A stretch of DNA of 64,000 nucleotides from an uncultured Bacilli bacterium. GTDB lineage: Bacteria; Bacillota_I; Bacilli_A; RF39; UBA660. Shown one piece after another: positions 1 through 64,000 of this stretch (within the stretch, counting starts at the first letter, position 1; each line of letters begins with the position of its first letter). The DNA is taken from the NCBI GenBank assembly GCA_934182615.1, contig CAKPRO010000009.1, positions 5,282 to 69,281 of the forward strand. The letters run 5' to 3'. The notes beneath the pieces are model-generated. The model was not told the DNA's origin. It was given only the letters and a program-made list of their open reading frames with translations, and ran no database searches. Made by a program: the position numbers and the translations under genes.

Positions 1-1409
1 AAGACATGGTTGTTTATGATGAAGACACTGTAATTAAAACTAAATATTTTAATATTGAATTTTTTAGAACAACCCACTCGATACCTGATTCTCATGGTCT
101 TGCAATAGAGACTCCTGATGGTACTATTGTTATGACTGGTGACTTTAAGTTTGATATGACTCCTATTGGGCCAATGGCTAACTTACATAAGATGGCAAGA
201 ATTGGTGAAAAAGGTGTTAGTGTACTTATGAGTGATTCTACTAATGCAATGAGTCCTGGCACTTCTCTTAGTGAGAGTGTTGTTGATGAAAACTTAAAAG
301 AAATTTTCTCTACTTATACTAGTAATAGAATTATTCTAGCTACTTTTGCTTCAAATGTTTATAGAATTAAACATATTATTGAAACTTGTAAAAAGAATAA
401 TAGAAAAATTGCTTTATTTGGTAGAAGTATGGAAAACATGGTTGATATTGCTCTTAAGTGTGGTTACTTTGAGGATAAGAGTATTATTATTACTGCGGAA
501 GAGGCTAATCATTTAAAACCTGGTGAGGTATGTTTACTTTGTACTGGTAGCCAAGGTGAACCATTAGCCGCTCTATCTAGAATTGCTGCTGGTACACATA
601 GACAAATTAAATTGATGCCTAATGATATTGTAGTATTTTCTAGTTCACCTATTCCAGGTAATACAGCTTCGGTATCAAGAACTATTAATAAACTTTATAA
701 GAAAGGTGTTAAGGTATTTACTAATGCTATGAGTGAAATTCACTCTTCAGGACATGCTAATCAAGATGAACTTAAACTTATGATTAGATTATTTAAGCCT
801 AAATACTTTGTTCCTTACCATGGTGAATTTAGAATGCTTAAGAAACATACGGACTTAGGTGTTATGTGTGGTATTCCAAGAAGAAACACTTTTGTCTTAG
901 AAAATGGTGATGTTCTTGCTCTTGATAAAGGACAACTATATAAAGATGGTAAAGTTCAAGCTGGGGAAGTTTATGTCGATGGTTCAAGAATTGGTGATGT
1001 TGGGTCTGCGGTTATAAAGGATAGAATTCTTATGAGTACTAATGGTATTCTAGTTATTATTGCTAATATCGATATTGAGCATAAGATTCTTTTAGGTAGT
1101 CCGGCAATTACTACAAGAGGATATATCTTAGTTAATGAGAATGCTGACTTAATTAAGGAAATTCAACATAATGCAGAAATTATTATTAATAAGGAACTTA
1201 AAAAGAAATTCTTTAACTTTAATGATATGAAGTCAGAAATTATTAATGGTCTTATGCCAATTCTTTCGGATAAGACTGGTAGAGTTCCTATTATCTTACC
1301 TATCGTTATGGGTATTAAAACGCATAATAAGGAAGATGATAATAATAAAAAAGAGGTTCAATCTAAGAAGGATTATCATAAGAAGGAAATCTCAAATAAA
1401 AATAAATAA
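1..1409 (+). CDS. rnj: Ribonuclease J, C-terminal part (5' end lies left of the window)
   Basis: Frame is open from base 1. Metallo-beta-lactamase/beta-CASP RNase J-type sequence (HGLAIETPDG, SSGHANQDEL, VPYHGEFRML). Followed by a hairpin plus T-run. Confidence 0.9.
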   Translation, partial: DMVVYDEDTVIKTKYFNIEFFRTTHSIPDSHGLAIETPDGTIVMTGDFKFDMTPIGPMANLHKMARIGEKGVSVLMSDSTNAMSPGTSLSESVVDENLKEIFSTYTSNRIILATFASNVYRIKHIIETCKKNNRKIALFGRSMENMVDIALKCGYFEDKSIIITAEEANHLKPGEVCLLCTGSQGEPLAALSRIAAGTHRQIKLMPNDIVVFSSSPIPGNTASVSRTINKLYKKGVKVFTNAMSEIHSSGHANQDELKLMIRLFKPKYFVPYHGEFRMLKKHTDLGVMCGIPRRNTFVLENGDVLALDKGQLYKDGKVQAGEVYVDGSRIGDVGSAVIKDRILMSTNGILVIIANIDIEHKILLGSPAITTRGYILVNENADLIKEIQHNAEIIINKELKKKFFNFNDMKSEIINGLMPILSDKTGRVPIILPIVMGIKTHNKEDDNNKKEVQSKKDYHKKEISNKNK

Positions 1410-1418
1410 TTATATAAG

Positions 1419-1462
1419 AAAAATAACTATTACCCAGGGAATGGATAATAGTTATTTTTTAT
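1419..1462 (+). terminator. Intrinsic terminator of rnj
   Basis: Stem aaataactatta (1421-1432) / taatagttattt (1446-1457), followed by a T-run. Confidence 0.7.
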
Positions 1463-1542
1463 TTGAAGTAAATATATTTTAAAAACAAAAACATAAATCA
1501 AAAATAAATTATTATAACAAACGAACTAATTAATAAATGAGT

Positions 1543-1719
1543 GGTAATTCCTACTTTTAATTTCTACAATAGGGTTTTGAACTTTTGTACTTTTTAATTT
1601 TTTATTTAATATAGGTTTAACAGATTTTTGTGAATTTTATTTAATATCTAACATAAAAAGGGGTAGTTGACATATGAATCAACGATAAAATATTTTTATA
1701 CATTCGTGTAGGAATTACC
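1543..1719. repeat. 12-bp perfect inverted repeat, GGTAATTCCTAC (1543-1554) / GTAGGAATTACC (1708-1719)
   Basis: Read directly. The arms are 153 nt apart, inside an ORF-free gap between convergent genes. Confidence 0.6.
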
Positions 1720-1985
1720 TTTAACAACATATTAGGTGTTTTTAAATTTTTCAAACTAGAGCGTTATGTGTTGTTACTCTAGCAATAACCTCCTTATTTT
1801 CAGATTTCGCCCATTCTTAGATTTATACTTTATACTCAAATATTATTAATGGATTCCTTTGAAAAAGTCTTCAAAAAATTCATTAATTTAGTAGGCCTTA
1901 ATATCGCAATAAGTATACTATATGGTTTAGCACTTGTCAACAGGTTTTTGTTAATTTTGTCAATTTTTGCCAAAATTATTTAGTC

Positions 1986-2008
1986 TGTCCACAGATGTTG
2001 TGGATAAA
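1986..2008. promoter_or_regulatory. Inverted pair of DnaA-box-like 9-mers (cTgTCCACA gatgt TGTGGATAA); near-copy at 56742-56764
   Basis: TGTGGATAA is a perfect complement of the TTATCCACA consensus. About 19 of the first 22 aligned positions match the second site. Confidence 0.35.
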
Positions 2009-2066
2009 TCTATATTTTATAAGGCTTTTTCATATGTAAAATAGTGTAAACTTTAATAATGTTTTT

Positions 2067-2131
2067 ATGAGGAAGACTAATCTTAGGCTTACTCATTTTA
2101 TGATAGAGACAAAATTACTTGGCTCTATCAT
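2067..2131 (+). repeat. Tandem AGAC...GGCT hairpin pair (copy a)
   Basis: Hairpins atgaggAAGACtaatcttAGGCTTactcat (2067-2096) and atgatagAGACaaaattacttGGCTctatcat (2100-2131). Lies 3' of the amidase gene. Confidence 0.7.
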
Positions 2132-2208
2132 ACCACGGAAAACATAAACTTGTTTATGGTTAAAGTGGAATAAGAAAAAAGAAAATATATGGTTATATAC
2201 TTTCTATG

Positions 2209-3591
2209 TTATCTTACTATTAGTATTTGACCTATTGATAATAAATTTGATTTTAGATTGTTTAACTGTTTTAATCTATCAACAGTAGTATCATATTTTT
2301 TGGCTATACTATATAGTGAATCACCTTTCTGAACGGTGTAAGTTGTCTCTAGGTTGGTATCTGTTGGTATTAGTAATACTTGACCTATTGATAGTAAATT
2401 AGTTGTTAGATTATTTAAATCTTTTATTTTATCAATGGTAGTAGAATATTTTCTGGCTATACTATATAGAGAATCGCCTTTTTGAACTGTATAACTAATG
2501 GTATTTTCTTCCTTCTCTACATCGCTTACTTTATCACTTGGTAATTTTAATACCTGACCAATACTTAGAATATTACTTGTTAAGTTATTGATTCTCTTTA
2601 GTTCATCAACGGTAGTATTATATTTATTGGCAATTGAATATAGGGAATCGCCTTTCTTTACAATGTATGTTGACTCTGGTAATAATGCACTTGGTATTTT
2701 TAGTAATTGTCCAGTTGATAGAATATTGGATGTTAAGTTATTGATTCTCTTTAATTCATCCACGGTTGTATTATTAGCCATGGCAATTGAGTATAAGGTA
2801 TCTCCTTTTTTGACTATGTAGATATTTTCTTCTTCTTCATATATTTCTTTAGTTGGAATACGAAGTACCTCTCCTATTTGTAATGTATTTGTTGTTAAGT
2901 TATTCTCTTTTTTTAGTTCTGAAACAGTAGTACCTAATTTATTTGCTATGCTATATAGTGAATCGCCTTTTTGAACAACATAGGTATTGGTTGTTATTCC
3001 CCCTGGTGGTGTGTATGGTACTCCTATATAGTTTGCTACTGCTGATATGACGGCTTCTGCTAGTTCTTTATAGTTTTCTTTTAGGAATTCGACATCTTTG
3101 GTATCGTCAATAAAGCCATACTCGACAATTAGTGGTTCTAGATTGCCAGTATTTCGATGTATGAAATAGTAGTCTTTAGAGGTGTCACTTGGTAGTCTTC
3201 TTTGGTAGTATTTTCTTGTTTCTTGTCCAGCGGCTCCTATGTTTTCTAGTATTCTTTTAGCTAGGGTATCTCTATTTCTTAGAGCATAGATGACTTCGGC
3301 TCCTTCGCCGCCTCCTGAATTAACATGGTTTGATATTAGTATAACATCAGAGGAGTTACCAAACTTATTTAAAATAGTATTTACTCTATCAGTTGGAGAT
3401 AATGTGGTATCTGAGTCTCTTGTTATAGCCACTGGTATTCCTAACTGTTTAAATCTATCATACATATATTTGGATATTAATAGATTATAGTCTTTTTCTA
3501 ATAAATTATTGCCTGTAGCACCAGAATCCGTACCACCGTGACCTGGGTCAATTATTACTTTACGAACCGCTCTATCTTCATTATTATTCAT
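2209..3591 (-). CDS. N-acetylmuramoyl-L-alanine amidase (Amidase_3) with five C-terminal LysM repeats
   Basis: IIDPGHGGTDSGA and NHVNSGGGEGAEV amidase motifs, then 5x Y.V.KGDSLYSIA...L...NNL...L.IGQ.L.IP. Start chosen at the ATG after SD aaggtga. Confidence 0.9.
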   Translation of the reverse strand: MNNNEDRAVRKVIIDPGHGGTDSGATGNNLLEKDYNLLISKYMYDRFKQLGIPVAITRDSDTTLSPTDRVNTILNKFGNSSDVILISNHVNSGGGEGAEVIYALRNRDTLAKRILENIGAAGQETRKYYQRRLPSDTSKDYYFIHRNTGNLEPLIVEYGFIDDTKDVEFLKENYKELAEAVISAVANYIGVPYTPPGGITTNTYVVQKGDSLYSIANKLGTTVSELKKENNLTTNTLQIGEVLRIPTKEIYEEEENIYIVKKGDTLYSIAMANNTTVDELKRINNLTSNILSTGQLLKIPSALLPESTYIVKKGDSLYSIANKYNTTVDELKRINNLTSNILSIGQVLKLPSDKVSDVEKEENTISYTVQKGDSLYSIARKYSTTIDKIKDLNNLTTNLLSIGQVLLIPTDTNLETTYTVQKGDSLYSIAKKYDTTVDRLKQLNNLKSNLLSIGQILIVR

Positions 3592-3651
3592 AGTTATCAC
3601 CTTCAAAGTAGTATATGTAAATAATGTTAATTTGGTTAACTTGACTAGTAT

Positions 3652-3686
3652 AAAAAGATACTAATTTTACTTTTTAGTATCTTTTT
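3652..3686. terminator. Bidirectional hairpin terminator
   Basis: Stem aaaaagatactaa / ttagtatcttttt, flanked by an A-run and a T-run. Lies downstream of the receiver-domain gene. Confidence 0.6.
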
Positions 3687-3771
3687 GATATTTAATTTAT
3701 AGCGGTGTTATTTACATATAATTTATAACCATTTTAATTCTTTACATACTAGTTCTACTTCTTCATTATTG

Positions 3772-4200
3772 TTAGTATTTTTTAGTACTGATTTTGTTAT
3801 ATCTATTTTCTTCATAAGATATTTTTTTCTTTTTACTAGTACTTGTTTTATTTAACTGAATATTTACTCTTGCTAATAACTCTTCAATATGAAATGGTTT
3901 TGTTAAGTAGTCATCCGCTCCATTTTCTAAACCATTTAGTTTATCTTCGAGCATTGATTTGGCTGTTAACATTATGACTTTACTTTCTATTTCTTCTTCT
4001 CTTAGTTTTTTTAATATTTCAAAACCATTCATACTTGGTAACATTACATCTAATATTATTAAATCATATAGTCCTGATAAGGCATTATAATAACCTTCTT
4101 CACCATCTGTTTCTATATCTACGATGTAATCATCTTTAGTTAATTTTTCTTTTATTAGTTCTGCGAGTGTATATTCATCTTCAATTATTAAGATATGCAT
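3772..4200 (-). CDS. OmpR-type receiver domain only (truncated or stand-alone response regulator)
   Basis: IIEDE...ILDVMLP...LTAK...GADDYLTKPF receiver motifs. The ORF ends about 20 aa after the receiver, and there is no room for a winged-helix domain before the next gene. Confidence 0.75.
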   Translation of the reverse strand: MHILIIEDEYTLAELIKEKLTKDDYIVDIETDGEEGYYNALSGLYDLIILDVMLPSMNGFEILKKLREEEIESKVIMLTAKSMLEDKLNGLENGADDYLTKPFHIEELLARVNIQLNKTSTSKKKKISYEENRYNKISTKKY

Positions 4201-4283
4201 AGTTAATCACCTCTTTAAATATATAATTTATTTATTAAATGAATATTAAATATAGTTATATTATAACATTTTTTAATAAAAAC

Positions 4284-4312
4284 AAAAAGAGACTAGTTTT
4301 TGTTAATCTCCT
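4284..4312 (-). terminator. Degenerate copy of the aaagagaTTAA...TTAAtctcttt hairpin (see 5337-5364)
   Basis: aaaaagagactagtttttgttaatctcct is about four-fifths identical by eye, over about 45 nt, to the 5337 copy. Lies 3' of the 4365 gene. Confidence 0.4.
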
Positions 4313-4364
4313 AAGTTATAAGTATATATTATTTCGTATTATATAATAATTTTTGTTAATTAAT

Positions 4365-5189
4365 TTAACTTTTATGTTTAACTTTATTTTTATTTAAGCT
4401 ACAACCTGTTATAACCTCATATAAATTACTATTTAAACAAGTGCTACAAATATCTGCATCTTTTTTAATCAAGTTGTTATTTAATAAATAATCTGAAAGA
4501 ATATTTGCTAAAGGATAACGCAATAAATAATTAACCAAACCAATATTTAAATCGTAGTCATAACGCATTAGTTTTTTAATTTTATGAGCATCTAAATCTT
4601 CTATATTTATTTGTTCATTTTGAATATATAATTTTTCACACAATAGTTCATATTCTATAGCATTTAGCATTTTTTCTTCATAATACATTCTATTATTTCT
4701 TCTTGCTTGAATTAATTCATAAAATTCTTTGTGATTAAGCCAAAGTTCTAATTGCTTTTCAATATAAAATGAAAATACTTCACAAAGAAAACTATACTTA
4801 TCAGGAATTATTGGTGGATTAGAAATTATGTCAATATAATGAGCAAATTCATGAGCTAGTATAAAAATATCAGAATCATTTCCAGAAAGTCTTATAAATG
4901 CTCTTCTATTATTTGTATCAACTAAACTTTTAGTTTCGTTTTTATTTATGATAATTCTGTTACTATTTATTCCTTCTAAAATGATTTTGTAGTATTCTTT
5001 ATTATAACTTTTATAAAACTCAAGAACTATGCCTAGAGGATTATTTATATTTTGAGGATAATCCATCTTAGTATAATCCTTTTTAAAATAATCTATTAAT
5101 TGGTAAATTAAATCTTCTTTTATAAATTTATGAATGTTTGATTCTACTTTTACTCTCCCAATAAATTTTTCAGTAACAGATTTTCTCAT
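4365..5189 (-). CDS. HExxH zincin (gluzincin/M3-like) protein of unknown function
   Basis: ILAHEFAHY, followed by a Glu about 24 residues downstream (FLCEVF). Same motif layout as the 42706-43776 protein. Confidence 0.5.
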   Translation of the reverse strand: MRKSVTEKFIGRVKVESNIHKFIKEDLIYQLIDYFKKDYTKMDYPQNINNPLGIVLEFYKSYNKEYYKIILEGINSNRIIINKNETKSLVDTNNRRAFIRLSGNDSDIFILAHEFAHYIDIISNPPIIPDKYSFLCEVFSFYIEKQLELWLNHKEFYELIQARRNNRMYYEEKMLNAIEYELLCEKLYIQNEQINIEDLDAHKIKKLMRYDYDLNIGLVNYLLRYPLANILSDYLLNNNLIKKDADICSTCLNSNLYEVITGCSLNKNKVKHKS

Positions 5190-5336
5190 GTCAGCCTCCT
5201 ATAAACATATTAATAATAAACTTTGTTTTTTGATATATTATATCATATATATTTATACTTTCATAGGTTTATATAATGTTTTTTATTCTTTATTATGTAA
5301 TAATGTGCAATATAGATTGATAAATAAAATTACATA

Positions 5337-5364
5337 AAAGAGATTAATTTTTGTTAATCTCTTA
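5337..5364 (-). terminator. Perfect hairpin aagagattaa-tttttg-ttaatctctt
   Basis: 10-bp stem read directly. Lies 3' of the Abi gene. Confidence 0.5.
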
Positions 5365-5503
5365 AATTATAAATATAGAAAAATAGGGCTCCATCATTTA
5401 GACAGTGCCCTTGCAAAAATGTATTACCATTTTTTCCTTGCATAGATAATATAACATATTTTTTTATCTATGTCAAACTATTTAATCAATGTTTACATTA
5501 TTT

Positions 5504-6493
5504 TTACTTATAATAACATTTTATTATTTTGTCAAAATATTCATATATTGATTTTAATAGTTCATTATTAGTATAATACTCACTATGGTAATTTATTCTT
5601 CCATAAAATAAATCTTTAATATCATTTGTAACATTTTCTTTTACTCCATTACTTGTTACTATTTCATTAAACATATAAAGCGTGTATGTTATCTGCCTTA
5701 TTCGTGAATTTTTCAATTTATTAGTTCTCATTTCTTTTTTGATACCACAAAAGTTTAAGTAATTAACCACTTTATAATCAGGTGAATATTGATTATCTTT
5801 CTTATCAAGTTCACATAACACGCAAGAATTATGTGCAACTGCATTTCTTAGTTTTACTATTTCCCTTAGAATAAATACATTTTTACTTTCTTCTGCTAAC
5901 TTGTATTCTTTAGAGAAAAACTCATAAAAGTTTACTAGTTCTCCAAATGTGATAACTTCAAGAAATTCCCATATAGGTATATTTTCCAATTTCTTATCTT
6001 TATCAATATCATATTTAGAAAATATTTTTTGATAATAATCGCTTCCTACTTTTTTAAATATACTATTATGTACTTTTTTGGGAAATTTATCGTCGTTAAA
6101 ATCTTTTTCTAAATACATATTTACTATTCTATATCCATCTTCTTCATTTATATCTTCTATTAAATTTAATATTCTAATTTTTAAATAATGTTCAATATCT
6201 ATTATCATTTTAAATAAAACTAATCTTACCCTGTGATCAATAATCGCTAAATCTTTAAGATATGCGAAATCTAAATCAACATATTTATCTACAAACTCTC
6301 CATTAATTAAATATCTTTCAAAATTATGTTTATAAGATGTTAAATTATAATAGTTATTGTTGTCTTTTAAATATTTTTCTGCTTCTTGTTCTGATATTAG
6401 TTCAAACTTAATATTTTTATTTTTTAGATATGGAACCATATCTGTTATTTTTAACATAGGCTTTAATGTTTCTATATTATTACCATTAATCAT
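5504..6493 (-). CDS. Abi_2 family (AbiD/AbiF-like) abortive-infection protein
   Basis: N-terminus ...VPYLKNKNIKF..SEQEAEKYLKDNNNYYNLTSY and C-terminal LRNAVAHNS (Rx4H, HEPN-type), as I recall for the Abi_2 family. Confidence 0.75.
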   Translation of the reverse strand: MINGNNIETLKPMLKITDMVPYLKNKNIKFELISEQEAEKYLKDNNNYYNLTSYKHNFERYLINGEFVDKYVDLDFAYLKDLAIIDHRVRLVLFKMIIDIEHYLKIRILNLIEDINEEDGYRIVNMYLEKDFNDDKFPKKVHNSIFKKVGSDYYQKIFSKYDIDKDKKLENIPIWEFLEVITFGELVNFYEFFSKEYKLAEESKNVFILREIVKLRNAVAHNSCVLCELDKKDNQYSPDYKVVNYLNFCGIKKEMRTNKLKNSRIRQITYTLYMFNEIVTSNGVKENVTNDIKDLFYGRINYHSEYYTNNELLKSIYEYFDKIIKCYYK

Positions 6494-6594
6494 ATCGATT
6501 CACCTTCTTTTTATTTACTATTATAACATATCAATTTTAATTAATTAAGACTTTTTTATAAGAAAATTACATAAAAACTATATTTATTAAATCA

Positions 6595-7842
6595 TTAATT
6601 TAAAATTGATTTATCATAATAAATATTATGACTTAATGATGATTTAACTATTGTATTATCAAGCCTAATATATTGATATATATAAGCAAGCATTACATCC
6701 TCTAAAAAATATGGTATTCTAACCAATTCATCATTTGATAGTTTCTTCAACTCGTTGGTATGATGATTATAATAATTTCTTCCATCAGCTATTTTTCTTG
6801 ATAATTTATATACTTTTTTACTATTAAAATTCCAAATATAAGCAACTTGATTTAATATAGATTCAATTCTATCTGCCAATGTTACTTTGCCACTCGGTTT
6901 CCCATTTTTTACCCACATATTCTTAGCATTTTGTTCATCATAGTTTTTAGATATATATTCCAAGATTTGAGTATAATTAAGAAATCTATTTAAGTCAGAT
7001 GTTTTATATTTTAAAATATCTAAATAAATATCAAAAATAGGAAGTGCATTTTCTAGTAAAGTATTAAAATTAGCATAGGCTTTTAAAAAGTATTTATCAA
7101 TTTTTTCTATCGTTATAACAAATTCGTTGTAATGATGTGCTAGACATTCATTATTAGGTATTTTATCAATAAATTTTATACAATTCAAAAACATTATATT
7201 GTTTTCATTTACTTCAATTTTCTTTATGCCAATTTCTCTTTTAGATAATATACTTAAAAATGCTTTAAATTGATATACATCTCTCATTACATCCATATAT
7301 CGTTGAGATTTATTATATTTAAACTCAATTAAAATGGTTTTCTCATTTTGATATAATGGATGCCCACAAATAACTGAATTACCCACTAAAATAGAAATTT
7401 TTTTATCATCAAAGTTGTAACTATAGCATTTACTCTTAAATATTGGGTTTAATTGTTCATCATAATCATAAAATGGGATATTAGTAAACTCATTTATATT
7501 ATAAAATTCAACTAAAGTTCTCCTAATTTTTCTATTATTTTTATTCGTATATTTATAATTTACAATGAATTCATCAAATCTAAAGCGTAATTCAAATTTT
7601 TCGTCCATCCCGCTTGTCATCCCACAACTATAAAAGTTAAAAATAGTTATATCTTTTTTATCAATTATGCCATTAACTAAATTAAAACCCTTTTTTAATT
7701 TTAGCATCGTATTTATATCAACTAAATCTAATAGTCTAATTTTAAGTTGATTATCCTCAAAATAAAATTGTGCATTATATTTTTCATCTAAGATATATAT
7801 AGTAAAATACTTATTAATATAGTCATCAATTAATTCATTCAT
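6595..7842 (-). CDS. HEPN-motif protein, ApeA-like architecture
   Basis: C-terminal ADGRNYYNHH (Rx4H). The N-terminal region ...VNGIIDKKDITIFNFYSCG... resembles the ApeA N-terminal domain as I recall it. Confidence 0.45.
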   Translation of the reverse strand: MNELIDDYINKYFTIYILDEKYNAQFYFEDNQLKIRLLDLVDINTMLKLKKGFNLVNGIIDKKDITIFNFYSCGMTSGMDEKFELRFRFDEFIVNYKYTNKNNRKIRRTLVEFYNINEFTNIPFYDYDEQLNPIFKSKCYSYNFDDKKISILVGNSVICGHPLYQNEKTILIEFKYNKSQRYMDVMRDVYQFKAFLSILSKREIGIKKIEVNENNIMFLNCIKFIDKIPNNECLAHHYNEFVITIEKIDKYFLKAYANFNTLLENALPIFDIYLDILKYKTSDLNRFLNYTQILEYISKNYDEQNAKNMWVKNGKPSGKVTLADRIESILNQVAYIWNFNSKKVYKLSRKIADGRNYYNHHTNELKKLSNDELVRIPYFLEDVMLAYIYQYIRLDNTIVKSSLSHNIYYDKSILN

Positions 7843-8226
7843 TTTTTATCATCTCCTATACTTTTCAATTACAATATTATAATAAAATAGATTTAATTAA
7901 ATCTAATCGATAATATAATTATATCACTAAAAAGAGACTTTTCCATGAAGTACTTTACATTTTATAGATTTTTATTTATTATACCATTTATACAATTGCA
8001 TTGATAGAACAAATAACTTGGTGGATTAGAATCAATTACTACTTTATGTATCACTCTTAAACAATAATGTGCATATGCTCATTCTTTATATCGGTACTTT
8101 TATGTTTTTTTATTACTTCTAAATTAAGAATACTACTTCCATGATATACATAGTTCATATTTATTTTTCCTCTCTACTTCAACTTGATTGTATCATATTA
8201 ATTATTATATACAACTTAATATTTTT

Positions 8227-8283
8227 AATCTAGAGACTATATAATAGGATCTAAATTACCTCACGGGGCTTAGGCTTAAGAGG
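8227..8283 (+). repeat. Tandem hairpin pair (copy b, partly degenerate); core of a ~90-bp direct repeat with 13830-13927
   Basis: tctagagactatataataggatctaaattacctcacggggcttaggcttaagagg aligns with copy c at most positions. Confidence 0.7.
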
Positions 8284-8303
8284 CTAAAGAAAAAGAGACT
8301 CTT

Positions 8304-9413
8304 CTAATCTCTTTGTTCATTTTTAACTAATTTTATTATCTTACATTTTTTATGATTTTCTGTTTTTGCTTCCGGTGTTTGACTACTGGACTGAGTATCT
8401 TTTAAAACATCAAGTATTATTTTTTTTATATTATTATAATTTAACCTATCGTTAAAGCTTAATTTAGATATATCTAATTCATAACTTAACTCTTCCATTA
8501 TTCCTTGATAATGTTCTTCTGATATACTATCATATTTTAATAAAGTCTTTTCTATTCCTAGATTAGTTGCTACTAAATATAGTAAAGTTATTTCGCTTAG
8601 TGAATAATAGTCAACTGCTTCATACTCCATATACTCATGTACTTTACTTATTATTTCATTATATTTTTTTCTTTCTTTTGTTTCAATATATTTATTCCAA
8701 TTATTCTTTATTTTGTCTAATTGTTTTGAAATATCTTCAAGTAAATAGATATGACTACTTAAATATGATGATAACATTTCATCATAGACTGCTATAAAAT
8801 CTAATATATATTTTTTTATTCCTATTTTTTCTATTTTTTCAAATGTATTAAATCTTTGATGAAGATAATCTTCAAGTACAATATCATATTCCTCGAAAAT
8901 ATCTTCAATTATTGCTTTAGCATAATAATCTAGTATAATTTGACTACTATTAAAACTATCATAAATGATTAGAAAGCCCATTCCTAAATTTTCCGCTGCC
9001 GCTTCATCTATTTTTAATTTTCCTAATTCTATCTGTAATCTTTTCGACTTATGATTAACCTCTAAAAGAAATTTGTATTTTTTGTAGTTTTTACTATTTT
9101 TGTCTTTTATTAGATTACACATAATTATTAATAATTCTATATAATTTTGTTCATTATCTTGATTTTCTATATAAGTGTCTGCTGCTACAGTAATTAAATT
9201 CTCATCTTCTTTAAACTTATTAATTATAAACTTAACAAATCTATAATCTGTTTTTACATTATCTTCAGCAAAATCATAAAAGTTTTTGTCATTTGATACA
9301 TTTATTACATCTATCATAAAGTTAGTATTGGACTCTAGTTCTTCTAATGTAAAATCTGTTATATCTTCACCATTTATGTAGTTATATACTGTTTCTATAT
9401 TATATTTTTTCAT
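8304..9413 (-). CDS. Hypothetical protein (369 aa), third gene of a 3-gene operon
   Basis: Long ORF, 13 nt downstream of the preceding gene. No motif recognised. Confidence 0.5.
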   Translation of the reverse strand: MKKYNIETVYNYINGEDITDFTLEELESNTNFMIDVINVSNDKNFYDFAEDNVKTDYRFVKFIINKFKEDENLITVAADTYIENQDNEQNYIELLIIMCNLIKDKNSKNYKKYKFLLEVNHKSKRLQIELGKLKIDEAAAENLGMGFLIIYDSFNSSQIILDYYAKAIIEDIFEEYDIVLEDYLHQRFNTFEKIEKIGIKKYILDFIAVYDEMLSSYLSSHIYLLEDISKQLDKIKNNWNKYIETKERKKYNEIISKVHEYMEYEAVDYYSLSEITLLYLVATNLGIEKTLLKYDSISEEHYQGIMEELSYELDISKLSFNDRLNYNNIKKIILDVLKDTQSSSQTPEAKTENHKKCKIIKLVKNEQRD

Positions 9414-9425
9414 TTTCTTTTCCTC

Positions 9426-10379
9426 CTAATATCTTACTCTTTTACCTATTGCTATTCTTCTTAATTTGCTTAATGTTTTAATTTCTTTTTGTCTTGCCCT
9501 TTCTTTTGTTATATCCATTAACTGTGCTGTCTCACTTAAATTATGACGATCATATTCACCAATACCAAACCTTCGCTTTATTAATTCTAATTCATCTTCA
9601 TTCAAACCATCTAATAATAAATTTATTGTTTGTGAATTATAATCTTCATCTATTATAGTTGTTTCCATATCTATTGGCAAAGATTCTTCTAATGTTTGAA
9701 TTGAATCTGTTAGTCCCCTATCAATTAATAAATATTTTAACTTATCCATCTTTGCTTTTGATAGCTTGCTACTATCTACTTCTGTTAGTGTGTTAGTGAT
9801 TGCTTCTAATAATGTATATATACTATATAAACAATAGTAGCCTGAAAAATATTTAAAAAAGTCTTCATTTTTATTTAGTTCTTTTTTTATAAAGTCTAGG
9901 TATTTATTATAGGTTACCTCTGGAGTTATTTCCTTTAACTTGATGTAGTTTATTAATATTTCAGCAAAATTTGTTGTATTTAAAACGACCATTTTTTCAA
10001 AAGAATACTTTGCTATTGGTAATTTATCTAATAGTTTCGTATAAAATAGACTATTATAGTTAAATATATTTGAATATTTATCTATTGATACAAGTATTTC
10101 GGCATCTATTAATTCTATCCATATCTCATAAATTGTACTTATCACATCATTCATATCGTATGATATTGTATTTGTAAAATAAACCTTATTTTTATTTATA
10201 AAATTTAATGGTACATATACCGTGTCTTCAATTAGTTTTTTTCTTTTTATTTCTTTTTCTTTAATATTTGATTCTTTTTTCATCTCAATGAATAATTCTT
10301 GAGCTTCTTTTAACTTTAGTTTACCTAGTGTTTTTACTTTTTCATTCCACATGTTTAATATTTTTATGTTCTCTTCCAT
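9426..10379 (-). CDS. Protein with C-terminal sigma-70 region-4-like HTH and an unrecognised N-terminal ~250 aa
   Basis: C-terminus LELIKRRFGIGEYDRHNLSETAQLMDITKERARQKEIKTLSKLRR matches the region 4.2 pattern. No region 2 seen. Confidence 0.55.
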   Translation of the reverse strand: MEENIKILNMWNEKVKTLGKLKLKEAQELFIEMKKESNIKEKEIKRKKLIEDTVYVPLNFINKNKVYFTNTISYDMNDVISTIYEIWIELIDAEILVSIDKYSNIFNYNSLFYTKLLDKLPIAKYSFEKMVVLNTTNFAEILINYIKLKEITPEVTYNKYLDFIKKELNKNEDFFKYFSGYYCLYSIYTLLEAITNTLTEVDSSKLSKAKMDKLKYLLIDRGLTDSIQTLEESLPIDMETTIIDEDYNSQTINLLLDGLNEDELELIKRRFGIGEYDRHNLSETAQLMDITKERARQKEIKTLSKLRRIAIGKRVRY

Positions 10380-10401
10380 TCTAATCCCCTTCTTTACTTT
10401 T

Positions 10402-11007
10402 TTATCTTGTTAATATTTTTCTTTTGATATATCTTCTACTATTTAATGAACAAAAGTATTTATCTCCTAATGTATCTTGAGTTAATTCTGTATCAGTATC
10501 CATTTTATCTGCTAATTTAGATAGAAGTTCTATTTTTGATTTTCTATCTCTATCATAAATGTTTCCATACATCCCTATACTTATATCATACATACCTGAA
10601 TTATGTATTTTATGCCAAGATGATACATCTTGATATGAATATGGATTATGAGTAATAAATAAATTTGTTTCCGCTAATGATATTGTTCTTGGAGTTGCTA
10701 TTAAAACATTTCTATCGGTTATTATTAGTTTTGAAGGTAATATACCTAATGTTATTCCATAAGGTGATACTATTTCCATATCTTTACTACTTATGCTATC
10801 ATATCTTCCTTTTCCCACTTCTGTTCCATCATATAATGATACATTAAGATATGAAAGATAATCTTTATACATTTTTGATGTCTGTCTATTTTGGACTATC
10901 CAGTTTATAAAATCTTCATTATCTTTCATTTCGGCAAAATTAATATTCTTTATTTCTCTAGCATTACAGTACTGACAAAATAATGCCTTTAAATATTCTT
11001 CTAACAT
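10402..11007 (-). CDS. Hypothetical protein (201 aa), first gene of the 3-gene operon
   Basis: ORF with tight spacing to the next gene. No motif recognised. Confidence 0.5.
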   Translation of the reverse strand: MLEEYLKALFCQYCNAREIKNINFAEMKDNEDFINWIVQNRQTSKMYKDYLSYLNVSLYDGTEVGKGRYDSISSKDMEIVSPYGITLGILPSKLIITDRNVLIATPRTISLAETNLFITHNPYSYQDVSSWHKIHNSGMYDISIGMYGNIYDRDRKSKIELLSKLADKMDTDTELTQDTLGDKYFCSLNSRRYIKRKILTR

Positions 11008-11138
11008 ATACTTTTTCCCCCTTCCAATGGCTTTTTTGTCAAAAGCACTAGTATTGTAACATAATTTATGATATAATTAATATACATATTATTTATATGT
11101 TATATAACTTTTGGTTATATTTTAGATGGAGGTTATTT

Positions 11139-12032
11139 ATGAATATTAACTTTGAATTATATAAAGTCTTTTATTATGTTGCTAAAAATAGTAGCATAAG
11201 TAGAGCCGCTAACGAGATGATGATAAGTCAACCTGCTATCAGTAAATCTATTAAAACATTAGAGGCGCAAGTTGGTACTCCACTATTTATTAGAAAGAGA
11301 GATGGAGTTATTTTATCAGAAGCAGGGGAAACTATTTATAATAAAATTAAAGATGCTGTTGAACTTATAGTTTCTGCTGAAAACGATTTAGATGCTTTAA
11401 CTAACATGGATACCGGTGTTATTAATATTGGAGCTAGTAGAACTATTCTTCATGAGTTTTTGATGCCATATATTAAAAGTTTTCATAAAAAATATCCTAA
11501 AGTTAATATTAGGATATTTACTGATAAAACTGATTTACTTCTTAAGAAGGCTAAAATGGGACTAATTGATGTTATTTTTACTAATATGCCATATAATATT
11601 CCAAATAATTTTGATAGTTTTAAATTAATTGATTTGCATGATTGTTTTGCTGCGAATGAAACATTTAAGTATTTGAAAGATAGAACTATCACTAAGAATG
11701 ACTTTGAGAAACTTCCTTTACTAGTTTTAACTAAAGGTGCTTCTACTAGAATTAGACTTGATGAATATTGTACCGATAATAATATTGTTATTAATCCGGA
11801 GATGGAGTTTGGTAGTAATACTTTAATTAAAGATTTTACACTAGCAGGCTTTGGTATTGGTATGCTTACTGAAGAACATATCAAAGATGAACTTGAAGAT
11901 GGTACCTTATTTAAACTTGATATTGAATTACCACTCAAAGAAAAATATTTAGGTATGATTTATAACTGCGGTAGCATTGGATATATTAGTAAGAATTTTA
12001 TTAAATATATAAAAGAGGCGATAACTGAATAG
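11139..12032 (+). CDS. LysR-family transcriptional regulator
   Basis: N-terminal HTH FYYVAKNSSISRAANEMMISQPAISKSIKTLE, followed by a substrate-binding-type domain. Start at the ATG after SD tggagg. Confidence 0.85.
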   Translation: MNINFELYKVFYYVAKNSSISRAANEMMISQPAISKSIKTLEAQVGTPLFIRKRDGVILSEAGETIYNKIKDAVELIVSAENDLDALTNMDTGVINIGASRTILHEFLMPYIKSFHKKYPKVNIRIFTDKTDLLLKKAKMGLIDVIFTNMPYNIPNNFDSFKLIDLHDCFAANETFKYLKDRTITKNDFEKLPLLVLTKGASTRIRLDEYCTDNNIVINPEMEFGSNTLIKDFTLAGFGIGMLTEEHIKDELEDGTLFKLDIELPLKEKYLGMIYNCGSIGYISKNFIKYIKEAITE

Positions 12033-12033
12033 T

Positions 12034-13740
12034 TTATCGTCTCTTTTGATTGCTTGTAGTTATTAATTCTTCTAAATTTGTTTTTAATATTTGTTCAATT
12101 TCCTGCTGGATGCTAAATTCTAATTCTATTGCTTCTTCGGATACTTTAGCAGGCAGTCCTAAACTTGAAGATGTAGTTAGGTGTGCTAAAGCTTGCTCTT
12201 CAGGGGTAAATTGTCTATCTTCGTTTTCATTCATTATTCTCTTAACTACTTGACAGCCATCATTATCTCCAAAGATTTTTCTATATTTTTGTAATGTCAA
12301 TAATTTTTCATTATCTTTTCCTACTTTTATATTTTCGGCTTTTCCTGTTATTAATGTATCTGGAACATACATTCCTGTCTTATCATCTAGTAGAAAGCCA
12401 CTGAAAATAAAATCTTTAGATTGTTTTTTTGTTAGAATCAAATCATTTAATATACCAGTTATTGTTAGTTTCTTATTTATAAAATCTTGACCATATCTAG
12501 TTGCTGCTATTGTAGCATATTCTTCATTTGGTTTTTCTAAATAGTGACCTTCTTTTAGTTTTACTAAACAGAAACATGTTTTAAAATAGTCTCCTCGCAT
12601 AAATGAGCTTGTTTTTAGTATTATTTTTCCCCAAGGTAACATTTGATATACTTTACCATTTTCTTCTATTAATCCACCTTCGGCTATTATATATTTTTGA
12701 TTTTTTATCAATGCTAATAATACTTTATCTGCTCCTGCTGATTCACTTAAACCTAGAACTTTTCTTACTTTTTCTGATAAATATTCGGCTCTTGGTATTC
12801 CTAATATATGAGGTATTCTTTTTGTATCTAGAACATATTTAAATGGAAATATAGTACCATCTACTAGTTCCACATCATTTTCTATTGCTTTGTTATTACC
12901 ATCTAAATAATATTTTTGATATGTGTCATAGCATAAATTTAGATTATCAAAAAGATTACCTATTAATTCTTTCATTATATCATCTCTGCTTCTAGTTTCT
13001 AAAGCAGCAGAATATCCAGGATAACTTTTAAGAAAAATTTTATTTTTTTCTAATCTGTTTTCTTCACTTCTTGGTTCTGGTATCTTTCCTCCGATAGTAA
13101 ATACTTGTTTTTGTTCTTTTATTTTCCGATTTTTTTCTTCCTCAGTCATATCTGGAGTTATTTTTATTCTAGGTATTTCTTTAAAGTGATATGTGCCTTT
13201 TTCTTTAGACTGTGCTAAAATGGCGTTCCTATTACTTGCTTCTTCTTTTACTATATTTGAGCCTTTAGCAGCTTCAATTAAGTTTATTAGTGAGATATCA
13301 TCAAAAGTAAATCTCTTACTGAGCATCATTGCCTTTCCTTCTATATCACTCATAATTTTATCTTGTAATTCTATTGGATAATTATTTAATTTGCAATATC
13401 TTTCAAAAACTAATTTTATTTTATCTATATCTTCAGAGGCCAATGTCATTTCTATGTTCTTACCAAAATATTTTAAACATATATTGTTTATTATTGTAGA
13501 GCTTATTCGATTATAACTATCTACAATGTAGTTTTCTATGGCTTTTATTGCAATCATCATATTTACATCATCAGTATAAACAATCTTATATTCATCTAAT
13601 TTAGTCATAATATCATTAAAATTATTAGTTATTTCGTTTTCTATTTTTTTAACATCTAATAATGACATGCCAAATATGTCTTTTAATATTTCTCCAATTA
13701 AATACTTGTTATCAATATCCATATTACCCTCCTCTATCAT
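12034..13740 (-). CDS. Hypothetical protein (568 aa)
   Basis: Long ORF. Its stop abuts the LysR stop with a 1-nt gap. No confident motif. Confidence 0.6.
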   Translation of the reverse strand: MIEEGNMDIDNKYLIGEILKDIFGMSLLDVKKIENEITNNFNDIMTKLDEYKIVYTDDVNMMIAIKAIENYIVDSYNRISSTIINNICLKYFGKNIEMTLASEDIDKIKLVFERYCKLNNYPIELQDKIMSDIEGKAMMLSKRFTFDDISLINLIEAAKGSNIVKEEASNRNAILAQSKEKGTYHFKEIPRIKITPDMTEEEKNRKIKEQKQVFTIGGKIPEPRSEENRLEKNKIFLKSYPGYSAALETRSRDDIMKELIGNLFDNLNLCYDTYQKYYLDGNNKAIENDVELVDGTIFPFKYVLDTKRIPHILGIPRAEYLSEKVRKVLGLSESAGADKVLLALIKNQKYIIAEGGLIEENGKVYQMLPWGKIILKTSSFMRGDYFKTCFCLVKLKEGHYLEKPNEEYATIAATRYGQDFINKKLTITGILNDLILTKKQSKDFIFSGFLLDDKTGMYVPDTLITGKAENIKVGKDNEKLLTLQKYRKIFGDNDGCQVVKRIMNENEDRQFTPEEQALAHLTTSSSLGLPAKVSEEAIELEFSIQQEIEQILKTNLEELITTSNQKRR

Positions 13741-13860
13741 TAATTTAAGTATATCATAATTTTAATAATTTATATGTTGTATTTAATTATTTTTACAGTA
13801 TTTTGACATTTTATATGTAATTTGTTATTACTTATATATAATACAACATAATATTTTTAA

Positions 13861-13915
13861 TTTAGAGACTATATAATAGGCTCTAAATTACCTCTTAAGA
13901 CCTAGGCTTAAGAGG
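13861..13915 (+). repeat. Tandem AGAC...GGCT hairpin pair (copy c)
   Basis: Hairpins tttagAGACtatataataGGCTctaaa and cctcttaAGACctaGGCTtaagagg, directly 3' of the VanZ gene. Confidence 0.75.
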
Positions 13916-13942
13916 ATAAAGAAAAAAATAACATAGAATATA

Positions 13943-15034
13943 TTAATCTACATTATTTACTTTTATAGTACTTACATACTTTATATTTAATACTTTGTCA
14001 TATAGTAATTGTTTATTTTTTAATAATTTTATAAAACTATATATATAGAAAATTATAAATATTATAAATGTATTTAATCCTATTATTACTAATAGATAAT
14101 TAGGTATATTTTTAGCTAATAATACTTCTAGATGTATCACTAGTGAAAATATTCCATAGTAGTATAGATAGATAAAGATATTTCTTAAAGTTATTCTAAG
14201 TAATCTCTTATCTGGTACTTCTAATGATACATTTATTATTTTTCCAAAGATAGTTTGGTTATGATTAAAATATGGAATGATAATAAAGTAAAGAACCGCT
14301 AGTGAAAGATTTATATATTTATTATTTATTAAAAATGATACTAGCATTATCATTAGTAGATAGATAAAGATATCTCCTATAAAGAGTGTTATTCTTCTTA
14401 AGGAAGATACTTTTTGTCCTTCTTTTAATGATTTGGTATCGATATCTTCTCTTGTTGGTAAATGTTTTTGGATAGGACTTATTATTAAATATCCCAGAAG
14501 ACCTCCTAGTGTGTTTATTAATAGGTCATCCACATCAAAATTACGATATGCTCTAGGATAGATATAATATAGTCCTGTTAACTGAGTTAATTCAAAGAAT
14601 AGTGATATTAAGAAACTTATAATTATTGTTTTCTTTAATGAACATTTATAGTAGTATCTTAGATAGACTCCTAATGGCATAAACATTATTATATTAAAGA
14701 TAACAGTATATATACTAGGTATAGTTATTATTTTTAGAATGTTTATTTGTTTTAATTCTATTAGGTCCTCTACTATATCTTTTATGAATGTTAATGGAAT
14801 TAACTGAGGATTAATCACTTTCATTTTGATTACTTCTTCTTTGGTTGGAAGAGGTAATATTACTAAAAAGTAGATTGTTATTAGATATAAGATAAAGGAA
14901 TATATTATTAAAGTTCTTAATTTGTTTACTGATCCATAATGATGATATTCATATATTATATATGGTAATGTTATTAATAAGGCTAAAAAAGGAAAGATTA
15001 TTAAAGCTGTTTTTATTGGTACTAAATAGCTCAT
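13943..15034 (-). CDS. VanZ-family membrane protein with an extra C-terminal TM region
   Basis: FELTQL...FDVDDLLINTLGGLLGY VanZ-type motif. Multiple hydrophobic segments. Confidence 0.7.
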   Translation of the reverse strand: MSYLVPIKTALIIFPFLALLITLPYIIYEYHHYGSVNKLRTLIIYSFILYLITIYFLVILPLPTKEEVIKMKVINPQLIPLTFIKDIVEDLIELKQINILKIITIPSIYTVIFNIIMFMPLGVYLRYYYKCSLKKTIIISFLISLFFELTQLTGLYYIYPRAYRNFDVDDLLINTLGGLLGYLIISPIQKHLPTREDIDTKSLKEGQKVSSLRRITLFIGDIFIYLLMIMLVSFLINNKYINLSLAVLYFIIIPYFNHNQTIFGKIINVSLEVPDKRLLRITLRNIFIYLYYYGIFSLVIHLEVLLAKNIPNYLLVIIGLNTFIIFIIFYIYSFIKLLKNKQLLYDKVLNIKYVSTIKVNNVD

Positions 15035-15035
15035 C

Positions 15036-17099
15036 TTATCTCTCCTTTATTATGGTTTTACTACAGTAGTACGTTACTAAGAAATATCCTCCATAGATTA
15101 CTACTAGAAATACTGCTGTTAATATTATTGATGATAATAATGATTCTGTTCCCATTGTTTTTAAGATATAGTTAGCAAACTCTATTCCAAATATTGAGTG
15201 AATTATAGCTAGTAATAATGGGAATAGGAAGAATACTGCTATCTGTTTAAATAAGGCTTTGTTAATCATTTTCTCATCAGTTCCTATTTTTCTTAACATA
15301 TTAAATCTTTCTTTATTATCAGTACTTTCTGATAATTCTTTTAAGGCTAAGATGGCCGCACTTGATATTAAGAAAATTATTCCTAGATATAGTCCTACAA
15401 ATGTTACCATGGCTCCTAGTCCTATGGATGATGCATAGATATCTATTTTAGTATTATATGATAATAAGGTATCTTTGTTAAAATGGTTATTTATTATAGT
15501 ACTAACTATATCTTCAACATTTTCTTTTTCTTCTTTAGTGTCTGCTTGATAGTTAGCTGCTAAAATATTTTTATATGGATGAATACCTTCTAAGGCATTA
15601 TCTGGTAATATTATTACTCCTGTATTAGTAGCACTTCCACTTAGTTCGATAATGCCATCTTGACATTCTTGATATTTTGGATAGTAGTTTTTACTATTTA
15701 TAGTTAGTTTGGTATTATTTTTTAAGGCTATATTTCGAATGTCCGCCATCATCTTATAGTTAGATATAATTACATATTCATTATCTTTTAGAGTTAATTC
15801 TTTTTTGTTATATAGTTTTGCTAGACGATTGTAGTCACTTAATTTTACTAAGTCTTCTCTTACGTTATAAGCTAGTGTGGGATAATCTTTTCCTATTTGT
15901 TCTATTTGGTCTCCAAAAGAATCTTTTAGGGTTATTTCTTCTACTCGATATGTATTTATATCTACTACATCTTTTAGATACTTGTATACATCTAATCTTT
16001 GTAAGGTATCTTTGACAGTGGTGTTATAATCCTCTATTATCTCTTTTGAAAAGTTTTCTTGTTCTTCTTTAGATAATGGTTCTTGTAATTTTGAGAACTG
16101 AATATCAACAGGTGCTAAATCTTTTAGATTACCTGATAGAGAGTTTTTTATAGATAATGCTGATGAAAAGATACATATAGTAAAGAATAGCATTAGGCAT
16201 ATTATTGTCATTGAAAAGACAGTGGTATTTATTTTGCTACTTATTTGACGAACGGTAAAACTATTTAGTCCTTTATAGTAGTATTTTTTTAGATGCATTA
16301 CTATCTTTAGAATTAGACCTGATAGTGACCAAAATATTAGAAATGTTGATACGCATCCTAGGGCTATAGGCAACAATATTCCTCTTATGGTATTCATTAG
16401 TGGTGAAGAGCTAAATCCATCTGTTACTAGATAGTAAGCGTATGATAGTGCTATAACAGCAATTATGAATACTATAGTGCAAATGATAGGATTTTTTAAT
16501 TTTACTTTTTCGGATTTTTTATTACCATGTAATAGATCTATTAGTTTACATTTATTTACAATTATGGTGTTAAATATCATTACTATTAGATACATTATGC
16601 TAAAGTATAATAAGGTTTTTAGGGCCGCTGATGATGAAAATGTAAACTGGAATTTTGTTAAGTCGGCTTCAAACATATTGGCTACTAAGATACTCATTAG
16701 TTGTGATAAAACTATTCCTAGGGCTAAGCCAACTCCTAAAGAGATAACTCCTATTATAAGAGTTTCAAAGAAAAGGATTAGAGATATTTTTCTTTTGGAC
16801 ATTCCTAAGGTTAAGTAGATTCCAAATTCTTTGTTTCTTCTTTTTATGAGAAAACGACTGGCATAGATTATTAGAAATCCTAGAATGAATGAAACAAAGA
16901 CACTTACTCCTCCTAGGATGGTTGTCATTAGTCTTATTATTTCACTTGTTGATGATGATACATTTAGCATTACTGTTTGACTATCTATGGCATTGAAGAC
17001 GTAGAAGATGGCTACTCCTAGTACTAGGGTAAAGAAATAGATGGCATAATCTTTGATACTTTTGGTTATGTTTTTTATAGACAATTTAAAGAGCATCAT
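15036..17099 (-). CDS. BceB-type ABC permease (FtsX-like, large extracellular loop)
   Basis: 687 aa with multiple TM segments either side of a ~200-aa hydrophilic loop. Overlaps the ATPase gene. Confidence 0.85.
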   Translation of the reverse strand: MMLFKLSIKNITKSIKDYAIYFFTLVLGVAIFYVFNAIDSQTVMLNVSSSTSEIIRLMTTILGGVSVFVSFILGFLIIYASRFLIKRRNKEFGIYLTLGMSKRKISLILFFETLIIGVISLGVGLALGIVLSQLMSILVANMFEADLTKFQFTFSSSAALKTLLYFSIMYLIVMIFNTIIVNKCKLIDLLHGNKKSEKVKLKNPIICTIVFIIAVIALSYAYYLVTDGFSSSPLMNTIRGILLPIALGCVSTFLIFWSLSGLILKIVMHLKKYYYKGLNSFTVRQISSKINTTVFSMTIICLMLFFTICIFSSALSIKNSLSGNLKDLAPVDIQFSKLQEPLSKEEQENFSKEIIEDYNTTVKDTLQRLDVYKYLKDVVDINTYRVEEITLKDSFGDQIEQIGKDYPTLAYNVREDLVKLSDYNRLAKLYNKKELTLKDNEYVIISNYKMMADIRNIALKNNTKLTINSKNYYPKYQECQDGIIELSGSATNTGVIILPDNALEGIHPYKNILAANYQADTKEEKENVEDIVSTIINNHFNKDTLLSYNTKIDIYASSIGLGAMVTFVGLYLGIIFLISSAAILALKELSESTDNKERFNMLRKIGTDEKMINKALFKQIAVFFLFPLLLAIIHSIFGIEFANYILKTMGTESLLSSIILTAVFLVVIYGGYFLVTYYCSKTIIKER

Positions 17100-17853
17100 T
17101 TATGTCTCCTCCTAGTAAGGTTACGACATCTATTATTTTATCAAAGAATTCTTTTCTGGTATCATTTCCTTTACGAATTTCGTTATATATTTTACCATCT
17201 TTTATGAAGATTATTCTAGTAGCGTAACTTGCGGCATAAGCGTCATGAGTTACCATTAGAATAGTGGCTCCTAAAGCATTATTTAGGTAGGTTAGTTTTT
17301 CTAGAAGCATTTTTGATGACTTAGAGTCTAGGGCTCCAGTTGGCTCGTCTGCGAGTACTAAGCATGGATTTGTTATTATGGCACGAGCTGCTGCTACTCT
17401 TTGTTTTTGTCCTCCACTCATTTGGTAAGGATATTTTTTTAGTACTGATTCGATATCTAGTTCTTTTGCTACTTTCTTTATTCTTTTATCTATTTCTTTG
17501 GGACTTACATTTTGAATTGATAAGGCTAGTGCTATATTTTCATAGGCTGTTAAGGTATCTAATAAATTGAAGTCTTGAAAGATGAAACCTAAGTCTTCTC
17601 TTCTAAACTTGTTTAAATCATTTCCTTTTAGTTTTGTTATGTCAGTTCCTCCTACGAAAATATGTCCGGCGGTTACTTTATCAATTGTGGATATGCAGTT
17701 TAGTAATGTTGTTTTACCTGAACCTGAAGAACCCATGATAGCGACAAACTCTCCTTTTTCTACTTCAAATGATATGTTATCTATGGCTTTAGTTAAACTT
17801 GATTTACTTCCATAGTATTTTTCAATATTTTCTATTTTTAGTATATTTTCCAT
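17086..17853 (-). CDS. BceA-type ABC ATPase
   Basis: Walker [10 protein letters not shown], signature MSGGQKQR, Walker B LVLADEPT. Confidence 0.9.
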
Positions 17854-17943
17854 ATTATTTTCCTTCCTTTCGTAATTAATAATACTAGATAATAGGATAT
17901 TTGTCGTAAGTTTAATATTACAGTATATTACTTTTTTGTAAGG

Positions 17944-18963
17944 TTAGTCTTCTGGGTGATAAAGTTTATTTTTACCAAAGGTTATTTTGACAATGGTATA
18001 TTCTTTTTCTTCAGATTCTATCTCTATTTTATGGCCTAGTTTGGTACATAATTTTTTGGCTATGTATAGACCCATGCCTGTTGATTTAATTTTATCTCTG
18101 CCATTAGTACCGGTAAATGATTTTTTGAAAACATTTGGGATATCACTTTTTGGTATGCCAATACCGTTATCTTTGATAAATAAGGTTATTTGACTATTAT
18201 CTTCAGTAGCTTTTATTTGGATATAGGAGTTTGGAATATCTTTTTTGTATTTGATGCTGTTATTGATAATTTGATTTAAAATGAATTCTAACCATTTGGT
18301 ATCGGTATAGACTTCGGTATTTTTTATATCGACGATTAGGTCAATTTTATTTTCTAAGAGGTCATCTTTATTTTTAAGGGCTACTGATGAGATTATTTTT
18401 TCTAGTTTTACTTTTTTGAAGATAAAGTCTTCACTGGTATAGTTACTTCTTACATAATAGAGGATTTGGTCGATGTAGTTATCTAGTCTTTTTATTTCTT
18501 CAATGTATTCTTTTGGTACTTGATTTTTATGATTATGGGTCATAAGTATTAGACTTGATATTGGTATTTTTACTTCATGTATCCACATCTCAATATAATC
18601 TTTGAAGTCTTTGGTGCTATTTATGTAACTACTGACATTTTCAATCATTGATTTGTTTATGTCGCACATGACGTTATATATTAATTCTTCTTCGTAAGTA
18701 TTTGGTTTTGGTATGGTTTCTAGGACTAGGTATTTTTTATCTAGATTTTCGGTATTGGTTATGATGGTGTTATAGAAGGTTCTTTTTTGGAAATATGATA
18801 TTAAGAGGGCTATGATTAGTGTTAGTAGTAGTAATACTATGGTTACTATTATTAGTCCCTCTGGTACTTTGAAGGCTATGTCTAATAGGGTTATTAGAAT
18901 TATTGATATGATAGTGATAATGATTATGGTTATTTTATCTTTTAGATAGTTTGTTAATTTCAT
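17944..18963 (-). CDS. BceS-like intramembrane-sensing histidine kinase
   Basis: Two N-terminal TM segments with almost no loop, H-box HEVKIPIS, and a G-box DNGIGI...GMGLYIAKK. Confidence 0.85.
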   Translation of the reverse strand: MKLTNYLKDKITIIIITIISIILITLLDIAFKVPEGLIIVTIVLLLLTLIIALLISYFQKRTFYNTIITNTENLDKKYLVLETIPKPNTYEEELIYNVMCDINKSMIENVSSYINSTKDFKDYIEMWIHEVKIPISSLILMTHNHKNQVPKEYIEEIKRLDNYIDQILYYVRSNYTSEDFIFKKVKLEKIISSVALKNKDDLLENKIDLIVDIKNTEVYTDTKWLEFILNQIINNSIKYKKDIPNSYIQIKATEDNSQITLFIKDNGIGIPKSDIPNVFKKSFTGTNGRDKIKSTGMGLYIAKKLCTKLGHKIEIESEEKEYTIVKITFGKNKLYHPED

Positions 18964-19622
18964 AATAGTATATATCCTTGTCCTTTTCTTGTTTCTATGG
19001 CATTTGGATAACCAAAGTCCTCTAGTTTACTTCTTAGTCTACTTATATTTACGGTTAGTGCATTATCATTTATGTATTCTTCATTATTCCAAAGGATGGT
19101 CATTAATTCATCTCTTGATACAATTCTGTTTTGGTTATTTAATAAGTGCTGAAAGATTAACATTTCATTTTTGGTTAGTTCTAATTCTTTATTATTACCT
19201 GATAAGGTACCACGTGAGGGCGATACTTCTAAATCTTTATATTTCAGTACTTCAGTACTATTATCTAATCTTTTAAAGATATTTTGTATTCTTAGTAATA
19301 GAATGGTTGGGCTATAAGGCTTGGTTATGTAATCGTCTGCTCCATAAGAGATTGATAATATTTCATCGGTTTCATTTGCTCTTGAGGTTACCATTATTAC
19401 GGGAATATTTGATTCTTTCCTTATTTCTTTAAGTAACTGCTCACCATTTTGATATGGTATATTTATATCTAAGAGAATTAGATCTATATTACTTTTTAAT
19501 ACTTCTTCTTTGGCATTTGTGAAGTCTTTTAGTATTAATGCTTCATAGCCAGCATTTACTAGTAGTTCATATAATTCTTTAGATATTATGGTATCATCTT
19601 CAATTATCATTATCTTTTTCAT
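18960..19622 (-). CDS. OmpR-family response regulator (BceR-like)
   Basis: Receiver domain (IIEDD...LDINIP...GADDYITKP) plus winged helix (LTKNE...LTVNISRLRSKL). Overlaps the kinase gene. Confidence 0.9.
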   Translation of the reverse strand: MKKIMIIEDDTIISKELYELLVNAGYEALILKDFTNAKEEVLKSNIDLILLDINIPYQNGEQLLKEIRKESNIPVIMVTSRANETDEILSISYGADDYITKPYSPTILLLRIQNIFKRLDNSTEVLKYKDLEVSPSRGTLSGNNKELELTKNEMLIFQHLLNNQNRIVSRDELMTILWNNEEYINDNALTVNISRLRSKLEDFGYPNAIETRKGQGYILL

Positions 19623-19935
19623 ATATTATACTTCCTTCTTTCTATAGTTATATTATATCATTGTTTTAATTGGTTTTATATTACAAGTTTGTAAGGTAGA
19701 AGAAAAAGACTTAGTACATCTTTGTGATGTGGGTAAGTCTTTGGTTTTTGTGAGAAGTCCGTAATGCACAAATCATATCTATCTGATTTTTTACTATTCT
19801 GTCCTTTCAAAATTAACTTTTTAAAATATGTAGTTAAAAAAGTATAATTTTGTATAATAAAATTCAACATAATTTTGCATATAAACTGTACAAATAGTAT
19901 AAAACAATACTTTGTCTACATAAATATATATTTTT

Positions 19936-20076
19936 TTAATCAAGATCCTTTGGCGTTTCGGATAATTCAGAATTTAATATTTCATAAAATCTTTCTCCAA
20001 ACGGTGTTATGTTATCTTTTTTATTATTGTCTTGAGTATCTTTAAATGCTTTTATTAAGTTTCGTATTAAACACAT
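19936..20076 (-). CDS. Small ORF, 46 aa (MCLIRNLIKAFKDTQDNNKKDN...), paralogue of 29668-29847; may be a remnant
   Basis: Below the ORF-track cutoff; translated by hand. The N-terminal ~21 aa are shared with the second copy. No clear SD here. Confidence 0.3.
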   Translation of the reverse strand: MCLIRNLIKAFKDTQDNNKKDNITPFGERFYEILNSELSETPKDLD

Positions 20077-20122
20077 AGTCTCGTCAACTCTGAATTTTAG
20101 TTACCTATATTAAATTTTTATG

Positions 20123-21775
20123 TCACACTAAACTAATAAACCCTACTTTATCACTACTGTAATCATCATCTAAATCAGCACCAGCATATACAATACCAAC
20201 AACTTCTCTTTTTTTATTTAAAACCGGGCCACCACTCATTCCATGTTTTGGAGAATCTTTAGTTACCCAAAATTCTCTTCCAAGAAAAGTATCTTTACCA
20301 ATTATTTTGGTTTCTATAATTGAAATACTCGTCCTATCAAAGTCTACAAAGCCCGGATAACCAACTAAATATACAGTATCTCCCATCATAGGTTTATTTT
20401 TTGAAATGTTAAAAAACTTACTATTAAAATTAATATTTTTGATACATAAAATATCGGTCTTATAATTATTTTCCTCTATTTTATAATTCAAAAAAAGTTT
20501 ACTCGTTTTATTTTTTAAATAAAAGAAAGGTAAATTTCCATCATCAGGTATAATAGGAAACTGTCTTAAATATTGAGTGTCATTTTCATCATAAATAAAA
20601 TCTTTAATGGTAGTTTTATTTATTAAAACATGAGTTGAAGTATGCAATATATTATTTTTTATCAGAAATGCTGTACCTTGAGAATCTTCAGCTTCTGACT
20701 GTAAAACAAAACATCTATCTTCTGTATACTTTTGAATTTCCAATATACTATCAACATCAAACAGTTCAACGCTAAATAGCTCGTTAAATTCTTTAGCATA
20801 TTTTAAAAACATCTTATCATTATAACCTCTTACCATTTTTAAATAATTTAATTTTCCTTGTAGCAAATTAAACATTTTATATTTTGCATCCTTTTCAGTG
20901 TCAAATTTAAAATTTTTAAAATTCTTTTGAGCTGTTATTATAAAGCCATATTTTTTTATGGAATAAAGCATTGCGCGAACTTCTTTTATATATTTTTTAT
21001 TTAAATTTAATTTAGTATTTACTATTACACCTGTTACCTCTTGACGTAACATTTTTTTTGAAAGTTTAGTTTTTGCATTATTTACTTTAAATCCTGTATT
21101 ATAACCACCATTAATTATTTTGATTAATCTATCAGATAAAACTATTTCACTGGATTGTTTATATGCTATTTGTAAAGGAAATTTATCACTATTTGTAGAT
21201 ATTGTTATATCATCAGCATATCTACTATAAATACATCTATTTTTTTTTGATAAATGTTCTAATTCTTTATCCATTTGATAACATATAATATTAGATATTA
21301 TCGGTGATGTTGGGGCTCCTTGAGGCAATTTACCATCTTTACAAACTATTTTTGCAAGAAAAGTAGCTAAATGCCTATTGAAATTAAAAGGTTTACCCAT
21401 AAACATTCCACGAACTCTACCAAAATGTATTGTATCAAAAAAATTTTCTAAATCAATATTTAATACAAATCTTTTTCCTACATGTTGACTTGCATTAGTT
21501 ACACAACTTCTGTTTTTTATAAAACCATGTTGAACATCTAAAAAATCATAACAATCATATAATAATGTTGCTAATCTTTGTTGTATTACTTTTAATTCAA
21601 TTGTAGGCGCAGAAATTTTTCTTATACCGCCATTTTTTTTAGGAATTTCAAAGCTTATATAATTTTCTTCTTTTACAAATAAAATATAATTTAAATATCC
21701 TTTAGATATATTTAAAATGCTACATAAATCATCAACGCTATCAATCTCTAAAAATATATAATTTTTATGCAACAT
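20123..21775 (-). CDS. Retron-type reverse transcriptase fused to a C-terminal trypsin-like serine protease
   Basis: RT motifs: NASQH (NAxxH), QGAPTSP, RYADDITIS, EVTGVIVN (VTG). C-terminal H/D/S triad candidates: TSTHVL, TDILCIK, GMSGGPV. Start set at the ATG 6 nt after SD gaggtg. Confidence 0.8.
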   Translation of the reverse strand: MLHKNYIFLEIDSVDDLCSILNISKGYLNYILFVKEENYISFEIPKKNGGIRKISAPTIELKVIQQRLATLLYDCYDFLDVQHGFIKNRSCVTNASQHVGKRFVLNIDLENFFDTIHFGRVRGMFMGKPFNFNRHLATFLAKIVCKDGKLPQGAPTSPIISNIICYQMDKELEHLSKKNRCIYSRYADDITISTNSDKFPLQIAYKQSSEIVLSDRLIKIINGGYNTGFKVNNAKTKLSKKMLRQEVTGVIVNTKLNLNKKYIKEVRAMLYSIKKYGFIITAQKNFKNFKFDTEKDAKYKMFNLLQGKLNYLKMVRGYNDKMFLKYAKEFNELFSVELFDVDSILEIQKYTEDRCFVLQSEAEDSQGTAFLIKNNILHTSTHVLINKTTIKDFIYDENDTQYLRQFPIIPDDGNLPFFYLKNKTSKLFLNYKIEENNYKTDILCIKNINFNSKFFNISKNKPMMGDTVYLVGYPGFVDFDRTSISIIETKIIGKDTFLGREFWVTKDSPKHGMSGGPVLNKKREVVGIVYAGADLDDDYSSDKVGFISLV

Positions 21776-21789
21776 ATTCATCACCTCAG

Positions 21790-21937
21790 TGTAAAAAGGA
21801 CTCATACATTGTACTATTATATTAAATAATAAATAGTATAAGGTATATTAAACGAAATAATTAATTTATAATACCTAAATGTAACTAACATTTTTTTAAC
21901 CATGGCGAAACACTCATGAGGTGCAGTCCTTTTTACA
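21790..21937 (-). ncRNA. Candidate retron msr-msd
   Basis: 13-bp perfect inverted repeat, tgtaaaaaggact (21790-21802) / agtcctttttaca (21925-21937). It brackets ~120 nt with several hairpins, and a G follows the 5' arm on the RNA strand. The 3' arm ends 15 nt before the RT start. Confidence 0.45.
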
Positions 21938-22216
21938 AGATAATATATTAACATAGATTTAGGTCTTTTACAAGCTTTTGCCTACTCTTCCATAAGAATT
22001 TCTAATTTATAATTAATTTTCAATTATTATATTCTTGTCAGTTATTTCTTCATGAACTTTAATATCAACATTATACTTCCTATTGATACCTCTATTTCAT
22101 CTGCAGTAATATTAAGCACAAGTTCTTCACTTAATAACTTAATATCATTTGCCTCATTTTTCCAAATTTCTCTTAAATTTATTATTTTTTCTAACCTTCC
22201 TAAACTATAATCCTTT

Positions 22217-23266
22217 TTAATCCTTCAAAAATTCTAAATATCTGCTATATTGATCAACTAGTATATTTTTTATGTATTGTTCCATATATTCATAATCAGG
22301 ATTATTGTTTTTATCTACTGGTAACAAAATTTTTTCTTTACTAATTCTAAAATCATTTATTTCTCTATTAAAACTATATTTATTTCCTATTCTTGAAACT
22401 ATGGCTGTTAAAAATAAATAAATATACTTATTATACTTATTATTTTTTAGTGCTGTAATATGATCACTACCAATAAAATCATATTGATGATAAAAGGTGG
22501 CCCCAACTGAACCACTATTAGCGATAGTTAAACAATTATTAAATTTTTTTCCTTCTTTGTTACTAATAAAATTATCTACACCATTATTCATCATTGTTGA
22601 GGAAATGTACGGAATGTTTCCTGCTTTATGATTGCTCTTTTTTAATCTTTTTCCTCTTTCAATAATTGAAAATATACAATTAATATCAAATTCTTTCCAT
22701 TGTTTTTCTGATAATTCAAGGATTTGTTTATATTCAATATTTGATATACTTTTATTACAATATTTTTTCACCAAATCTAATTTATCGTCTAATATTTCAG
22801 CTATACTATTTTCCATGTATTGATAATTTACTGTTTCATCGTCATTTATGGGAAGAATAATTTTCAATTTAGACAAATCCTTACTTGATAACTGATTTCC
22901 ATATGAAAAATTATCTGTATTTGCCATAATTATAACTTTAAAATATTCAGCTAAGTTTTTATTTAAGGTATGTTCTTTTAATATTAATGCATGAACTTTC
23001 ATATCCAATGAAGCCTTATACGGATGATAAAAAACGCTACCCAAAAATGAAACACTTATAAAATTTTCATAAACTCTAAAATTAGGGTTACTTGACTCGC
23101 AATATGAATCAATACCATTATTTGTATCTCTAACTGTTATTCTAGGAATTGATCCTGGCTTTAATTCAGACTTATTTATATAAGCACCTGTTGGTACTTG
23201 ATTTTCAGTTGTTTCAAAAATATCACTTATTCTAAATATTTTCCATTTGATACCATTATCATTCAT
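22217..23266 (-). CDS. Restriction-modification specificity subunit (HsdS/BcgIB-like, two target-recognition domains)
   Basis: Two similar halves, each ending in a conserved helical spacer. Overlaps the upstream methylase gene by 8 nt. Confidence 0.8.
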   Translation of the reverse strand: MNDNGIKWKIFRISDIFETTENQVPTGAYINKSELKPGSIPRITVRDTNNGIDSYCESSNPNFRVYENFISVSFLGSVFYHPYKASLDMKVHALILKEHTLNKNLAEYFKVIIMANTDNFSYGNQLSSKDLSKLKIILPINDDETVNYQYMENSIAEILDDKLDLVKKYCNKSISNIEYKQILELSEKQWKEFDINCIFSIIERGKRLKKSNHKAGNIPYISSTMMNNGVDNFISNKEGKKFNNCLTIANSGSVGATFYHQYDFIGSDHITALKNNKYNKYIYLFLTAIVSRIGNKYSFNREINDFRISKEKILLPVDKNNNPDYEYMEQYIKNILVDQYSRYLEFLKD

Positions 23267-25172
23267 TCTTATCACCTTCGGTCTCAAATAAATATCCTCT
23301 TCCGTGAGTAATCATATTAATTTCAAATGTTAAATAATCAGCTATAGCGTTTTCAAAACAATCATTATTGGGAATTTCATCATTGAAATAAAAGTAAGAA
23401 TGTAACCATTCATCTTCCGCTTCAACAGTCGTTTCTACACAAAATTTAGTTGGAGCTTCTATTTTATCAAACCATACATCCAACAAATGTTGCTTTCTAT
23501 CCTTTGCACGTTCAGTTTCGACAAGCCCTTTGTGTTTTTGAACTTCAAATCCATCGTCTGAAAAATCAATGAATTTACATAATTTGTTTCTATCATGTGG
23601 TATACCTGCGGTAAAAATTGCAATACAAGGATTTGTTCCAACTCCATAAAAAGTATTTGTGTTTAGAGTAATTACTCCCTCTAAAGTGTGATGTAATAAT
23701 ATACTTTCTTTTATATTTTGTTCATTCTTATTTTTACCCGTCATTGTACTTTGAGGTACAATGACAATAACCTTACCGCCAACTACGATGCTGTCTAATA
23801 AATGTTCAACAAAGCTAAGTTCACATTTTTCAGGGCTTATTTTTCCCATTGAGTATGGGGGATTCATCATGCCTACTGTTGCACCCTTTAATTGTACTTT
23901 GCTAGAATCCTGTGCTAAAAAATCATCACATATTAGATTACTTTTCCCATCGCCACGCAAAATCATATTTGTAGTTGCAATAGTAAACATATATGGTTGA
24001 AGTTCAAAGCCATGTAGTTGGTTCCTTTTAATTGCCATCTTTTCCTGATTATTAGATGTTTTTCCAAGCATGTCGTGCATAGCTGAAACAAGGAATCCAG
24101 CCGTTCCACAGCATGGATCCAACACCACATCTGTAGATTTCAACTCTATTAAATCGCAAAATAAATTGCATATATGTTTTGGTGTTAAAACAATTCCCAA
24201 TGATTGCCCATCTCCACCAGAATAACTCATAAATTCTCCATAAAATCTACCCAAATAGTCTTCTGATGTCTGATTATATCTAATAGTTTTATATAGCTTG
24301 TTATATAAATATTCAGTATAAAATTTTAATGGGGTTTTACCTAAAATATCGTTTTTTTCATTCAAAATGACAGTGTCTTTTATTATAGCAAATTGTGATA
24401 AAAGTTTATCTTTCTTTGTTTCTGGAGATACTTGTGATCGATCTAAATTATCTCGTATTGCATTATAAATTTTCAAACCATCTGTTTTTAATTTGTCACC
24501 AATTAAATCGTCAATAGAGAAATTCTTATGTTCTATTTCTTTTAAAGCCAATAATATTCCACTTACAACCAAAGGCTTGTCTTTATCGCTTAAATTACCA
24601 TAATTTCTTAAATATTCATGCAATTCTTTTGCATCTTTTAGTATTTCTTCAGTCGTCTTTTCATCATCTGTGTTTTCCTTTAAAATTTCTCTAACATAAT
24701 ATTCATCAATATTATTCTCATTAAAAGAAATAAAACTTTCTACTTCCGGTAAATCTATAAAATATTCTCTACCATCTAAATATATTGGCTTTATGACGTG
24801 ATGTTTTTCATCTCCGCTAATTCCAAATGCAATAGCTTTTTTGTAATTAGTGTTTTCTAATATGTGATTTGCATAAAAATATGCCCCATTTAAGGCATAA
24901 TCAGTTATTGATGATACGCTTAAATTTAAAATACCATTTTCATCATATTTTGCTTGTTTATCTGTGGAATACTTGTCTTCAATTACTAAAACAAAATCTT
25001 TTACAACCCCTACATATTCTGGAAATCCCACATTACCTGTGCCTTTTTTTGATGCAGTTTTTAATGCATAATCTAATTCTTTAATATTGCTTCCTTGTGC
25101 ATCTAATGTTATTCCAGCATCTTTTAATAAATCATAAACCCACAAATCAGTTCTAACTTCTTTTTTTGCCAT
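23259..25172 (-). CDS. Fused PD-(D/E)xK-like nuclease plus gamma-class N6-adenine methyltransferase (BcgIA-like, type IIB candidate)
   Basis: N-terminus GFPEYVGVVKDFVLVIEDK (E...ExK), AdoMet motif VLDPCCGTAGFL, catalytic MMNPPY. There is no HsdR-like helicase gene anywhere in the window. Confidence 0.7.
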   Translation of the reverse strand: MAKKEVRTDLWVYDLLKDAGITLDAQGSNIKELDYALKTASKKGTGNVGFPEYVGVVKDFVLVIEDKYSTDKQAKYDENGILNLSVSSITDYALNGAYFYANHILENTNYKKAIAFGISGDEKHHVIKPIYLDGREYFIDLPEVESFISFNENNIDEYYVREILKENTDDEKTTEEILKDAKELHEYLRNYGNLSDKDKPLVVSGILLALKEIEHKNFSIDDLIGDKLKTDGLKIYNAIRDNLDRSQVSPETKKDKLLSQFAIIKDTVILNEKNDILGKTPLKFYTEYLYNKLYKTIRYNQTSEDYLGRFYGEFMSYSGGDGQSLGIVLTPKHICNLFCDLIELKSTDVVLDPCCGTAGFLVSAMHDMLGKTSNNQEKMAIKRNQLHGFELQPYMFTIATTNMILRGDGKSNLICDDFLAQDSSKVQLKGATVGMMNPPYSMGKISPEKCELSFVEHLLDSIVVGGKVIVIVPQSTMTGKNKNEQNIKESILLHHTLEGVITLNTNTFYGVGTNPCIAIFTAGIPHDRNKLCKFIDFSDDGFEVQKHKGLVETERAKDRKQHLLDVWFDKIEAPTKFCVETTVEAEDEWLHSYFYFNDEIPNNDCFENAIADYLTFEINMITHGRGYLFETEGDKNE

Positions 25173-25362
25173 AATACATATTCTCCTTCATAATTTTTTC
25201 TTCTATAGCCTCTAATACAAATTTATTAAAGCTATAATTTTTTCTTCCATTTTTCTTTTTTATTTTTTGAACATAATCTGAAATCTGAAAAAACAAATTC
25301 TTATCTAATCTTAATAAATAAGTTTCCTTTTTTTCATTCTCATTAAGATCTTGTTTTTTCAT
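25153..25362 (-). CDS. Small ribbon-helix-helix-like protein (possible controller of the RM operon)
   Basis: YLLRLDKNLFFQISDYV...SFNKFVLEAIEEKI looks like strand-helix-helix. Overlaps the methylase start by 20 nt. Confidence 0.4.
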   Translation of the reverse strand: MKKQDLNENEKKETYLLRLDKNLFFQISDYVQKIKKKNGRKNYSFNKFVLEAIEEKIMKENMYYGKKRS

Positions 25363-25520
25363 ATTTTCACCTTCTTTACTGTGATATCTTTATATCTTGA
25401 TATAATGATATCATATTTTTGAAATTTAATCAAGAGATTGGGATTATTCCTATAAAATAATTTTGCATAGAAACACAAATTCAGTGCTGGCCATGCAACA
25501 AACACTATTCTACTAACTAA

Positions 25521-25547
25521 AAACACTACCATTTCTGATAGTGTTAA
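25521..25547 (-). terminator. Hairpin aacacta/tagtgtt with a short U-run (weak terminator)
   Basis: 7-bp stem with a 10-nt loop. Lies between the junction promoter and the RHH gene. Confidence 0.35.
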
Positions 25548-25635
25548 TTACTTTAATAATATCTTTTTAATCTTAATAATCCATTTTTTTCCATAGTTAT
25601 TTGGTTTTAGTTTTTATACATTTGCTTTTTTTGGC

Positions 25636-25864
25636 CACCACCTGAAGTTATTATATCATAGTTTTTTTCCATATATGACTATATGATTATTTTTCTAATT
25701 CTATTTATATAATACTATTTCTCTATACTAAAATAATATTAGTATATAGTTATTGCTTATATATAATAGATGTAATAGGCATATTGTTATTAGACCCTAG
25801 GCTAATAACAACACTAATAAGACTTACATAGTAAGGCTTATAGTGAACATAATAAAATATATAT
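25636..25864 (-). repeat. Junction element J2: hairpin pair + extended -10 promoter + SD (direct repeat of 29853-30079)
   Basis: Aligns end to end with J3; the first 32 nt and last 45 nt are identical. TGaTATAAT on the minus strand (25650-25658). Hairpins at 25786-25809 and 25812-25855. Confidence 0.85.
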
Positions 25865-25866
25865 AA

Positions 25867-26170
25867 TTATTTATTATTAACTATCTCATCTAATTTACTT
25901 CTTATAATACTTTCTTCTCTACTACCATTAGTAGTTAATCTTATTAATGGTATATTATATTTAGATAGAATATCATTCTTTAATATATCTCTTTCTTTTT
26001 GTTTATTATCTTCTTTATGATATTTATATCCATCTACTTCTACCGCTAATAATGGTATTTTACTTATTTTATTATATATTAAGAAATCTATATGAGTATT
26101 ATGGTGAGAAGCATATTTTCTTTCTTCTTCTGTTAATAATGTCTTATCTTTTATTAATATATTTAAAATT
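25867..26170 (-). pseudogene. Start-less DUF2726-like fragment (about 100 codons)
   Basis: Hand translation gives ...HIDFLIYNKISKIPLLAVEVDGYKYHKEDNKQKERDILKNDILSKYNIPLIRL..., which matches the DUF2726 pattern. No ATG, GTG or TTG in frame. Begins right at the stop of the upstream gene. Confidence 0.5.
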
Positions 26171-26713
26171 TTATTTATGTTTTCTTTTATACAAGTATAC
26201 TCCTCCTGATATTACTCCTATACCTAAGATTGTGTTTAATAAACTATTACTATCCTTTTCATCTTCAATATTATTATCTTCAATATTTTTACTAGTGGAT
26301 ATAATGCAACTTCCATCATCAACCTCTGCTTCTGGATCATAGTTGTCTGCTGATGGATTTTTACATCCTAGTACATAATATTCACAGGTTCCGTCATCTT
26401 TATTTGCTGATGAATTATAGTTCTTTGCTGTTTCATCTGTGCATCCATATGTATAATAGATACAACTTCCATCATCTCTATTAGCACTAGAATTATAATT
26501 ACTTGCATTTTTGTCTGTGCACCCATAAATATAGGTAACTGTTGGTGTACATGTACAACTAGGACTTAAAGTACCATCATTACAAACCAATCTTCCAGAA
26601 CTACTACAGCCACTAACACCACCATGATGAGAACAACACCCTCTCGTTGCACTAACTTTTAATGGCATTAATAGTATAATGCACACTAAAATTACTATTA
26701 TTTTTTTCTTCAT
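26171..26713 (-). CDS. Secreted or membrane-anchored Cys-rich repeat protein
   Basis: Signal peptide, GCCSHHGGVSGC motif, 3x GC(T/K)D..A.NY(N/D)..A..DDG(S/T)C repeats, and a C-terminal TM segment plus KRKHK. Confidence 0.7.
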   Translation of the reverse strand: MKKKIIVILVCIILLMPLKVSATRGCCSHHGGVSGCSSSGRLVCNDGTLSPSCTCTPTVTYIYGCTDKNASNYNSSANRDDGSCIYYTYGCTDETAKNYNSSANKDDGTCEYYVLGCKNPSADNYDPEAEVDDGSCIISTSKNIEDNNIEDEKDSNSLLNTILGIGVISGGVYLYKRKHK

Positions 26714-26733
26714 TAAATATCACCTTACCACAA

Positions 26734-26779
26734 AAAAAGACGCAGCACAAAATCTATTAAATAGACCTGTACTAGCGTC
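26734..26779 (-). terminator. 46-nt hairpin terminator, copy 1 (near-identical to 29557-29603)
   Basis: aaaaagacgcagcacaaaatctattaaatagacctgtactagcgtc. On the minus strand, gacgc...gcgtc is followed by a run of seven T. Confidence 0.7.
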
Positions 26780-26875
26780 CTTATTTAATTATTTTTAATT
26801 CTTTTAATATTTTACCATGTTTTTGTTTACATTATCTTATTCTTTCTTTATTAATTTAAAATTTTGAATATTTTA

Positions 26876-27145
26876 TTATAGTTCATTAATTCCAGTAACT
26901 ATTTTGTTAACGACTTCAACTATACTATCATATACGACTTTTGAAATTTTATCATTAGAGCTATCAAAATCGGTAGACTTATTTATTTTAATAATATCAC
27001 CTTTTTTAAATTCCTTAAACAAAGCCTCATATAGTTTTTTACCATCCACATTTAGCGTACTTTTAGGAATTTCAAATATCTCCACATTTTCGCTTTTAAT
27101 AATATATTTGTCATTGTTATTATACATCGTATATATTTTTGTCAT
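26876..27145 (-). CDS. Small protein (89 aa) translationally overlapping the PHP-ATPase gene
   Basis: SD aaaggtgg before the ATG at 27145. Overlaps the upstream stop by 26 nt. No motif recognised. Confidence 0.5.
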   Translation of the reverse strand: MTKIYTMYNNNDKYIIKSENVEIFEIPKSTLNVDGKKLYEALFKEFKKGDIIKINKSTDFDSSNDKISKVVYDSIVEVVNKIVTGINEL

Positions 27146-29522
27146 ATCTTTTCCACCTTTCATTAATTGAAGCTATTCCACCTTCTATGTTATCGGCAAC
27201 AATTTTCAAAACATTACATTCTTCATCTTTATATTCAAGTGCACCATTTTGAATATATATTTTATCTTTTTCATCTTTACCCAAGAATATTACATTATCA
27301 ACATCTAAATTTACGATAAATTGTGGATTATGCGTTATCATAATAATTTGTCTATTCTTGCTCATATCATTAAAATCATTTAAAATATTTTTCTTTATGG
27401 ATGGTTGTGACACGTCATCTTCAGGTTGATCAATTATATATATTCTCTTATCATCAGTTTGGTTAGATATTAAATCAAAATAGATTCTAGAATTTAAACC
27501 TGATGATAATTCTTTTGTTACATCTTTATCTTTATCTTTGTTCCATTCATTTATTGCATTCTCAACAGAAAAAATATCGTTTATTTTATTATCTAATTCA
27601 TTTTTTAGATTTAATAACTTGTTATCGTAAGAAATTTCTTTACTTCTATTATTAAATTTATCTGGAATTGTATTTGGATCAATTGAATTTATATCTTTTA
27701 TACTTTTTCCTAATATTTCTTTAATTAAGTATATTAAATGATCATTTGATATTTCTTTTACCTTAGTTTTTGCGACGAATCTGTATTTTCCAACTATATT
27801 AAAGGATGTTGGTATTTTTTCTTCTTTGATATTTGGCTTATATTTAGTTTCTTTCCTACTCTTAATATAATAATTTATGATGTTTTCCGAAAAAATCTCC
27901 TTATTATTTTCATAATTTGATATTTTTTCTGTTTCATCCGTTTCTATTCTTTTTAGTTCTTTACCTTTTTTAGTGAACTCAGTATTGATTATATTGATTT
28001 TAGATATTTCAAGCAAATTTTGTTTATTTATATCGTTATATTTTGATATTAAAATTTTATAGTGGTCAACGCTATTTTTAATATACTCTTTATCTCCCTT
28101 CTCAAAGCAGTCATTATTCATTACTTCCAATAGCAATGAATTGATTGATTCAAGTTTTTCAATTATTTTATTTACTTCTTTTATTTTCAAATTAATATTG
28201 TTAATAATAGTATTAGTTATATTTTTAAAGCTTAGTGACTTTGAGTTTGAATCAATGATACATATACTAAAATCTATTATCTTATTGAATGCACTGGTTT
28301 TCTCTTCTTTATTTTTTAAAACTGAAATATAACTTTCAATTTCAGATTTATATTTTTTAATATATTTATTTACTGAAGGGGCAACAGGAAAAAAACTATT
28401 CAAGAAATTATCACTATTAAAGTTTTTATTTTCAAACATCTTTCTTATAGAGCCTTGTCCATTAAATTCAGAAATATTTGATTTTGGTATATGTGAATTG
28501 ATTTTTATATTTTTCTCATTCAAATACTCCTCATAACTATTTTTTATTTTATTATCATTTAAATAATTATAATCAGTTAACTTGTGAATTAATAGCGACT
28601 TTCCTATGGAATTATCACCTATAATAACATTGATTCCTTTAGAAAGTTTTATATTATGTTTATTTCCATTTATTTCTATATCTATACTATCCAAATATTT
28701 ATCTGTAACAGGGAAAAAGTTATTAACATAATTTATTCTTTTAGTGTTTGTCATAGCCATGGCTAAACCACGAAAGGTTGGTAAACATTTTAAATATGTA
28801 AATGAAAAATCATCGTTTTCCTCGGGATAATCGGCCCAAATATGGCAATCAGAACCTGTTATAAACTTCAATGTAATATCTTTATATTTTTCCCTGTTTC
28901 TTTCAATATAGTTTTTATTAAATATTTCGTTTATCTTTTTTTTAAATTCAAAGGCCTCAAAAAAATCCAAAAAGACCAATTCATCAAATTTTTCCTTTCC
29001 TAAACTCATGACATCATGATTTCTCGGCTCCTTGCTAGATAGGGTTGCTTTTTGATGGGCTATCATCACTACATTTAAATTAATTTCTTTTAAAATATCA
29101 AGATATTTACTTTCAGAAAATGAATTTAATTTGTTATTATCATACAATGGTTTTCCTTTATTTTTATCAAATATTTTACTTTGTATTTTACTTATTGCTT
29201 CTTCATCTGAATCATCAAATATTGTAATAACATGCAAAACTTTTTTATCATATGCCACCGAAAATTCAACTGCAGGAAAAACCTTTTTAATACTTCCTTT
29301 ATTCTCTTCATTCTTTAATCTTTTATATATATCAAAATCAAAGTTATCATGATCTGATATAGAGCACATATTTATTTTTCTTTCATTTAATTTTTCTATT
29401 AATAAATTTATGTTATCTATTGTCGATAAATCTACACGATCATCACTTTCTTTATGTTTTGACGCAAAAGAATGAATATGAAAATCCACTTTATTGCCTG
29501 TTTCAACTATCTTTTCAATCAT
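27120..29522 (-). CDS. PHP-domain phosphoesterase fused to an ABC/OLD-type ATPase (Ppl-like defence candidate)
   Basis: N-terminus DFHIHSFAS...SISDHDNF...AVEF (PHP). Walker A IIGDNSIGKS, Walker B IYIIDQPEDDVSQ, and IMITHNPQF. Confidence 0.65.
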   Translation of the reverse strand: MIEKIVETGNKVDFHIHSFASKHKESDDRVDLSTIDNINLLIEKLNERKINMCSISDHDNFDFDIYKRLKNEENKGSIKKVFPAVEFSVAYDKKVLHVITIFDDSDEEAISKIQSKIFDKNKGKPLYDNNKLNSFSESKYLDILKEINLNVVMIAHQKATLSSKEPRNHDVMSLGKEKFDELVFLDFFEAFEFKKKINEIFNKNYIERNREKYKDITLKFITGSDCHIWADYPEENDDFSFTYLKCLPTFRGLAMAMTNTKRINYVNNFFPVTDKYLDSIDIEINGNKHNIKLSKGINVIIGDNSIGKSLLIHKLTDYNYLNDNKIKNSYEEYLNEKNIKINSHIPKSNISEFNGQGSIRKMFENKNFNSDNFLNSFFPVAPSVNKYIKKYKSEIESYISVLKNKEEKTSAFNKIIDFSICIIDSNSKSLSFKNITNTIINNINLKIKEVNKIIEKLESINSLLLEVMNNDCFEKGDKEYIKNSVDHYKILISKYNDINKQNLLEISKINIINTEFTKKGKELKRIETDETEKISNYENNKEIFSENIINYYIKSRKETKYKPNIKEEKIPTSFNIVGKYRFVAKTKVKEISNDHLIYLIKEILGKSIKDINSIDPNTIPDKFNNRSKEISYDNKLLNLKNELDNKINDIFSVENAINEWNKDKDKDVTKELSSGLNSRIYFDLISNQTDDKRIYIIDQPEDDVSQPSIKKNILNDFNDMSKNRQIIMITHNPQFIVNLDVDNVIFLGKDEKDKIYIQNGALEYKDEECNVLKIVADNIEGGIASINERWKRYDKNIYDV

Positions 29523-29556
29523 ACTACTACTTCAACTCCTAACTTCTAGCTAATAT

Positions 29557-29603
29557 AAAAAGACGCAGCACAAAAATCTATTAAATAGACCTGTACTAGC
29601 GTC
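29557..29603 (-). terminator. 46-nt hairpin terminator, copy 2
   Basis: Differs from copy 1 by one extra A. Confidence 0.7.
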
Positions 29604-29667
29604 TTTCTTTAACTAATTTAAGTATATCAAATTATTTTTATTTAATCAATATATTTTGACAATTTTC

Positions 29668-29847
29668 TTATTCATCATCCTCAGAATAATAGTCATCATC
29701 TTCTAGTTCTTCTTCTTCAAAGTTAAATGAATCATACTTCTTTTCTTTTACTAATTCTTTTTGCCAATCTTCTAAATCATTATTATCTTTTTTATTATCA
29801 TCTTCTGTATCAGTAAATGCTTTTATTAAGTTCCATATTAAACACAT
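29668..29847 (-). CDS. Small acidic ORF, 59 aa (MCLIWNLIKAFTDTEDDNKKDN...EEEELEDDDYYSEDDE)
   Basis: Below the ORF-track cutoff. SD aggtggtg lies 7 nt upstream, and the junction promoter is directly upstream. Confidence 0.4.
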   Translation of the reverse strand: MCLIWNLIKAFTDTEDDNKKDNNDLEDWQKELVKEKKYDSFNFEEEELEDDDYYSEDDE

Positions 29848-29852
29848 AGTCT

Positions 29853-30079
29853 CACCACCTGAAGTTATTATATCATAGTTTTTTGTTATATATGACTATA
29901 TGCTTATTTTTCTACTCTTATTTATATAATTACTTCTCTATACTAAAATAATATTAGTATATATATCTACTGCTTATATATAATAGGTATCTTGGATACA
30001 TTTAATTAAGACAAGTTTACTTGGCTTAATTAAACACTAATAAGACTTACATAGTAAGGCTTATAGTGAACATAATAAA
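29853..30079 (-). repeat. Junction element J3 (complete copy): hairpin pair + TGnTATAAT promoter + SD
   Basis: See J2. Extended -10 at 29867-29875 (minus strand). Hairpins at 30001-30034 and 30035-30068. Confidence 0.85.
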
Positions 30080-30125
30080 GATAATATATAGGTATATTAA
30101 AACTAAGACTTGATATCTTAGTTTG

Positions 30126-30929
30126 TTATTTAGTTAATGTTAATGTTTTTATTTTAAATTCTTTAGTATCATAACCCCATGGATTAGATACTAATCTTAT
30201 ATTATTTATTATTATATCTTCTTCTTTATGATCATGACCATATATCCATACTGGTGATTTATATTCTTTAACTTCTGTATAGTAACAAGAGTTATTACCC
30301 CTACTATTACTTTTGTTTCTAAATGGTGGTACATGTGTTATTATTAAATCTATATTATTTGGTAAGTTATTATACCAAGATATGCTATCGTTATGTAGTT
30401 TTTGTATTTTATCTTTCTTAGATAATTCTGATAAGATAAATCTTGAATCATTCTGCATAGGATAGTTATATAGTTTATCTACTAATGTTACTGGTTTATA
30501 CCAAAGGGTATCTCCCGCTAATAAGAAGGTATTATAGGTATATAGTCCTTTAGTATTATTCGTTTTATCTAGTATGATTATATCGTTATTATCTTTAAAT
30601 ATTTCATTTAATCTATATACTTTATTCATACTATTATAGTTATATTCTTTAGCCATAGGATCAGTATAGATATATTTTATTACTGGTATATAGTATTCAT
30701 GATTACCTAGGACAAATATTACTTTTTTATAGTATTTTGAACATGAATATAATAGTTCACTCACTCTATTTATATCTTCATCGATATCTCCCGCTACTAC
30801 AAGGATATCTCCTTTTACTTGCATACTTATTTTATCTTGAACTAATTTATCTATTTTGGTTATGCTTTCATTTTTACTTATGTAGTGAGTTAAGTGTAAA
30901 TCAGATACGTAGTCAATGTTTAATTCCAT
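30126..30929 (-). CDS. Calcineurin-like metallophosphoesterase
   Basis: SDLHL, VVAGDI, LGNHEYY, THVPP and YGHDH motifs in the canonical order. Confidence 0.8.
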   Translation of the reverse strand: MELNIDYVSDLHLTHYISKNESITKIDKLVQDKISMQVKGDILVVAGDIDEDINRVSELLYSCSKYYKKVIFVLGNHEYYIPVIKYIYTDPMAKEYNYNSMNKVYRLNEIFKDNNDIIILDKTNNTKGLYTYNTFLLAGDTLWYKPVTLVDKLYNYPMQNDSRFILSELSKKDKIQKLHNDSISWYNNLPNNIDLIITHVPPFRNKSNSRGNNSCYYTEVKEYKSPVWIYGHDHKEEDIIINNIRLVSNPWGYDTKEFKIKTLTLTK

Positions 30930-30983
30930 GGTATTTTTCCTTTCTAGATGCTTATATTATATAGAAAGATGCAAATTATGTCA

Positions 30984-31015
30984 AATAAAAAACCATTGAC
31001 ACTTTTGCCTGTCAA
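30984..31015 (-). terminator. Hairpin ttgaca...tgtcaa plus U-run
   Basis: Read on the minus strand, 3' of the 31033 gene. Confidence 0.5.
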
Positions 31016-31032
31016 CAGTTTCTGCGGATAAG

Positions 31033-31782
31033 TTATTTATTATTACATTTCCTTATAAATTCTTTTTCGTGTTCTTTTAAATAGTTATAACTTCCTTTAA
31101 TAGCGGTATCTATACTATTATTTTTATATATACTTGTTATTTTATCTAGTAAATTTATATTATCTATTTCTACATTATAAAAGATATCATAGCATTTAAA
31201 CTTATGTTTATATATTTTTTGTATGCCGTCACTATTTAGTATTGGGTCTATGACTATTTCACTTAAGTACCATAACAAACTTGGGCTATCAAAATCTTCA
31301 TACTTCCAATTTGGATATATTTCTTTACATTTCTCAAAGAAAAGGAAATGACATAATTCATGCATACAGGTATCTATTAAATCTTCTTTATTTTTCTTAT
31401 GAATATCAAAGGCTTTTTCTTTAATGTATCTAGGACATACTGGTATTAGTCCTATTCCTACTGATATTTCTTTATATTCTTTTGGCCACTTTATATTAAA
31501 GTAATTACTTATTTCTAACATATATTTATCATTATATTCATTCCAGATAGTGGTATATTCTTCTCTCAAGTTATTATTTTCTTTTATAAAGTTATTATAT
31601 CTATCTTGAATTATGTCTTTAATATTATCTTCTTTGGTAAGTCTTTTTAATTCTGGATATAGGAATAATGTTCCTTCTTTTACTGATAATATGTTATCAG
31701 TATCTTTAAGTGTCCATGATAGTATGTCAGATGTTTCTTCAAGAGTTAAATATTTAAATTTTAATTTTGGTATGTTATTCAT
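31033..31782 (-). CDS. HExxH-motif protein of unknown function
   Basis: CMHELCHFLFFEK. Confidence 0.5.
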   Translation of the reverse strand: MNNIPKLKFKYLTLEETSDILSWTLKDTDNILSVKEGTLFLYPELKRLTKEDNIKDIIQDRYNNFIKENNNLREEYTTIWNEYNDKYMLEISNYFNIKWPKEYKEISVGIGLIPVCPRYIKEKAFDIHKKNKEDLIDTCMHELCHFLFFEKCKEIYPNWKYEDFDSPSLLWYLSEIVIDPILNSDGIQKIYKHKFKCYDIFYNVEIDNINLLDKITSIYKNNSIDTAIKGSYNYLKEHEKEFIRKCNNK

Positions 31783-31803
31783 ATTTCCTCCTATTTAATT
31801 ATA

Positions 31804-33405
31804 TCATATTTTGTTTACTTTATCACGATAATCATCATAATTACCAATATATCTAGTGATGTTTTTATTTTTTATTTCTATTATACTAGTAGCTATTTTA
31901 TTTATGAAATATCTATCATGAGATACAAATAATATAGTACCAGTAAACTCCTTTAGTGACTCTTCAAGCATTTCTCTTGTATCAATATCAATGTGATTAG
32001 TGGGTTCATCTAGAATTAAGAAGTTATAAGAATCTTGAATTAGACAGAATATTTTTAATCTTACTTTTTCTCCTCCAGATAAGTATTTTATTTTTTTATG
32101 AATGTTTTCTCCTGCAAAGAGATATTTGAATAAAGCACTTCTTAAATATTGTTCTGGTCCAATGAAATATTTTCTGGCTTCTTCTAGTACTGATAAATTA
32201 ATATCTTCAAACTCGATCTCTTGAGGAATATAACCTATCTTGATATTACTTCCTAGTTTTATACTATTATTTCCTTTTAATATTTCTTTGATTAGAGTTG
32301 ATTTACCGACTCCATTATCTCCGACTAGACATAGTCTATCTTGATATTTAATACTTAGATTAAGATTATTAAATATTTCTTTAGTACCATAAGATAGATT
32401 TAGATTATTTATTGTTAATACATCTTTTCCTGACCTACTAGCGGTATCAAAAGTTATATTTAGTTTTTTCTTGTCTTCTGGTTTATCTAACTTTTCTAGT
32501 TTTTCTAATCTTTTTTCGATATTGGCAGCTCTTCTAAAGAATATTTCTCCACCACTTGGTCCACAAAGCCTGCCATATTCTTTTAATCTTTTGATACTAT
32601 TTTCCATAGCGGTTATTTGTTTTTGTTGGTCTTTATAGTTTTTTAATTCTAGTAATAGTCTATTTTCACTTTCTTTAATATAGTAACTATAATTGCCATG
32701 ATATACTTCTATTCCTCTTTTGGTTAATAAATATACTTTGTTTATGACATTATCCATGAAATAGCGGTCATGTGATACTAGTATTATTGTACCTTTATAG
32801 TTCTTTAATGTTTTTTCTAACCAAATCATTTTATTTATATCTAAATGGTTAGTGGGTTCATCTAATAATAAGACATCTGGTTCTTGTAATAATAATCTTA
32901 TTAGAGATATGATGGTTTTTTCTCCTCCAGATAGGGTATTGAAATTTCTATTTAATATTTCTTCAGTTATATTAAATACTGGTAGTATTTTTTGAATCTT
33001 TGTTTCGTATTCATATCCTCCTAGCGAGATAAACTTCTCTTGCAGATTCATATACTTTGTTATTACTTTATAATCTTCAGTTAAGAGTTTATCTTCATAT
33101 CTTTCTAATTTTTCTTTTAGTTCTATTATTTCTTTAAAGGCACTATTTATATAGTCTTTTACTATTATATCTTTTTTTTCAGGTATTTGACTTAAATAGC
33201 CTATACTTATATTATTTCTTATTGAAAGGGAACCGGAATCTATACTTTCTTGGCCTGCGATTATTTTTAGTATAGTACTCTTTCCACTTCCATTTGTTCC
33301 AATTAAACCTACTTTTTCTCCTTTTTGTACTGTTACGTCTATATTATTTAATACTAAGTCAAAACCAAATGACTTACATACTTTACTTATATTTATATCT
33401 ATCAT
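31804..33405 (-). CDS. ABC-F family ATPase (two ABC cassettes, no TM domain); ribosome-protection type candidate
   Basis: Walker A GTNGSGKST and GDNGVGKST, signatures LSGGEK (twice), and a ~80-aa charged interdomain linker. Start at the ATG after SD gggagga. Confidence 0.85.
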   Translation of the reverse strand: MIDINISKVCKSFGFDLVLNNIDVTVQKGEKVGLIGTNGSGKSTILKIIAGQESIDSGSLSIRNNISIGYLSQIPEKKDIIVKDYINSAFKEIIELKEKLERYEDKLLTEDYKVITKYMNLQEKFISLGGYEYETKIQKILPVFNITEEILNRNFNTLSGGEKTIISLIRLLLQEPDVLLLDEPTNHLDINKMIWLEKTLKNYKGTIILVSHDRYFMDNVINKVYLLTKRGIEVYHGNYSYYIKESENRLLLELKNYKDQQKQITAMENSIKRLKEYGRLCGPSGGEIFFRRAANIEKRLEKLEKLDKPEDKKKLNITFDTASRSGKDVLTINNLNLSYGTKEIFNNLNLSIKYQDRLCLVGDNGVGKSTLIKEILKGNNSIKLGSNIKIGYIPQEIEFEDINLSVLEEARKYFIGPEQYLRSALFKYLFAGENIHKKIKYLSGGEKVRLKIFCLIQDSYNFLILDEPTNHIDIDTREMLEESLKEFTGTILFVSHDRYFINKIATSIIEIKNKNITRYIGNYDDYRDKVNKI

Positions 33406-33418
33406 AATATTCCTCCCA

Positions 33419-33590
33419 TCAAAAAAAGTTATATGAATGTATTGCATCCATATAACTTCTATTTATATATATAGATGCAGGCACGACAAAAACTCACACC
33501 CACATCTCATTTTTTTTACTTTAATTTTTGATGAGATAAAGGTGTGATATTTATAGTAAACATGATTACATTACCTACATATTTATACAT
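33419..33590 (-). promoter_or_regulatory. Leader-peptide attenuator of the ABC-F gene
   Basis: Terminator aagttatatg (33426-33435) / catataactt (33449-33458) plus a seven-T run, just before the SD. Alternative hairpin gcatc.atata / tatat.gatgc (33444-33480). Upstream hairpin 33495-33546 overlaps the leader ORF stop. Confidence 0.65.
33516..33590 (-). CDS. Leader peptide, 24 aa (MYKYVGNVIMFTINITPLSHQKLK)
   Basis: SD GGAGGG lies 7 nt upstream. The stop sits in the loop of the first leader hairpin. Confidence 0.45.
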   Translation of the reverse strand: MYKYVGNVIMFTINITPLSHQKLK

Positions 33591-33839
33591 AAATATCCCT
33601 CCATTTATAATATATTATAGTTTTTTACTTTTGTCAATTGTTTTTACACTATAAGCCATTTGTCTTGCTAGTGTTATTTGGAGTCTTGGGTCTCCAAATA
33701 AGTATTAATTATACTTATTATATATAAGTATGAAATATATACTTAAAGTAGTTTATTATTGGTATTTTTTTTGTTATTTTGAGTATAATAATAATGCAAT
33801 ATACTTGACTTTTTATAATAGTTATAGTATCATTGTATT

Positions 33840-33954
33840 ACCGGAGAGAAATCTCGTCAGGTCGATAGCTCAATGTCGATTTTATTAAATTAAGTGTATG
33901 TTAAGTACACCGCTTGAGTTGGGGAGAGACTACTAGATAGTCTCTTTTCTTTTT
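33840..33954 (+). ncRNA. Candidate ~110-nt small RNA convergent with the DUF3800 gene
   Basis: TTGACT-17 nt-TATCAT (33805-33833), then agagacta/tagtctct hairpin plus tttcttttt (33925-33954). No plus-strand ORF downstream. Confidence 0.25.
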
Positions 33955-34681
33955 ATGGAAATAATAGTTTATGATCGATAATATCAATATCAGAATCAAT
34001 ATTTGATAATGCTCTTCTTCTGGTAGTGCCTGCTATTAAATCTGCTGCTTGCACTAAGTAACTCTTACCTGAATCTTGATATGTTAATCTTATTTCTAAT
34101 TTTCCATATAATATATTTTTATATTTTATATCATAATTAAAATTAGATATTCCATGTAGTAATTCTTCAGTTAGGCCATCTTTTAAATTATAATAACCAT
34201 TACTTTTTGTAGATTGTTCATCTATATTTATTATTAATCTCACATTTTTATGTGGGTTTATTTTTTTATCTTTTATTAATTCTTCTATGGTACTTTTAAT
34301 TAGTCTTCTTATTGTGTAATCTATGTATCTTCCTTTTGATGCTTTATTATTTATAATATGATTATATACTTTTGTATTATTTATTACTAGGGCAATAGTA
34401 TAATATTTACTTATGTAGTTCATAAGTCTTCTTTTATGACCTTTCTTGATATTTGTATTTTTTATTTCTTTACATTTTTTAGTACATTCTCCTTTTGTTT
34501 GTCCGCAGTAGGAACATTTTATCTCATTTATTATTTGGCGATACTGAGTTATAAATTTATCTTTTTCTTGTTTTGATAAAAAGACTATTCCTGCATATAC
34601 TGATACTTTTTCTTTTTTTGTTAATTTACCTGAATCATCTAAATTTATATATATTTCTTGATATTCTTCTTTTTTGTTCAT
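33953..34681 (-). CDS. DUF3800-family protein
   Basis: N-terminal IYINLDDSGKL and C-terminal LVQAADLIAG match the DUF3800 signature as I recall it. Start after SD gaagggag. Confidence 0.65.
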   Translation of the reverse strand: MNKKEEYQEIYINLDDSGKLTKKEKVSVYAGIVFLSKQEKDKFITQYRQIINEIKCSYCGQTKGECTKKCKEIKNTNIKKGHKRRLMNYISKYYTIALVINNTKVYNHIINNKASKGRYIDYTIRRLIKSTIEELIKDKKINPHKNVRLIINIDEQSTKSNGYYNLKDGLTEELLHGISNFNYDIKYKNILYGKLEIRLTYQDSGKSYLVQAADLIAGTTRRRALSNIDSDIDIIDHKLLFP

Positions 34682-34830
34682 ATAAGTGCTCCCTTCAATT
34701 GTTTTAATGTTTATTATAGCATGTACTTTTAATATTGTCATTAGGTTTTAAGTAATTTTGTTTATCAACAATATATGTGGATATAAGAAAAACTATAGAC
34801 ATAAATCTATAGCTTATATAAATACTTTTA

Positions 34831-34912
34831 TTTCAGAGCCATTTGGCCCAGTAAATATTTTTGAAAGACTTTTGGCTTTCAAAAACCTCAAACAATGTAA
34901 TGTGAGAGGGAT
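34831..34912 (+). repeat. Hairpin pair + GAACAA..GTGTGAGAGG box (copy f, first hairpin degenerate)
   Basis: tttgaaAGACttttGGCTttcaaa (34860-34883). About 90 nt aligns with 40193-40280. Confidence 0.7.
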
Positions 34913-34915
34913 ATA

Positions 34916-35341
34916 TTACCTTCTACTTTTTCCTTTAGAAGATAATAGTTCTTCTCTTAAATATCTATAATATTCAATACAATTAACATATTTATTTTCT
35001 TTTTCATTAAATATCCATATAGCAGTTAAATCTTCTAACGAGATAGCTCCCATTTGACCATCTTGTACTTTGGTATAAGGTGCTTCTAGTACTGGTCTTT
35101 TATCGTAGTAAAATAATTTATCTCCACCTCTAGTCCAAAATAATTCATTATTATGACCACCTTTTACTTTATCTTTACTTCTTGCATATCCACTAGTTAT
35201 AATATCTTCTACTTGATCCATACCGGTTACTCTATATACAAAATTATCATTTGTCTTCATAGCAATAGGACTATCTTTCCCAAAAGCTAATTCTCGGACA
35301 AATACTCTATTTCTAGTAGTTTCTATTCTATCGTCTTCCAT
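34916..35341 (-). CDS. Hypothetical protein (141 aa)
   Basis: ORF separated by a 2-nt gap from the upstream gene. No motif recognised. Confidence 0.45.
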   Translation of the reverse strand: MEDDRIETTRNRVFVRELAFGKDSPIAMKTNDNFVYRVTGMDQVEDIITSGYARSKDKVKGGHNNELFWTRGGDKLFYYDKRPVLEAPYTKVQDGQMGAISLEDLTAIWIFNEKENKYVNCIEYYRYLREELLSSKGKSRR

Positions 35342-35343
35342 AT

Positions 35344-35718
35344 TTACTCCTTTTCTATAGTAGTTCTACCACTTATTCTATTATCACTATCTTTAATCCA
35401 AAGATAATATTTTTTATATGTAAAGTAATTACTCTCTACTTTGTTATTTTCTATTTTATTCCAGCATAATGAATCTATACTGGGAACACTCTTAGTTGTT
35501 TTTAGACAGTATTCAGTTGAATCTCCTGTTGTTGTTATTATAAGTTTATTATTTTCTTTAGTAATACTTTCTATTTTAGCTATCATATTTTCATTAGGTT
35601 TAGCATAATACTGATTATTATCACTATCTGGCAAGATATTTTTTGCTGCAATGAAACTAAATACTGATAAGACAAGAATGCCACCAAGTACTATGAATGT
35701 ACTATTATTATTTTTCAT
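35344..35718 (-). CDS. Small secreted or membrane-anchored protein (124 aa)
   Basis: N-terminal hydrophobic segment. Overlaps the ATPase stop. Confidence 0.5.
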   Translation of the reverse strand: MKNNNSTFIVLGGILVLSVFSFIAAKNILPDSDNNQYYAKPNENMIAKIESITKENNKLIITTTGDSTEYCLKTTKSVPSIDSLCWNKIENNKVESNYFTYKKYYLWIKDSDNRISGRTTIEKE

Positions 35719-38323
35719 TTTTAACCTCCCTGTAATCTTTAAATAATTTTGTATATATTGGTTTTACTAACTCTCCTAATACAAACATTATAAAACATAT
35801 TCCGATAGTTATCAAGATATAATTTATTTTTATATTTGGTACTATAAAGTATTTACTTATTGGGGTTACTAATACTATGATTTGAACTAATAGTATTAAG
35901 AATACTCCTAATGTTAGTTTTTTATTTGAAAAGATGTCTTTATTTAGTACTGACTTCTTAATATTACGACAAGAGAACGAGAATAGTAATTCATGAGTTA
36001 CTAAGTAGATAAATAATAATGAACCTGCGGTATTTACATCTGCTTCTTTTGCAAAATAGATAAATATTATTAACATTACTATTGATTTTATGATTGCTCC
36101 GATTACTATTTTAGCTGTTAATAATGGTGTAAAGAAACTTTCATTGTATTTATTAGCAAGAGTATTTTCCATTTGGTCTTCTGTTTTCTTTTCGAAAGCT
36201 AACATAATAGCAGGTATACTATCGGTTACTAGGTTTATCCATAGTAGTTGTAATGTTGTAAACATTTCCATATTTAGTACCATAGATATGAATACTAGAA
36301 GTACTTCTACTATATTACCCGCGAGTAAGTATAGTATTATTTTCTTGATATTAGAAGTTATTCTTCTTCCTTCTTCAACTCCATCGACGATGGTAGAAAA
36401 ACTATCATCTACAAGAATACAATCTGCTACTTTTTTTACTACTTCAGTTCCGGTTATTCCCATACCTATTCCAATATCAGCTTTTTGAATAGCAGGTGCA
36501 TCGTTTACGCCATCACCGGTCATAGCTACAACATAACCATTACTTTGAAGTGCATCTACTATCCTTAATTTGGTACTTGGTGATATTCTAGCATAAACAT
36601 TATATTTTTTTACTGCTTCTTTTAATTCATCGTCTGTTAACTTATCTATTTCTTTTCCTGTTGTGGCTCCTTCATCGGTATCGATAATACCAACACTTTT
36701 AGCTATTGCACGAGCAGTATTTATACTATCTCCAGTTATCATAACTATTTTTATTCCAGAATTTTTACATGTATTAATAGCATTTGGTACTGATATTCTT
36801 GGTGGATCCATCATTCCTATTAATCCTATAAATATCATATTATGTTCTGGGTCACTTGTGTTTTCTGTTTTATAGGCTAGTGCTAAGATACGAAGGGATT
36901 TTTCTGATTCTTCTTCTTCTATTTTAAATATTTTTTCTTTATATTCAGTAGTTATATTATATAATTTATTATCTTCTAGATAATAGGAACAGTTTTGTAA
37001 TACTGAGTCCAAACTTCCTTTAGTAAATGAATATTCTTTACCTTCAATGGTATTGATAGTACTCATCATTTTTCTATCTGAGTCAAATGGATACTCTTTT
37101 ACTCTTGGAATATTTATTAATATATTTTTTTCTTCAAGGTATTTATAGATGGCTACTTCGGTTTCATCTCCTAGATATTTATCATTATTTTTAGTTACAT
37201 TCTGACAACTTGATAAACAATAATTATATAGATTTATGTTTTCAATATTATCTTTTTCGGTATATAATTTATTGTTTACATAGATACTTTTTACTTGCAT
37301 TTTGTTCTCAGTAATAGTTCCTGTTTTATCAGAACAGATTATGTCAGTAGAACCTAGTGTTTCAACAGAAGCCATCTTTCTTATGATTACATTTCTTTTA
37401 GCCATTTCGGACATTCCTAGAGATAATATTATGGTTATTACTGATGACATTCCTTCAGGGATAGCGGCGACCGCTAATGAGATGGATAACATTAGGATAT
37501 CAAAGAAATCATTCTTTTTAAGTAGACCTACGACCATCATAACTATTATTATTGCTATTATTATATAGGTTAATACTTTACTTATTTGGTTTACTTTCTT
37601 TTGGAGTGGAGTTAGTTCATTCTTATTATTCATAAGGCTTGCTCCTATTTTACCTAGTTCTGTATCCATAGCGGTACTACATACTACTACAAAGGCATGG
37701 CCATTGGTTACATTACATCCGGCATAAACCATATTTTTTCTTTCGTATAATTCTTTTTCTTCGGTTATATCTATATTATCTTTCTTGATACTTTTTGATT
37801 CCCCGGTTAGGGTTGATTCATTTACTTCTAAGGCTTCTGATGATATTATTCTAGCATCAGCGGATACATAATCACCTGCTTCTAATTCTATTATATCTCC
37901 TGGTACAATCTTTCTTACATCAATTGTTTCTTTTTTACCATCTCTTATGACATTATTATTTGTTATAAACATTTTATTTAGTTCTTCAATAGCCTTATCG
38001 GCTTTCTTTTCTTCAATAAAACTTAGGGTTGCATTTATTATGACGATTATTAGAATTATTACTGAGTCAGCATATGATTCTTTTTGGATATAAGATATTA
38101 CTGCAGAAAATACTGAAGCAAAGATAAGTAAAATTATCATTAGATCATTAAACTGATTTAAAAAGATTATGAAATTTGATTTTTTCTTTCGTTCTGCTAA
38201 TTTATTTTCGCCATACTCCTCTAATCTCTTACTTGCTTCTTCTTCAGTTAATCCACTTATATTGGTATTTAATTCTTTATATAGTTCTTCTACTTTTTTA
38301 TTATAATAATTATTTTCTTTCAT
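35708..38323 (-). CDS. P-type (type II, Ca2+-transporting-like) ATPase
   Basis: TGES, DKTGTIT, MITGD and TGDGVNDAPA motifs. About 10 TM segments. Confidence 0.9.
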   Translation of the reverse strand: MKENNYYNKKVEELYKELNTNISGLTEEEASKRLEEYGENKLAERKKKSNFIIFLNQFNDLMIILLIFASVFSAVISYIQKESYADSVIILIIVIINATLSFIEEKKADKAIEELNKMFITNNNVIRDGKKETIDVRKIVPGDIIELEAGDYVSADARIISSEALEVNESTLTGESKSIKKDNIDITEEKELYERKNMVYAGCNVTNGHAFVVVCSTAMDTELGKIGASLMNNKNELTPLQKKVNQISKVLTYIIIAIIIVMMVVGLLKKNDFFDILMLSISLAVAAIPEGMSSVITIILSLGMSEMAKRNVIIRKMASVETLGSTDIICSDKTGTITENKMQVKSIYVNNKLYTEKDNIENINLYNYCLSSCQNVTKNNDKYLGDETEVAIYKYLEEKNILINIPRVKEYPFDSDRKMMSTINTIEGKEYSFTKGSLDSVLQNCSYYLEDNKLYNITTEYKEKIFKIEEEESEKSLRILALAYKTENTSDPEHNMIFIGLIGMMDPPRISVPNAINTCKNSGIKIVMITGDSINTARAIAKSVGIIDTDEGATTGKEIDKLTDDELKEAVKKYNVYARISPSTKLRIVDALQSNGYVVAMTGDGVNDAPAIQKADIGIGMGITGTEVVKKVADCILVDDSFSTIVDGVEEGRRITSNIKKIILYLLAGNIVEVLLVFISMVLNMEMFTTLQLLWINLVTDSIPAIMLAFEKKTEDQMENTLANKYNESFFTPLLTAKIVIGAIIKSIVMLIIFIYFAKEADVNTAGSLLFIYLVTHELLFSFSCRNIKKSVLNKDIFSNKKLTLGVFLILLVQIIVLVTPISKYFIVPNIKINYILITIGICFIMFVLGELVKPIYTKLFKDYREVKNEK

Positions 38324-38335
38324 CTTTTTACTCCT

Positions 38336-38512
38336 TTATATTAGATATGATAGAACAAACATTACTATCATTATTATTAAGATTATTATTAAGAGTACTT
38401 TGGTTATGTTTATTAAGATATTTTGATATGGTTTTAGTACTCTTATGCCACAGTTACGACAGTATTTATCACTATCTCTTACTACTTTTTTACAATTTAT
38501 GCATTCTTTCAT
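38336..38512 (-). CDS. Small zinc-ribbon + TM protein (58 aa)
   Basis: Hand translation gives MKECINCKKVVRDSDKYCRNCG...hydrophobic tail. ATGA start/stop overlap with the upstream gene. Confidence 0.45.
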   Translation of the reverse strand: MKECINCKKVVRDSDKYCRNCGIRVLKPYQNILINITKVLLIIILIIMIVMFVLSYLI

Positions 38513-39630
38513 TGTTGTAACCTCTCTTTTATGATATTTATTATTTCTAATGAACTAGTACTTGACGAATCTCTATGTAAGTAATAGTCATGAATGGCTT
38601 CGGCGATTACTTCATCATAATTTACACTTTCTTTTACTTTTTGACTAGCATAACCAGAGATACTTTTGGTAAAGTCTTCAAGTGAAATATTGGTATTATA
38701 CTTTTTGTTATAACTCTCTATGGCTTCTTCGACTAGTTCTTTTGAGTATGTTCCTTCTTTTAAGATATTTAGAATATTTTGATAGCTATTTATATTATCT
38801 TTTGTTACTAGTGTTATGTTATCAATATTATTTTGTTTTAATAATGTTACAAATGTTATGTAATGTCCTAATTCATGGGCTATTAGTGATTCATAACTAG
38901 CATTATTTGGATACCAGTTTTCTTTTAATCCTTTACTTAGGATATCTTTATTTAAGAAATAATAACTATTTAATAAGATTTCTGTTTTATTTACTTTGTT
39001 ATATTCTTTTATATCTAAGTTATTATTTATAAAGGTATTAGTAGGATTGAAATAAGCTATATAGTCTTCGTTATTTGGAGCATTGGTTACTGTTATGTTT
39101 GTTAGATAGCCTTTTATATTAGGAAATAACTGATATGTTGTACTTATTACTTCTTTTATTTTGTTTGATACATCTTCATCAACATCACATAAACTTACAC
39201 TGGGAATATTATAGTTTTCACTTATTTCTTTTTCGATTAGAGATACATTTATATTTCTTTTACATTTCCAAGATTGTTTTGTGATATCTTGTTTTATTAG
39301 GTTTATGGCTTCTTCTTTGGTACTCAAAGTTACATTTGTATATTTATTATTGGTATTCATAATGGATACTTTATAACCATATTTTAAGCTAGATATTTCT
39401 TTTTGTAATTCTATATATGGTCTAAACATATCTTTACCACTTATTAAAGTCATAGCAATAAAACTTATTATGATAATAGAAGTTAAGGTAAATAATGAGC
39501 CAATATTATTTTCTTTATATCTTAATTTATTATCTTTTAGAGATAAATAACCATGAGGAGTTAGTTCTCCACAGGTGGGGCAGAAGTTATCATCCACTTC
39601 TAGTTCTTCATTACACTTTATACATTTCAT
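38509..39630 (-). CDS. Zinc-ribbon / TM / extracellular HExxH metalloprotease-like protein
   Basis: N-terminal CIKCNEELEVDDNFCPTCG, one TM segment, and LIAHELGHYITF. Confidence 0.65.
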   Translation of the reverse strand: MKCIKCNEELEVDDNFCPTCGELTPHGYLSLKDNKLRYKENNIGSLFTLTSIIIISFIAMTLISGKDMFRPYIELQKEISSLKYGYKVSIMNTNNKYTNVTLSTKEEAINLIKQDITKQSWKCKRNINVSLIEKEISENYNIPSVSLCDVDEDVSNKIKEVISTTYQLFPNIKGYLTNITVTNAPNNEDYIAYFNPTNTFINNNLDIKEYNKVNKTEILLNSYYFLNKDILSKGLKENWYPNNASYESLIAHELGHYITFVTLLKQNNIDNITLVTKDNINSYQNILNILKEGTYSKELVEEAIESYNKKYNTNISLEDFTKSISGYASQKVKESVNYDEVIAEAIHDYYLHRDSSSTSSLEIINIIKERLQQ

Positions 39631-39736
39631 AGTTTCTCCTTTGCTACTTTATTTAATTATATCATATTTTGTCGTATTTGTTTGTAAAAAAATGATATTT
39701 TTATTTTTAATGGGAAAATTATATTAGGTGTTAGAT

Positions 39737-40174
39737 ATGAATTTTCAAAAACTAATAGAATTAAGAGAAGACTTTAATCTTAAACAAAAGGATATTGCTA
39801 AGCTATTAAACATTACTCAGCAGACTTATTCACTATGGGAAAATGGCAGTAAAATTATTCCTTTAAAGCATTTGAATTCTTTATGTAACTATTATAATGT
39901 TAGTATGGATTATATGCTGGGGCTTTCTAATAAGAATAGTTTTAATAATGGTAAATATAATATTGATAAAAAGATTATTGGTAGGAGATTAAAAGAATTT
40001 AGAAAAGAAAAAAATATTACCCAAGAAGAACTAGCTAGTACTCTTAATACTACTCATTCAACGATTAGTGCTTATGAAAGTGGTAAAACTACTATTCTTA
40101 CAGCTTTTGCTTATGAGATATGTAAAAGATATAACATTTCTATGGACTATTTATGTGGTAGAATACTTATTTGA
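39737..40174 (+). CDS. XRE-family regulator with two HTH_3 domains
   Basis: LKQKDIAKLLNITQQTYSLWENG and ITQEELASTLNTTHSTISAYESG. Confidence 0.85.
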   Translation: MNFQKLIELREDFNLKQKDIAKLLNITQQTYSLWENGSKIIPLKHLNSLCNYYNVSMDYMLGLSNKNSFNNGKYNIDKKIIGRRLKEFRKEKNITQEELASTLNTTHSTISAYESGKTTILTAFAYEICKRYNISMDYLCGRILI

Positions 40175-40200
40175 TATTTTTTATATTATATATACTTTTA

Positions 40201-40277
40201 TTTCAGAGACATTTGGCTCTGAAATTTTTTTGAAAGACATTTGGCTTTCAAAACCTCGAACAACATAGTGTGAGAGG
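40201..40277 (+). repeat. Hairpin pair + GAACAAC..AGTGTGAGAGG box (copy g)
   Basis: tttcagAGACatttGGCTctgaaa (40201-40224) and tttgaaAGACatttGGCTttcaaa (40229-40252). Box at 40256-40277. Confidence 0.75.
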
Positions 40278-40338
40278 AATATAATTTTTTATTATATTTT
40301 TATTATTTTGGTTCATAATATTTTTGAGGAGGATATTT

Positions 40339-40776
40339 ATGAAAGAAAATTATGAATTAATGGAACATATTTATAAAGATGCTGAAATGGCTGTTTATAC
40401 TTTGACTACTCTTACTAATGATTTAAAAGATAAAGATAATAAAATAAAGAAGACTCTTGAAGATATTCTTAAAGAATATGAGTCTTGGAAAAAGAAGAGT
40501 ATGAAGTATTTAAAGAAAGGAAAAGCAGAAATTACTGATAGTGGAGTTATGGCCAAAATGATGGCTAAGATGGGTATTAAGAAAGAAGTTATTAATGATA
40601 ATAGTGATTCTTCGATTGCTAAGATGATTATTAAGGGTGTATCAACAGGGTCTGTGGATATGGAAAAGAAAATTAAGGCTTATGATAAAGATGTTGATAA
40701 GAGTGATTTGAAGATAGCGAAAGAATTTTTGAAATTTCAAGAAAAGACTATAGATGAACTTAAAGAATATCTATAG
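40339..40776 (+). CDS. Hypothetical helical protein (145 aa)
   Basis: SD tgaggagg before the ATG. Lys/Glu-rich helical sequence. Confidence 0.55.
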   Translation: MKENYELMEHIYKDAEMAVYTLTTLTNDLKDKDNKIKKTLEDILKEYESWKKKSMKYLKKGKAEITDSGVMAKMMAKMGIKKEVINDNSDSSIAKMIIKGVSTGSVDMEKKIKAYDKDVDKSDLKIAKEFLKFQEKTIDELKEYL

Positions 40777-40830
40777 TTTTTTTAATATTTTTATATACAA
40801 TTATTTATTTATGTGGTAAAATTATAATAG

Positions 40831-42603
40831 GTGAAGAAGAATATGTTGGGGAGAATTATTGCTATTAATGATAATATTGTTTCAGTACAATTATCTGTTA
40901 ATATTTATGATTATGATAGTTTAATTAGTAAGAATGTTATATTTAAAGATACTTCTGCGATTAGTATTGGGGAAGTTATTGCTATTGGTAATGGTATTAT
41001 GCAGGTATCTTTAGTGGGAGAAATTAGAAATAATAAGTTTTTATTTGGAGATATTTCTAAGCCTTCTTTTAAGGCTACTTGTAATTTGATTGATAATAGT
41101 GTTCTTGATATTATTTTAAATAATGATGGACCTAATAGTATTAAACTTGGTAAGTCTTTTATTTATCCTGATTACGATATTAAACTTGATGTTGGTAATT
41201 TCTTTTCTAATCATTTTGCTATACTAGGTAATTCTGGTAGTGGTAAATCTTACTCTGTTGCTAAGATTCTTCAGAGTGTCTTCTACCAATGTAAGAGTTT
41301 ACCTTTCTATTCTAATATATTCTTATTTGATGCTTATGGAGAGTATCAAAGAGCTTTTTCTAGGATACATGAAGTTAATGATAATATTAATTATAAGGTA
41401 TATACTACTGATTTAAATAGTACTGAATTTGATATTTTACAATATCCTTTTTGGTTACTTGGTATTGATGATTTGGCTTTACTTATGGGTGTTACTTCTA
41501 AAGAGCAATTACCAGTTATTGAGAAGGCTTTAAAATTAGTTAGTTATTTTGCTAGAAAAGAAGAAGAAGTTATTAATCAGAAGAATGATATTATTGCTAG
41601 ATGTTTATTAGATATTTTATTTTCTGGTAAGAGTGCTAGTATGATTAGAAATAAGATTGTTTCTATTCTTACTAAATTTAATACTAGTAATCTTAACTTA
41701 GAAGTTAAACTTGTTAAGGGTGGATGGACTAGAACTATTAGACAATGTTTATTCGTAGAGAATACTGGTGAGTTTTCGGATGTTGAGGTTGTTATTGAAT
41801 ACTTAGAAAGTTTATGTTTGGATAATTTTGAGCTTTCTCTTCCTAATGGGGAATATATGTATACTATGAAAGACTTTAGTACGGCTTTGGAGTTTGCTCT
41901 TATATCTGAGGGTACTCTAAATAGTGATAAGGCTTTTGAACTTACTAATATTCTTAAAGTTAGATTTAATAATTTAATGAATAGTAATTATGCTAGATAC
42001 TTTGAATATGATGGTTATATTAATAGAGAGAGTTTTATTAATTTACTTCTTACTACTAATGATGGTAAGAAAGCACAGATTGTTAATTTTAATATTAATT
42101 ATGTTGATGATAGATTTGCTAAGAATTTGGTTAAAATATTTTCTAAACTTTTATTTGATTATATTGTATCTCTTAATCAGAGAGCTTCAATGCCATTTCA
42201 TATTGTTCTTGAAGAGGCTCATAGATATGTTCAGAATGATGAAGATGCCACTATACTTGGATATAATATTTTTGAAAGAATTACTAAGGAAGGTAGAAAA
42301 TATGGATTACTTCTTGGTATTGTTTCTCAAAGACCTTCTGAGCTTTCTGAAACTACAATATCACAGTGTAGTAACTTCTTAGTATTTAAGATGTTTCATC
42401 CTAGGGATTTACAATTTATTAAGGATATTATTTCTAGTGCAGATATTACTTTGACTAATAAGATTAAGACTTTACATCCTGGTACTTGTATTATGTTTGG
42501 TACGGCTTTTAAGATGCCTACGATTGCTATTCTTGATAAACCTAATCCTGAACCTCTTAGTCAGAGTTGTGATATTAATAAGACTTGGTATATTCATAAT
42601 TAG
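40831..42603 (+). CDS. HerA/FtsK-like (DUF87) ATPase with an N-terminal HAS-barrel-like segment
   Basis: GRIIAINDNIVSVQL...IGEVIAIGNGIMQVSL, Walker A GNSGSGKS, Walker B HIVLEEAHRY, and GIVSQRPSEL. Confidence 0.75.
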   Translation: MKKNMLGRIIAINDNIVSVQLSVNIYDYDSLISKNVIFKDTSAISIGEVIAIGNGIMQVSLVGEIRNNKFLFGDISKPSFKATCNLIDNSVLDIILNNDGPNSIKLGKSFIYPDYDIKLDVGNFFSNHFAILGNSGSGKSYSVAKILQSVFYQCKSLPFYSNIFLFDAYGEYQRAFSRIHEVNDNINYKVYTTDLNSTEFDILQYPFWLLGIDDLALLMGVTSKEQLPVIEKALKLVSYFARKEEEVINQKNDIIARCLLDILFSGKSASMIRNKIVSILTKFNTSNLNLEVKLVKGGWTRTIRQCLFVENTGEFSDVEVVIEYLESLCLDNFELSLPNGEYMYTMKDFSTALEFALISEGTLNSDKAFELTNILKVRFNNLMNSNYARYFEYDGYINRESFINLLLTTNDGKKAQIVNFNINYVDDRFAKNLVKIFSKLLFDYIVSLNQRASMPFHIVLEEAHRYVQNDEDATILGYNIFERITKEGRKYGLLLGIVSQRPSELSETTISQCSNFLVFKMFHPRDLQFIKDIISSADITLTNKIKTLHPGTCIMFGTAFKMPTIAILDKPNPEPLSQSCDINKTWYIHN

Positions 42604-42613
42604 TTATAATAAA

Positions 42614-42651
42614 AAGATAATTCTTGATATTTAGAATTATCTTTATTTTTT
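42614..42651 (+). terminator. Intrinsic terminator of the HerA-like gene
   Basis: 11-bp stem aagataattct / agaattatctt plus a T-run. Confidence 0.75.
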
Positions 42652-42654
42652 ATG

Positions 42655-42707
42655 CCACTTCAGCCTATAGTCTTACGTGGTAAATTAGAGCCTGTAGTCT
42701 CTAATTT
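42655..42707 (-). repeat. Hairpin pair (copy h, the only copy in inverted orientation)
   Basis: The reverse complement aaattagAGACtacaGGCTctaattt accacgtaAGACtataGGCTgaagtgg aligns with copy c. Overlaps the stop of the 42706 gene. Confidence 0.7.
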
Positions 42708-43776
42708 AGTTATTTGGTTTTAATGTTTTAGTTTTATTGTTACTTAGTAAGGTATCTTTAAATATATTGATATCTTCTAGTAAAGTGTCTAAAGATTCTT
42801 TATTTAATTTTATATTTATTATTTTTAGTGAATCTTCTAGTGAATATCTATTATTTAATAACGATTCATTTAATTCTTCTATTTGCTTTAAGAAGTTGGA
42901 ATCTTTTTTATATTCTATATAATTATATAGTGAGAAAATAGCTACTGAGTAGTGTAATATTATAAACATAATATTTTGATTATTTATTCTTTCTTTATCA
43001 AATACTTCTAATGATGTTCGATAATTATCGTCATGATATAATAATTTATAATTTTCTTCAGATACTTTTCCAAGTAAATAGTAAAGTAAAGTTATTCTTA
43101 TGATATGGAAGCCTTGATTTATAATGCTATAAAAATTATTATACTCTGATATTTTAAATGTATTTACAGCTTCTTGATAGCCAATACCTTCTAAATAATC
43201 AGCATAAATTAGTTCTTCAGTAAAGGCAAGTAGTTCAGTCAAAATATCATTTACTTCTCCTCTTTTTATAGATGGTTGATTTCGGTAATGAGATATTTCA
43301 TGAACCCATATTATTGAATCAGTTACTAAATCATTATTATAAACATTTATTGCTTTATGATAAGTAGTATCTACTACTACTCGCTCTTGTGTTCTAATAT
43401 TGATATAACATTCTTCATGAATAATATAATTATTGTTGCCAGTGTATATTTCTTTATAGGTTGCTTTTTTAGGATTATTAGTACTTATTATGTTAAGTAC
43501 TCCGCTACTTGCTATTTCTTCCATTCTAAAGTCTATTCCTATATTTTTATAAAAAGCATCAATTAATTTTGACTTTGCCATATAATCAGCACGAGCACCA
43601 TCTCTCAAATCTAATTTTTCTACATCTAAACTATCCATATTGTAGTATAGAAAGGATATTAATTTATAAATATTTGACATATTATTAAATAATAATTTAT
43701 TTCCATTATAGGTAGCATCAAAAAAACTTTTTAGAAAGGTATTTGTAGATGCCTCAATATCAACTTTTTCTTTCAT
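42706..43776 (-). CDS. HExxH zincin (M3-like) protein
   Basis: IIWVHEISHY, followed by Glu residues about 22-29 aa downstream. Confidence 0.5.
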   Translation of the reverse strand: MKEKVDIEASTNTFLKSFFDATYNGNKLLFNNMSNIYKLISFLYYNMDSLDVEKLDLRDGARADYMAKSKLIDAFYKNIGIDFRMEEIASSGVLNIISTNNPKKATYKEIYTGNNNYIIHEECYINIRTQERVVVDTTYHKAINVYNNDLVTDSIIWVHEISHYRNQPSIKRGEVNDILTELLAFTEELIYADYLEGIGYQEAVNTFKISEYNNFYSIINQGFHIIRITLLYYLLGKVSEENYKLLYHDDNYRTSLEVFDKERINNQNIMFIILHYSVAIFSLYNYIEYKKDSNFLKQIEELNESLLNNRYSLEDSLKIINIKLNKESLDTLLEDINIFKDTLLSNNKTKTLKPNN

Positions 43777-43784
43777 CGTTTATC

Positions 43785-44834
43785 CTACTTTCTTTTTTTT
43801 ACTTTTATTTTGGCTAGTTCTTCAGTAATATCACTATATAGTTCTTTTTGACTTTGATAGTAGGCTTCGATTATATCTTTATTACTTTCATATATTCTTG
43901 TAGTTATATCTATGTATTCTCTATCTTCACTTGGGGCTGTTACTGCATCAGTTAATGTTGCAAGTACTTTTTTATTTTTCTTTTGTTTTGGTAGTATGTG
44001 AATATCTCCTGCTGCTGATGTATCTATTAAGATATTTTCTTTTATACTACTTGGTTTGTATATTCTAGATTGAGTTGGATCTAAATAATATGTATCTCCT
44101 TGGTAGACTGCTGTTGTTATCCTATGGTTACCGATTAAAGTTAATTTTTTATCTTTTTTAGGAATAATATACTCATAATATTTATTTAGTTCTTCTTCAT
44201 ATTGATATACTAAATCTAAAAAAGAAATGTTTGTTCTTTGGTGTTCGTTATGAATTTCTTCTAGCAGACTTAGCATATTTTCTACATTATCTTGCATTAC
44301 ATCAAAATCACTTTGATATACAGTTAAAGTATTTCCTTCTATTCCATAAGCATTATATATTTCTTTTAACATAGTAGCTATATGACGACATACTGCTTCA
44401 CCATTTATTATATTTGAAAAATAGATACCATCAATATCTCTAACTGTTTTTTCTCCAAAATCAAATTCTTTATTTTTAGATAAATAACCATCATGTAACA
44501 TCTTATCATAAAATGTATATATCTCTATAGGGTTTTGAAATTCAAATATTCTATTTAATTTTACATATTCGGAAAGAAATTCTTGATAAAGAGCTTTTAT
44601 TTTTTGAACTTCTTTAGTATGTGATTCTGAATTTCTTGAAAATATTGCATAACTAACATTTATAATATTTGCTCCTAGTAACAAAAGACTTGCTAATAAA
44701 CTATCACTTATGTTAGGTAAAAGAGATGTTCCTATTCCACATGACATGATTGCTATAGTATTAGCTTTAGATATTATTTCATTAGTATTATAACTTATGT
44801 TTCCATATATTTTATCTTTTAAATTATCTCTCAT
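43785..44834 (-). CDS. Membrane-anchored transglutaminase-like cysteine protease-fold protein (paralogue 2)
   Basis: GEAVCRHIA (Cys), GNHRITTAVYQG (His), YYLDPTQ (Asp). N-terminal TM pair. Confidence 0.6.
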   Translation of the reverse strand: MRDNLKDKIYGNISYNTNEIISKANTIAIMSCGIGTSLLPNISDSLLASLLLLGANIINVSYAIFSRNSESHTKEVQKIKALYQEFLSEYVKLNRIFEFQNPIEIYTFYDKMLHDGYLSKNKEFDFGEKTVRDIDGIYFSNIINGEAVCRHIATMLKEIYNAYGIEGNTLTVYQSDFDVMQDNVENMLSLLEEIHNEHQRTNISFLDLVYQYEEELNKYYEYIIPKKDKKLTLIGNHRITTAVYQGDTYYLDPTQSRIYKPSSIKENILIDTSAAGDIHILPKQKKNKKVLATLTDAVTAPSEDREYIDITTRIYESNKDIIEAYYQSQKELYSDITEELAKIKVKKRK

Positions 44835-44835
44835 A

Positions 44836-45864
44836 TTATCTTTTTTCCTTTCTCTTTACTTTTATATTTGACAATAGATTTGATATATAATTATATAGTT
44901 CTTGATGTTCTTTATAAAATCTTTCTAATATATCTTTATTTTGTTTATAAATATTAATAGTACTTTTGACATATTTTAAATCTTCACTAAATGGTGTTGA
45001 TGGATTTATTTTCATTTCTTCTGGTAAATTTGCTCTTGATATTATTTTAGTATCTCTTCGACCATCTTCAGATACTAAGAGATTAGGGGTGTTATTACTT
45101 GGTTTATACATTCTTGTTTGAGTGGGATCTAAGTAATAATCTTTTCCTTGGTAAACGGCTTTAGTTATACGGTGATTAGTTAAATTCCCTATATCTTTTG
45201 GATCTATATAGTAACTAAAGACCTCCTGTATTTTATCTTCAAGTAAGTAGGTTAAGTCTTCTAATGGGATACCTTTTATTATACTTATTTTTTGTAATTC
45301 TCTTTGATAATAGGCTAACATTCCTTCATCTATTTTAGTGTCTTTTTGAAATACACTAATATCATAACTTGTTATACCATAGTCTAAATAAATATCTTTT
45401 AACATTGGGGCTATATGACGACATACGGCTTCACCATTTATTACATTTGCTCCTTGAATAGTCATTATATCTTTAACTTTATCTTTTCCAAAATGGAATT
45501 CTTTATCTTTAGATAAATATCCAGCATATAGCATTTTATTATACAATGTATATATTTCTACAGGATTTTGAAAGCCAAATATTTTATTTAGTTTATTATA
45601 GTCTTTTATTAAATCATTATATAGGCTTTTTATTTCTTTGATATCTTTTGTATGTAATGATAGTTTTTCTCCATTACTATATATATAATATATCATATTT
45701 AATATACTTAACATCATTAATGAGGCGGCGTTATTTAAGTTTACTCCTAGTGAGAAGAAGCCTGTACCAAATGTTGTTAACATTAGGCCTAGATTTACAT
45801 CACTTATTAATTCACTAGTATTATAATTTATATTACTATATATTTTCTTTATTATTTTATCCAT
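44836..45864 (-). CDS. Membrane-anchored transglutaminase-like cysteine protease-fold protein (paralogue 1)
   Basis: GEAVCRHIA, TNHRITKAVYQG and YYLDPTQ. Clearly homologous to the adjacent gene. Confidence 0.6.
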   Translation of the reverse strand: MDKIIKKIYSNINYNTSELISDVNLGLMLTTFGTGFFSLGVNLNNAASLMMLSILNMIYYIYSNGEKLSLHTKDIKEIKSLYNDLIKDYNKLNKIFGFQNPVEIYTLYNKMLYAGYLSKDKEFHFGKDKVKDIMTIQGANVINGEAVCRHIAPMLKDIYLDYGITSYDISVFQKDTKIDEGMLAYYQRELQKISIIKGIPLEDLTYLLEDKIQEVFSYYIDPKDIGNLTNHRITKAVYQGKDYYLDPTQTRMYKPSNNTPNLLVSEDGRRDTKIISRANLPEEMKINPSTPFSEDLKYVKSTINIYKQNKDILERFYKEHQELYNYISNLLSNIKVKRKEKR

Positions 45865-45946
45865 AACAATTCCCCTTCATATGTGCTGGGTATTATACCA
45901 TATATTATTAGAAAAAGCAAATTTTTGTTTGCTTATGATAAAACTT

Positions 45947-46024
45947 AATTTAAAGACTTTGGCTTTAAATTACTATAGAAAGACCTTAGGCTTTCTATAG
46001 CAGTGAACAACGAAGTGTGAACTC
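45947..46024 (+). repeat. Hairpin pair + GTGAACAACgaAGTGTGAAC box (copy i)
   Basis: aatttaaAGACtttGGCTttaaatt (45947-45971) and ctatagaaAGACcttaGGCTttctatag (45973-46000). Confidence 0.75.
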
Positions 46025-46053
46025 TAAAAAAAATAGTTTAGCACAATACTAAA

Positions 46054-46056
<3 letters not shown>
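46025..46056 (-). terminator. Intrinsic terminator of uvrA (overlaps the stop codon)
   Basis: Stem tagtttag / ctaaacta plus a nine-T run on the minus strand. Confidence 0.75.
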
Positions 46057-48873
<2,817 letters not shown>

Positions 48874-48966
48874 ATTATCACTGCTTCCTTTTCCTTTGGT
48901 ATTATACCACATTTTTTTAAAATTATAAACAAGAAAAAAATGCTAATTGATAGCACTTTATATTTA

Positions 48967-49512
48967 TTAAAAATTTAATTCACCAGGGGATACGGTTCTA
49001 GCACCAGAGTCGGCCCATGGATTGTTTATTTTTCTTTCTAGTACTTTATGTTCCTCTTGCTCTTCAGGAATAAAGTTTTCTAGGTCTGGACTTGTGTAGT
49101 TTGCTTCTTTTGGTTCTTCTTTTACCTTGCTAGAATCTTCTTTAACTGAATTATCAAGTTCTTTATCAAAAGTAACCGCAAGTTCATTTATAGGTTCTTC
49201 TGGTATATCCATGGTTAGAACTTCATCACGAGGATGAGTTAGTTTTTCTTGGTTTACTAAGTTAGTATATTTTGAATCATAAATACTTGCTTCACCTGGA
49301 GTACTTGATAAAGTTTCTTCTTTAGGAGAATCCTCTAATGCTTTGGTATCTTCAGGTAATGGTATATTCTCTTCTTGTGGAGGCAATGTTTCTTTTTTTG
49401 ATTCTTCAGATAGTAATTTATTTACTGTATCTAAAAATTCTTCTTTACTTTGAGTAACCGCTAGTAAATCTATTATTCTTAATTTTTCTTCTGGGGTAAA
49501 ATTATTATTCAT
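48967..49512 (-). CDS. Acidic Pro/Glu-rich hypothetical protein
   Basis: ORF with low-complexity composition. Confidence 0.45.
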   Translation of the reverse strand: MNNNFTPEEKLRIIDLLAVTQSKEEFLDTVNKLLSEESKKETLPPQEENIPLPEDTKALEDSPKEETLSSTPGEASIYDSKYTNLVNQEKLTHPRDEVLTMDIPEEPINELAVTFDKELDNSVKEDSSKVKEEPKEANYTSPDLENFIPEEQEEHKVLERKINNPWADSGARTVSPGELNF

Positions 49513-49572
49513 ACTTGTGCCTCCTTTACACTTATAGTATATATTAGAAAAGAAAAAAAGTAAATATTATAG

Positions 49573-50154
49573 TTAGTAATTATTTTTATTTGACACTATA
49601 CTTGATACTTTTTTTCTTATCCTATTAATTATATTATATACAGTTCTTTGATTATTATCTATTATTTCAGATATTTCTTTTGGTTTATAGTTTTGTTCTT
49701 TTAATTTAAAAACTAATTCTTCTTGCCAAGTTAATTTACTTATGATTGTCTTCTTTAATTTATTATAGTTATATTCTTCAAATACTTGTAGTTCTGGGTC
49801 ATACTTTTTATCATATGAGGATATATTTAAATAATCAGTACTATTAAGTGATGTTGCTTCACTTAAAACTCTACTCTTTTTGGTATTATTTTTTCTAAAA
49901 GCATTTTTTAAAGCATTATCTAGGCATCTATTTAAATAGATATTATAGGGAGTAGTATCGCGATAATTATCTATTGTTTCATATAATGCTAAAGTTCCTT
50001 CACTTATATAGTCCTCTAGCTCATTATTAGTGTTATTTCTTTGTGAATATTTTCGAGCTTTATAATAAATTAGATTTTTATATTTTTGATAAATTAGGTC
50101 TTTTACTTGATCATCATCTTTAGCTAAATATAATAGTTCATAATCATTATCCAT
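49573..50154 (-). CDS. sigH: Sigma-70 family sigma factor (SigH-like by position)
   Basis: Region 2-like YISEGTLALYETIDNY and region 4-like EISEIIDNNQRTVYNIINRIRKK. Lies downstream of mrnC-rlmB, as in Bacillus. Confidence 0.55.
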   Translation of the reverse strand: MDNDYELLYLAKDDDQVKDLIYQKYKNLIYYKARKYSQRNNTNNELEDYISEGTLALYETIDNYRDTTPYNIYLNRCLDNALKNAFRKNNTKKSRVLSEATSLNSTDYLNISSYDKKYDPELQVFEEYNYNKLKKTIISKLTWQEELVFKLKEQNYKPKEISEIIDNNQRTVYNIINRIRKKVSSIVSNKNNY

Positions 50155-50155
50155 A

Positions 50156-50863
50156 TTATACTCCTCTTGATCTATTTATTTCTGCTAGAAAGATGCCACA
50201 AGCTACGGAAGCATTTAAACTATTTACTGTTCCACTCATAGGTATTTTGGCTAAGTAGTCACAATTTTCACTTACTAATCTACTTATTCCCTTACCTTCA
50301 TTTCCTATTATTAGAGCAGTTTTCATTTTATAATCAATATCGGTATAAACTGTTCCTTCCATATCAGTACCTACAACCCAATAACCATAGTCTTTTAATT
50401 TTTTGATGGTATTATTTAGATTTGTTACTTTGATTATTTTTACTTTTTCAATGGTACCTACTGATGCTTTTACAACAGTTCCGGTTATATCTACTGAACG
50501 ATCATTAGGTATTATTATGGCATCTACACCAAAGGCTTCGCATGATCTTATGATGGCTCCAAAGTTATGGGGGTCTTCAATATGATCTAATAGAACCACT
50601 AATGGATACTCTTTATCGATATTTGGTATGATATCTTCTAGTGAATAGGTTTTAACATCCTCTACTTCTAATATTATACCTTGATGTAAACCTTTACACA
50701 TTTTATCTAAATCACGCATATCTAGAGGAATAGGATTTATATTTCTTTTTTTGATTAGAGTGATTATTTCATTATCTTTAAATTTATTACTTAGATATAC
50801 TTTTTTTATTTTATCTTTTGTTTGCAATTTTTCTTTTGCTACATTCTTTCCATATATTTGCAT
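50156..50863 (-). CDS. rlmB: TrmH/SpoU-family 23S rRNA 2'-O-methyltransferase
   Basis: LLDHIEDPHNFGAIIRS, LIIGNEGKGIS and IPMSGTVNSLNASVA. Confidence 0.8.
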   Translation of the reverse strand: MQIYGKNVAKEKLQTKDKIKKVYLSNKFKDNEIITLIKKRNINPIPLDMRDLDKMCKGLHQGIILEVEDVKTYSLEDIIPNIDKEYPLVVLLDHIEDPHNFGAIIRSCEAFGVDAIIIPNDRSVDITGTVVKASVGTIEKVKIIKVTNLNNTIKKLKDYGYWVVGTDMEGTVYTDIDYKMKTALIIGNEGKGISRLVSENCDYLAKIPMSGTVNSLNASVACGIFLAEINRSRGV

Positions 50864-51243
50864 TATTTCACCTCTATTTGCTCTAATATTTCTTTTAATC
50901 TATCTTTATTATTTAAGTATAAGTCTCCTAGTAAGGCTTCAAAACCAGTAGATAATTTATAGGTTATGATATCGGTATTTTTAGGGTGATTTTCTTTTTT
51001 GTTATTTCTTCCTCTTTTTACGATATCTAATTCTTCTTCAGTTAAGAAGTTATCTTTAGTTAATTTATCTAATATTTTTACTTGTCCTTTAGCGGATACA
51101 TAAGGAACTGCTGATGCATTTAATTTATTGGCATTATTGATACCTTGTTTTAACAATTTTTCTCTTATATATAAGGATAATACAGCATCTCCTAGCAATG
51201 CTAATACTTGAATATTTATTGTTTTAGTATTCATTTTATACAC
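50863..51243 (-). CDS. mrnC: Mini-ribonuclease III
   Basis: LALLGDAVLSLYIRE...FEALLGDLYL. Size and position match. Confidence 0.8.
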   Translation of the reverse strand: MYKMNTKTINIQVLALLGDAVLSLYIREKLLKQGINNANKLNASAVPYVSAKGQVKILDKLTKDNFLTEEELDIVKRGRNNKKENHPKNTDIITYKLSTGFEALLGDLYLNNKDRLKEILEQIEVK

Positions 51244-51357
51244 TTCTTTCTTTAAAAAAAATATTGTTTTTCTTCATATTTAAATGACACATATAGTTTA
51301 TCATATATAGTTATCTTTGTCTATAATTTGGTAAAAGAAAAGTAGCATTTTTATCTG

Positions 51358-52158
51358 CTACTGATTATTTTGCATTATTTGTCCAAACATTGATGGTCCA
51401 GTTGTTGTTTGTCCTCTTACTGGAATGGGATTATTTACTTGATTAGACTCATTTACTGGATTACCAAAGAAGGGATTACTATTTAAATTAGTATTAACTC
51501 CCGGATTCATGTTTGGAGTACTATTTATATCTATTTTGAAATTGTCTGTTGTATCCATTAAGTTAGTTGGCTCTGGTGTAGGTTGTTGCCACAAATTACC
51601 ATTAAAATTTACCGGTTCATTGCTTTGATTGTTTACTACTTGATTATCTAGTTTAGGAATTGGTTCTCCCATAGGTTGATAATTAGTTGGTTCTAGAACT
51701 GGTGTTGGTATTTCAAAGTTATTTGTTTGTAAATTAGGCATAGCCTCAGTTTGATTCATGTTAGGAATATTTAAATTACTTGGTGCCTGTCCTTCTTGGT
51801 TTGGTACTTCTACTGGTTCTGGTGTTGACATTTGAGGTGTTACTTCTACAGCAGGACTACTTGGAGTATTAAATGCTGGTACTTCAAAACTTGGAGTACT
51901 TACAGGAATACTTTCTGTATTTACTGGTTCCTCTTTTGGTATATTGAATGCTCCTGAATTAAATGTTGGAACTTCAAAACTAGGCATGCTATTTGCTACA
52001 CTTTCTTTAGGTGGATTAAATACTGACTCCTGAACAGGTAACTCTACTTTTTCTTCTTTATTATATTTGTTATTAAGATTTTTTAATGTCTCACGAGTAG
52101 GTTCTTGTAATAACTCATTCGTTATATCCTCTAACTCTTCTTTTGTAAAATATTTCAT
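51358..52158 (-). CDS. Pro/Asn-rich low-complexity protein
   Basis: Internal SFEVP(T/A)FN repeats. Confidence 0.45.
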   Translation of the reverse strand: MKYFTKEELEDITNELLQEPTRETLKNLNNKYNKEEKVELPVQESVFNPPKESVANSMPSFEVPTFNSGAFNIPKEEPVNTESIPVSTPSFEVPAFNTPSSPAVEVTPQMSTPEPVEVPNQEGQAPSNLNIPNMNQTEAMPNLQTNNFEIPTPVLEPTNYQPMGEPIPKLDNQVVNNQSNEPVNFNGNLWQQPTPEPTNLMDTTDNFKIDINSTPNMNPGVNTNLNSNPFFGNPVNESNQVNNPIPVRGQTTTGPSMFGQIMQNNQ

Positions 52159-52249
52159 ATTAGGCCCCTCCTTATTATAAATAAATTATAATATAAAAAA
52201 GATAAAAAGTAAATAGAAATATCACTTTTTATCTAGAATAATTTTTGAA

Positions 52250-53452
52250 TTAGTCTGCTAATTTTTTGTTATGCTTTATTTCTTCCCAACCTAAATTTCT
52301 TTTAAATATTGATATCATAAGGCATAAGATATAGCTTAATAAAAATAATGGGTTATATAATGTTAATTTTGTTTTTGATACATTTAAATTTAATTTATTT
52401 TTTTCACTTTTAATTATTATATAGGTTATACCCGCTAATTCTAAGTAGATTAGTAATAAGACTACTACTAAAGTTTTTATAAAGGCTGTAATATCATTTA
52501 TTGTTAATGAACTTACTACTAACAGAAGAACTCCTATTAAAAGGTATATTAGTGGTTGTACTCCTATTACGGTACTTATTTTTGAACCATAGTTTTTATC
52601 TTTATAATCTAGACTTCTTCTAATTTCTTTGATATATATTTTACGAGCTTCAAAATAACCTTTTACCCATCTTGTTCTTTGCTTCATGGATACTTTGAAA
52701 CTATCTGGTTGTTCATCATAAAAGATAGCTTTCTCATTATAAGTTGTAGTTAAATTATTCAAAGTACTATATAGAGTTAATTCATAATCTTCAGTTAAGG
52801 TATTAAAAGGGAAACCTTGCCAATCTTCTACTAAAGAACCTTTGATATAATATCCTGTTCCTGATATGGTTAAATTATTGGTATATTTACTTTTTAATTG
52901 ATTACCAATTGTATTTATCATAGAAAAGGTTAAGGCAGAAGAAGCTGCTACTAAGGTAGAACTATTTTTAGTATTACGATAACTTATGCCAATATCATAA
53001 CCTTCTTCAATACTATTTATCATTTCTTTGATATAGTTTTTATCTAAGATATTATCGGCATCAAAGATAAAATAGGCATCATATTTTTTATTTTTTGATA
53101 ATATTTCTTTAATAGCGTCATCTAAGGCATAGCCTTTTCTTTTTTTAGTTAAATCTTTTCGATAGACGATATTCATATTATGTTTTTTGACTATTTCTAC
53201 TGTAGGATCTTCTTTTGATTCTACAATTATATAGACATCTTTGGAATTTATTTTTTTAGTTTGCTTTTCAATACTAATTAGAAGTTGTTCTATTACTTGG
53301 GATTCGTTACGTGCAGGTATTAAAATACAATATTTATTAGTTACTGTATCTGACTTCTTTGGACTATTGTTATTTCTTGTCATTACAAAGAAACTATATA
53401 CTAATAAGAATAGTGAATAAATTATTAATAAAAAACTTATTATTGTTGTCAT
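52250..53452 (-). CDS. Family-2 glycosyltransferase (processive type, membrane-embedded)
   Basis: IPARNE, FIFDADN (DxD) and QRTRWVKG (QxxRW). C-terminal TM segments. Confidence 0.8.
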   Translation of the reverse strand: MTTIISFLLIIYSLFLLVYSFFVMTRNNNSPKKSDTVTNKYCILIPARNESQVIEQLLISIEKQTKKINSKDVYIIVESKEDPTVEIVKKHNMNIVYRKDLTKKRKGYALDDAIKEILSKNKKYDAYFIFDADNILDKNYIKEMINSIEEGYDIGISYRNTKNSSTLVAASSALTFSMINTIGNQLKSKYTNNLTISGTGYYIKGSLVEDWQGFPFNTLTEDYELTLYSTLNNLTTTYNEKAIFYDEQPDSFKVSMKQRTRWVKGYFEARKIYIKEIRRSLDYKDKNYGSKISTVIGVQPLIYLLIGVLLLVVSSLTINDITAFIKTLVVVLLLIYLELAGITYIIIKSEKNKLNLNVSKTKLTLYNPLFLLSYILCLMISIFKRNLGWEEIKHNKKLAD

Positions 53453-54138
53453 CTTACCACCATATTTGTATAACTTTTCTTCATTCTTTCATCATTATAT
53501 ACTTTATCTAAAAACTCACCATATCCTGTCAGTGGTTTATAGCCTTCATGTCTTAGTCCCATTCTTATACATGCACTAAATGATATAAACATATCTATTG
53601 TTATTACTACTAATAGAATGTAATAAATTAGATTTCCTAAATTATATGGTATCTTTTCTATTTTGTTTGATACAAAGGGATATATTTTAACCATGAGTAT
53701 ATAACATAATAAACCCCAGAATAACATATATGGTAAAGTTGTTCTGCCATTTATATTTAATAGATATGTTGAATAATCCCATGATGTTGTTCCGGTGAAG
53801 GCCTCCTGCAAGAAGCTTATTAGATATTCGAAGGCTCCTCCTATTAAAGAACCTATTAAGAAATAATCTAATTTTTGCCTCGGCTTTCTAGCAAGAATAT
53901 ATACCATGATACATGCTCCCCAGCCATATATTGGAGATAATTCTAAATATAATAGCCCTCTTTTAGTGGAATAATCTAGTATTCCATAATTGATATAATT
54001 TTTAGTCATAAATAGTATATCTTCATAAAGGCAACCTAAGAAACTAAAAATGACAAAGATTAAAAACATTTTCTTAAAAGATAAACCTTCAGCGAAGGGT
54101 GTTCTATCTTTTAAAAGATATTCTTTTATTTTCTTCAT
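53449..54138 (-). CDS. Polytopic membrane protein
   Basis: About 6 hydrophobic segments. Overlaps the GT2 start. Confidence 0.55.
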   Translation of the reverse strand: MKKIKEYLLKDRTPFAEGLSFKKMFLIFVIFSFLGCLYEDILFMTKNYINYGILDYSTKRGLLYLELSPIYGWGACIMVYILARKPRQKLDYFLIGSLIGGAFEYLISFLQEAFTGTTSWDYSTYLLNINGRTTLPYMLFWGLLCYILMVKIYPFVSNKIEKIPYNLGNLIYYILLVVITIDMFISFSACIRMGLRHEGYKPLTGYGEFLDKVYNDERMKKSYTNMVVR

Positions 54139-54153
54139 ACTGCTAACTCCTTT

Positions 54154-55131
54154 TTATATTAAATTATTTCTTTCATATATATTGATATTATATTTGGTAT
54201 ATATATCAACTTTTCCTTTTTTAGTAAACTTTATGAAACATAAGTCTTCAATTACGATATCTTTATCTTTTTCTAGATTGAATGTTATTTTTTTACATTC
54301 TTTTAATTTGGGATTATTATGTGTCATTTTAGTTATATTTAAGTTATTGGCTATATATATAGTAATATTATTATCAGTATAGTAATCTAATCTAATATAG
54401 TCTTCGATTACTAGGGAGCCTTTTCCTTTCAATTGATAACTTCTTGGCTTTATTTCTTTTTTAGGAGTTATTTTTTTTATTTCTTTTAGTGATAGGCTAT
54501 TTAGAATGCTACCTTCATTTAATAAACCAGGTGTATCTATTATCTTTAAATTGTCTAGGTTTATTTCTATTTTATTTAGGGTTGTTGAAGGATATAGACT
54601 AGTTGTTACTTCTAACTGTTTGTCGGTATAGTTTTTTATTAGTTTATTTATTAGAGTTGATTTACCTGAATTAGTCATTCCTACAAAATATATTTCTTTA
54701 TTACTTTTATTATATTTTTTTATTTTGTTTAATAAACTATCTAGATTGTAATTTTTTATTGAACTTATTATTTCAATATCTAGATAGTTATTAGTTATAT
54801 TAGATATATAATTTATTAATTTATAGTCCTGAACTGATTTTGGTAGTAAATCTTTTTTGGTTAATACTAATATTACATTATTAAAGTTATTTATGTATTC
54901 TAAATTAATATTTAATAATGATGTTAAATAGACTACTAACGCATCTTTAGGGATACTATTTAAGATATCGGTATAGTCTTTATTATTTAATGTTACGGCT
55001 TTATACTCACCATAGTTTTTTAATTTAAAACATCTTAAACATAGTTCATTATCTATATTTTCAGTATATCCTTCTTTATTTATATCTTCTTTTTGAAGAG
55101 TGATTCCACATCCTGTACACTTCTTAATCAT
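54154..55131 (-). CDS. yqeH: Ribosome-biogenesis GTPase YqeH
   Basis: N-terminal CTGCG...CLRCF zinc finger. Circularly permuted GTPase motifs (TKKD...GMTNSGKST...DTPG). Confidence 0.8.
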   Translation of the reverse strand: MIKKCTGCGITLQKEDINKEGYTENIDNELCLRCFKLKNYGEYKAVTLNNKDYTDILNSIPKDALVVYLTSLLNINLEYINNFNNVILVLTKKDLLPKSVQDYKLINYISNITNNYLDIEIISSIKNYNLDSLLNKIKKYNKSNKEIYFVGMTNSGKSTLINKLIKNYTDKQLEVTTSLYPSTTLNKIEINLDNLKIIDTPGLLNEGSILNSLSLKEIKKITPKKEIKPRSYQLKGKGSLVIEDYIRLDYYTDNNITIYIANNLNITKMTHNNPKLKECKKITFNLEKDKDIVIEDLCFIKFTKKGKVDIYTKYNINIYERNNLI

Positions 55132-55645
55132 AATATTCTCCTACTTTAAATATTCCTTTTTTATTCATTTTATTTATTTCTTTTCTTTCTATATAACGAT
55201 GTATTTTAGTAAATGGCATATCAATATCAGACATTGGATTTACTAATACTGTTGTTATACCTACTCTATTGCCACCATAGATATCTGTTACTAATTGATC
55301 TCCTACTATGGCTACTTCAGATAAGTCTAATTTATATTCTTTTAATACTTTTATAAATTTTGCTTTTCTTGGTTTTCTAGCAGATGGACAACAGTCAACA
55401 TTTAAATATTTTTTAAATGGTTCTAGTCTATCTCTTGGTGAATTAGAAAATATTATTACTGTAAAACCTAAGTCTTTTAGTTTATCAAAATGATTTTTTA
55501 ATTTTTTTGTTGGTTTTTTATCTACATATGGTACACAAGTATTATCTAAATCAAATAGTAAACATTTTATACCGTTTTCTTTTAATTTATCATAATTGAT
55601 GGTATAGATACTTTTTTGATAAACATCTGGATAAAAATAATTCAT
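55124..55645 (-). CDS. yqeG: YqeG-family HAD phosphatase
   Basis: LLFDLDNT...FSNS...VGDQLVTDI. Lies upstream of yqeH. Confidence 0.8.
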   Translation of the reverse strand: MNYFYPDVYQKSIYTINYDKLKENGIKCLLFDLDNTCVPYVDKKPTKKLKNHFDKLKDLGFTVIIFSNSPRDRLEPFKKYLNVDCCPSARKPRKAKFIKVLKEYKLDLSEVAIVGDQLVTDIYGGNRVGITTVLVNPMSDIDMPFTKIHRYIERKEINKMNKKGIFKVGEYYD

Positions 55646-55756
55646 ATATAATTCACCTCGCTATAAATATTATACTATATTTTTTTTATTATTGAAAGAG
55701 AGATTTAATCTTACTATTTTTTATTTTGCATAAATTTTATTAGGAGGATGTATTTT

Positions 55757-56455
55757 ATGTTGTTTAATTTATTTAATCTTTTATTTGGTAATCTTACTTT
55801 TTTTAGTGGTGCCTACTCTAATAATGTTTTTCCTGACCCTTTATCTAAGGAAGAAGAAGAAAAATATATTGAAAGAATGATTAATGGTGATAAGGAAGCT
55901 AGAAGTAAACTTATTGAACATAATCTTAGACTAGTAGCACATATTGTTAAGAAGTTTGAATCTACTTATAATGATGTTGATGATCTTATTGGAATAGGAA
56001 CAGTAGGGCTTATTAAAGGTATTGATAGTTTTTCTCCTAATAAGAATGTAAGACTTACTACTTATATTGCTAAATGTGCGGAAAATGAAATTCTTATGCA
56101 TTTTAGAGCAGATAAAAAGAATTCTAAGAATGTTAGTATTTATGATGGTATTAGTTATGATAAGGAAGGAAATGAAGTTACAATACTTGACGTTTTAAAA
56201 ACTGAAGATCCTGATTTTAATGAAGAAATATATAAAAATGATAATATTAAATTATTAAAAGAATATATGAATGTTCTTACTCCTAGAGAGAGGGATGTTC
56301 TTACTAAAAGATATGGTCTTGATAATAATGATGAAATAACGCAGAAGGAAATTGCTAAAAATTTGGGTATATCGAGAAGTTATGTTTCAAGAATTGAAAA
56401 AAGGGCAATAACAAAAATTTTAAGAGAATTTATTAAAAATGATACTAAGAAATAG
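55757..56455 (+). CDS. sigK: Sporulation pro-sigma-K (uninterrupted)
   Basis: NNVFPDPLSKEEEEKYI...LIEHNLRLVAHIVKKFE...CAENEILMHFR closely follows the B. subtilis SigK pattern as I recall it. Hydrophobic pro-sequence present. Confidence 0.8.
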   Translation: MLFNLFNLLFGNLTFFSGAYSNNVFPDPLSKEEEEKYIERMINGDKEARSKLIEHNLRLVAHIVKKFESTYNDVDDLIGIGTVGLIKGIDSFSPNKNVRLTTYIAKCAENEILMHFRADKKNSKNVSIYDGISYDKEGNEVTILDVLKTEDPDFNEEIYKNDNIKLLKEYMNVLTPRERDVLTKRYGLDNNDEITQKEIAKNLGISRSYVSRIEKRAITKILREFIKNDTKK

Positions 56456-56531
56456 TAAAATCATAAATAATTGTTGACTAAAAGGCAATTTTATGGTAAA
56501 GTTAATTACGAACTGATGAGGAGGGAATACG

Positions 56532-56711
56532 ATGAAGAAAGTAACAACTAAAAAAACTAGATCTGTAAATAATAGACCTAACTGTTTAAAAATAACTAAA
56601 GGTACTCAAAAAGTTAACTTTACTACTGTTACTGACAAAGATGGTAACAAAATTAAGACTAGTGTTAGAGAAGCTAGAACTATGAAAAAGAATAGTAAAA
56701 AAGATGCTTAA
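56532..56711 (+). CDS. rpmB: Ribosomal protein L28 (divergent), 59 aa; not in the ORF track
   Basis: SD gaggaggg. KKTRSVNNRPNCLKITKGTQKV...VREARTMKK parallels GKKT..GNNRSHA....KR....NLQKV...VSARALK. Convergent with the rpe operon, as in Bacillus. Confidence 0.55.
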   Translation: MKKVTTKKTRSVNNRPNCLKITKGTQKVNFTTVTDKDGNKIKTSVREARTMKKNSKKDA

Positions 56712-56713
56712 TG

Positions 56714-56737
56714 AAATGGATTTATATCCATTTTTTT
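56714..56737 (+). terminator. Intrinsic terminator of rpmB
   Basis: Stem aaatggat / atccattt plus a T-run. Confidence 0.75.
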
Positions 56738-56741
56738 GTTT

Positions 56742-56764
56742 GTCCACAGAAATTGTTGATAACT
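56742..56764. promoter_or_regulatory. Second copy of the tgtccacaga..ttgt.gataa motif
   Basis: See 1986-2008. Followed by three TTGACA repeats (56783-56812 region). Confidence 0.35.
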
Positions 56765-56830
56765 TTACTTTTGATTTGACATATATTGACAATTTACTTG
56801 ACAATTATCTATAAAAAAATACAATCTTAT

Positions 56831-56953
56831 TTAATTGTATTTCTCTGTTTCTTTAGGAGATTCTTCTAGTAGCTTATTATAGTATTCTTTACCTAATCTG
56901 TATTCTTCAGCGAGTACTTCTTTATCTATTTCTTGTTTTTGATTATCATTCAT
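56831..56953 (-). CDS. Small ORF, 40 aa (MNDNQKQEIDKEVLAEEYRLGKEYYNKLLEESPKETEKYN), last gene of the rpe operon
   Basis: SD aaaggag. The stop is embedded in the atacaat/attgtat hairpin, which is followed by a U-run. Confidence 0.35.
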   Translation of the reverse strand: MNDNQKQEIDKEVLAEEYRLGKEYYNKLLEESPKETEKYN

Positions 56954-56997
56954 ATTAAAACTCCTTTCTTTATTTATTATAAAGAGAGGAGTTATAT

Positions 56998-57621
56998 TTA
57001 TACTAATGTTTTTACTTTTTCTATCATATTATCACTAGTAGTTATGTATGAACCTACTACTGCTATGTCAGCAGTATTTACTAAGTTTATGGTTTTATCA
57101 TTGATACCACCATCTACTTCTAGTAAAATATTTTTATCTTTTATCAAGTTCTTTATTTCTTTTATTCTATCTGGACTGTTTTCTAGGAATGGTTGACCTC
57201 CTAAACCTGGTTCAACAGTCATTATTAATATTAATTCAATATTATCTAAATATGGTATTAACTTATTTATATCAGTATTTGGTTTAATAGATATTCCTCT
57301 TTTAAAACCATATTCTTTTATTTTATTTAATGTATTTTGAATATTCTCTTCTATTTCTAGATGAATTGTTATATATTCAATATTTTTTAAGTCTTTTATT
57401 TTCTCAATATAAGTTAGAGGGCTACTATGCATTAAATGAATATCTAGTTTTTTTTCTGATACTTTAGATAGTTCTAATGTTTCTTCTACTGGCATAGATA
57501 TTTGTTTAACAAAATTACCATCCATTACATCAATATGAAAATATGATATATCAGTATTATTTAATATTTTTATTGTTTCTTTTTTATCTTTGGCATTTAG
57601 TATTGATACTGATAGTTTCAT
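56998..57621 (-). CDS. rpe: Ribulose-phosphate 3-epimerase
   Basis: HIDVMDGNFV...HLM...MTVEPGLGGQ...VDGGI. Confidence 0.9.
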   Translation of the reverse strand: MKLSVSILNAKDKKETIKILNNTDISYFHIDVMDGNFVKQISMPVEETLELSKVSEKKLDIHLMHSSPLTYIEKIKDLKNIEYITIHLEIEENIQNTLNKIKEYGFKRGISIKPNTDINKLIPYLDNIELILIMTVEPGLGGQPFLENSPDRIKEIKNLIKDKNILLEVDGGINDKTINLVNTADIAVVGSYITTSDNMIEKVKTLV

Positions 57622-58454
57622 TTTTGACCTCCTATAAAAGATTTATAATTATTATATCTAGATAATAATATTTTATTTTGTTCTACTAGTCTTTTTACTT
57701 CACAGTCATCTTCTTTTATATGCATACAATCTTTATACTTACAATTATGTAAGTTATCAAACATATCTTTCATATTATCACGGATATCTATTTTAGTCAT
57801 TCCACGGAAATCTACTGATGAGAAACCAGGGGTGTCTGCTACTAAAGATGAATCAATGTCATATAACGTTGTACATCTTGTGGTATGTTTACCACGACCT
57901 AAAGCCTTGGATATTTCATTTGTTTCTAGATTTAGATTTTTATCTAGTTTATTTAATAAAGATGATTTGCCTGCTCCTGATTGACCAGCAAAGACAACTA
58001 TTTTACCTGCTATTAATTTTTTTATTTCTTTGATATCATTATTTGTTACTACTGTGTAGCCAATACTTTGATAGTAGTTAAATATCTCTTTAATATTTTT
58101 CTCTTCTTCTTCATTTAGTAAGTCTGTCTTTGTTAAGCATATTATTGGTTCTATATTATTATAAGATATTATTGTTAGTAGTTTATCTAACAAGTTACTA
58201 TCAAAGTTAGGCTCTTTTACTGATGTTACAATTAATGCTATATCAACATTAGCTATTTGAGGTCTTATTAGTGAGTTTTTTCTAGGCTTTATTTCTAGTA
58301 AGTAATTATTTATATCATCTATTACTACTTTATCTCCTACTAGAGGAGTTATTTTATCTAATCTAAACTTACCTCTTGGCTTGCAGATATTTATCCCCTT
58401 ATTTGTTCTTACTGTATAATTATTACTTTCGTTTTTGATTATTATACCTTCCAT
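57618..58454 (-). CDS. rsgA: Ribosome small-subunit GTPase RsgA
   Basis: LTKTDL...GQSGAGKSSLLN...GRGKHTT, and a C-terminal Cys/His cluster. Confidence 0.9.
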   Translation of the reverse strand: MEGIIIKNESNNYTVRTNKGINICKPRGKFRLDKITPLVGDKVVIDDINNYLLEIKPRKNSLIRPQIANVDIALIVTSVKEPNFDSNLLDKLLTIISYNNIEPIICLTKTDLLNEEEEKNIKEIFNYYQSIGYTVVTNNDIKEIKKLIAGKIVVFAGQSGAGKSSLLNKLDKNLNLETNEISKALGRGKHTTRCTTLYDIDSSLVADTPGFSSVDFRGMTKIDIRDNMKDMFDNLHNCKYKDCMHIKEDDCEVKRLVEQNKILLSRYNNYKSFIGGQK

Positions 58455-58463
58455 ATTTTGTTC

Positions 58464-60248
58464 CTATTCTGTTTTTTTATCTTTTTTATCTTTTTTATCA
58501 TCATTTGGCATTAATGGATCTGTTGGCTCTGTTTTATCTTCTGGTTTCTTTGATATAGTTATTTTTAAAGTATAGCCATTATAGATTGGATCACCAGGAT
58601 CTCTGCCTTGTGATAATACGATGTTTTCTTCTACATCTGTTGTTTCTTTATATGTTATATCTAATGTTAAATTATTTTCTTTAGCAAACTCTTGAACTTG
58701 AGATAAAGTCCATTTTTCTTTAACCATATCTGGATATACATCTACTTCTGGTATGTATAGTGTTACGGTATCATTAGCATATAATTTGGTTTCGTTTTCT
58801 TTATCAAATTTTGGTTCTTGATCAATTATTTGCTCTTCTTTGTCTTTATAATCAGAAGTATTTTCTACTTCTTTGGTTTTCATTTCTACTTTGATACCTT
58901 TTAATTCTAGTTTTGCTTTTATTTCATAATAGTTTTTACCAGTATAGTCTTCTAGTAATAAGTATTCTTTACCAGAAGATTCTACTATTGTAATAGTACT
59001 TCCTTTGGTTTTGGTTGAACCGGCTTTTGGTTCTGTTCTTATTACTTTTCCTTCTTCGATATCAGCATTTTCTTCATCTTTTGTAGTATATTTTAAGCCT
59101 TGTTTTTCTACTTTCTTTATGGCTTCTTCTAAAGTAAGACCTGTTACATCTGGTACTTTTACTTCTTTAACATCATGATTACTTATTAGTAGATATACTA
59201 CTGCTAATACTATTAGAAAGACTAATAATATACCTGCTAAGATAATTGGTAATTTATTTTTTTCATCTTTTTCTTTTAGTATTGAATCGTCATTATCTGT
59301 ATCTTCTTCTTTATCAAGAGGTTTATCTACGACTGGTTTCTTTGGCTCTTTTGGTATTGGAGCTATTACTTTGGTTTCTTCTAAATCATTTTCTGGATAT
59401 TCATATACTAATCTTTTTTCATTATCTCTTTCTAAAGCAGTTTGTAAATCATTATACATCTCTCTTACAGTATCATATCTATTCTTTGGATTCTTAGCAG
59501 TAGCTTTTAGAATTATATTTTCTACTGATTGTGGTATTGTTGGGTTTTGCTTTCTTACACTAGGTATTTTTTCTTTCATGTGTTTTAAAGCTATTTCAAC
59601 AGCAGTATCTCCTTTGAATGGTACTGATCCTGTTAATAACTCATACATTAATATTCCTAATGAATATATATCACTTTTTACTGTAGAGCCTTTGCCATTA
59701 GCCTGCTCCGGTGGTAGATAGTGGACTGAACCCATTACTGAGTTTGTTTGAGTTAATTGGGTTGAATTTAAAGCCATTGCTATTCCGAAGTCGGTTATTT
59801 TGATACGACCATTATCTTCAATCATTATATTTTGTGGTTTTATATCTCTATGAATTATATAGGCTTCATGAGCGTGAGCTAAACCATCTGTTAACTGACT
59901 CATTATATCTATTACTTCTGTTAGGGTTAAGGCTCCTCTTTTTTGAAGTAATTGTTTTAATGTCTTTCCTTCGATATATTCCATTACAATATAATAGTTT
60001 CCATCTTCTTCTCCAACATCATATACTTCAACGATATTTGGATGTGATAGGTTTGATACTGATAAGGCTTCTCTTTTGAAACGACGAATAAATTTTTCAT
60101 CGTTTGAAAGATCACCTCTTAAAACTTTTATAGCTACTTTTCTTTCAAGAATGGTATCTTCTGCTAGATAGACATTGGCCATTCCTCCTTCACCGATGGT
60201 TTTTATTATTTCATAACGATCATTTATTTTTTGACCTTTAGTTAGCAT
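58464..60248 (-). CDS. prkC: Ser/Thr protein kinase with extracellular PASTA repeats
   Basis: Kinase motifs GEGGMANVY, HRDIKPQN, DFGIA; one TM segment; three PASTA-like repeats. Confidence 0.9.
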   Translation of the reverse strand: MLTKGQKINDRYEIIKTIGEGGMANVYLAEDTILERKVAIKVLRGDLSNDEKFIRRFKREALSVSNLSHPNIVEVYDVGEEDGNYYIVMEYIEGKTLKQLLQKRGALTLTEVIDIMSQLTDGLAHAHEAYIIHRDIKPQNIMIEDNGRIKITDFGIAMALNSTQLTQTNSVMGSVHYLPPEQANGKGSTVKSDIYSLGILMYELLTGSVPFKGDTAVEIALKHMKEKIPSVRKQNPTIPQSVENIILKATAKNPKNRYDTVREMYNDLQTALERDNEKRLVYEYPENDLEETKVIAPIPKEPKKPVVDKPLDKEEDTDNDDSILKEKDEKNKLPIILAGILLVFLIVLAVVYLLISNHDVKEVKVPDVTGLTLEEAIKKVEKQGLKYTTKDEENADIEEGKVIRTEPKAGSTKTKGSTITIVESSGKEYLLLEDYTGKNYYEIKAKLELKGIKVEMKTKEVENTSDYKDKEEQIIDQEPKFDKENETKLYANDTVTLYIPEVDVYPDMVKEKWTLSQVQEFAKENNLTLDITYKETTDVEENIVLSQGRDPGDPIYNGYTLKITISKKPEDKTEPTDPLMPNDDKKDKKDKKTE

Positions 60249-60988
60249 TACTTATCACCACTTTCCTTCTTCAGATAAGCTATTGATATATTATCTGTTC
60301 CGCCTCTTATATTACTCTTTTTTATTAATTTTTCTACTTGTTCTTCGATTGAAGATTTACTATTTAATACTTTTTCTATTTGTTCATCTGTTACCATATT
60401 AGTTAATCCATCACTACATAGGAATAAACCGTTTATGGTATTATCGATATCGAAGATATCTATTTCGATTGGATCATTAGCTCCTAGTGCTCTTGTAAGC
60501 AGGTTCTTTCTTGGATGAAACTTGGCTTGTTCAGGAGTTAGTTCTCCAGTTGAGACTAATAAATTTACTAGGGTATGATCTTTGGTTACTTTATGTAATT
60601 TTTCATTTTTTACTACATATCCTGATGAATCTCCTATATTTCCATAAAGGATATAGTCATCTGTTTTTATGGCTATTACTAGAGTTGTTCCCATTCCTTT
60701 ACTTTCTGGATGAATAGAGGTATATTCAAATATTTTTTCATTTATTTCTTTTACTATTTTTCTTAACCAATCTATTCCTTCTTCTTTTTTCCCTATTGTT
60801 TCCATACTTTCGAAACTTTGAACAATATGTTCTATTGCTATATTTGAAGCTATTTCTCCAGCTTTATGTCCACCCATTCCATCTGCTACTGCGAGAATGA
60901 ATTCATTATTTTTATTGCCAACTATTATTACACTATCTTCATTATGTGTTCTTACTTTTCCGGCATCTGTCATATAAAATGTTTGCAT
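60248..60988 (-). CDS. prpC: PP2C-family Ser/Thr phosphatase
   Basis: RTHNEDS, ADGMGGH, GDS and SDGL...GGTDNIS. Confidence 0.9.
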   Translation of the reverse strand: MQTFYMTDAGKVRTHNEDSVIIVGNKNNEFILAVADGMGGHKAGEIASNIAIEHIVQSFESMETIGKKEEGIDWLRKIVKEINEKIFEYTSIHPESKGMGTTLVIAIKTDDYILYGNIGDSSGYVVKNEKLHKVTKDHTLVNLLVSTGELTPEQAKFHPRKNLLTRALGANDPIEIDIFDIDNTINGLFLCSDGLTNMVTDEQIEKVLNSKSSIEEQVEKLIKKSNIRGGTDNISIAYLKKESGDK

Positions 60989-61002
60989 TATTTCACTTCC
61001 TC

Positions 61003-62016
61003 TTAATTATTGGCTCTTAGTTGACCACATGCGGCATCAACTGAACCTCCAAATTCTTTTCTTATTGTTACATTTATCTTATTTTTCTTTAGTATATCAT
61101 AAAACTTCATAATTTTCCACTCTTTTGTTCGTTTAAATTCAATATTTTCTGTTTCATTATATGGTATTAGGTTAACATAGCAATTTATTCCTTTTAATAA
61201 TAAGGCTAATTCTTTAGCATTTTCTTCGCTATCATTTACATTATCAAGCATTATATATTCAAAGGTTACTCTACGATTTGTCTTATTTATATATTCTTTT
61301 ATTGTTTCCATTAACTCATTTAAAGGATATGCTTTATTGATAGGTATTATTCTACTTCTAAGGGTGTCATTAGGAGCATGTAAGCTTATGGCTAGGTTTA
61401 CTTGGCCTTCTTCATTCATAAACTTCTTTATACCAGGGATTACTCCACATGTTGATATGGTTATATGTCTTGAACCGATATCGATGCCTTTACCACAGTT
61501 TATTATTTTTACAAATCTTAAAACATTATCGTAGTTATCAAAAGGTTCTCCTATTCCCATTAATACTACATGAGTTATTCTTTTATTTATGTCTTCTTCT
61601 ATTTGAAGTATTTGCTGCACTATTTCATAAGCTAATAGATTTCTTACTTTTTTTAATCTTCCGCTTTCACAAAAAGCACAAGTCATATTACAACCTACTT
61701 GAGATGATACGCAGATACTTGTTCCGTAATCGTGAAACATTAATACGGATTCTATCTTGTTTCCATCTTCTAATTCAAATAGATATTTATTGACATTCTT
61801 GCCTTGCTGTTTTATTAACATTTTTATTTTATAGAAAGAGAAATCTTGTTTTAGTTTTTCTCTTACTTCTTTACTTATATTGGTCATATCATCAAATGAT
61901 TTTATTCTTCTTTTATATAGGGCTTCATATACTTGAACTGCTCTAAATTTTTTTTCATTTATTGATATGAAATAGTCTTCTAATTCTTTTATTGTTAAAT
62001 CATATATATTTCTCAT
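61003..62016 (-). CDS. rlmN: Radical-SAM 23S rRNA/tRNA A2503 methyltransferase
   Basis: CNMTCAFCESG cluster. N-terminal FRAVQVYEALY. Confidence 0.9.
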   Translation of the reverse strand: MRNIYDLTIKELEDYFISINEKKFRAVQVYEALYKRRIKSFDDMTNISKEVREKLKQDFSFYKIKMLIKQQGKNVNKYLFELEDGNKIESVLMFHDYGTSICVSSQVGCNMTCAFCESGRLKKVRNLLAYEIVQQILQIEEDINKRITHVVLMGIGEPFDNYDNVLRFVKIINCGKGIDIGSRHITISTCGVIPGIKKFMNEEGQVNLAISLHAPNDTLRSRIIPINKAYPLNELMETIKEYINKTNRRVTFEYIMLDNVNDSEENAKELALLLKGINCYVNLIPYNETENIEFKRTKEWKIMKFYDILKKNKINVTIRKEFGGSVDAACGQLRANN

Positions 62017-62081
62017 TTTTTCACTTCTAACTTTCCATTATTATTATACCAAAAAAAATATGTTATTAAAACATATTTTGA

Positions 62082-62621
62082 TTATTTTTCTTTATGTTCA
62101 TGATGAGAATGTCCTCTTATTCCATATCTTTTGGTTATTGGATCTTTGAATAAGAAGTTTTTTATTGGTAATAATGTTAATACCATATAAGAGCCGAATA
62201 TTATAAATAATACTATTACTGATATGTATGCATAGAAGAAATGTAATGATTCCATATTTATTATATAGTAAAATACTAGATTACTTATAATAATAGTTAA
62301 ATAGAATATTGTGATATCTATTGGTAATATGGCTTTTTTGGTTATTAATTGATAGGCATAAAATAGTAATGGTATTAGTATTATTATTACTAATATACTT
62401 AAGACTTTGGCTTCAAAGTAATTTGGATTAAGGCCATATACTGCTCCATCATATAATGTCCATATAAAGGTTGGTGTTAAGGCTATTTTGATATGTTCCC
62501 AGGTACTTTCGTTAACTGCGGCAAAAAGGGATACTACTTTATTATGTCCTGACCATTCATACATGAAATGTAAAAGTGTTCCTATTACCGATATAAAAAT
62601 TATGGCTATTACTATATTCAT
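62082..62621 (-). CDS. Small polytopic membrane protein
   Basis: Five or so hydrophobic segments and a His-rich tail. Confidence 0.55.
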   Translation of the reverse strand: MNIVIAIIFISVIGTLLHFMYEWSGHNKVVSLFAAVNESTWEHIKIALTPTFIWTLYDGAVYGLNPNYFEAKVLSILVIIILIPLLFYAYQLITKKAILPIDITIFYLTIIISNLVFYYIINMESLHFFYAYISVIVLFIIFGSYMVLTLLPIKNFLFKDPITKRYGIRGHSHHEHKEK

Positions 62622-62809
62622 ATATCCTCCTATTTACAATATAATTATATATTATTTTTTTATTTATTACAACTAGTTATTTTTCCTTTCATGAAAATCC
62701 AAGGTATTTTCATGTCTGATATAGCCTAATTCTTAGTCTATACCAGAGTCTCATTAGACATATTATATTCACAGTTATAACCAAAAGAAAAAGAATTAGT
62801 TTAGTTAAA

Positions 62810-63358
62810 CTAACTCTTTAATGTAGCATTCTTACCAGTAGCATATAAATCAAATGATAATGTTTTATTCTGCATAGTATTTGGATTAGTATAATCTTTC
62901 CCATTAAACCATAAATATAAAGTATATTTATCTGTAGTAGTATTAACTACTCTATCAGTAAATAATGTTAAAGTAGTAGTGCCACTACTAGCATAAGTTA
63001 TATCTTTAAAATTACCTTTAGTAACTAAAGTACTATCATTATAATATAATTCATATATAAATGATTCTTCTTTTAATTCACTTGGCATAGTAGTTAAATC
63101 CATATATAAACTCATAGTACTACCTTCTTCACTTGCTATAACTGTTATATCTTTCTTAATACCTTCTTCTTTACTAGAAGTAGGTATTAATACTCCAGTT
63201 ATATTAGTACCTCCATCAAAAGTAACAGTACTACCTTCAATACTAATATTAATATTTATATTATCACTACTACTCCATCTATAATAAGCATAAGTACCAC
63301 CTATCATAACAACAATTAACCCTATTATTCCTATTATTAATCCTTTATTATTTTTCAT
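62810..63358 (-). CDS. Secreted protein with a SipW/TasA-type signal peptide
   Basis: LIVVMIGGTYAYY resembles the GGTFAYF SipW-cognate motif. Start at the ATG after SD gaggtgg. Confidence 0.5.
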   Translation of the reverse strand: MKNNKGLIIGIIGLIVVMIGGTYAYYRWSSSDNININISIEGSTVTFDGGTNITGVLIPTSSKEEGIKKDITVIASEEGSTMSLYMDLTTMPSELKEESFIYELYYNDSTLVTKGNFKDITYASSGTTTLTLFTDRVVNTTTDKYTLYLWFNGKDYTNPNTMQNKTLSFDLYATGKNATLKS

Positions 63359-63379
63359 ATTCCACCTCATTTCCTATAT

Positions 63380-63705
63380 TTAATTTTTCGCCTTACGGCG
63401 AATTACTATTCCCCGCTTTTTTATTTTGGGACTCAAGTTGCAAAGCAACTTGGCGTCCTTATATATATATCCATATTTCTATTGCCGAAGAATATTACTA
63501 CTTAATCATTTACTATAGCCCATATTTCTTCTTCATTATCTACCATGTTACCTCTTTTTTATATTTGGTTCGTTCACCTTACGGCGAATTTGCTCCTCTT
63601 CATGAAGACTTCGCTTACGCTTAGCCTGGTCCCCTGCGGACCAAGCCCGCACGGAGACCTATTTTTTATGAATATCCACTACCGAAGAAGAAATATCAAT
63701 TTGTC
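63380..63705 (-). other. Two tandem GC-enriched, hairpin-dense units (candidate structured RNA or leader)
   Basis: On the minus strand each unit carries C[UUCG]G and UUCGCC[GUAA]GG(C/U)GAA hairpins. Unit 2 also has CUUGGUCC-GCAGG-GGACCAGG and GC[GUAA]GC. Confidence 0.4.
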
Positions 63706-63709
63706 CGTT

Positions 63710-64000
63710 TTACACGGCCAATTGATATGGTTCTGAACTCGAACCTGTTACCGACTTGACAGCTAGTTCAGAGTTTAGATAAAGGACTGGGGTCACACCA
63801 AACGCAATATAGGCATCGCTGCTGCTGCTGACACCGCCGGACGAATAGACATACCACGCATAGTTGGAGTTGCCGGAACCAGGGGTTAATAACAAACCAG
63901 CATTGGAACTTCCATTATTAACTATTGTCTTCATCCAGTTGTTTGATTTACATGTACTATTTTCATAATTATTTAAGTTTTGACTACATTTACTTAAATC
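63710..64000 (-). CDS. C-terminal end of a larger protein (frame open to the window edge), with a compositionally aberrant last ~55 codons
   Basis: No stop between 64000 and the track's Met at 63934. ...NWM...LLLTPGSGNSNYAWYVYSSGGV...FGVTPVLYL resembles DUF1566/lectin-like C-termini. Confidence 0.6.
   Translation of the reverse strand, partial: DLSKCSQNLNNYENSTCKSNNWMKTIVNNGSSNAGLLLTPGSGNSNYAWYVYSSGGVSSSSDAYIAFGVTPVLYLNSELAVKSVTGSSSEPYQLAV

Follow-up and report, generated by a model that had tools for sequence, protein, structure and literature searches.

A clade-restricted family of tandem-hairpin repeats at joints between gene modules in an uncultured gut Bacilli species

Background

What are the paired hairpins that recur along the gene island in this DNA, and do they take part in the gain and loss of its modules? 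The window, a 64-kb stretch from an uncultured Bacilli bacterium, had previously been examined in a sequence-only reading. Nine copies were described, each a pair of adjacent hairpins with an AGAC..GGCT top, and they were taken to mark nearly every module boundary and to resemble structure-specific recombination sites such as integron attC. Here, we describe the structure, distribution and placement of the element, and weigh the explanations that could account for it.

Results

Structure of the element

The element consists of two adjacent hairpins set 0-2 nt apart, with an 8-bp stem in hairpin 1 and a 7-bp stem in hairpin 2. Both are capped by AGAC-NNNA-GGCT, in which the 4-nt loop ends in A and the A.G mismatch of the AGAC/GGCT tip is invariant. 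Stem lengths are fixed, loop preferences are present across the hairpins, and the tip is exact in 202 of 208 hairpins. A third, looser hairpin often lies 3' of hairpin 2; the tips of third hairpins co-vary with the A.G mismatch retained, and in three copies the GAACAAC-NN-AGTGTGA box forms the loop. Stem sequences are free to vary, yet they co-vary: 99.6% of cells are paired vs 69% in shuffles, and double-change cells number 242 vs 66 (0/500 shuffles). Orthologous copies in different species likewise have stems that differ but stay complementary. This covariation supports conservation of structure and agrees with the earlier view that variable stems under a conserved tip are unlike classical REPs. 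G.T pairs are not favored in the stems (17 G.T/1456, vs 8 A.C and 40 other mismatches), and good folds were obtained for either strand (z about -5). A search for a conserved flank motif around the copies found A/T composition only, and no fixed promoter signal was found at a set distance upstream. Because the tip, with its obligatory mismatch, is invariant while the stems are free, a specific partner protein is implied.

Copies in the window

AGAC-N3-12-GGCT occurs 21 times in the window vs 3.6 expected by chance; the largest count in 100 shuffles was 8 (0/100 reached 21), and 13 of the 21 tops have 7-8 bp complementary arms alongside. A covariance model, R1, was derived from 42 copies that lie in other genomes and then run on the window. 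It recovered all nine copies that had been noted, at 17-62 bits on the strand given for each and with much lower scores on the opposite strand, and the sequence at all nine positions is as had been described. Two further copies were added, at 33645-33703 (-) and 62688-62749 (-) (Table 1).

Table 1. Tandem-hairpin elements and an associated terminator in the window
Feature	Position	Strand	Evidence	Context and remarks
Element	2064..2133	+	R1 24.5 bits, E 7e-4	Behind 3' end of amidase/LysM gene (2209-3606, minus)
Decayed copy	8224..8285	+	R1 17.1 bits	Top GGAT; hairpin 2 disrupted; paralogous to 13856-13917
Element	13856..13917	+	R1 61.7 bits	Abuts canonical terminator of VanZ-ABC-two-component module (13943-19622, minus)
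Element, long-looped hairpin 2	25782..25847	+	R1 44.7 bits	Within 242-bp connector repeat
Element	29999..30070	+	R1 33.7 bits	Abuts terminator of metallophosphoesterase gene (30126-30929, minus)
Element, absent from earlier list	33645..33703	-	R1 39.1 bits	Hairpin 1 top AGAC..GACT
Element + third hairpin (34887-34912)	34827..34912	+	R1 36.8 bits	Hairpin 1 decayed to AGCC..GGCC
Element + third hairpin (GAACAAC..GTGTGA loop)	40197..40279	+	R1 61.1 bits	Between HTH gene and HerA operon
Inverted copy	42653..42710	-	R1 53.7 bits	Hairpin-2 side abuts HerA operon terminator
Element + third hairpin	45944..46024	+	R1 61.1 bits	Just past uvrA terminator
Canonical uvrA terminator hairpin	46033..46057	-	Sequence + fold	Followed by T8 on minus strand; separate from element
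Element	62688..62749	-	R1 36.5 bits	Between DUF6512 gene and 186-aa gene

In this one window, copy density is 10 in the 44 kb of island vs 1 in the 18-kb core-gene part, whose sole copy is 62688..62749. Several copies have orthologues in related genomes. The first adjoins the amidase gene in L161, L162 and L131 as well, L161 holds an intact orthologue of the decayed second copy, and the copy at 33645 is matched in L071 (16187-16247) and in the strains. The copy beside uvrA keeps its position in every clade relative, where its stems differ in sequence but remain complementary. The DUF3800 slot is bracketed head-to-head by 33645..33703 (-) and 34827-34886 (+), the latter preceded at 34786-34826 by a small hairpin and a GCTTATATAAATA box. 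The inverted copy touches, on its hairpin-1 side, the stop codon of a 356-aa cargo gene.

Three pairs of copies lie in longer direct repeats: 8196-8294 and 13826-13926 (101 bp, 87% identity), 25636-25865 and 29853-30090 (242 bp, 84%), and 34817-34915 and 40187-40283 (99 bp, 87%). These pairs had been said to bracket blocks of ~5.3-5.5 kb; the repeats are real, and the middle block is ~4.0 kb. The statement that nearly every module boundary carries an element was too strong, as elements are lacking from two of them, at 19.6-20.1 kb and at 21.8-22.2 kb.

Distribution of the family

An Rfam 15 search of the window found nothing overlapping the elements even at E<=10, the sole match being DUF3800-I at 33833-33957. 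The element had 106 matches in 601 kb of clade DNA (~25 of them non-ascertained copies), none in 1.24 Mb of sister-species DNA (75 species) and one in all the viral contigs searched. It recurs in about 20 MAG species near 'Firmicutes bacterium CAG:321', at a frequency of roughly one copy per 20-25 kb in clade genomes. The copies are a previously undescribed, clade-restricted family of structured intergenic repeats.

Placement relative to genes and terminators

Each of the 65 distinct copies inspected lies between genes, at a distance of 5-45 nt from the 3' end of a gene, and both orientations occur. Some copies begin 0-5 nt past a stop codon, and others lie between divergent genes or upstream of promoters. 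Element copies occupy the gap between the canonical terminator of one unit and the promoter of the next, and in 34 of 101 cases the copy adjoins the outer side of a canonical terminator, vs 15% for random positions. Core genes are also flanked by copies, including SecA, RuvB, Lon, SMC and an RNA polymerase large subunit (Rpb1-domain match).

Stable hairpins near gene 3' ends could be ordinary intrinsic terminators that share a tip sequence by chance, a highly improbable reading that the data already contradict. A Rho-independent terminator is a GC-rich hairpin with a U-tract directly behind it on the transcribed strand, and no T-run follows these hairpins on either strand. At least a third of copies have a separate canonical terminator between them and the gene, the copies between divergent genes or upstream of promoters do not fit, the tip is invariant and strand-specific, and the sister species, which still need terminators, lack the element. 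The lack of a T-run and the usual position past a canonical terminator, as at uvrA, thus uphold the earlier judgment that the copies are not merely terminators. The companion claim, that orientation is independent of the flanking gene, fails: terminator-abutting copies are about 3:1 antisense to the abutted gene, with about a quarter in the other orientation.

This bias, together with the position directly past terminators, favors an RNA-level role, which we regard as possible at a low level of confidence. The hairpins or their complement would serve as an insulator or processing signal in read-through or run-in transcripts, where a tip-bound protein would stop or degrade the RNA; in a variant, a small RNA would extend from hairpin 1 to the neighbor's bidirectional terminator. 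The terminators of uvrA, VanZ and HerA do look bidirectional, both strands of the element fold well, and compensatory stems at orthologous sites suggest a host function. Tandem hairpins with invariant tips also resemble the targets of dimeric RNA-binding proteins. ANTAR targets are similar in that a dimeric protein binds two small adjacent hairpins whose stems vary and whose tips have conserved positions; they differ in having hexaloops (A1, G4) and in lying in 5' leaders, where they overlap a terminator, whereas the element combines tetraloops with an A.G mismatch and occurs past terminators, facing either way. Against an RNA-level role are the missing T-run, the quarter of terminator-abutting copies in the other orientation, the lack of a conserved promoter at fixed distance, the copies 0-5 nt past a stop codon and the mismatch tally, in which G.U is not preferentially tolerated. 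It would also leave unexplained the cassettes bracketed by duplicated copies, described below.

Gain and loss of modules at the element

Between species and between strains, an empty site holds one element and a filled site two in direct orientation. The 34.9-40.2 kb block is missing from L071 and L122, where one element stands at the junction, and L001 and CAKOLH carry an extra four-gene block with an element on each side at the position of the 40197..40279 copy. At the VanZ site, strains have VanZ, one element and a 568-aa gene, or VanZ, cassette A or cassette B between two elements, and a 559-aa gene. Either cassette enters on the hairpin-1 side of the 13856..13917 element together with a second copy, and four strains lack exactly the two-hairpin unit there. 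In L086, a different cassette lies on the hairpin-1 side of the 29999..30070 copy, with homology to the window from 29934. Cargo between the 42653..42710 and 45944 copies differs in every species and many strains, cargo between inverted copies encodes DUF3800 or HExxH / C-H-D proteins, and many of the variable modules at elements are anti-phage. Comparison of strains and species therefore ties the copies to differences in gene content, with whole blocks gained or lost between two elements, as had been anticipated.

In pairs of orthologous copies, 59-84 synteny breaks fall on the hairpin-1 side, which faces genome-variable DNA, vs 4-8 on the hairpin-2 side, which is tied to a conserved neighbor, an asymmetry to be expected in part from the shorter distance between the element and its hairpin-2-side gene. 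Breakpoints are concentrated within 0-60 nt of hairpin 1, several junctions being 0-5 nt from it, and one inter-species segment of high identity (96% vs 79-83%) ends inside an element.

Polarity of this kind, junctions close to hairpin 1, the segment ending within an element and the exchange of cassettes A and B between direct copies would fit an integron-like system, in which folded single-stranded hairpins would be the site of a structure-specific recombinase and modules would pass in and out at the hairpin-1 edge. A conserved mismatch that is asymmetric is also the kind of feature on which strand-selective recognition of hairpins would depend. We nevertheless consider such a system quite unlikely. 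The 64-kb window has no integrase or HUH gene, in keeping with the earlier remark that no integrase is visible; no recombinase recurs near ~100 copies (101 flanking gene clusters), and tblastn of 929 kb of element-centered DNA returned core XerD-like genes and no other integrase. Duplications around inserted blocks are of variable length and reach 45-125 nt past the element on both sides, taking in the terminator, a VanZ 3' fragment and ~125 nt of promoter, which points to homologous recombination. The cassettes bring their own promoters and terminators, and copies beside core genes are positionally stable, with presence of the element itself varying at only 1 of 13 sites across about 24 strain loci. 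None of 11 strains has an element at the most variable island junction, the one beside the response regulator at 19622, and most within-species variation there and near uvrA/HerA occurs without one.

Comparison with known repeats and recombination sites

Integron attC sites and cassette arrays, including CALINs, share with the element the conservation of structure over sequence, modules separated by a site, one copy at an empty site and two around an insert, polar linkage to one neighbor and defense-rich cargo. An attC site is one long imperfect hairpin of 55-140 nt conserved at its base, with R'' (RYYYAAC) and R' (GTTRRRY) boxes and extrahelical bases, whereas in the element conservation is at the tips of two or three short hairpins, and such boxes are absent. 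It also differs in lacking a nearby IntI, in cassettes with their own promoters and in duplications that extend past the site. Integrons are not known in Bacillota. The proposed likeness to attC thus stands for the conserved structure and for the cassettes between sites, and falls short on the lack of a recombinase in the window or recurrently near the copies, the long duplications and the core-gene copies. In pdif modules of Acinetobacter plasmids, short sites likewise bound modules (including toxin-antitoxin and resistance genes) in many combinations, and hairpin 1 as duplex DNA, at 28 bp, is the size of a dif site; dif arms are conserved in sequence for XerC/D binding, whereas the element has arms that differ between copies but co-vary, implying that they pair within a strand.

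REP and BIME repeats of Enterobacteria and Pseudomonas are also short extragenic hairpins near gene 3' ends, in both orientations and tens to hundreds of copies, often clustered, with a conserved stem asymmetry that sets polarity; they have cognate RAYT (Y1/HUH) transposases, whose genes typically have inverted copies on both sides. The element likewise has numerous extragenic copies that lie close to the 3' ends of genes, in either orientation. It is not a sequence-conserved imperfect palindrome with a 5' GT(A/G)G motif: only the tip is conserved, the hairpins are in direct tandem rather than alternating, and the element lies past the terminator, not inside transcripts. BOX, RUP and SPRITE of pneumococcus, EFAR, bcr1 and Correia are likewise clade-specific intergenic fold-back repeats near stop codons or terminators; they are conserved in sequence throughout, often with terminal inverted repeats and TA duplications, whereas the element has variable arms. 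It has neither the terminal inverted repeats nor the target-site duplication of MITEs (IS630/Tc1-like and similar), microhomology at the two junctions being no greater than in shuffled pairings.

A selfish REP- or MITE-like element moved in trans by a hairpin-binding HUH/RAYT-type transposase, tolerated behind terminators and only incidentally linked to boundaries, is unlikely in our judgment. The dispersed intergenic copies, the recurrent stem families found in different combinations, the decayed copies (8224, hairpin 1 of 34827 and the L122 hybrid), the clean presence or absence of exactly the two-hairpin unit at VanZ, and the lack of a target-site duplication, as with HUH transposition, are what it would predict. 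The stems are far too diverse for copy-and-paste, since 88 copies have 53 hairpin-1 and 40 hairpin-2 stems. Moreover, positions are conserved across species, the flanks have no GTAG-type motif, and no IS200/RAYT-like gene was detected at E<=1 in the 929 kb, a search that could miss distant RAYTs.

Discussion

Our preferred explanation, held tentatively and short of even confidence, is that the elements serve as REP-like punctuation in the DNA, each forming the core of an intergenic connector at which modules recombine. The element would act at the DNA level as a hairpin or cruciform mark recognized by a protein, with a lifestyle like that of REP/BIME. The connector of 100-240 bp (terminator, element, box and promoter/RBS) would supply portable homology, at which modules may be inserted, lost or swapped by general recombination, either through Campbell-type or unequal crossover or through transfer with flanking homology. 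We do not favor cutting inside the element by an integron-type integrase.

A DNA-level role agrees with the intergenic position of all copies in both orientations, the lack of preference for G.T pairs, the lack of a fixed upstream promoter signal and the 34/101 copies that abut a terminator from outside. Portable homology agrees with direct repeats of 99-242 bp at 84-87% identity and with duplications that include terminator and promoter DNA. Pairing kept through different stems in orthologues counts against this explanation, as it argues for a host-level function beyond portable homology alone. Further points against the punctuation and homology explanation are that the searches found no binding protein or transposase, that a purely DNA-level role does not require the ~3:1 orientation bias, and that most variation near uvrA/HerA and the response regulator occurs without the element.

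Conclusions

The host is an abundant human-gut species, a single marker protein of the island being present in 6224 assembly blocks. Nearly every strain has a different version of the island, and many of its joints carry a discrete, readily recognized structured repeat. The finding touches on the open question of how defense islands are assembled outside integron-bearing Proteobacteria. Whether the element turns out to anchor recombination, to insulate modules or to be an analogue of the integron, the covariance model is a handle for mapping module boundaries in uncultured genomes, and the element gives a route to its partner protein via phyletic profiling. It also offers a way of testing hairpin-guided gene exchange in Bacillota. 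The boldest form of this idea, which we think improbable, is that the hairpins are sites of a hairpin-specific, single-strand DNA cassette-capture system, a tip-conserved functional analogue of integrons that would insert modules at the hairpin-1 edge and whose recombinase would be encoded elsewhere in the 1.4-1.5-Mb genomes. If true, such a system would stock the defense-gene array between RNase J and uvrA.

Anatomy of the element

The tandem-hairpin element constitutes a genuine and statistically solid family. All nine copies proposed in the sequence-only reading carry the features described for them, and a covariance model trained only on copies from other genomes recovered all nine, added two further copies (see table), and found no match at 14-25.7 kb or 46-62.6 kb of the window. 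The apex pattern AGAC-N3-12-GGCT occurs 21 times in the window against 3.6 expected, a count reached in none of 100 shuffles, and 13 AGAC..GGCT tops are flanked by complementary arms of 7-8 bp. Scanning species-representative genomes for the pattern gave 118 stretches, from which 65 distinct tandem copies were obtained; the arms were properly paired at every low-GC "uncultured Bacilli/Tenericutes/Clostridium sp. CAG:302" locus and in none of the high-GC chance matches.

Hairpin 1 has a stem of 8 bp and hairpin 2 a stem of 7 bp, separated by 0-2 nt. Most loops have 4 nt (CTTA, TACA, TATA), and about 85% of loops end in A. Among 42 aligned copies, 99.6% of cells were paired (69% in shuffles), double substitutions numbered 242 where 66 were expected, and 13 of 20 pairs covaried. 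The exact tip was present in 202 of 208 hairpins. A third hairpin is common, and its tip pairs covary (GAGAC/GGCTC, GTGAC/GGCAC, GAGAT/AGCTC, GAAAC/GGTTC) while the A.G mismatch is unchanged. The GAACAAC..GTGTGA box, formerly regarded as an addition to some copies, is real, and is recast here as one version of this third hairpin. Stem families of hairpins 1 and 2 reassort among copies; a crossover between the two hairpins was not upheld as the explanation, since AT-rich convergence could also account for the pattern. At about 6400-6470 of the related locus L122, a 5' arm from hairpin 1 and a 3' arm from hairpin 2 make up one hybrid hairpin. Deletion between the two identical tips apparently produced it, which shows a route of copy decay.

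Genomic setting and distribution

The window has a G+C content of 26% and is identical in sequence to MNTB01000030.1 (gut MAG "Firmicutes bacterium CAG:321_26_22"). An accessory and defence island spans about 4 to 46 kb, and genes for a SpoU-family rRNA methylase, RlmN, a PASTA kinase, RsgA and Rpe lie past uvrA. The defence content comprises AbiD, an ApeA-like HEPN protein, a type XI retron RT-protease, type I restriction-modification M/S genes, an OLD/GajA-like ATPase, DUF3800 with its DUF3800-I RNA, and a HerA system; a BceAB-type ABC/two-component/VanZ module, a P-type ATPase and an ABC-F protein are also present. Strain L082 (2970-4420) keeps the DUF3800-I RNA and has a Panacea/MqsA-type antitoxin (325 aa) and a 108-aa gene in place of the DUF3800 ORF; the RNA is therefore not strictly tied to DUF3800.

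Features of the window and their coordinates
Feature	Position	Strand	Remark
RNase J	6-1409		core gene framing the region
LysM amidase	2209-3606		core gene framing the region
Response regulator	18960-19622		
Defence hotspot	19623-25172		hypervariable, upstream of the response regulator
Type XI retron RT-protease	20123-21805		in the hotspot, with type I M/S genes
Decayed remnant	25380-25640		all that follows the RBS in which the 242-bp connector repeat ends
Small acidic ORF	29640-29850		served by the RBS in which the 242-bp connector repeat ends
Element copy	33645-33703	-	added by the covariance model
DUF3800-I RNA	33833-33957	+	Rfam RF02969, 65.6 bits; own promoter and terminator
DUF3800 ORF	33953-34741	-	
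Cargo between inverted elements	42706-45864		356-aa HExxH protein and two paralogous proteins of 349 and 342 aa
uvrA	46054-48912		core gene framing the region
Sigma-factor gene	49573-50154		beyond uvrA
Element copy	62688-62749	-	added by the covariance model

Across 80 uvrA loci, the element is confined to genomes with at least 84% UvrA identity. The covariance model of the element, R1, gave 106 matches in 601 kb of clade DNA and none in 1.24 Mb from 75 more distant species. About 25 of the 106 are non-ascertained, corresponding to roughly one copy per 24 kb. The whole of IMG/VR yielded one match, and a phage or plasmid origin was rejected on this basis; a known RNA family was likewise rejected, as Rfam holds no matching family. 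No description of an equivalent element was found in the literature, and the family is apparently undescribed.

Position relative to terminators and promoters

All copies examined are intergenic, with a gene 3' end 5-45 nt away and the next gene start at a distance of 70-300 nt. Flanking genes were both antisense to the element in 26 cases, both co-oriented in 17, convergent in 9 and divergent in 6. Neither strand has a T-run after the hairpins; the A-rich run past hairpin 2 complements the U-tract in the neighboring gene's own canonical terminator, an arrangement seen at uvrA, HerA, VanZ and the metallophosphoesterase gene and, in other genomes, at many loci. Under a strict scan, a canonical terminator abuts 34 of 101 copies, compared with 15% at random positions; the hairpin-2 side accounts for 29 such contacts and the hairpin-1 side for 9. 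The element thus occupies the gap between the terminator of one unit and the promoter of the next. The proposal that these are not merely terminators is borne out by the missing T-run, the separate canonical terminators and the location outside transcription units.

Orientation is biased about 3:1 antisense to the abutted gene. Relative to the locus-wide majority gene strand the ratio was 21:36, which is too weak to support a tie to the replication strand, and this was rejected. About a quarter of copies have a GCTTATAWWWRATAG box, 12 or 22-23 nt upstream of the element. The flank profile showed no consistent -35 and no fixed -10 register, and some copies begin 0-5 nt past a stop codon, so that designation of the element as a small-RNA gene with its own promoter was not supported and stays only as a rival reading.

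Gene content variation at element sites

Cassette gain or loss at the element, as anticipated earlier, was seen at the VanZ site in a within-species comparison of ten contigs around the VanZ module. The window has VanZ/E/568-aa gene (E, element), four strains have VanZ/E/cassette A/E/559-aa gene, and one has VanZ/E/cassette B/E/559-aa gene. Four VanZ-site alleles lack exactly the two-hairpin unit (...AAATATTTT[TAATTTAG...TAAGAGGA]TAAAG... vs ...AAATATTTTTAAAG...). Presence of the element itself is polymorphic at 1 of 13 sites (about 24 strain loci). The 85-aa ORF closing cassette A (L213 17243-17654, L221 17183-17594) has its 3' end and terminator in common with vanZ and looks like a VanZ 3' fragment duplicated on cassette insertion.

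In the uvrA-HerA operon interval, two head-to-head copies with their hairpin 1 sides inward surround cargo of very variable size. It amounts to about 200 nt in L001 and 2 kb in L002; the window has three genes there, other strains have 2-6, and L071, with a single copy, has none. The 349- and 342-aa cargo proteins have N-terminal hydrophobic segments and a C..H..D pattern, and neither they nor the 356-aa protein matched Pfam or PADLOC. Cargo content and copy number vary among strains through paralogue recombination, one strain carries a DUF7192/AAA_5/311-aa insertion, and strain-level changes near uvrA/HerA mostly reflect recombination between paralogues or at gene borders.

Between species, the block at 34.9-40.2 kb (P-type ATPase and neighbors), bracketed by paralogous copies, is missing from L071 and L122, where one copy stays. 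The L122 junction falls inside the element, and its DUF3800 side is 96% identical to the window compared with 79-83% elsewhere, which indicates a recent transfer. L001 and CAKOLH carry an additional four-gene block between two copies where the window has just 40197-40279, and 3.8-8.1 kb of the window is missing from L161. Across the clade, comparison of orthologous copies in different genomes gave 28-36 pairs with both flanks in common, 59-84 with the hairpin-2-side flank alone and 4-8 with the hairpin-1-side flank alone; part of this asymmetry is expected because the element sits nearer the hairpin-2-side gene. Of 34 informative comparisons between loci that keep the element itself, 24 have homology ending 0-5, 23-32 or 46-61 nt upstream of hairpin 1.

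Recombination and mobility

The three direct-repeat pairs noted previously measure 101, 242 and 99 bp at 84-87% identity. The duplications flanking cassettes A and B exceed the element. They cover the VanZ terminator together with as much as about 75 nt from the 3' part of VanZ, and some 125 nt of promoter/RBS; the 242-bp repeat likewise contains an RBS and promoter. What is repeated is thus an entire intergenic connector built around the element, and its duplication would be the expected product of Campbell-type or unequal homologous recombination. The decayed remnant behind one connector RBS suggests an older segmental duplication.

The earlier remark that no integrase is visible was upheld: the window contains no recombinase, and no recombinase or transposase recurs among 101 flanking gene clusters, which include SecA, an RNA polymerase large subunit (Rpb1-domain match), RuvB, Lon, SMC and UvrD. 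Searching 929 kb by tblastn with IS200 TnpA, Hin and XerD for an associated enzyme returned only core XerD-like genes. Two genomes carry a copy some 110 nt ahead of a gene for a XerD-like tyrosine recombinase (L141 5569-6555, L190 3-682) with 38% identity to E. coli XerD. This is probably core xerD and its adjacency coincidental, and an adjoining transposase or recombinase was rejected. No target-site duplication occurs at the element. The cargo between inverted copies, DUF3800 or HExxH and C-H-D proteins, is not recombinase-like and was rejected as a mobilizing enzyme.

The response-regulator junction holds different defence systems in 10 of 10 strains (loci L213-L222, 1-8230), among them type I and III restriction-modification, ApeA, OLD, GmrSD, Fic, HinfI restriction-modification and SLFN-like helicases, and has no tandem-hairpin element in the strains compared. 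One strain has a Phage_integrase-family gene directly 3' of hsdM (L218 1158-2156), which suggests a phase-variable type I specificity shufflon.

Discussion

The original observation is confirmed and extended. The element resembles REPs in lifestyle and attC in its association with cassette-type variation, and it fails the defining tests for REP, attC and terminator. From the attC-like interpretation, the cassette-type variation at elements stands; against it are the absence of a recombinase from the window and of a recurrent one near copies, the duplications that exceed the element and the hottest junction, which is element-free. We consider such a mechanism possible but improbable, and not the best-supported reading.

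Both strands of the element fold equally well. Among 1456 pairs there were 17 G.T, 8 A.C and 40 other mismatches; the G.T excess over A.C is not significant and other mismatches are commoner, so that the wobble test identified neither a functional strand nor an RNA and G.U is not specially tolerated. A serious rival is that the element acts as an insulator at the RNA level, to which the orientation bias of about 3:1 and the pairing preserved in orthologous copies point. Because G.U is not specially tolerated, no promoter occurs in a fixed register and copies lie beyond terminators, we favor a DNA-level hairpin or cruciform recognized by a putative protein. Its design, an invariant mismatched tip on free stems, is unusual.

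Follow-up and report, generated by a model that had tools for sequence, protein, structure and literature searches.

The strand exchange catalysed by serine integrases takes place at a 2-bp crossover and leaves neither inverted repeats nor target duplication. Integrative elements that depend on serine recombinases are located inside genes; their recombination takes place at identities of 2 bp, and only very short repeats flank them (PMC5704250). Among them are Tn4451 and Tn4453, with TnpX and TnpV, and the serine-integrase IMEs; elements of the Tn4451/Tn4453 type carry accessory cargo (PMC5704250) and are inserted within a gene at a short core, without terminal inverted repeats or target duplication. 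A different kind of exchange is known from the hyperplastic regions of T4-type phages, in which PeSL, repeated intergenic cassettes of a promoter and a terminator-like hairpin, mark break points of insertions, deletions and replacements (PMC2839356). According to Mestre et al. (2020; PMC7736814), type XI retrons have no recognisable ncRNA.

The window, that is the whole 64-kb stretch of DNA analysed here, derives from the chromosome of an uncultured gut Bacilli bacterium. A megablast search of positions 15000-35000 against a phage collection returned nothing. All features given below lie on the minus strand. A hypervariable defence island has a conserved edge formed by the intact junction element J3 (29530..30125), and a metallophosphatase gene followed by ORF59 and J3 was present in all strains examined. 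Read 5' to 3', J3 comprises terminator-like hairpins, a palindrome, the promoter P1 (TGATATAAT) and a Shine-Dalgarno sequence (SD). These are followed by ORF59 (29668-29847), by another promoter, P2 (29616-29651), and by a leader hairpin that has a T-run. The promoters and hairpins were assigned by reading the sequence. An earlier note on this DNA had proposed a complete junction element with hairpins, promoter, SD and a 59-codon ORF, and this element was recovered. Many strains had J fragments at various places in the island, with recurring break points, and P1/P2 deletions were present in other strains. Like PeSL, J combines terminator-like hairpins with promoters in an intergenic cassette that occurs repeatedly, and it marks the break points at which DNA of a hypervariable region was inserted, deleted or replaced. 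Unlike PeSL, it is located in a bacterial chromosomal defence island, spans about 600 nt and contains a conserved 59-codon ORF.

A second copy of J was split by 5,553 bp of DNA (20083..25635), here called the block. The R half, on the attL side of the block (25636..25864), contains the hairpins, the palindrome, P1 and the SD and showed about 82-84% identity to J3 29853-30090; its hairpin part was 96% identical to 'R-type' J copies of other strains. The L half, on the attR side (20012..20082), contains GA, the spacer, the ATG and the first 22 codons of the J ORF and showed 86-89% identity to J3 29783-29853. The matches to J3 were obtained by MAFFT alignment and repeat finding. In this formal alignment, which the earlier note had called for, the break points coincided, with one base, a G on the minus strand (C29853), common to both matches. 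In more than 80 J3 orthologues of other strains, the two matches met at this base too. In nhmmer --max searches, a profile made from 58 orthologues and covering the 100 nt before the break matched only J3 and 25735-25636, and the latter match stopped at the last profile position (E 1.6e-17). The profile of the 190 nt past the break (77 orthologues) likewise matched only J3 and 20081-20010, beginning at profile position 1 (E 1.3e-13). Neither profile detected J homology inside the block. Divergence from 88 J3 orthologues was equal for both halves, with 87.5% and 87.7%. Alignment, orthologues and profiles thus agreed with the earlier reading of the block as one precise insertion between SD and start codon, with a 1-nt overlap of the break points. 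The ORF half had been placed at 19936-20082; the match to J is real, but it covers only the 71 nt (22 codons) of 20012-20082. The last 46 nt of the block, which MAFFT and lenient BLAST had offered as a degenerate J promoter and SD and which would then have made the break points overlap, were rejected as a long homology, with nothing found by the profile of the 100 nt before the break under --max at E<=100. A match of about 13 nt to J at the block end possibly represents the P arm and core of an inserted element. The repeat pair 25400-25435 and 29616-29651 lies in register with the offset between R half and J3. This register was judged coincidental, as the repeat is a promoter motif of a generic kind that occurs a third time at 31793.

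On the far side of the L half, the 46-codon ORF46 (19936-20076) is a chimera of the J ORF start and the 3' part of an unrelated, widespread 72-aa gene, from which codons 19-46 derive. The joint is an 11-nt microhomology, AAAAAAGATAA. The 3' part of the 72-aa gene and its downstream DNA extend over 19743..20022, which in other strains is the right-hand end of a different large-serine-recombinase (LSR) element of about 7 kb beside a response regulator. ORF46 was carried by at least 23 contigs, all of which also carry the block.

The block carries two defence systems. From its left end (P' arm, 25580..25635), it encodes an RHH-like small protein of 69 aa (25153..25362), located upstream of a restriction enzyme. 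This gene has its own promoter (25400-25435), and a terminator hairpin at about 25495-25520 lies upstream of it. The protein had no Pfam match and was homologous to a 62-aa gene of the relative L148. It is followed by a fused Type IIG (BcgI-like) restriction endonuclease/methyltransferase of 637 aa (23259..25172), matching Pfam N6_Mtase and the PADLOC-type model REase_MTase_IIG (6e-172), and by a specificity (S) subunit (22217..23287; Methylase_S; Specificity_II 9e-51). A fused REase-MTase with a separate specificity subunit defines this as a Type IIG/IIB (BcgI-like) restriction-modification (RM) system. In one source, a homologue of the Type IIG enzyme is named 'BgcI subunit alpha'. Next come a frameshifted DUF4268 stub of about 76 codons (22016..22212), whose gene follows S in intact elements, and the last 11 codons and stop of an LSR gene (21968..22003; RNSYGRVGKSL*), which mark an internal deletion scar. 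The LSR of the relative L140 ends in RNPYGRTGKKL*, and DNA homology to L139 and L140 begins at 22002/3.

The second defence system is a reverse transcriptase (RT) fused to a trypsin-like protease (20123..21775). It comprises 550 aa from an SD-preceded ATG, while the mechanical ORF extends to 21805, and it matched Pfam RVT_1 and Trypsin_2 as well as PADLOC RT-Protease_XI (7.4e-157, residues 18-551). As a retron-clade RT with a C-terminal trypsin-like protease fusion, it is a type XI retron. A candidate msr/msd (21790..21939), with inverted repeats a1 (21925-21939) and a2 (21790-21803) around hairpins, had no Rfam match. The 13-bp a1/a2 helix upstream of the RT is kept in five relatives, with one to two compensatory pairs. 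Compared with the type XI retrons described before (PMC7736814), the window copy has a conserved, a1/a2-flanked structured region before the RT and belongs to an LSR element as its right-end cargo. The a1/a2-flanked region is a candidate ncRNA for type XI retrons. The right end of the block (P arm, 20083..20122) contains the motif GGTAACTAAA (20096-20105) and then the 13 nt ATTCAGAGTTGAC (20083-20095); this 13-mer was sought elsewhere and not found. The cassette of retron and RM genes proposed in the earlier note is one inserted unit, but it holds two separate defence systems rather than a single one.

As the earlier note had stated, the block ends have no terminal inverted repeats, and target duplication was likewise absent. 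Its further statement that the window lacks a recombinase holds for an intact one; tblastn with LSR, resolvase and tyrosine-integrase queries gave nothing significant. A relic of a recombinase gene is, however, present within the block at 21968-22003. An integron was rejected, as there is no tyrosine recombinase in the window and the block has its own promoters and several genes. A DDE/IS-type transposon was rejected as well, given the lack of inverted repeats or target duplication at 20083/25635 and of a transposase among the block ORFs. Group II introns begin with GUGYG and end with AY. As read, the termini of the block look unlike these boundaries, and the RT is of the retron type; a group II intron or RT-mediated insertion was not retained.

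Both termini and the internal gene order of the block are colinear with a family of LSR elements from about 60 related gut Bacilli species. These elements are inserted within an N-acetylmuramoyl-L-alanine amidase gene (Amidase_3/LysM), at GG(E/D) codons, and share the att core (A)GGTGGYGA. All 60 readable attR sites from these species lie in the amidase gene, and J was seen as a target in the present lineage only. The LSR of the relatives consists of Resolvase, Recombinase and Zn_ribbon_recom. The intact order runs from the left end through TnpV, small ORFs, RHH, Type IIG REase/MTase, S and DUF4268 to a variable gene, HTH_36, a 32-aa ORF, the LSR, variable right-end cargo and the right end. 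Like Tn4451/Tn4453 and the serine-integrase IMEs, the relatives thus carry an LSR and TnpV. Unlike them, the window copy has no tnpV and its recombinase is reduced to an 11-codon stub, the cargo consists of anti-phage defence (Type IIG RM and type XI retron) instead of antibiotic resistance, and the primary target of the family is the amidase gene.

The left part of the block (25502-22005) showed 89% identity to L148 8671-12200, spanning RHH, IIG, S and the DUF4268 N-terminus. In L148-L157, this segment is located within an element bounded by N- and C-terminal amidase fragments and carrying TnpV, HTH_36 and LSR. The right part (22003-20096), which begins with the last LSR codons, was 92.6% identical to L139 and 78% to L140. 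In L140 and L142, the LSR gene is directly followed by the retron and then by the C-terminal amidase fragment; the L139 contig starts at the retron and shows only the retron and the amidase fragment. At the left terminus, 25580-25622 was 84% identical to the interval between amidase junction and tnpV of L148, L153 and L156 (E about 2e-9), and its position relative to the core agrees with the attL of these relatives. The block start did not match the left ends of the L048, L049 and L140 elements. At the right terminus, GGTAACTAAA, 13 nt and GA are in exact register with the attR of L139, L140 and L142, and GGTAACTAAA fits the P-arm motif of the 60 attR sites. Scans with the retron right end gave one chance match in genome contigs and none in viral contigs. 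The TnpV and HTH_36/LSR module is missing from the window copy, and this deletion accounts for the lack of a visible recombinase in the block. Without an encoded LSR, the window copy is a decayed derivative and not an active member of the family. The left part is of the L148 type (524-aa LSR) and the right part of the L140 type (552-aa LSR); with parts of different subtypes, the element may be a hybrid. The interval 25503-25576 resembles island sequence of L118 and not the element. Overall, the block has a mosaic make-up, with at least four pieces.

The attL and attR of L153 yield the core GGTGGCGAT with inverted-repeat attP arms, and together with the 60 attR sites they gave the core AGGTGGYGA. 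In J3, the SD of ORF59, AGGTGGTGA (29852..29860), is a perfect match to this core. The motif occurs once in the 64-kb window, where 0.05 occurrences are expected by chance, and the position split in the J paralogue lies inside it. This argues that the SD of J acted as a secondary att site. In the amidase gene as well as in J, the genes of the element run in the direction of the core. The amidase gene of the window itself is intact, and its core is poorer (GGAGGCGGCGAA). On the attR side of the block, the core is degenerate, with AGTTGACGA in place of the expected AGGTGGTGA. The two junctions have no identical 2-nt crossover, only one G in common, and on either side the 10-13 nt that adjoin the core are unlike the P and P' arms found in relatives. 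As in pseudo-att integration by phage-type serine integrases, the site has the core and one proximal arm (AAnTTCAGGTGGTGA) of attB. The event considered here is reconstructed from a natural, decayed insertion and was not observed as such; compared with the typical case, the right-junction core is mutated and the site used is the SD of a repeated promoter cassette.

The block is probably the immobilised remnant of an LSR integrative element that was inserted at a look-alike of its usual target. An element with a type XI retron as right-end cargo would have recombined in this lineage with a look-alike of the core in the Shine-Dalgarno region AACTTCAGGTGGTGA of the second copy of J. Since serine integrases leave neither inverted repeats nor target duplication, J would have been split cleanly. 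Colinearity with the family, both termini, the right-end register, the core motif at the break and the recombinase stub were observed directly; the insertion into J would have been catalysed by the LSR itself. Later deletions, whose order can only be surmised, would have removed tnpV and its neighbours as well as the DNA from about codon 76 of DUF4268 through to the last 11 LSR codons, leaving both defence systems intact in an element that could no longer move. A circular form of the block would join ...AACTAAAATTCAGAGTTGAC to G(G/A)CCAAAAAAAGCAAATG..., and the empty site would read ...ATAATAACTTCAGGTGGTGAGACTATGTGTTTAATACGAAAC... with R-type and L-type SNPs. In a full-length element with an L140-type LSR and a type XI retron, the P' arm would read TGGYG..CAAATGTATAA, ideally GCCAAAAAAAG. 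The circular junction was not found among the contigs searched, nor was a copy of the block in another context in the related contigs searched, and no unoccupied R-L junction was present among 83 J copies or 23 contigs carrying ORF46.

An excised fragment of an LSR element, acquired for example by transformation, could also have been joined to J at microhomology without a recombinase, in which case the similarity between the site and the att core would be coincidence or mere microhomology. The single nucleotide common to both junctions, the degenerate right-junction core and the atypical proximal arms are in line with such illegitimate insertion, and the neighbourhood is rich in similar joints, among them the ORF46 microhomology, the DUF4268/LSR deletion and the P1/P2 deletions. 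A random fragment would, however, hardly keep both native termini in nucleotide-exact register with 60 attR sites, and landing in native orientation in a 9-nt motif this rare would be unexpected. We consider this course of events rather unlikely. That the half-junctions are independent truncations or module boundaries which met by chance at SD and start, with piecemeal DNA in between, was largely refuted and appears extremely unlikely. The mosaic composition of the block would suit it, as would R-type J copies that are truncated elsewhere, at q192, q222 and q257. Against it stand the same break base in more than 80 orthologues, the equal divergence of the halves, block ends that are the two termini of one element family and the presence of the block in all of the at least 23 ORF46 contigs.

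Homologous recombination between repeated J copies, with crossovers in the flanking J as in PeSL exchange, would fit the island-wide J fragments and their recurrent break points. Overlapping J duplications also lie on both sides of other cargos (59 nt in OKSA01000002, 67 nt in L097), and the promoter/stem-loop cassettes of T4-type phages behave in this way (PMC2839356). As judged from its sequence, with multiple partial copies per island and recurrent break points, J is a PeSL-like cassette; the block is not. The profiles detected no J homology inside either block end, and the primary event at J position q273 was therefore not a J-by-J crossover. Such recombination could at most have spread a copy that was already split, and as an origin of the insertion it is very unlikely.

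A broader proposal attaches to the reading of the block as an LSR element remnant, namely that elements are captured recurrently at the promoter/SD/ATG segment of J, which would serve as a chromosomal landing pad by mimicry of the amidase attB. In two more split J copies of independent origin, the break points bracket the same position (q244-302 in OKSA01000002 and OLQV01000172; q195-261 in L097). Remnants of a second LSR element were present at the other island edge, and in the L048-L055 strains a full LSR element occupies the island. This extension is nevertheless unlikely. If it were true, LSR defence elements would be caught at J, with transcription from P1, and their decay would build up the defence island, functionally reminiscent of an integron platform.

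The analysis documents a widespread family of amidase-targeting LSR elements in small-genome gut Bacilli, which swap defence cargo such as a BcgI-like RM system, a type XI retron and Fic/HD proteins. With the probable origin of the block as a member of this family, an apparently mechanism-less insertion becomes an ordinary one. It would provide an example of how a defence island grows: an element with defence cargo lands at a secondary att site and loses its mobility genes, while the defence genes remain intact.

The block at 20083–25635 (minus strand) had been read in the earlier note as one 5,553-bp insertion, carrying a retron and a restriction-modification (RM) system, that splits a copy of the junction element J between its Shine-Dalgarno sequence (SD) and start codon. 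This interpretation was supported by alignments, profile searches and relatives. In a formal alignment of the three copies, both break points fell on the same base of the intact copy J3, as claimed, with one base common to the two matches, and 25636–25864 (R half) matched the hairpin, promoter P1 and SD part of J3, also in the repeat table. The R and L matches abutted at the same base when compared with more than 80 J3 orthologues. A profile of the 100 nt upstream matched J3 and the R half only, with the second match ending exactly at the break, and a profile of the 190 nt downstream matched J3 and the L half only, with the second match starting exactly at the break. The ORF half had been placed at 19936–20082; J homology was found at 20012–20082, but the remainder was foreign, leaving an L half of just 71 nt. 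A suspicion that the block ends in ~46 nt of degenerate J promoter and SD was dismissed because the profile searches matched J3 and the R and L halves only. Divergence from 88 orthologues was equal for both halves (R 87.5%, L 87.7%), which is the pattern that a single older J paralogue cut in two should give. R-type paralogues with other truncations (junctions q192/q458, q222 and q257/q484 along J) were present in many strains, which makes a complete second J copy a reasonable ancestor of the split copy.

HMM scans showed that the block encodes a Type IIG restriction endonuclease/methyltransferase, a Type II specificity subunit (S) and a reverse transcriptase (RT)-protease of the type XI retron class defined in PMC7736814. 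Relatives of the RT were located at 63–93% identity. In two of these loci, L140 and L142, the retron lay directly downstream of a large serine recombinase (LSR) gene, and the 3′ portion of an Amidase_3/LysM gene came after it; the contig of a third, L139, began at the retron, with the amidase fragment next. Positions 22003–20096 were 92.6% identical to L139 and 78% to L140, and opened with the last 11 LSR codons (RNSYGRVGKSL*, compared with RNPYGRTGKKL* in L140). Type IIG relatives (93–96% identity) resided in elements bounded by N- and C-terminal amidase fragments. After the N-terminal fragment, the intact element consisted of the left end, TnpV, a 99-aa ORF, a 56-aa ORF on the opposite strand, RHH (62 aa), the Type IIG enzyme, S, DUF4268, a variable gene, HTH_36, a 32-aa ORF, LSR, variable cargo and the right end, followed by the C-terminal fragment. 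Positions 25502–22005 were 89% identical to 8671–12200 of the related locus L148 and stopped ~76 codons into DUF4268, and 43 nt at 25622–25580 that had lacked an assignment matched three relatives (E ~2e-9) at the left terminus, in the interval from tnpV to the amidase junction. The matches to left terminus, middle and right part indicate that the block is colinear with this LSR element family from left to right terminus. Two internal deletions were apparent, from tnpV to upstream of RHH and from DUF4268 codon ~76 to the end of the LSR gene. They removed the LSR module, which explains why the window holds no recombinase beyond the 11-codon stub, as had been noticed. A conserved 13-bp a1/a2 inverted repeat with internal hairpins lay upstream of the RT-protease at 21790–21939 (minus strand) and in L139, L140, L142 and the related locus L145, a candidate ncRNA; type XI retrons were described as lacking a recognisable one (Mestre et al. 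2020, PMC7736814).

With the L140-type LSR as query, the family turned up in 80 GTDB species of gut 'uncultured Bacilli/Tenericutes'. In the related locus L153, attL read ...AATGCGGGAGGTGGCGAT/AGTCATTGTGTAAC... and attR ...ACACAATGACCATCACCAGGTGGCGAT/GGTGCAGAAG..., with the common core GGTGGCGAT; the attP arms were inverted repeats. All 60 readable attR sites lay in the amidase codons GG(E/D), and each showed the P-arm pattern ..ATGGTAAnTnAAC, with six variable bases and GGTGGYGA after it. The right end of the block, GGTAACTAAA + ATTCAGA + GTTGAC + GA, then GACTATG of J, was in exact register with L139, L140 and L142. Intact J reads AACTTCAGGTGGTGAGACTATG at the SD. Its AGGTGGTGA is a perfect core match, the sole one in the 64-kb window (0.05 expected by chance), and its TTCAGGTGGTG shows no difference from the amidase attB, CAATTCAGGTGGTGGTGAAGG, of L050, a conspecific strain. 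The family's primary target, the Amidase_3/LysM gene, is intact in the window itself (2209–3606, minus strand) and carries no element, and its core, GGAGGCGGCGAA, is poorer than GGTGGYGA. Element genes were co-oriented with the core in both the amidase gene and J. Downstream of an LSR gene in another related locus (L219, ~4050–4110), ...CCCCAGGTGGCGAT/GATCAAAGTGTAACAAATAAATGTATAACAATTAAA looked like a fusion of right arm, core and left arm; this would be an attP-like joint or a sign of tandem elements.

Serine-recombinase integrative elements enter genes by recombination at 2-bp identities and have only very short repeats at their flanks (PMC5704250). The precise split, with no terminal inverted repeats at the block ends, in agreement with the earlier note, and no duplication, fits this behaviour. 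The insertion mechanism had been called unexplained; the window indeed holds no intact recombinase, but the relatives supply an LSR mechanism. The block probably entered J by LSR-mediated recombination, with the SD of the second J copy serving as a secondary att site, and would have decayed thereafter. In the 60 attR sites, the GGnGGnGAn part varies at third codon positions, which suggests a host origin for it and would set the crossover just left of GG, in the centre of the L153 attP. The exchange in J would then be at TTCA/GG/TGGTGA, 6–7 nt upstream of the break given in the earlier note; TGGTG at the R junction would belong to the P′ arm (TGGCGAT in relatives) and TGACGA at the L junction would be TGGTGA of J with two or three substitutions. 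Where precisely the exchange took place is uncertain, yet under either placement the event would lie within the 9-nt core.

Several points weigh against LSR-mediated insertion and give some room to illegitimate insertion of an element-derived fragment, which appears unlikely. They are the degenerate attR core of the block, the absence of an identical dinucleotide at both junctions, the 10–13 nt beside the core that differ from relatives, the resemblance of the left and right parts to different LSR subtypes and of 25503–25576 to island DNA of the related locus L118, and the use of J as a target in this lineage only. In addition, searches of the collection contigs, at least 23 of which carry ORF46, turned up neither an empty site nor a circular joint, and they placed the block nowhere else; in the metagenome collection, 81 of the 83 copies of J P1-SD ran on into ORF59, and the other two represented a different rearrangement. 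Retention of both native termini in register and the choice of the core motif as site are, however, left unaccounted for by illegitimate insertion. LSR insertion at an att site, the favoured reading, is a known mechanism.

The 46-codon ORF46 (19936–20076, minus strand) was chimeric. Its N-terminal part corresponded to codons 1–22 of the J ORF, and its last 28 residues to the C-terminus of a widespread 72-aa protein, identified by protein search; the two join at an 11-nt microhomology, AAAAAAGATAA (20012–20022). ORF46 is probably not a functional gene. In strains L048–L055, the 72-aa gene closed a ~7-kb element that also encodes HTH_36 and an LSR and adjoins the response regulator. Positions 20022–19743 are the right-hand remnant of that element.

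The window is AT-rich chromosomal DNA (~25% GC) with housekeeping operons for a two-component system, ABC transporters and a P-type ATPase. Exact-protein look-ups found its ABC protein in 1,675 collection blocks, and the lineage is a very common one of small-genome uncultured gut Bacilli. The region from ~19742 to ~29660 is a hypervariable defence island. One conserved edge is formed by a metallophosphatase gene and then J3 with the 59-codon ORF, the other by the response-regulator operon; the defence genes in between differed in every strain examined (among them Type I and III RM, BREX/Dnd-like, nSTAND, SLFN helicases, GmrSD). At this position another strain (L049, 1–3060) had homologous Type IIG and S genes, then a 411-aa RT and the HTH_36/LSR element; an RM system beside an RT recurs there with a different RT, 28% identical in the RT core. 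Positions 25867–26165 (minus strand) retain the 3′ end of a gene for a helicase with a DUF2726-like nuclease domain; the gene reached further upstream in strain L014 (5′ end beyond the contig start), and copies of the remnant accompanied R-type J hairpins in other strains. An Rfam DUF3800-I RNA at 33833–33957 (plus strand; 65.6 bits, above the gathering score) abutted a DUF3800 gene (33953–34741, minus strand), a pair conserved at the island edge in other strains; no adjoining RT ORF was seen in the window ORF list. A second repeated intergenic element unrelated to J, D4 (8209–8294 and 13841–13926, 88% identical), flanked a segment that differs between strains (L005 compared with the window), and may mark another variable locus.

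The second J hairpin differed in sequence between J3 (30001–30034) and the R half (25784–25811), but pairing was kept (TTTAATTAAGCC..GTCTTAATTAAA compared with TTGTTATTAGCC..GGTCTAATAACAA), which suggests selection on structure, as a terminator or binding site. After promoter P2, a ~60-nt leader (D16; 29557–29619 and 26734–26795, minus strand; 91% identical) preceded the 800-aa and 180-aa genes. It pairs as GACGC...GCGTC ahead of a T-run, recurred before other island genes in many strains, had no Rfam match and may be an attenuator or regulatory leader. Split J3 copies also occurred in other strains (L091/L086, OKSA01000002.1; L133/L121, OLQV01000172.1; L097), where the promoter/SD/ATG segment stands on both sides of the cargo as imperfect direct repeats of 59 nt (q244–302) and 67 nt (q195–261) that bracket the same core. 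Such overlapping J duplications around the same SD region give rise to the reading of the J promoter/SD as a recurrent capture site for LSR-type elements, which is improbable. In its behaviour J resembles the PeSL promoter/stem-loop cassettes known from T4-type phages (PMC2839356), and in many strains modules are flanked by partial J copies whose breakpoints recur.

Follow-up and report, generated by a model that had tools for sequence, protein, structure and literature searches.

A reverse transcriptase-protease fusion gene and its upstream non-coding RNA form a probable type XI retron in an uncultured Bacilli bacterium

The window analysed here, a 64,000-nucleotide stretch of DNA from an uncultured Bacilli bacterium, carries on its minus strand a self-contained cassette of ~1.9 kb composed of a promoter, an msr-msd non-coding RNA (ncRNA) of ~150 nt and a single gene. 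Overall, the locus is best explained, with good confidence, as a complete, intact and canonical type XI retron. Its identity as a type XI retron with the ncRNA as delimited here is very likely, and the locus is probably an anti-phage system. The more specific model, in which msDNA cages the protease and a phage then frees it, is a tentative proposal that may apply here.

Type XI retrons, whose reverse transcriptases (RTs) belong to RT clade 8, were defined by Mestre 2020 (PMC7736814), in a classification that could not recognise the type XI ncRNA. The ncRNAs of other members have been validated via RT-DNA production (Khan 2024, 10.1101/2024.01.25.577267), with Mestre-1163 from an uncultured Ruminococcus sp. 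among the type XI members tested. The present locus adds a member to this known family, which was classified in 2020 and yielded RT-DNA from some members in 2024. An earlier, sequence-only reading of this DNA described RT-protease fusions as a listed but little-studied retron architecture. This agrees with the searchable literature, which lists them as type XI (Mestre 2020, PMC7736814) and in which we found no mechanistic or phage-defence study of any type XI retron.

The cassette and its gene have the following extents.
20096..22007, minus strand: whole retron cassette (promoter, ncRNA and RT-protease gene), the block common to relatives in other genomic contexts
20123..21775, minus strand: coding sequence of the RT-protease (550 aa; start ATG 21775, stop TGA 20125-20123; AF2 model pLDDT 89, pTM 0.71)
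21782..21787, minus strand: Shine-Dalgarno GAGGTG, read from the sequence; AGGTGAT is invariant in relatives

The gene extent of 20123-21775 given in the sequence-only reading corresponds to a real open reading frame (ORF) on the minus strand. An alternative 560-aa ORF begins at ATG 21805. Because close homologues begin at the MLH/MLQ position, the GAGGTG Shine-Dalgarno (21787-21782) is well placed 6 nt ahead of ATG 21775, and ATG 21805 falls within the upstream ncRNA, the start at ATG 21775 and the extent given above are correct. Gene callers start the ORF 10 codons earlier, inside the a2 arm of the ncRNA, and its public names, 'reverse transcriptase domain-containing protein' and 'trypsin-like peptidase domain-containing protein', give no hint of a retron. 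The Pfam and PADLOC profile searches were run on the 560-aa ORF, and motif residues are numbered on the 550-aa form. The best profile match is PADLOC RT-Protease_XI, the type's own profile, which is fitted over its full length (E 7.4e-157, 521 bits), and RVT_1 and Trypsin_2 are both present. In line with the type XI definition (PMC7736814), RT and protease are fused in one protein and there is no separate accessory or effector gene. The homologue alignment comprises 38 sequences at 36-92% identity. The nearest protein cluster is 92% identical to the RT-protease, and one relative (L025) shares 90% nucleotide identity with the locus. In the scan of genome contigs, the matches listed are mostly distant relatives (30-47% identity), and the close relatives were fetched one by one.

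The RT part of the protein contains a conserved core and three motifs.
21023..21646, minus strand: RVT_1 RT core (Pfam RVT_1 1.4e-26; Ec67 match E 3e-96; motif residues invariant)
21496-21482, minus strand: RT motif NASQH (residues 94-98)
21220-21209, minus strand: RT motif YADD (residues 186-189)
21037-21029, minus strand: RT motif VTG (residues 247-249, in EVTGVIVN, 246-253)

The retron motifs NASQH and VTG (EVTGVIVN), together with YADD, had been read from the sequence as signs of a retron-class RT. All of them are present, and N94, A95, H98, Y186, D188, D189, T248 and G249 are invariant in 38 of 38 aligned homologues. Chance is ruled out as an explanation of the motifs, since the residues of the RT motifs and of the protease triad are invariant at 36-92% identity. 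Profile searches (PADLOC, PDB) and Foldseek likewise place the RT with the retron RTs. Retron RT models fill all of the top 25 PADLOC matches, the next-best families being RT-TIR_XII (407 bits) and RT-Toprim_I-C (373 bits). In the PDB profile search retron Ec67 is the best match (E 3e-96), Eco2 structures are the top Foldseek matches of the model, and the top PDB matches by sequence and fold are retrons Ec67, Ec86, Kva2, Ec78 and Ec83.

An RT from another lineage (group II intron maturase, DGR or Abi/UG) that merely carries a protease domain would be compatible with the RVT_1 domain, which is common to all prokaryotic RTs, and with weak matches to TIGR04416 (77 bits) and Drt2 (35 bits). The cut-off of TIGR04416 is 300 bits, and the window has no group II intron match in Rfam, so the intron lineage is rejected. 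A DGR is rejected as well: there are no TR/VR-type repeats near the gene, and the region of 17-27 kb contains only three short AT-rich chance repeats, 71-74% identical. For the Abi/UG (DRT) lineage, no DRT model occurs in the top 25 PADLOC matches, and the Drt2 cut-off is 390 bits. In addition, the invariant NAxxH and VTG motifs are retron-specific, and the structures matched best, in fold as in sequence, are those of retrons. An origin in another lineage has next to no probability and is already refuted by these tests. The sequence-only reading had named a group II intron, Abi or DGR placement as the outcome that would overturn its assignment, and the profiles gave none of these.

The C-terminal part of the protein forms a protease domain with a complete triad.
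[quoted passage not shown]
20632-20630, minus strand: His382 codon (TSTHVL), triad
20455-20453, minus strand: Asp441 codon (TDILCIK), triad
20236-20234, minus strand: Ser514 codon (GMSGGPV), triad

The ordered His/Asp/Ser set pointed out earlier in the C-terminal ~200 aa is confirmed, with H382, D441 and S514 invariant among the 38 homologues and arranged in the order His-Asp-Ser. Besides the Pfam Trypsin_2 match (8.3e-08), Spl, HtrA and DegS proteases are matched by profile (E 1e-12 to 1e-9). The AF2 model of the domain (pLDDT 90.5, pTM 0.89) matches DegS, HtrA and Rv3671c with probability 1.00 and TM 0.6-0.68. Judged from this model, the C-terminal domain adopts the peptidase S1 (chymotrypsin) double beta-barrel fold and is a predicted protease; the lack of a peptidase fold, which had been named as a second outcome against the fusion, is not seen in the predicted structure.

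The domain shares with HtrA/DegS/MarP (S1C) and the staphylococcal Spl proteases (S1B) the chymotrypsin double barrel, the His-Asp-Ser order and the GxSGGP sequence around the serine, whereas its identity to them is only 14-18%. Unlike these proteases, it has neither a PDZ domain nor a signal peptide, and its N-terminus is tethered to the RT. As no signal peptide is present, the RT-protease is expected to be cytoplasmic. A further difference is a ~40-aa insertion between His and Asp, which is specific to the subfamily in the 38-sequence alignment. The nearest relatives of the domain are other RT fusions, not free proteases: nearly all of its closest relatives among 1.84 billion representatives form the C-terminal domain of a protein of ~550 aa. 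This distribution, nearly confined to RT fusions, suggests that the protease domain is a dedicated effector.

The ncRNA lies directly upstream of the gene.
21790..21937, minus strand: retron ncRNA (msr-msd), spanning a1 to a2 inclusive (fold; covariance model R1)
21925..21937, minus strand: a1 inverted-repeat arm TGTAAAAAGGACT, a perfect 13-bp repeat with a2
21924, minus strand: candidate branching (priming) G, directly 3' of a1 and within the invariant TGC; role assigned from retron architecture
21901..21918, minus strand: msr hairpin 1, CAUG-A-GUG / UUU / CGC-CAUG, 7 bp plus one bulge (pairing, compensatory changes)
21879..21891, minus strand: msr hairpin 2, AUGU / UAGUU / ACAU, less conserved (pairing, double changes)
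21803..21878, minus strand: predicted msd template, an AT-rich variable hairpin region whose last bases, just 5' of a2, are the conserved ACAAUGUAUG (variable sequence, constant folding)
21790..21802, minus strand: a2 inverted-repeat arm AGTCCTTTTTACA, ending 14 nt ahead of the start codon

This ncRNA, the third component that defines a retron, was overlooked in the sequence-only reading. The region 21780-21950 folds with an MFE of -41.5 kcal/mol (z -4.7). In the a1/a2 stem, compensatory double changes are found in 10 of the 13 pairs (14 loci). Relatives at 44-73% identity keep the a1/a2 geometry with different arm sequences, and the spacing from a2 to the start codon is 12-20 nt in all close relatives. 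Msr hairpin 1 covaries as well: 99% of its cells are paired, and three of its seven pairs have compensatory changes, CAUG/CAUG being replaced, for instance, by CGUA/UACG, CAUU/AAUG or CGUU/AACG. In msr hairpin 2, 82% of the cells are paired, with double changes in two of the four pairs. Over the whole ncRNA, double changes occur in 15 of 24 pairs, a level that none of 500 shuffles reaches, and 92.3% of the cells are paired, compared with 43-53% in slid controls; the alignment anchors were chosen with the repeat known, which favours pairing and is partly offset by the slid-partner control and by covariance-model matches outside the training set. Moreover, an inverted repeat that is perfect over 10 nt or more, in the same geometry, is present in 16 of 39 RT-protease loci and in 0.8-2.6% of controls.

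Within the ncRNA, T16, G17 and C18 are invariant in 14 of 14 aligned sequences. The msd region varies in sequence, yet one or two hairpins always form in the 14 relatives, and an ACAATGT block is conserved. The predicted msDNA would be ~70 nt long and would start at its 5' end with CATACATTGT.

Covariance model R1 has a single significant match within the window (21940..21787, 143 bits, E 1.5e-22) and recovers ncRNAs on which it was not trained at three further loci (L003, L009 and L001), each directly upstream of the RT. These searches were run with filters off; default filters lost the window and most training sequences, probably from their AT-rich composition. Rfam has no family for the ncRNA region, even at E up to 10. 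The msr hairpin pattern CATGWGYGTYTCGYCATG, scanned against metagenome and viral collections, is uninformative because it is too short for collections of such size: among the matches listed, 121 of 122 loci have no nearby RT and are chance, and a 92% relative (L180) is the sole real one.

Together with the motifs and the grouping of the RT, this contiguous, a1/a2-bounded ncRNA with its candidate priming G gives the locus the general features of a retron. Its position directly upstream of the gene and its a1/a2 boundaries are in keeping with the RT-DNA-validated type XI ncRNAs (Khan 2024, 10.1101/2024.01.25.577267).

Two promoter-like elements precede a1.
21968..21973, minus strand: putative -35 hexamer TTGTAA, read from the sequence; its position and TTGnnn are kept in relatives
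21945..21953, minus strand: putative extended -10 TGtTAATAT

The sequence TGnTAnTAT is found at a fixed distance from a1 in nine of ten relatives, and the -35 hexamer match falls below threshold in the consensus promoter scan. Transcription is predicted from these elements to start at ~21940-21936, at the beginning of a1. This start bears on an alternative in which the upstream element, with no msr-msd template in it, would be a 5' leader that controls RT-protease expression, for instance through a masked ribosome-binding site, and the protein would act without msDNA. In the MFE fold, the a1/a2 stem is indeed lengthened by 7 bp, with AUUAUCU (21944-21938) pairing with AGGUGAU, the Shine-Dalgarno, and type VI retrons have been reported without abundant msDNA (10.1101/2025.10.22.683967). 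However, to judge from the conserved extended -10, transcription probably begins with the first bases of a1; AUUAUCU would therefore lie outside the RNA, and occlusion of the Shine-Dalgarno is not adopted here. Nor is this pairing open to a covariation test, since the Shine-Dalgarno is conserved for its own reasons. Against a leader also stand the retron hallmarks, every one of which the element carries (a1/a2, the invariant junction G, conserved msr hairpins and a variable msd), the RT-DNA produced by other type XI retrons from similarly predicted ncRNAs, and the strict conservation of YADD and all other RT motifs. A purely regulatory leader is thus very unlikely, and the element is regarded as an msr-msd ncRNA.

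The limits of the cassette are defined by its relatives. Three loci (L090, L091 and L092) align by blastn with 92.5% identity exactly over 22007..20096, and the similarity to five others (L081, L082, L084, L086 and L087) begins at 21953-22003 and ends at 20096-20130. The homology stops ~70 nt ahead of a1 and 27 nt past the stop codon, and the flanking genes differ from locus to locus. Copies are also found on prophage contigs and plasmids. The cassette is modular and mobile. Its lineage is divergent and very AT-rich, with a GC content of ~25%, and probably stems from uncultured gut Bacilli.

The cassette is located among defence genes. The earlier description of the gene as lying next to a restriction-modification (RM) system holds: the two genes immediately upstream are BcgI-like, a type IIG REase-MTase (PADLOC, 6.2e-172) and a type II specificity subunit (8.7e-51). 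Other defence-like genes in the window comprise a TrlF/Ppl-like ATPase, DUF3800 and HerA-like genes, and relatives of the cassette are flanked by RM, SLFN, NERD and GmrSD genes. A LysM gene adjoins the RT in four relatives (L081, L082, L084 and L086), but its position varies and the cassette in the window has no LysM gene, so it is rejected as a partner. The gene beside the RT in L090 has no Pfam match and is tied to LysM only via blastn similarity; the blastn similarity to the window at 2.2-3.3 kb stems from LysM repeat domains.

Among solved structures, the closest to the RT-protease by sequence and fold is Retron-Eco2 (Ec67), a type I-C1 RT-Toprim fusion (PDB 9i2f, 9lm3, 9s1f; E 3e-96, ~35% identity). 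Both belong to the same RT clade, and both consist of one protein plus an ncRNA, with the effector fused at the C-terminus of the RT. The effector of the present locus is a serine protease, whereas that of Eco2 is a Toprim nuclease; its targets must therefore be proteins, not tRNAs as for Eco2. The match to NCBIfam retron_Ec67_fus reaches 350 bits, under its cut-off of 450. Type XII, the RT-TIR fusion and second-best PADLOC family (407 bits), likewise joins a clade-8 RT to a C-terminal effector, but the similarity is confined to the RT part (residues 12-401) and the effector domain is unrelated. NCBIfam Retron_TIR, whose cut-off is 600 bits, is matched with 347 bits.

By analogy with other retrons, chiefly Eco2 (PMC12916289), the RT would bind the msr hairpins, use the 2'-OH of G21924, at the junction of a1 and a2, as the primer and copy the msd into an msDNA of ~70 nt, which would remain attached to the protein. 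The resulting nucleoprotein complex would keep the fused protease inactive. If a phage factor then degraded, modified or sequestered the msDNA, the protease would be freed and might cut one or more host (or phage) proteins, so that the infected cell halts growth before phage release (abortive infection). Only for Eco2 have trimerisation, msDNA caging of the fused effector and a DenB-type trigger been described (PMC12916289); the caging model is taken over from that Toprim nuclease fusion at ~35% RT identity, and the protease domain has no counterpart in the Eco2 structure.

In a different arrangement, the protease of a type XI retron would not kill directly but would cut a latent pro-effector, encoded at another locus, at a specific site and so activate it or, as a variant, process its own fusion protein. 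Modules of a protease and a latent effector are widespread in defence, some of them fused to retron or DRT sensors (PMC12799240, PMC12642450). In other defence systems, trypsin-like proteases act in this way on the pro-nucleases or MBL-fold hydrolases with which they are paired, and the HtrA/DegS-like proteases matched by fold are typically regulated and site-selective. The conserved cassette, however, consists of one gene, with similarity ending shortly past its stop codon, and because the flanking genes vary, no co-inherited substrate gene is visible. Activation of a pro-effector is accordingly considered improbable, and direct cleavage of target proteins by the freed protease is the preferred mode of action.

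The locus is a compact and fully delimited test object: it comprises 1.9 kb and one gene, with a supported ncRNA fold, a candidate branching G and three named catalytic residues. Natural variants with compensatory changes can be used for the design of mutants. A covariation-supported ncRNA consensus is now given for one type XI subfamily. A 2026 survey reportedly still contains no model for the type XI ncRNA. As this ncRNA family is absent from Rfam and was unrecognised in 2020, model R1 could help to annotate type XI retrons in AT-rich Firmicutes.

For retrons whose effector is of the nuclease, NDT, TIR-like or membrane kind, structures are available and triggers are known. For the protease-fused type XI retrons, we know of neither a structure nor a trigger. 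Type XI might be the first retron type with proteolysis as its output. In this still more speculative and somewhat doubtful proposal, the msDNA made from this ncRNA would bring the RT-protease into a complex in which the HtrA-like active site is masked, and loss or alteration of the msDNA during infection would set the protease to cleave a conserved host protein, for instance a translation factor. If so, the system would be a nucleic-acid-gated protease switch in the cytoplasm, and the fast-evolving protease domain with its ~40-aa His-Asp insertion would set the specificity for the target or the trigger.

All motifs quoted in the sequence-only reading, which described a retron-class RT fused to a trypsin-like protease, were found in the RT-protease. 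In an alignment of 38 homologue sequences (36–92% identity), the NAxxH residues N94, A95, and H98, the YxDD residues Y186, D188, and D189, the VTG residues T248 and G249, and the catalytic triad H382, D441, and S514 are invariant. Pfam recognizes RVT_1 (1.4e-26) followed by Trypsin_2 (8.3e-08). The top PADLOC models are two RT-Protease_XI profiles, which match the protein from end to end (E 7e-157), and the next best are RT-TIR_XII and RT-Toprim_I-C, other fusions belonging to retron RT clade 8. The protein passes the cut-off of no NCBIfam model (retron Ec67 fusion, 350 bits, cut-off 450; retron-TIR, 347 bits, cut-off 600; group II intron RT, 77 bits, cut-off 300; Drt2, 35 bits, cut-off 390), and for this reason the names of its relatives in public records go no further than "reverse transcriptase domain-containing protein" or "trypsin-like peptidase domain-containing protein".

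The solved structure closest to the family profile is that of retron Ec67/Eco2 (E 3e-96, residues 7–280), with other retron RTs next, and over residues 345–540 the profile picks up the proteases Spl, HtrA, and DegS (E 1e-12 to 1e-9). AlphaFold2 models the full-length protein with confidence (pLDDT 89, pTM 0.71), and the cryo-EM structures of Eco2 are the best structural matches to this model. For the C-terminal 206 residues modelled alone (pLDDT 90.5, pTM 0.89), the structural matches are DegS, M. tuberculosis HtrA, and Rv3671c/MarP (probability 1.00, TM 0.6–0.68). The RT is thus placed among the retrons and outside the group II intron, Abi, and DGR clades, and the C-terminal domain has a peptidase fold; therefore, the RT-protease interpretation stands. 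When the protease domain alone was searched against 1.84 billion representative proteins, only 179 matches were obtained at E ≤1e-3. Since almost every top match is the C-terminal domain of a ~550-aa protein, the protease is, judged by its sequence relatives, a dedicated module evolving jointly with the RT, not a recently captured housekeeping HtrA.

Directly upstream of the gene and on the same strand lies a retron ncRNA, which the sequence-only reading had missed. The coordinates of its two arms and of the stop codon of the gene are as follows.

21937–21925, minus strand: arm a1 of the inverted repeat, TGTAAAAAGGACT
21802–21790, minus strand: arm a2, AGTCCTTTTTACA
20125–20123, minus strand: TGA stop codon of the RT-protease ORF

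Arm a1 is the perfect inverted complement of a2, which ends 14 nt from the start codon. The 171-nt region folds with a1/a2 as the closing stem (MFE −41.5 kcal/mol, z −4.7). All relatives fetched for comparison (44–92% protein identity) possess an inverted repeat of the same span (about 140–155 nt), located 12–20 nt from the start codon, and the arm sequences vary among them (GTAAAAAGGATT, TGAAAAAGAATT, GTAAGAAGAATT, AAGGAAGAATT, AAGAAGAGAACT, TAAGGGATTT, and TAGTAAGAGAAA). The branching guanosine of retrons sits at the base right after a1, and in this family a1 is immediately followed by an invariant G, within TGC. Next comes a conserved msr hairpin (CAUG-A-GYG/UUU/CGC-CAUG), whose outer stem shows compensatory changes to CGUA/UACG, CAUU/AAUG, and CGUU/AACG, with a second small hairpin at its 3′ side. 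The following AT-rich region is variable in sequence; its fold has one or two hairpins in each of the relatives. A conserved ACAAUGUAUG block adjoins a2.

Covariation was scored after aligning the 5′ and 3′ parts, with the invariant TGC and the conserved block before a2 as anchors. Standard pairs occupy 92.3% of cells, compared with 43–53% when the partners were slid by 1–3 columns. Changes on both sides occur in 15 of 24 pairs, a level reached by none of 500 shuffles; of the 13 a1/a2 pairs, 10 covary. The 39 RT-protease loci compared include relatives from other phyla with 30–36% identity; 41% of the 39 show a perfect repeat 10 nt or longer in the a1/a2 geometry, versus 0.8% of dinucleotide shuffles and 2.6% of controls anchored inside the gene. 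A covariance model built from 14 ncRNA sequences has a single significant match in the whole 64-kb window, at 21940..21787 (143 bits, E 1.5e-22). With filters off, it also matches ncRNAs absent from its training set at the RT-protease loci L003 (75 bits), L009 (53 bits), and L001 (37 bits), each directly upstream of its own RT on the same strand. Rfam 15 holds no family matching the ncRNA region.

A mechanical ORF list starts the gene at ATG 21805, yielding 560 aa. The sequence evidence points instead to ATG 21775, which gives 550 aa with the N-terminus MLHKN: close homologues are 549–551 aa long and begin with MLH or MLQ, a GAGGTG Shine–Dalgarno sequence sits 6 nt upstream, and the first ten codons of the 560-aa reading fall within the a2 arm. 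This start agrees with the ORF coordinates 20123–21775 proposed earlier. The longer form corresponds to the database protein cluster P0001. Its gene-caller start (21776–21805, minus strand) falls within ncRNA sequence, in the msd/a2 part, and public records of this subfamily therefore probably carry 10 spurious N-terminal residues.

Upstream, at a constant spacing, nearly all relatives conserve a −35-like TTGTAA and an extended −10 TGtTAATAT; both elements score below threshold in a generic promoter scan. Transcription from this putative promoter would begin at the first bases of a1, the start expected of an msr. The bases AUUAUCU (21938–21944, minus strand) can pair with the Shine–Dalgarno region AGGUGAU (21781–21787), a pairing that adds 7 bp to the a1/a2 stem when several of the relatives are folded by MFE; the transcription of AUUAUCU is doubtful, because the conserved −10 element lies just upstream. 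Nucleotide similarity to 92%-identical relatives spans exactly 22007 to 20096, and in more distant relatives it begins 10–60 nt upstream of a1 and stops no more than about 30 nt from the stop codon. By these limits, promoter, ncRNA, and gene form a discrete 1.9-kb module that lacks a second gene.

The cassette occupies different places in different genomes, including prophage-like contigs and a few plasmids. In three relatives' loci (L081, 1551–3209; L086, 1178–2815; L090, 1180–2838), the cassette directly follows a large serine recombinase (Resolvase, Recombinase, and Zn_ribbon_recom), at a distance of about 160–200 nt. This position suggests that an integrative element or prophage carries the cassette there as its terminal cargo; in the window, the cassette has no recombinase of this kind at its flanks. 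Restriction-modification genes adjoin the cassette in L087, L296, L297, and L298, and SLFN/NERD-type genes in L088 and L089. The surroundings in the window contain the following features.

22217–25172, minus strand: 637-aa type IIG REase-MTase and 356-aa specificity subunit
25153–25362: 69-aa ORF just upstream of these two genes
26171–26713, minus strand: 180-aa protein
27120–29522, minus strand: 800-aa protein
33833–33957, plus strand: Rfam DUF3800-I RNA
33953–34741, minus strand: DUF3800-domain gene
39728–40174, plus strand: XRE/RstR-like regulator
40831–42603, plus strand: HerA-like helicase

The first two genes overlap by 29 nt and match REase_MTase_IIG (637 positions, E 6e-172) and Specificity_II (341 positions, E 9e-51) in PADLOC; by these profiles the system is BcgI-like, not type I, and the 69-aa ORF might encode its controller protein. 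The 800-aa protein combines an N-terminal PHP-like motif (DFHIHS) with a C-terminal ABC/AAA ATPase and has weak sub-threshold matches to the TrlF-family ATPase (1.3e-37, 130 bits, cut-off 350), Ppl, and GajA; it may be a single-gene defence candidate. This TrlF/Ppl-related protein and the restriction-modification system both lie upstream of the RT-protease, the latter right next to it. The earlier description as a defence island is reasonable. Downstream of the RT-protease are a BceRS/BceAB-like sensor-transporter module and a VanZ-like gene. The 180-aa protein has a signal-peptide-like N-terminus, three Cys-containing repeats (GCTD..A.NYN..AN.DDG.C.Y), a C-terminal hydrophobic anchor, and no Pfam match. 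The DUF3800-I RNA, which scores 65.6 bits (gathering score 44.2), lies directly against the 3′ end of the DUF3800-domain gene on the opposite strand. Type VII retrons have DUF3800 as their effector; no RT gene adjoins the DUF3800 gene in the window, and L089 carries a homologous gene (68% nucleotide identity) 2.5 kb from its RT-protease. The helicase matches "anti-phage-associated helicase HerA" below cut-off (4e-49) and, with the preceding regulator, may form another defence module.

Following the general retron mechanism, the RT would bind the msr hairpins and prime from the 2′-OH of G21924, and the msd would be copied from the base 5′ of a2, giving a predicted msDNA of about 70 nt that begins 5′-CATACATTGT. 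In Eco2, likewise a single-protein retron and the nearest solved relative, branched msDNA scaffolds a trimer caging the fused Toprim nuclease, and degradation of the msDNA by the phage nuclease DenB frees the nuclease to cut tRNAs (PMC12916289). By analogy, the msDNA complex would keep the protease inactive until disturbed by a phage factor, and the freed protease would cleave host or phage proteins, aborting infection. The modelled fold resembles HtrA and DegS, proteases under allosteric regulation, and the tethered N-terminus excludes activation of the trypsinogen type, which depends on a free N-terminus; both points fit a conformational switch, though as weak arguments. In the main rival reading, the protease would instead activate a latent effector encoded elsewhere, as do recently described modules of a protease and a pro-effector (PMC12799240, PMC12642450); against this reading, the cassette has one gene only and its neighbours vary among relatives.

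The type XI retrons, as defined in 2020, comprise clade-8 RTs with a fused trypsin-like protease; they were described as without "recognizable ncRNA modules", and a role in cleaving "targeting peptides" was guessed (Mestre 2020, PMC7736814). A 2024 census, which tested several type XI members, reported that clade 8, type XI is now among the groups with validated ncRNAs (10.1101/2024.01.25.577267). In a 2026 survey, canonical type XI still had no covariance model, ncRNAs being predicted only for protease-less type XI-like lineages. Our literature search turned up no study of RT-protease retrons that was structural, mechanistic, or based on phage challenge. The present locus shows every defining feature of type XI that sequence can test and is, on those features, a further member of a known family, unsurprising to a specialist. 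The analysis adds a covariation-supported ncRNA for an AT-rich Firmicutes subfamily of type XI, a delimited cassette, and a corrected gene start. The locus offers clean access to an effector class that is still unstudied.

Follow-up and report, generated by a model that had tools for sequence, protein, structure and literature searches.

Organization of the two repeats

Two direct repeats of about 228 bp (25636-25864 and 29853-30079) lie in the window, the whole 64-kb stretch of DNA analyzed herein, and bracket a gene cassette as the earlier note had claimed. They align end to end with ~85% identity, as found by both alignment and a repeat finder (families D5 and D7), their ends are identical over 32 bases on the low-coordinate side and about 45 on the high-coordinate side, and three 21-28-mers inside them are each present at exactly two places in the window (0.00-0.01 expected). 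The genes around both repeats are on the minus strand, and read on that strand the order is hairpin 2 (H2), hairpin 1 (H1), a conserved tail, the PAL1 palindrome, an extended -10 box (TGATATAAT) and an SD (AGGTGGTG). The last two had been described as pointing into the downstream module; both boxes are indeed present, with the correction that their strand is minus. The component features are as follows.

25636..25864, minus strand: repeat copy A, comprising H2, H1A, tail, PAL1, PAL2, extended -10 and SD, upstream of a leader, an RHH-like gene, hsdM and hsdS
29853..30079, minus strand: repeat copy B, comprising H2, H1B, tail, PAL1, PAL2, extended -10 and SD, the 'platform' upstream of a 59-aa ORF
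25636..25658, minus strand: predicted promoter P1, extended -10 TGATATAAT (25650-25658) plus SD AGGTGGTG (25636-25643)
29867-29875 and 29853-29860, minus strand: putative P1 of copy B (TGATATAAT and AGGTGGTG, respectively), as read from the sequence
25670..25685 (copy B 29887-29902), unstranded: PAL2 palindrome, CATATAgtcaTATATG, adjoining the -10 box upstream, read by eye and conserved in orthologues
25724..25746 (copy B 29939-29961), unstranded: PAL1 palindrome, TATACTAA-N7-TTAGTATA, operator-like
25756..25769 (copy B 29973-29986), unstranded: conserved tail, CTATTATATATAAG on the minus and CTTATATATAATAG on the plus strand, 15-16 nt from the H1 foot
25784..25811, unstranded: hairpin 1, A type, TTGTTATT-AGAC-ccta-GGCT-AATAACAA, covariance model score 38.1 bits
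30001..30034, unstranded: hairpin 1, B type, TTTAATTA-AGAC-AAG ttta CTT-GGCT-TAATTAAA, covariance model score 24.4 bits
25812..25845, unstranded: H2 of copy A, CACT[A]ATA-AGAC-TTAC ata GTAA-GGCT-TAT-AGTG, in which one A is bulged and one position is an A.G mismatch
30035..30068, unstranded: H2 of copy B, identical to that of copy A

Copy A heads a block of RHH-like, type I R-M and type XI retron genes. A third, partial copy lies just after the retron RT gene, where it is fused to a different C-terminus (a 46-aa ORF), and on the other side of copy A is a gene remnant whose junction with the twin hairpin is the same in a related locus (L042).

22217..25362, minus strand: operon downstream of copy A, encoding a 69-aa protein (which looks RHH-like by eye, without a family match), HsdM and HsdS
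25522-25545: terminator-like hairpin in the copy A leader
25880..26165, minus strand: DUF2726-like gene remnant lacking a start codon, the 3' flank of which forms the A-type twin hairpin; the name comes from reading the translation, with a weak Pfam match in L014
19936..20089, minus strand: third, partial copy with an SD-like box and the small ORF's initial ~24 codons (repeat family D6)

The 228-bp repeat had been treated as a single unit, but it is a mosaic of sub-elements (H2, H1, tail, PAL1 and P1) that recur independently. The tail is also found after the 13866/13898 hairpin pair, PAL1 occurs alone upstream of other cargo genes, and the predicted P1 precedes the small ORF, the RHH-R-M leader and, in loci of the L012 type, a 257-aa gene, on the far side of which the last 30-75 nt are duplicated. 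Across about 10 haplotypes the extended -10 box and SD do not vary. In gene orientation, the first ~148 nt of copy A are found again at 93-97% in L030, L031, L034 and L042, where they are followed by a second predicted promoter and its leader (P2-D16, described below) and not by P1. Among the loci compared, H1A is paired with P1 in this species only, and we interpret copy A as a recombinant second copy of the module.

A clade-restricted family of covarying hairpins

Hairpin 1 differs between the copies (gttattAGACcctaGGCTaataac in copy A, tttaattaAGACaagtttacttGGCTtaattaaa in copy B), and we confirm that both stems pair, with eight perfect flanking pairs in each and a predicted fold on either strand (z from -2.1 to -5.4). 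The AGAC...GGCT 'apex' proposed earlier is a conserved core; however, it lies in the stem and not at the loop, spanning four positions (A-T, G-C, an A.G mismatch and C-G), above which copy B stacks three extra pairs (AAG/CTT). At the H1B position most orthologues have AGAT...AGCT, a compensated change, and in orthologue hairpins C-G and T-A are swapped while the mismatch is kept. The difference between H1A and H1B had been read as covariation between recently duplicated copies, which does not hold: they are distinct members of a multi-copy family and each is kept at 92-97% in other species. The duplication is old, since other species have kept both the A type and the B type. H2 of copy B is unchanged in all orthologues, and at least 120 stretches of metagenome DNA contain its exact 21-mer, many of them with unrelated contexts, its invariance in that set being a consequence of the exact-match search by which the set was retrieved.

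The motif AGAC-N4-GGCT occurs at 8 sites in the window vs 0.26 expected, and the family accounts for 15/52 of the window's strong hairpins. Its architecture consists of three fixed core pairs and an obligate A.G (or A.A) mismatch above a freely covarying 8-bp stem; this lower stem, of about 8 bp, is AT-rich and free in sequence yet complementary. When 36 sequences were picked on the core alone and their flanks were then scored, at least 8/10 flank pairs were present in 24 of them, compared with 0/16 for perfect-palindrome cores, and flanks were paired in 5/8 of the A.A core variants. Paired cells amount to 90.3% vs 65.9% in shuffles, with 0/500 shuffles reaching 90.3%, and all of the variable stem pairs (8/8) are changed on both sides. 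The compensatory pattern thus extends to further copies, and the flank pairing and shuffle comparison support the earlier suggestion of selection on a folded hairpin with a kept core. At least 10 H1 stem classes are separated by compensated substitutions.

The family is confined to a single clade: the covariance model has 61 matches among close-clade loci, and four distant relatives give 0. It is not canonical REP, attC or terminator, the twin-hairpin unit has no Rfam match, and these extragenic palindromes form a lineage-specific family that is apparently undescribed. Wobble analysis showed no strand preference (G.T 14, A.C 12) and hence does not tell DNA from RNA, and neither a binding protein nor a recombinase or transposase was identified.

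Exchangeable cargo and indels at hairpin units

Copy B is the conserved platform of a defense hotspot on the chromosomes of uncultured gut Bacilli/'Tenericutes' (CAG:302/CAG:321-type MAGs). All close-clade loci have it in front of the small ORF, 92-96% conserved; the metallophosphatase is followed by the module, the 59-aa acidic ORF, the structured leader D16 and variable cargo. Genomes share the left flank (ABC-F, a 249-aa gene, metallophosphatase, module, small ORF and D16) and differ in the cargo beyond it. The relevant features in the window are these.

29668..29847, minus strand: 59-aa acidic small ORF (MCLIWNLIKAF...), the hotspot anchor
29555..29649, minus strand: predicted promoter P2 (TTGATT-17-TGaTATACT) and D16 leader, a long hairpin plus T-run immediately 5' of the 800-aa gene
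27120..29522, minus strand: cargo, an 800-aa PHP-domain plus AAA ATPase protein (TrlF / Spaf_1101 / Ppl-like)
26735..26795, minus strand: second D16 copy, upstream of a 180-aa gene

Homologues of the 59-aa ORF form about 197 clusters (52-100 aa, most 59-60 aa, 64-98% identity) and always lie between the module and the variable cargo. Synteny with L011 stops at ~29528, and the cargo is PDC-M48B in L011 and elsewhere KAP NTPase with methyltransferases, AbiTii with type I R-M, Ymh with DUF3644, AAA_15 with DUF4435, or GmrSD, with PARIS-like genes also among the cargo of other genomes. The two D16 copies bracket a block encoding 800-aa and 95-aa proteins; L042 lacks this block and has the small ORF, D16 and 180-aa gene without the 800-aa gene. 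We searched the relatives for a strain lacking the cassette between copies A and B and found none.

Other twin hairpins of the family are distributed through the window.

2066-2132: further family member
13858..13915, unstranded: the 13866/13898 pair (repeat family D4), with a degenerate copy at 8209-8294
33654..33701, plus strand: twin-hairpin element in which one hairpin has an A.A mismatch; the DUF3800-I RNA lies about 130 nt downstream
34817..34885, unstranded: left copy of a twin-hairpin repeat (families D12 and D19)
40187..40253, unstranded: right copy of that repeat
42654-42708: further pair
45946..46000, unstranded: twin hairpin downstream of uvrA

Several indels have these units at their boundaries. 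The repeats of ~95 nt at 34817-34885 and 40187-40253 bracket a 5.4-kb segment that is missing from L015, L016, L029 and L041, and the empty site in L015 holds a single hybrid unit. A 3.3-kb segment between two hairpin pairs is missing from L041, and in L052 a 411-aa gene is inserted at the 13866 site with a ~235-bp repeat flanking it. The association may be incidental because whole-operon indels end in inter-operon spacers anyway.

A proposed reused junction module and its relation to known systems

We propose, with moderate confidence, that the repeats are a composite junction module reused before non-homologous defense operons, in which the hairpins serve as boundary elements and the repeats as homology for cassettes. 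The module combines a ~110-nt twin-hairpin element (H2, H1 and the tail CTATTATATATAAG) from the multi-copy extragenic palindrome family with the operator-like palindrome PAL1 and with the predicted extended -10 promoter P1 and its strong SD. Copy B would drive the 59-aa acidic ORF, then the P2-D16 leader and then the strain's defense cargo, while in copy A the A-type twin hairpin, normally found after the DUF2726 cassette, would have been joined to PAL1 and P1. The 228-bp repeat would exist because this promoter/boundary module is reused ahead of non-homologous defense operons. A host factor may recognize the hairpins by their structure and mismatch, such that they mark the boundary from one transcription unit to the next, neighboring defense operons could come under common control through PAL1 and P1, and the repeated modules could provide homology for cassette gain and loss. 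The most likely function of the hairpin family is that of a protein-recognized boundary element joined to a reused promoter.

Among the alternatives, the twin hairpins might be attC-like sites of a structure-specific recombinase and the direct repeats the attL/attR-like products of cassette capture or loss. A kept structure with free sequence and a conserved mismatch follows the logic of attC, several segments with twin-hairpin or D16 direct repeats on both sides are present in some genomes and missing from others, with a single unit at the empty site, and a DNA substrate would be consistent with the absence of wobble asymmetry. We nevertheless regard this as unlikely, given that attC R''/R' boxes are present in 0/104 hairpins, that integrases are absent from the window and the platform (Phage_integrase is found only inside some cargo), that repeats of 95-235 bp including promoters better fit homologous recombination, that hairpins of this family are also found after housekeeping genes (uvrA, for example), and that one indel is bounded by inverted and not direct pairs. 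At least as doubtful is a non-autonomous mobile element (MITE/PATE/REPIN-like) made up of the twin hairpin and an outward promoter-like tail, with the transposase (e.g., Y1 HUH) encoded elsewhere. The unit is multi-copy, clade-restricted and extragenic, pairs at separate loci look related by descent (13866 vs 42689, about 75% by manual comparison), and hairpins with conserved irregularities are typical targets of IS200/IS605 and RAYT enzymes (PMC2817692). Stem divergence between copies is, however, far above that of any known MITE or REPIN, the unit has no terminal inverted repeats, conserved flanking target or GT(A/G)G head, and a transposase is absent from the window and from the gene tables of the loci. 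One paralogous pair of intergenic repeats does differ by the exact presence or absence of a 58-nt unit, the join being ambiguous by 3 nt (TTA), but this single case is equally explained by slippage deletion of a palindrome.

It would likewise be surprising if the unit were a small structured RNA, or part of one, or an intercistronic signal for RNA processing or stability (RNase III-type, 3'-end protection) with the core as a protein contact. The direction of the element always matches an adjacent transcription unit, the stem length is fixed at about 12 positions, the two hairpins abut directly, and a perfect TATAAT lies on the opposite strand at a conserved spacing of 15-16 nt from the H1 foot; REP-like hairpins also stabilize upstream mRNA in enterobacteria. 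Against these points, G.U wobble is enriched on neither strand, and neither an Rfam match nor a terminator for the putative sRNA is present. The least probable reading, which we consider very improbable, is that of ordinary intrinsic terminators of upstream operons, with the 228-bp similarity a simple recent segmental duplication. Most copies do sit 3' of a co-directional gene and, read in the direction of the genes, the U-rich 5' arm of H1 comes after H2, but the canonical T-run terminators of the same genome (1419-1459, 25522-25545 and D16) look different, T-rich tails follow only 5/104 hairpins in one orientation and 25/104 in the other, and the 5' arms are rich in T and the 3' arms in A. 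Moreover, some copies lie between divergent genes, the conserved destabilizing mismatch is left unexplained, and the age of the duplication argues against a recent event.

The closest known systems each share part of this design. REP palindromes occur at rearrangement junctions, as do BIMEs. As defined in PMC2817692, REP/BIME sequences resemble the present family as abundant, extragenic, lineage-restricted imperfect palindromes that are clustered, lie at operon boundaries and are held palindromic by compensatory change. The hairpins described here, however, lack a GT(A/G)G head, have AT-rich arms (GC 0.21) where those of REP are GC-rich, are co-oriented with their neighbors (11/11) where REP alternate, and fix only the 4-position core while the stem sequence is free; in addition, a RAYT, the transposase that accompanies REP/BIME palindromes, was not found and the host is a low-GC member of the Bacilli/'Tenericutes' and not a proteobacterium. 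With integron attC sites, including the VCR-type repeats of chromosomal integrons, they share structure over sequence, conserved unpaired or mismatched positions, and repeats that punctuate a co-directional array of accessory cassettes. The modules here differ in lacking R''/R' boxes, an integron integrase and an attI platform, in carrying their own predicted promoters, and in having hairpins that also lie near housekeeping genes. The highly similar stretch of PAL1, P1 and SD before non-homologous genes, both inside a single genome and among relatives, recalls promoter reuse and putative mobile promoters (Nijveen, Matus-Garcia, van Passel, PMC3575422), although here the predicted promoter is joined to a twin-hairpin element inside a defense hotspot. 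Finally, the conserved flanks, strain-variable anti-phage systems and lack of obvious mobile-element machinery are those of core defense hotspots (Pseudomonas aeruginosa cDHS, PMC10250203; E. coli defense islands, PMC10121019), from which this locus differs in that a conserved regulatory platform (predicted promoter, 59-aa acidic ORF and terminator-bearing structured leader) would feed the cargo and in that the modules are separated by internal junction repeats.

Anatomy and mosaic make-up of the repeat

The two direct repeats described in the earlier note, copy A (25636-25864) and copy B (29853-30079), are borne out: they share ~85% identity with identical ends of 32 nt and ~45 nt, and their internal 21-28-mers occur exactly twice each in the window where ~0 would be expected. 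The two versions of hairpin 1 are also as first described, with eight perfect flanking pairs apiece and good predicted folding on either strand. The AGAC/GGCT that had been read as a kept apex is indeed conserved, but as a core, a stem segment with an A.G mismatch, and not as a loop, and the extended -10 and SD elements are present but belong to the minus strand, the direction of the genes. On that strand the repeat runs from the 3' end of the upstream gene through H2, H1, a spacer, the tail, PAL1 and PAL2 to TGATATAAT and AGGTGGTG, and its parts are as follows:

H2, hairpin, 34 nt in the minus-strand reading, with a bulged A and a mismatch
H1, hairpin, abutting H2 directly and followed by a 15-16 nt spacer before the tail
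Conserved tail, CTATTATATATAAG
PAL1, palindrome, TATACTAA-N7-TTAGTATA
PAL2, palindrome, CATATAgtcaTATATG

The extended -10 and SD together form P1, a predicted promoter to which the conservation of TGATATAAT points. In copy B, the ATG of a 59-aa acidic ORF (the sORF) lies 5 nt beyond the SD, and after the ORF come P2, a promoter-like box (TTGATT-17-TGaTATACT), the long, conserved D16 hairpin with its U-run, a second SD and an 800-aa gene; in copy A, the SD leads to a four-codon mini-ORF, a terminator-like hairpin (25522-25545), a 69-aa protein, hsdM and hsdS.

With blastn-short, the sub-elements were located in the window, in 33 related loci and in 122 metagenomic copies of H2, and on this sequence comparison the 228-bp unit is a mosaic. 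The arrangements found, with H1A and H1B denoting the hairpin types of copies A and B, are:

H2-H1B-PAL1-P1-sORF-P2-D16, the platform
H2-H1A-PAL1-P2-D16, at internal junctions in L031, L042 (twice) and ~9 metagenome copies
H2-H1A-PAL1
PAL1-P2-D16
PAL1 alone, preceding other cargo
H2-H1B-PAL1-P2-D16, a single case

Among the loci and metagenome copies mapped, the arrangement of copy A itself, H2-H1A-PAL1-P1, is found only in the window's species. Over its first ~148 nt, copy A shares 93-97% identity with copies from other species, which likewise come after the 3' end of a DUF2726-like gene, and hence the A and B types are old paralogues, each kept across species. The hairpin-1 difference therefore lies between family members and is not covariation since a recent duplication. 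Selection on a fold with a conserved core, as argued in the earlier note, holds at the level of the family; covariation between the two copies of one repeat does not hold. A third, partial copy at 20012-20089, after the retron gene, retains an SD-like box and 24 sORF codons. P1 stands before the sORF, a 257-aa gene and the RHH-R-M leader, and PAL1 before further cargo. The repeat is also an insertion site: L012-type strains carry the 257-aa gene after the SD, with a duplicate of the repeat's final 30-75 nt before the sORF, and L021-type strains have two genes at repeat positions ~167-183.

The twin-hairpin family

The feature is borne out and extends further than the earlier note saw. AGAC-N4-GGCT occurs at eight sites in the window against 0.26 expected, and allowing loops of 3-11 nt brings the number to ~17 hairpins, most of them arranged in tandem at a spacing of 27-34 nt (twin hairpins), with all family matches in the window located between ORFs. 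With the 8-nt core as the sole criterion of selection, 36 distinct sequences were taken from 564 kb of the window and its relatives; 24 of them had paired flanks (≥8 of 10 positions complementary), compared with 0/12 and 0/4 for the perfect-core controls AGAC..GTCT and AGCC..GGCT, and 5/8 for the A.A variant AGAC..GACT. As the flanks pair around a mismatched core but not around a perfect one, the mismatch is part of the motif. Across 28 core-selected sequences, 90.3% of cells paired versus 65.9% in shuffles, none of 500 of which was as high, and 30-57% in slid controls; all eight variable pairs had changed on both sides. Nearly every stem measures exactly 8 bp below the core. The orthologues of H1B carry AGCT...ATCT in most strains versus AGCC...GTCT in the window, a swap between C-G and T-A, and their mismatch stays C.T, or C.C in L011, a contig collinear with part of the window.

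A covariance-model scan of relatives, as the earlier note had proposed, gave 61 matches in the close clade, both H1 variants of the repeat among them, and none in four relatives at 54-55% protein identity. The exact H2 21-mer is present in at least 120 metagenome stretches, its invariance there being due to collection of the set by exact H2 match. For 45 of the 122 metagenome copies the context is unrelated, and H2 leads in these into another hairpin built on the same core, with the conserved tail after it; the stems of this second hairpin are of at least ten different, mutually compensated kinds, for example TTTAATTA, TTAAATTA, TTAGATTA and TTATATTA. The density of the family is 1.2-1.7 per 10 kb in the window and close-clade loci, which would extrapolate to ~200 copies per 1.4-Mb genome; REP/BIME sequences number more than 100 copies per genome. 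Wobble asymmetry, used as a guide to the folding strand, gave no signal and no preferred strand.

A defence hotspot and its chromosomal setting

The window is bacterial chromosome of ~25% GC with nearly all of its genes on the minus strand, and it carries RNase J, UvrA, a PASTA kinase and a LysM amidase. Five direct repeats of ~153-174 nt at 2208-2982 (family D1) simply correspond to the LysM domains that the amidase gene (2209-3606) encodes. Human-gut metagenomes have yielded identical or nearly identical contigs, and the GTDB scan places the window among uncultured 'Tenericutes/Bacilli' MAGs, among them 'Clostridium sp. CAG:302', 'Firmicutes bacterium CAG:321' and the 1.46-Mb chromosome CP091726.1. 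No tRNA or tmRNA was found. A phage origin was rejected, as there is one weak match in the phage collection, the housekeeping genes are bacterial and the IMG/VR contig L011 is collinear with the chromosome. This contig (IMGVR_UViG_3300045988_183079), filed as viral, is 95.8% collinear with the window at 29.5-40.2 kb and carries housekeeping-type genes, such as a P-type ATPase, and so its viral label is probably an error or due to the defence island. The part of the window at ~4-35 kb is rich in defence genes, and the features of note are:

4365-7842, minus strand, second small defence cluster, with an AbiD-like gene (5504-6493) and ApeA-HEPN (6595-7842)
20123-21805, minus strand, type XI retron reverse transcriptase fused to a trypsin-like protease (PADLOC, 7e-157)
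22217-25362, minus strand, type I R-M block of HsdM and HsdS, preceded by the 69-aa protein
800-aa protein, PHP and AAA ATPase, of the TrlF/Spaf_1101/Ppl kind
33953-34741, minus strand, DUF3800 gene, neighbour of a DUF3800-I RNA

The retron msr/msd ncRNA should lie within the 410-nt upstream spacer (21806-22216). No HsdR gene was found near the HsdM/HsdS block, and the 69-aa protein looks RHH-like by eye, with no family match. An orphan response-regulator receiver gene (3772-4200) adjoins the AbiD-like/ApeA-HEPN cluster, and a 57-aa hydrophobic ORF (25359-25532) that overlaps the leader terminator is called as a gene in no contig. The DUF3800-I RNA (33833-33957, plus strand; Rfam 65.6 bits, gathering score 44.2) is the only known RNA family found in the window; it lies on the strand opposite the DUF3800 gene and converges on its 3' end, with a terminator-like hairpin at 33921-33949, and a twin-hairpin element is located ~130 nt upstream of it on the same strand.

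The left flank and the platform are conserved over strains and ~11 GTDB species and the defence cargo differs, while the right flank, a two-component system, is confirmed for the window's species only. The cargo includes:

AAA_15 and DUF4435 (PARIS-like), then GmrSD and type I R-M
two unknown genes, a KAP NTPase, an integrase and methyltransferases
AbiTii and a full type I R-M system
Ymh and DUF3644

L011 matches the window at 29528-40165 with 95.8% identity, the homology ends at the start codon of the 800-aa gene, and its next gene is PDC-M48B (6e-124). The 59-aa protein (29668-29847, minus strand), highly acidic and beginning MCLIWNLIKAFTDTEDDNKKDN, always stands at the hotspot's entrance and has no family in Pfam, NCBIfam or PADLOC. 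Its homologues form ~197 clusters of 52-100 aa (most 59-60 aa) at 64-98% identity, and in every context fetched they are downstream of ABC-F, a 249-aa gene and a metallophosphatase and upstream of varied cargo. A 46-aa paralogue (19936-20076, minus strand), after the retron gene, has only the first ~24 codons in common. The leader that follows the sORF, D16, is found at:

29555-29649, minus strand, D16 leader copy in the window
26735-26795, minus strand, D16 leader copy in the window
7190-7325 of L012, 19350-19485 of L042, and others

D16 is conserved in sequence, with the P2 box, a long hairpin with a U-run and an SD, and it stands directly before unrelated defence cargo genes; inter-strain homology often stops within it or just beyond. 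Two copies flank the block of 800-aa and 95-aa genes, and L042 reads sORF-D16-180aa without the block. D16 has no Rfam match and is a candidate attenuator/riboregulator or small RNA. A literature search on RF39-type defence hotspots found nothing, and one on phytoplasma PhREPS gave no match in the literature covered.

Cassette turnover and relation to known elements

On balance, and with somewhat better than even confidence, we favour the view that the repeat is a reused boundary-plus-promoter module heading two defence operons in one hotspot, with the repeats giving homology for cassette turnover. The 5' half of the module would be a member of a lineage-specific, structure-selected twin-hairpin family and the 3' half an operator-like palindrome with a predicted extended -10 promoter; one such module would have been reused before two different operons, and repeated modules would supply the homology through which cassettes are exchanged.

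Gene gain and loss was seen at several twin hairpins. A 5.4-kb segment (34886-40186, ~34.9-40.2 kb), encoding a 141-aa and a 124-aa protein, a P-type ATPase, a 373-aa zinc-ribbon protein and a 148-aa protein, is flanked in the window by ~95-nt direct repeats with the twin hairpin and is missing in L015 (~1000-1100), L016, L029 (7399-7458) and L041 (~5819-6070), and L015 keeps one hybrid hairpin (TTTCAGAGAC joined to TGGCTTTCAAAA), from deletion between two 12-nt cores. L041 is also without three genes between the twin-hairpin pairs 42654-42708 and 45946-46000. In L052 (6040-7740, versus 13780-13960 in the window) a 411-aa gene is added at the very position of the 13866/13898 pair, flanked by a ~235-bp direct repeat of the spacer that includes the promoter-like box TGATATACT and an SD. 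What one of the L052 repeat copies is missing is the 58-nt twin hairpin and nothing else, and its join is ambiguous by TTA. All of this is consistent with recombination at the repeats or through them, and since operon-sized indels would end in inter-operon spacers anyway, the link to the hairpins is suggestive. No strain without the cassette between copies A and B was found, gene order around the 800-aa protein, the 69-aa protein and the response regulator being identical in all contexts, and the synteny breaks in L002/L003 are not at hairpins, one being a deletion inside the ABC-F gene. Three tandem paralogues of 342-356 aa with no family match (42706-45864, minus strand; D2, D3) are absent from L041 and replaced in L029. 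The ABC-F ATPase (32074-33303, versus 7250-7468 in L002/L003) goes from 547 aa to a 117-aa ORF in some strains, apparently by deletion between two homologous ABC domains (D8, D20).

The same gains and losses could be ascribed to attC-like recombination sites, which we consider unlikely: neither R'' (RYYYAAC) nor R' (GTTRRRY) boxes are present at the base of any of 104 hairpins, and no integron integrase was found in the window or adjoining platform, on which grounds attC identity was rejected; Phage_integrase is confined to the cargo of L012-type strains. A broader version, in which the twin hairpins, and possibly the D16 hairpin, are attachment sites of integron-like cassette capture, would have an enzyme encoded elsewhere (a structure-specific recombinase or HUH nuclease) recognise the purine.purine-mismatch hairpin and the promoter/small-ORF/leader platform express the captured defence cassette, and to this we give little credence. 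A mobile unit of the MITE/PATE kind, marked by near-identical copies with defined ends, target duplication and insertion polymorphism, is an improbable reading; there is one precise presence/absence case, with its TTA ambiguity, and the stems here are not near-identical, with no TIRs and no conserved target.

That the hairpins are plain terminators, with a recent duplication accounting for the two copies, is very improbable. Most family copies are 3' of a co-directional gene, but those of L015/L041 are between divergent genes and the element at 33654-33701 is upstream of an RNA gene; intrinsic terminators have a G+C-rich stem with a U-tract after it, and T-rich tails follow only 5/104 and 25/104 hairpins in the two orientations, with 5' arms that are T-rich and 3' arms that are A-rich, and a consensus scan for intrinsic terminators flags no family hairpins. 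Ordinary terminators were rejected on the few T-rich tails, the A-rich 3' arms, the coexistence of canonical terminators and the copies between divergent genes. A small RNA or RNA-processing signal is improbable; Rfam has no match for the hairpin family, a permissive scan of 25300-30200 giving one chance snoRNA match. Also considered for the hairpins, and set aside on anatomy, were retron ncRNA, type I or type III toxin-antitoxin, K-turns, ANTAR dual hairpins and inverted pairs of DNA-uptake sequences.

The hairpin family appears undescribed, as it has no Rfam match and falls outside the definitions of REP, attC and terminator. What is conserved is a four-position core with an obligate mismatch, the stem sequence being free, and this unusual pattern points to a structure-specific factor in a large, uncultured, genome-reduced human-gut group. 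The fixed platform, with its predicted promoter, 59-aa acidic peptide and structured leader with terminator, is an anchor for mining gut-metagenome anti-phage systems and a candidate common control for defence genes. The natural presence/absence of repeat-bounded segments makes accessory-gene shuffling without obvious mobile elements directly testable in genome-reduced bacteria.

Among known elements, REP/BIME sequences (as defined in PMC2817692) share the extragenic location of the twin hairpins. However, the GT(A/G)G head 5' of the palindrome is found in only 12/104 and 3/104 hairpins in the two orientations, and REP palindromes are GC-rich and imperfect whereas the hairpins here, also imperfect by their obligate mismatch, have an arm GC of 0.21. 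REP/BIME neighbours alternate in orientation, whereas 11 adjacent pairs here point the same way and none opposite. Neither the 64-kb window nor the gene tables of related loci contain a RAYT gene. Canonical REP was therefore rejected on the rare head, the AT-rich arms and the always co-oriented neighbours; the family and REP are alike in ecology and unlike in defining sequence features. Promoter reuse, or the mobile promoter, is marked by a highly similar upstream region before non-homologous genes, as with P1, and core defence hotspots by conserved flanks and variable defence content, as found here with the right flank seen in one species. On the favoured view the module is a case of promoter reuse (PMC3575422) within a core defence hotspot (PMC10250203, PMC10121019).
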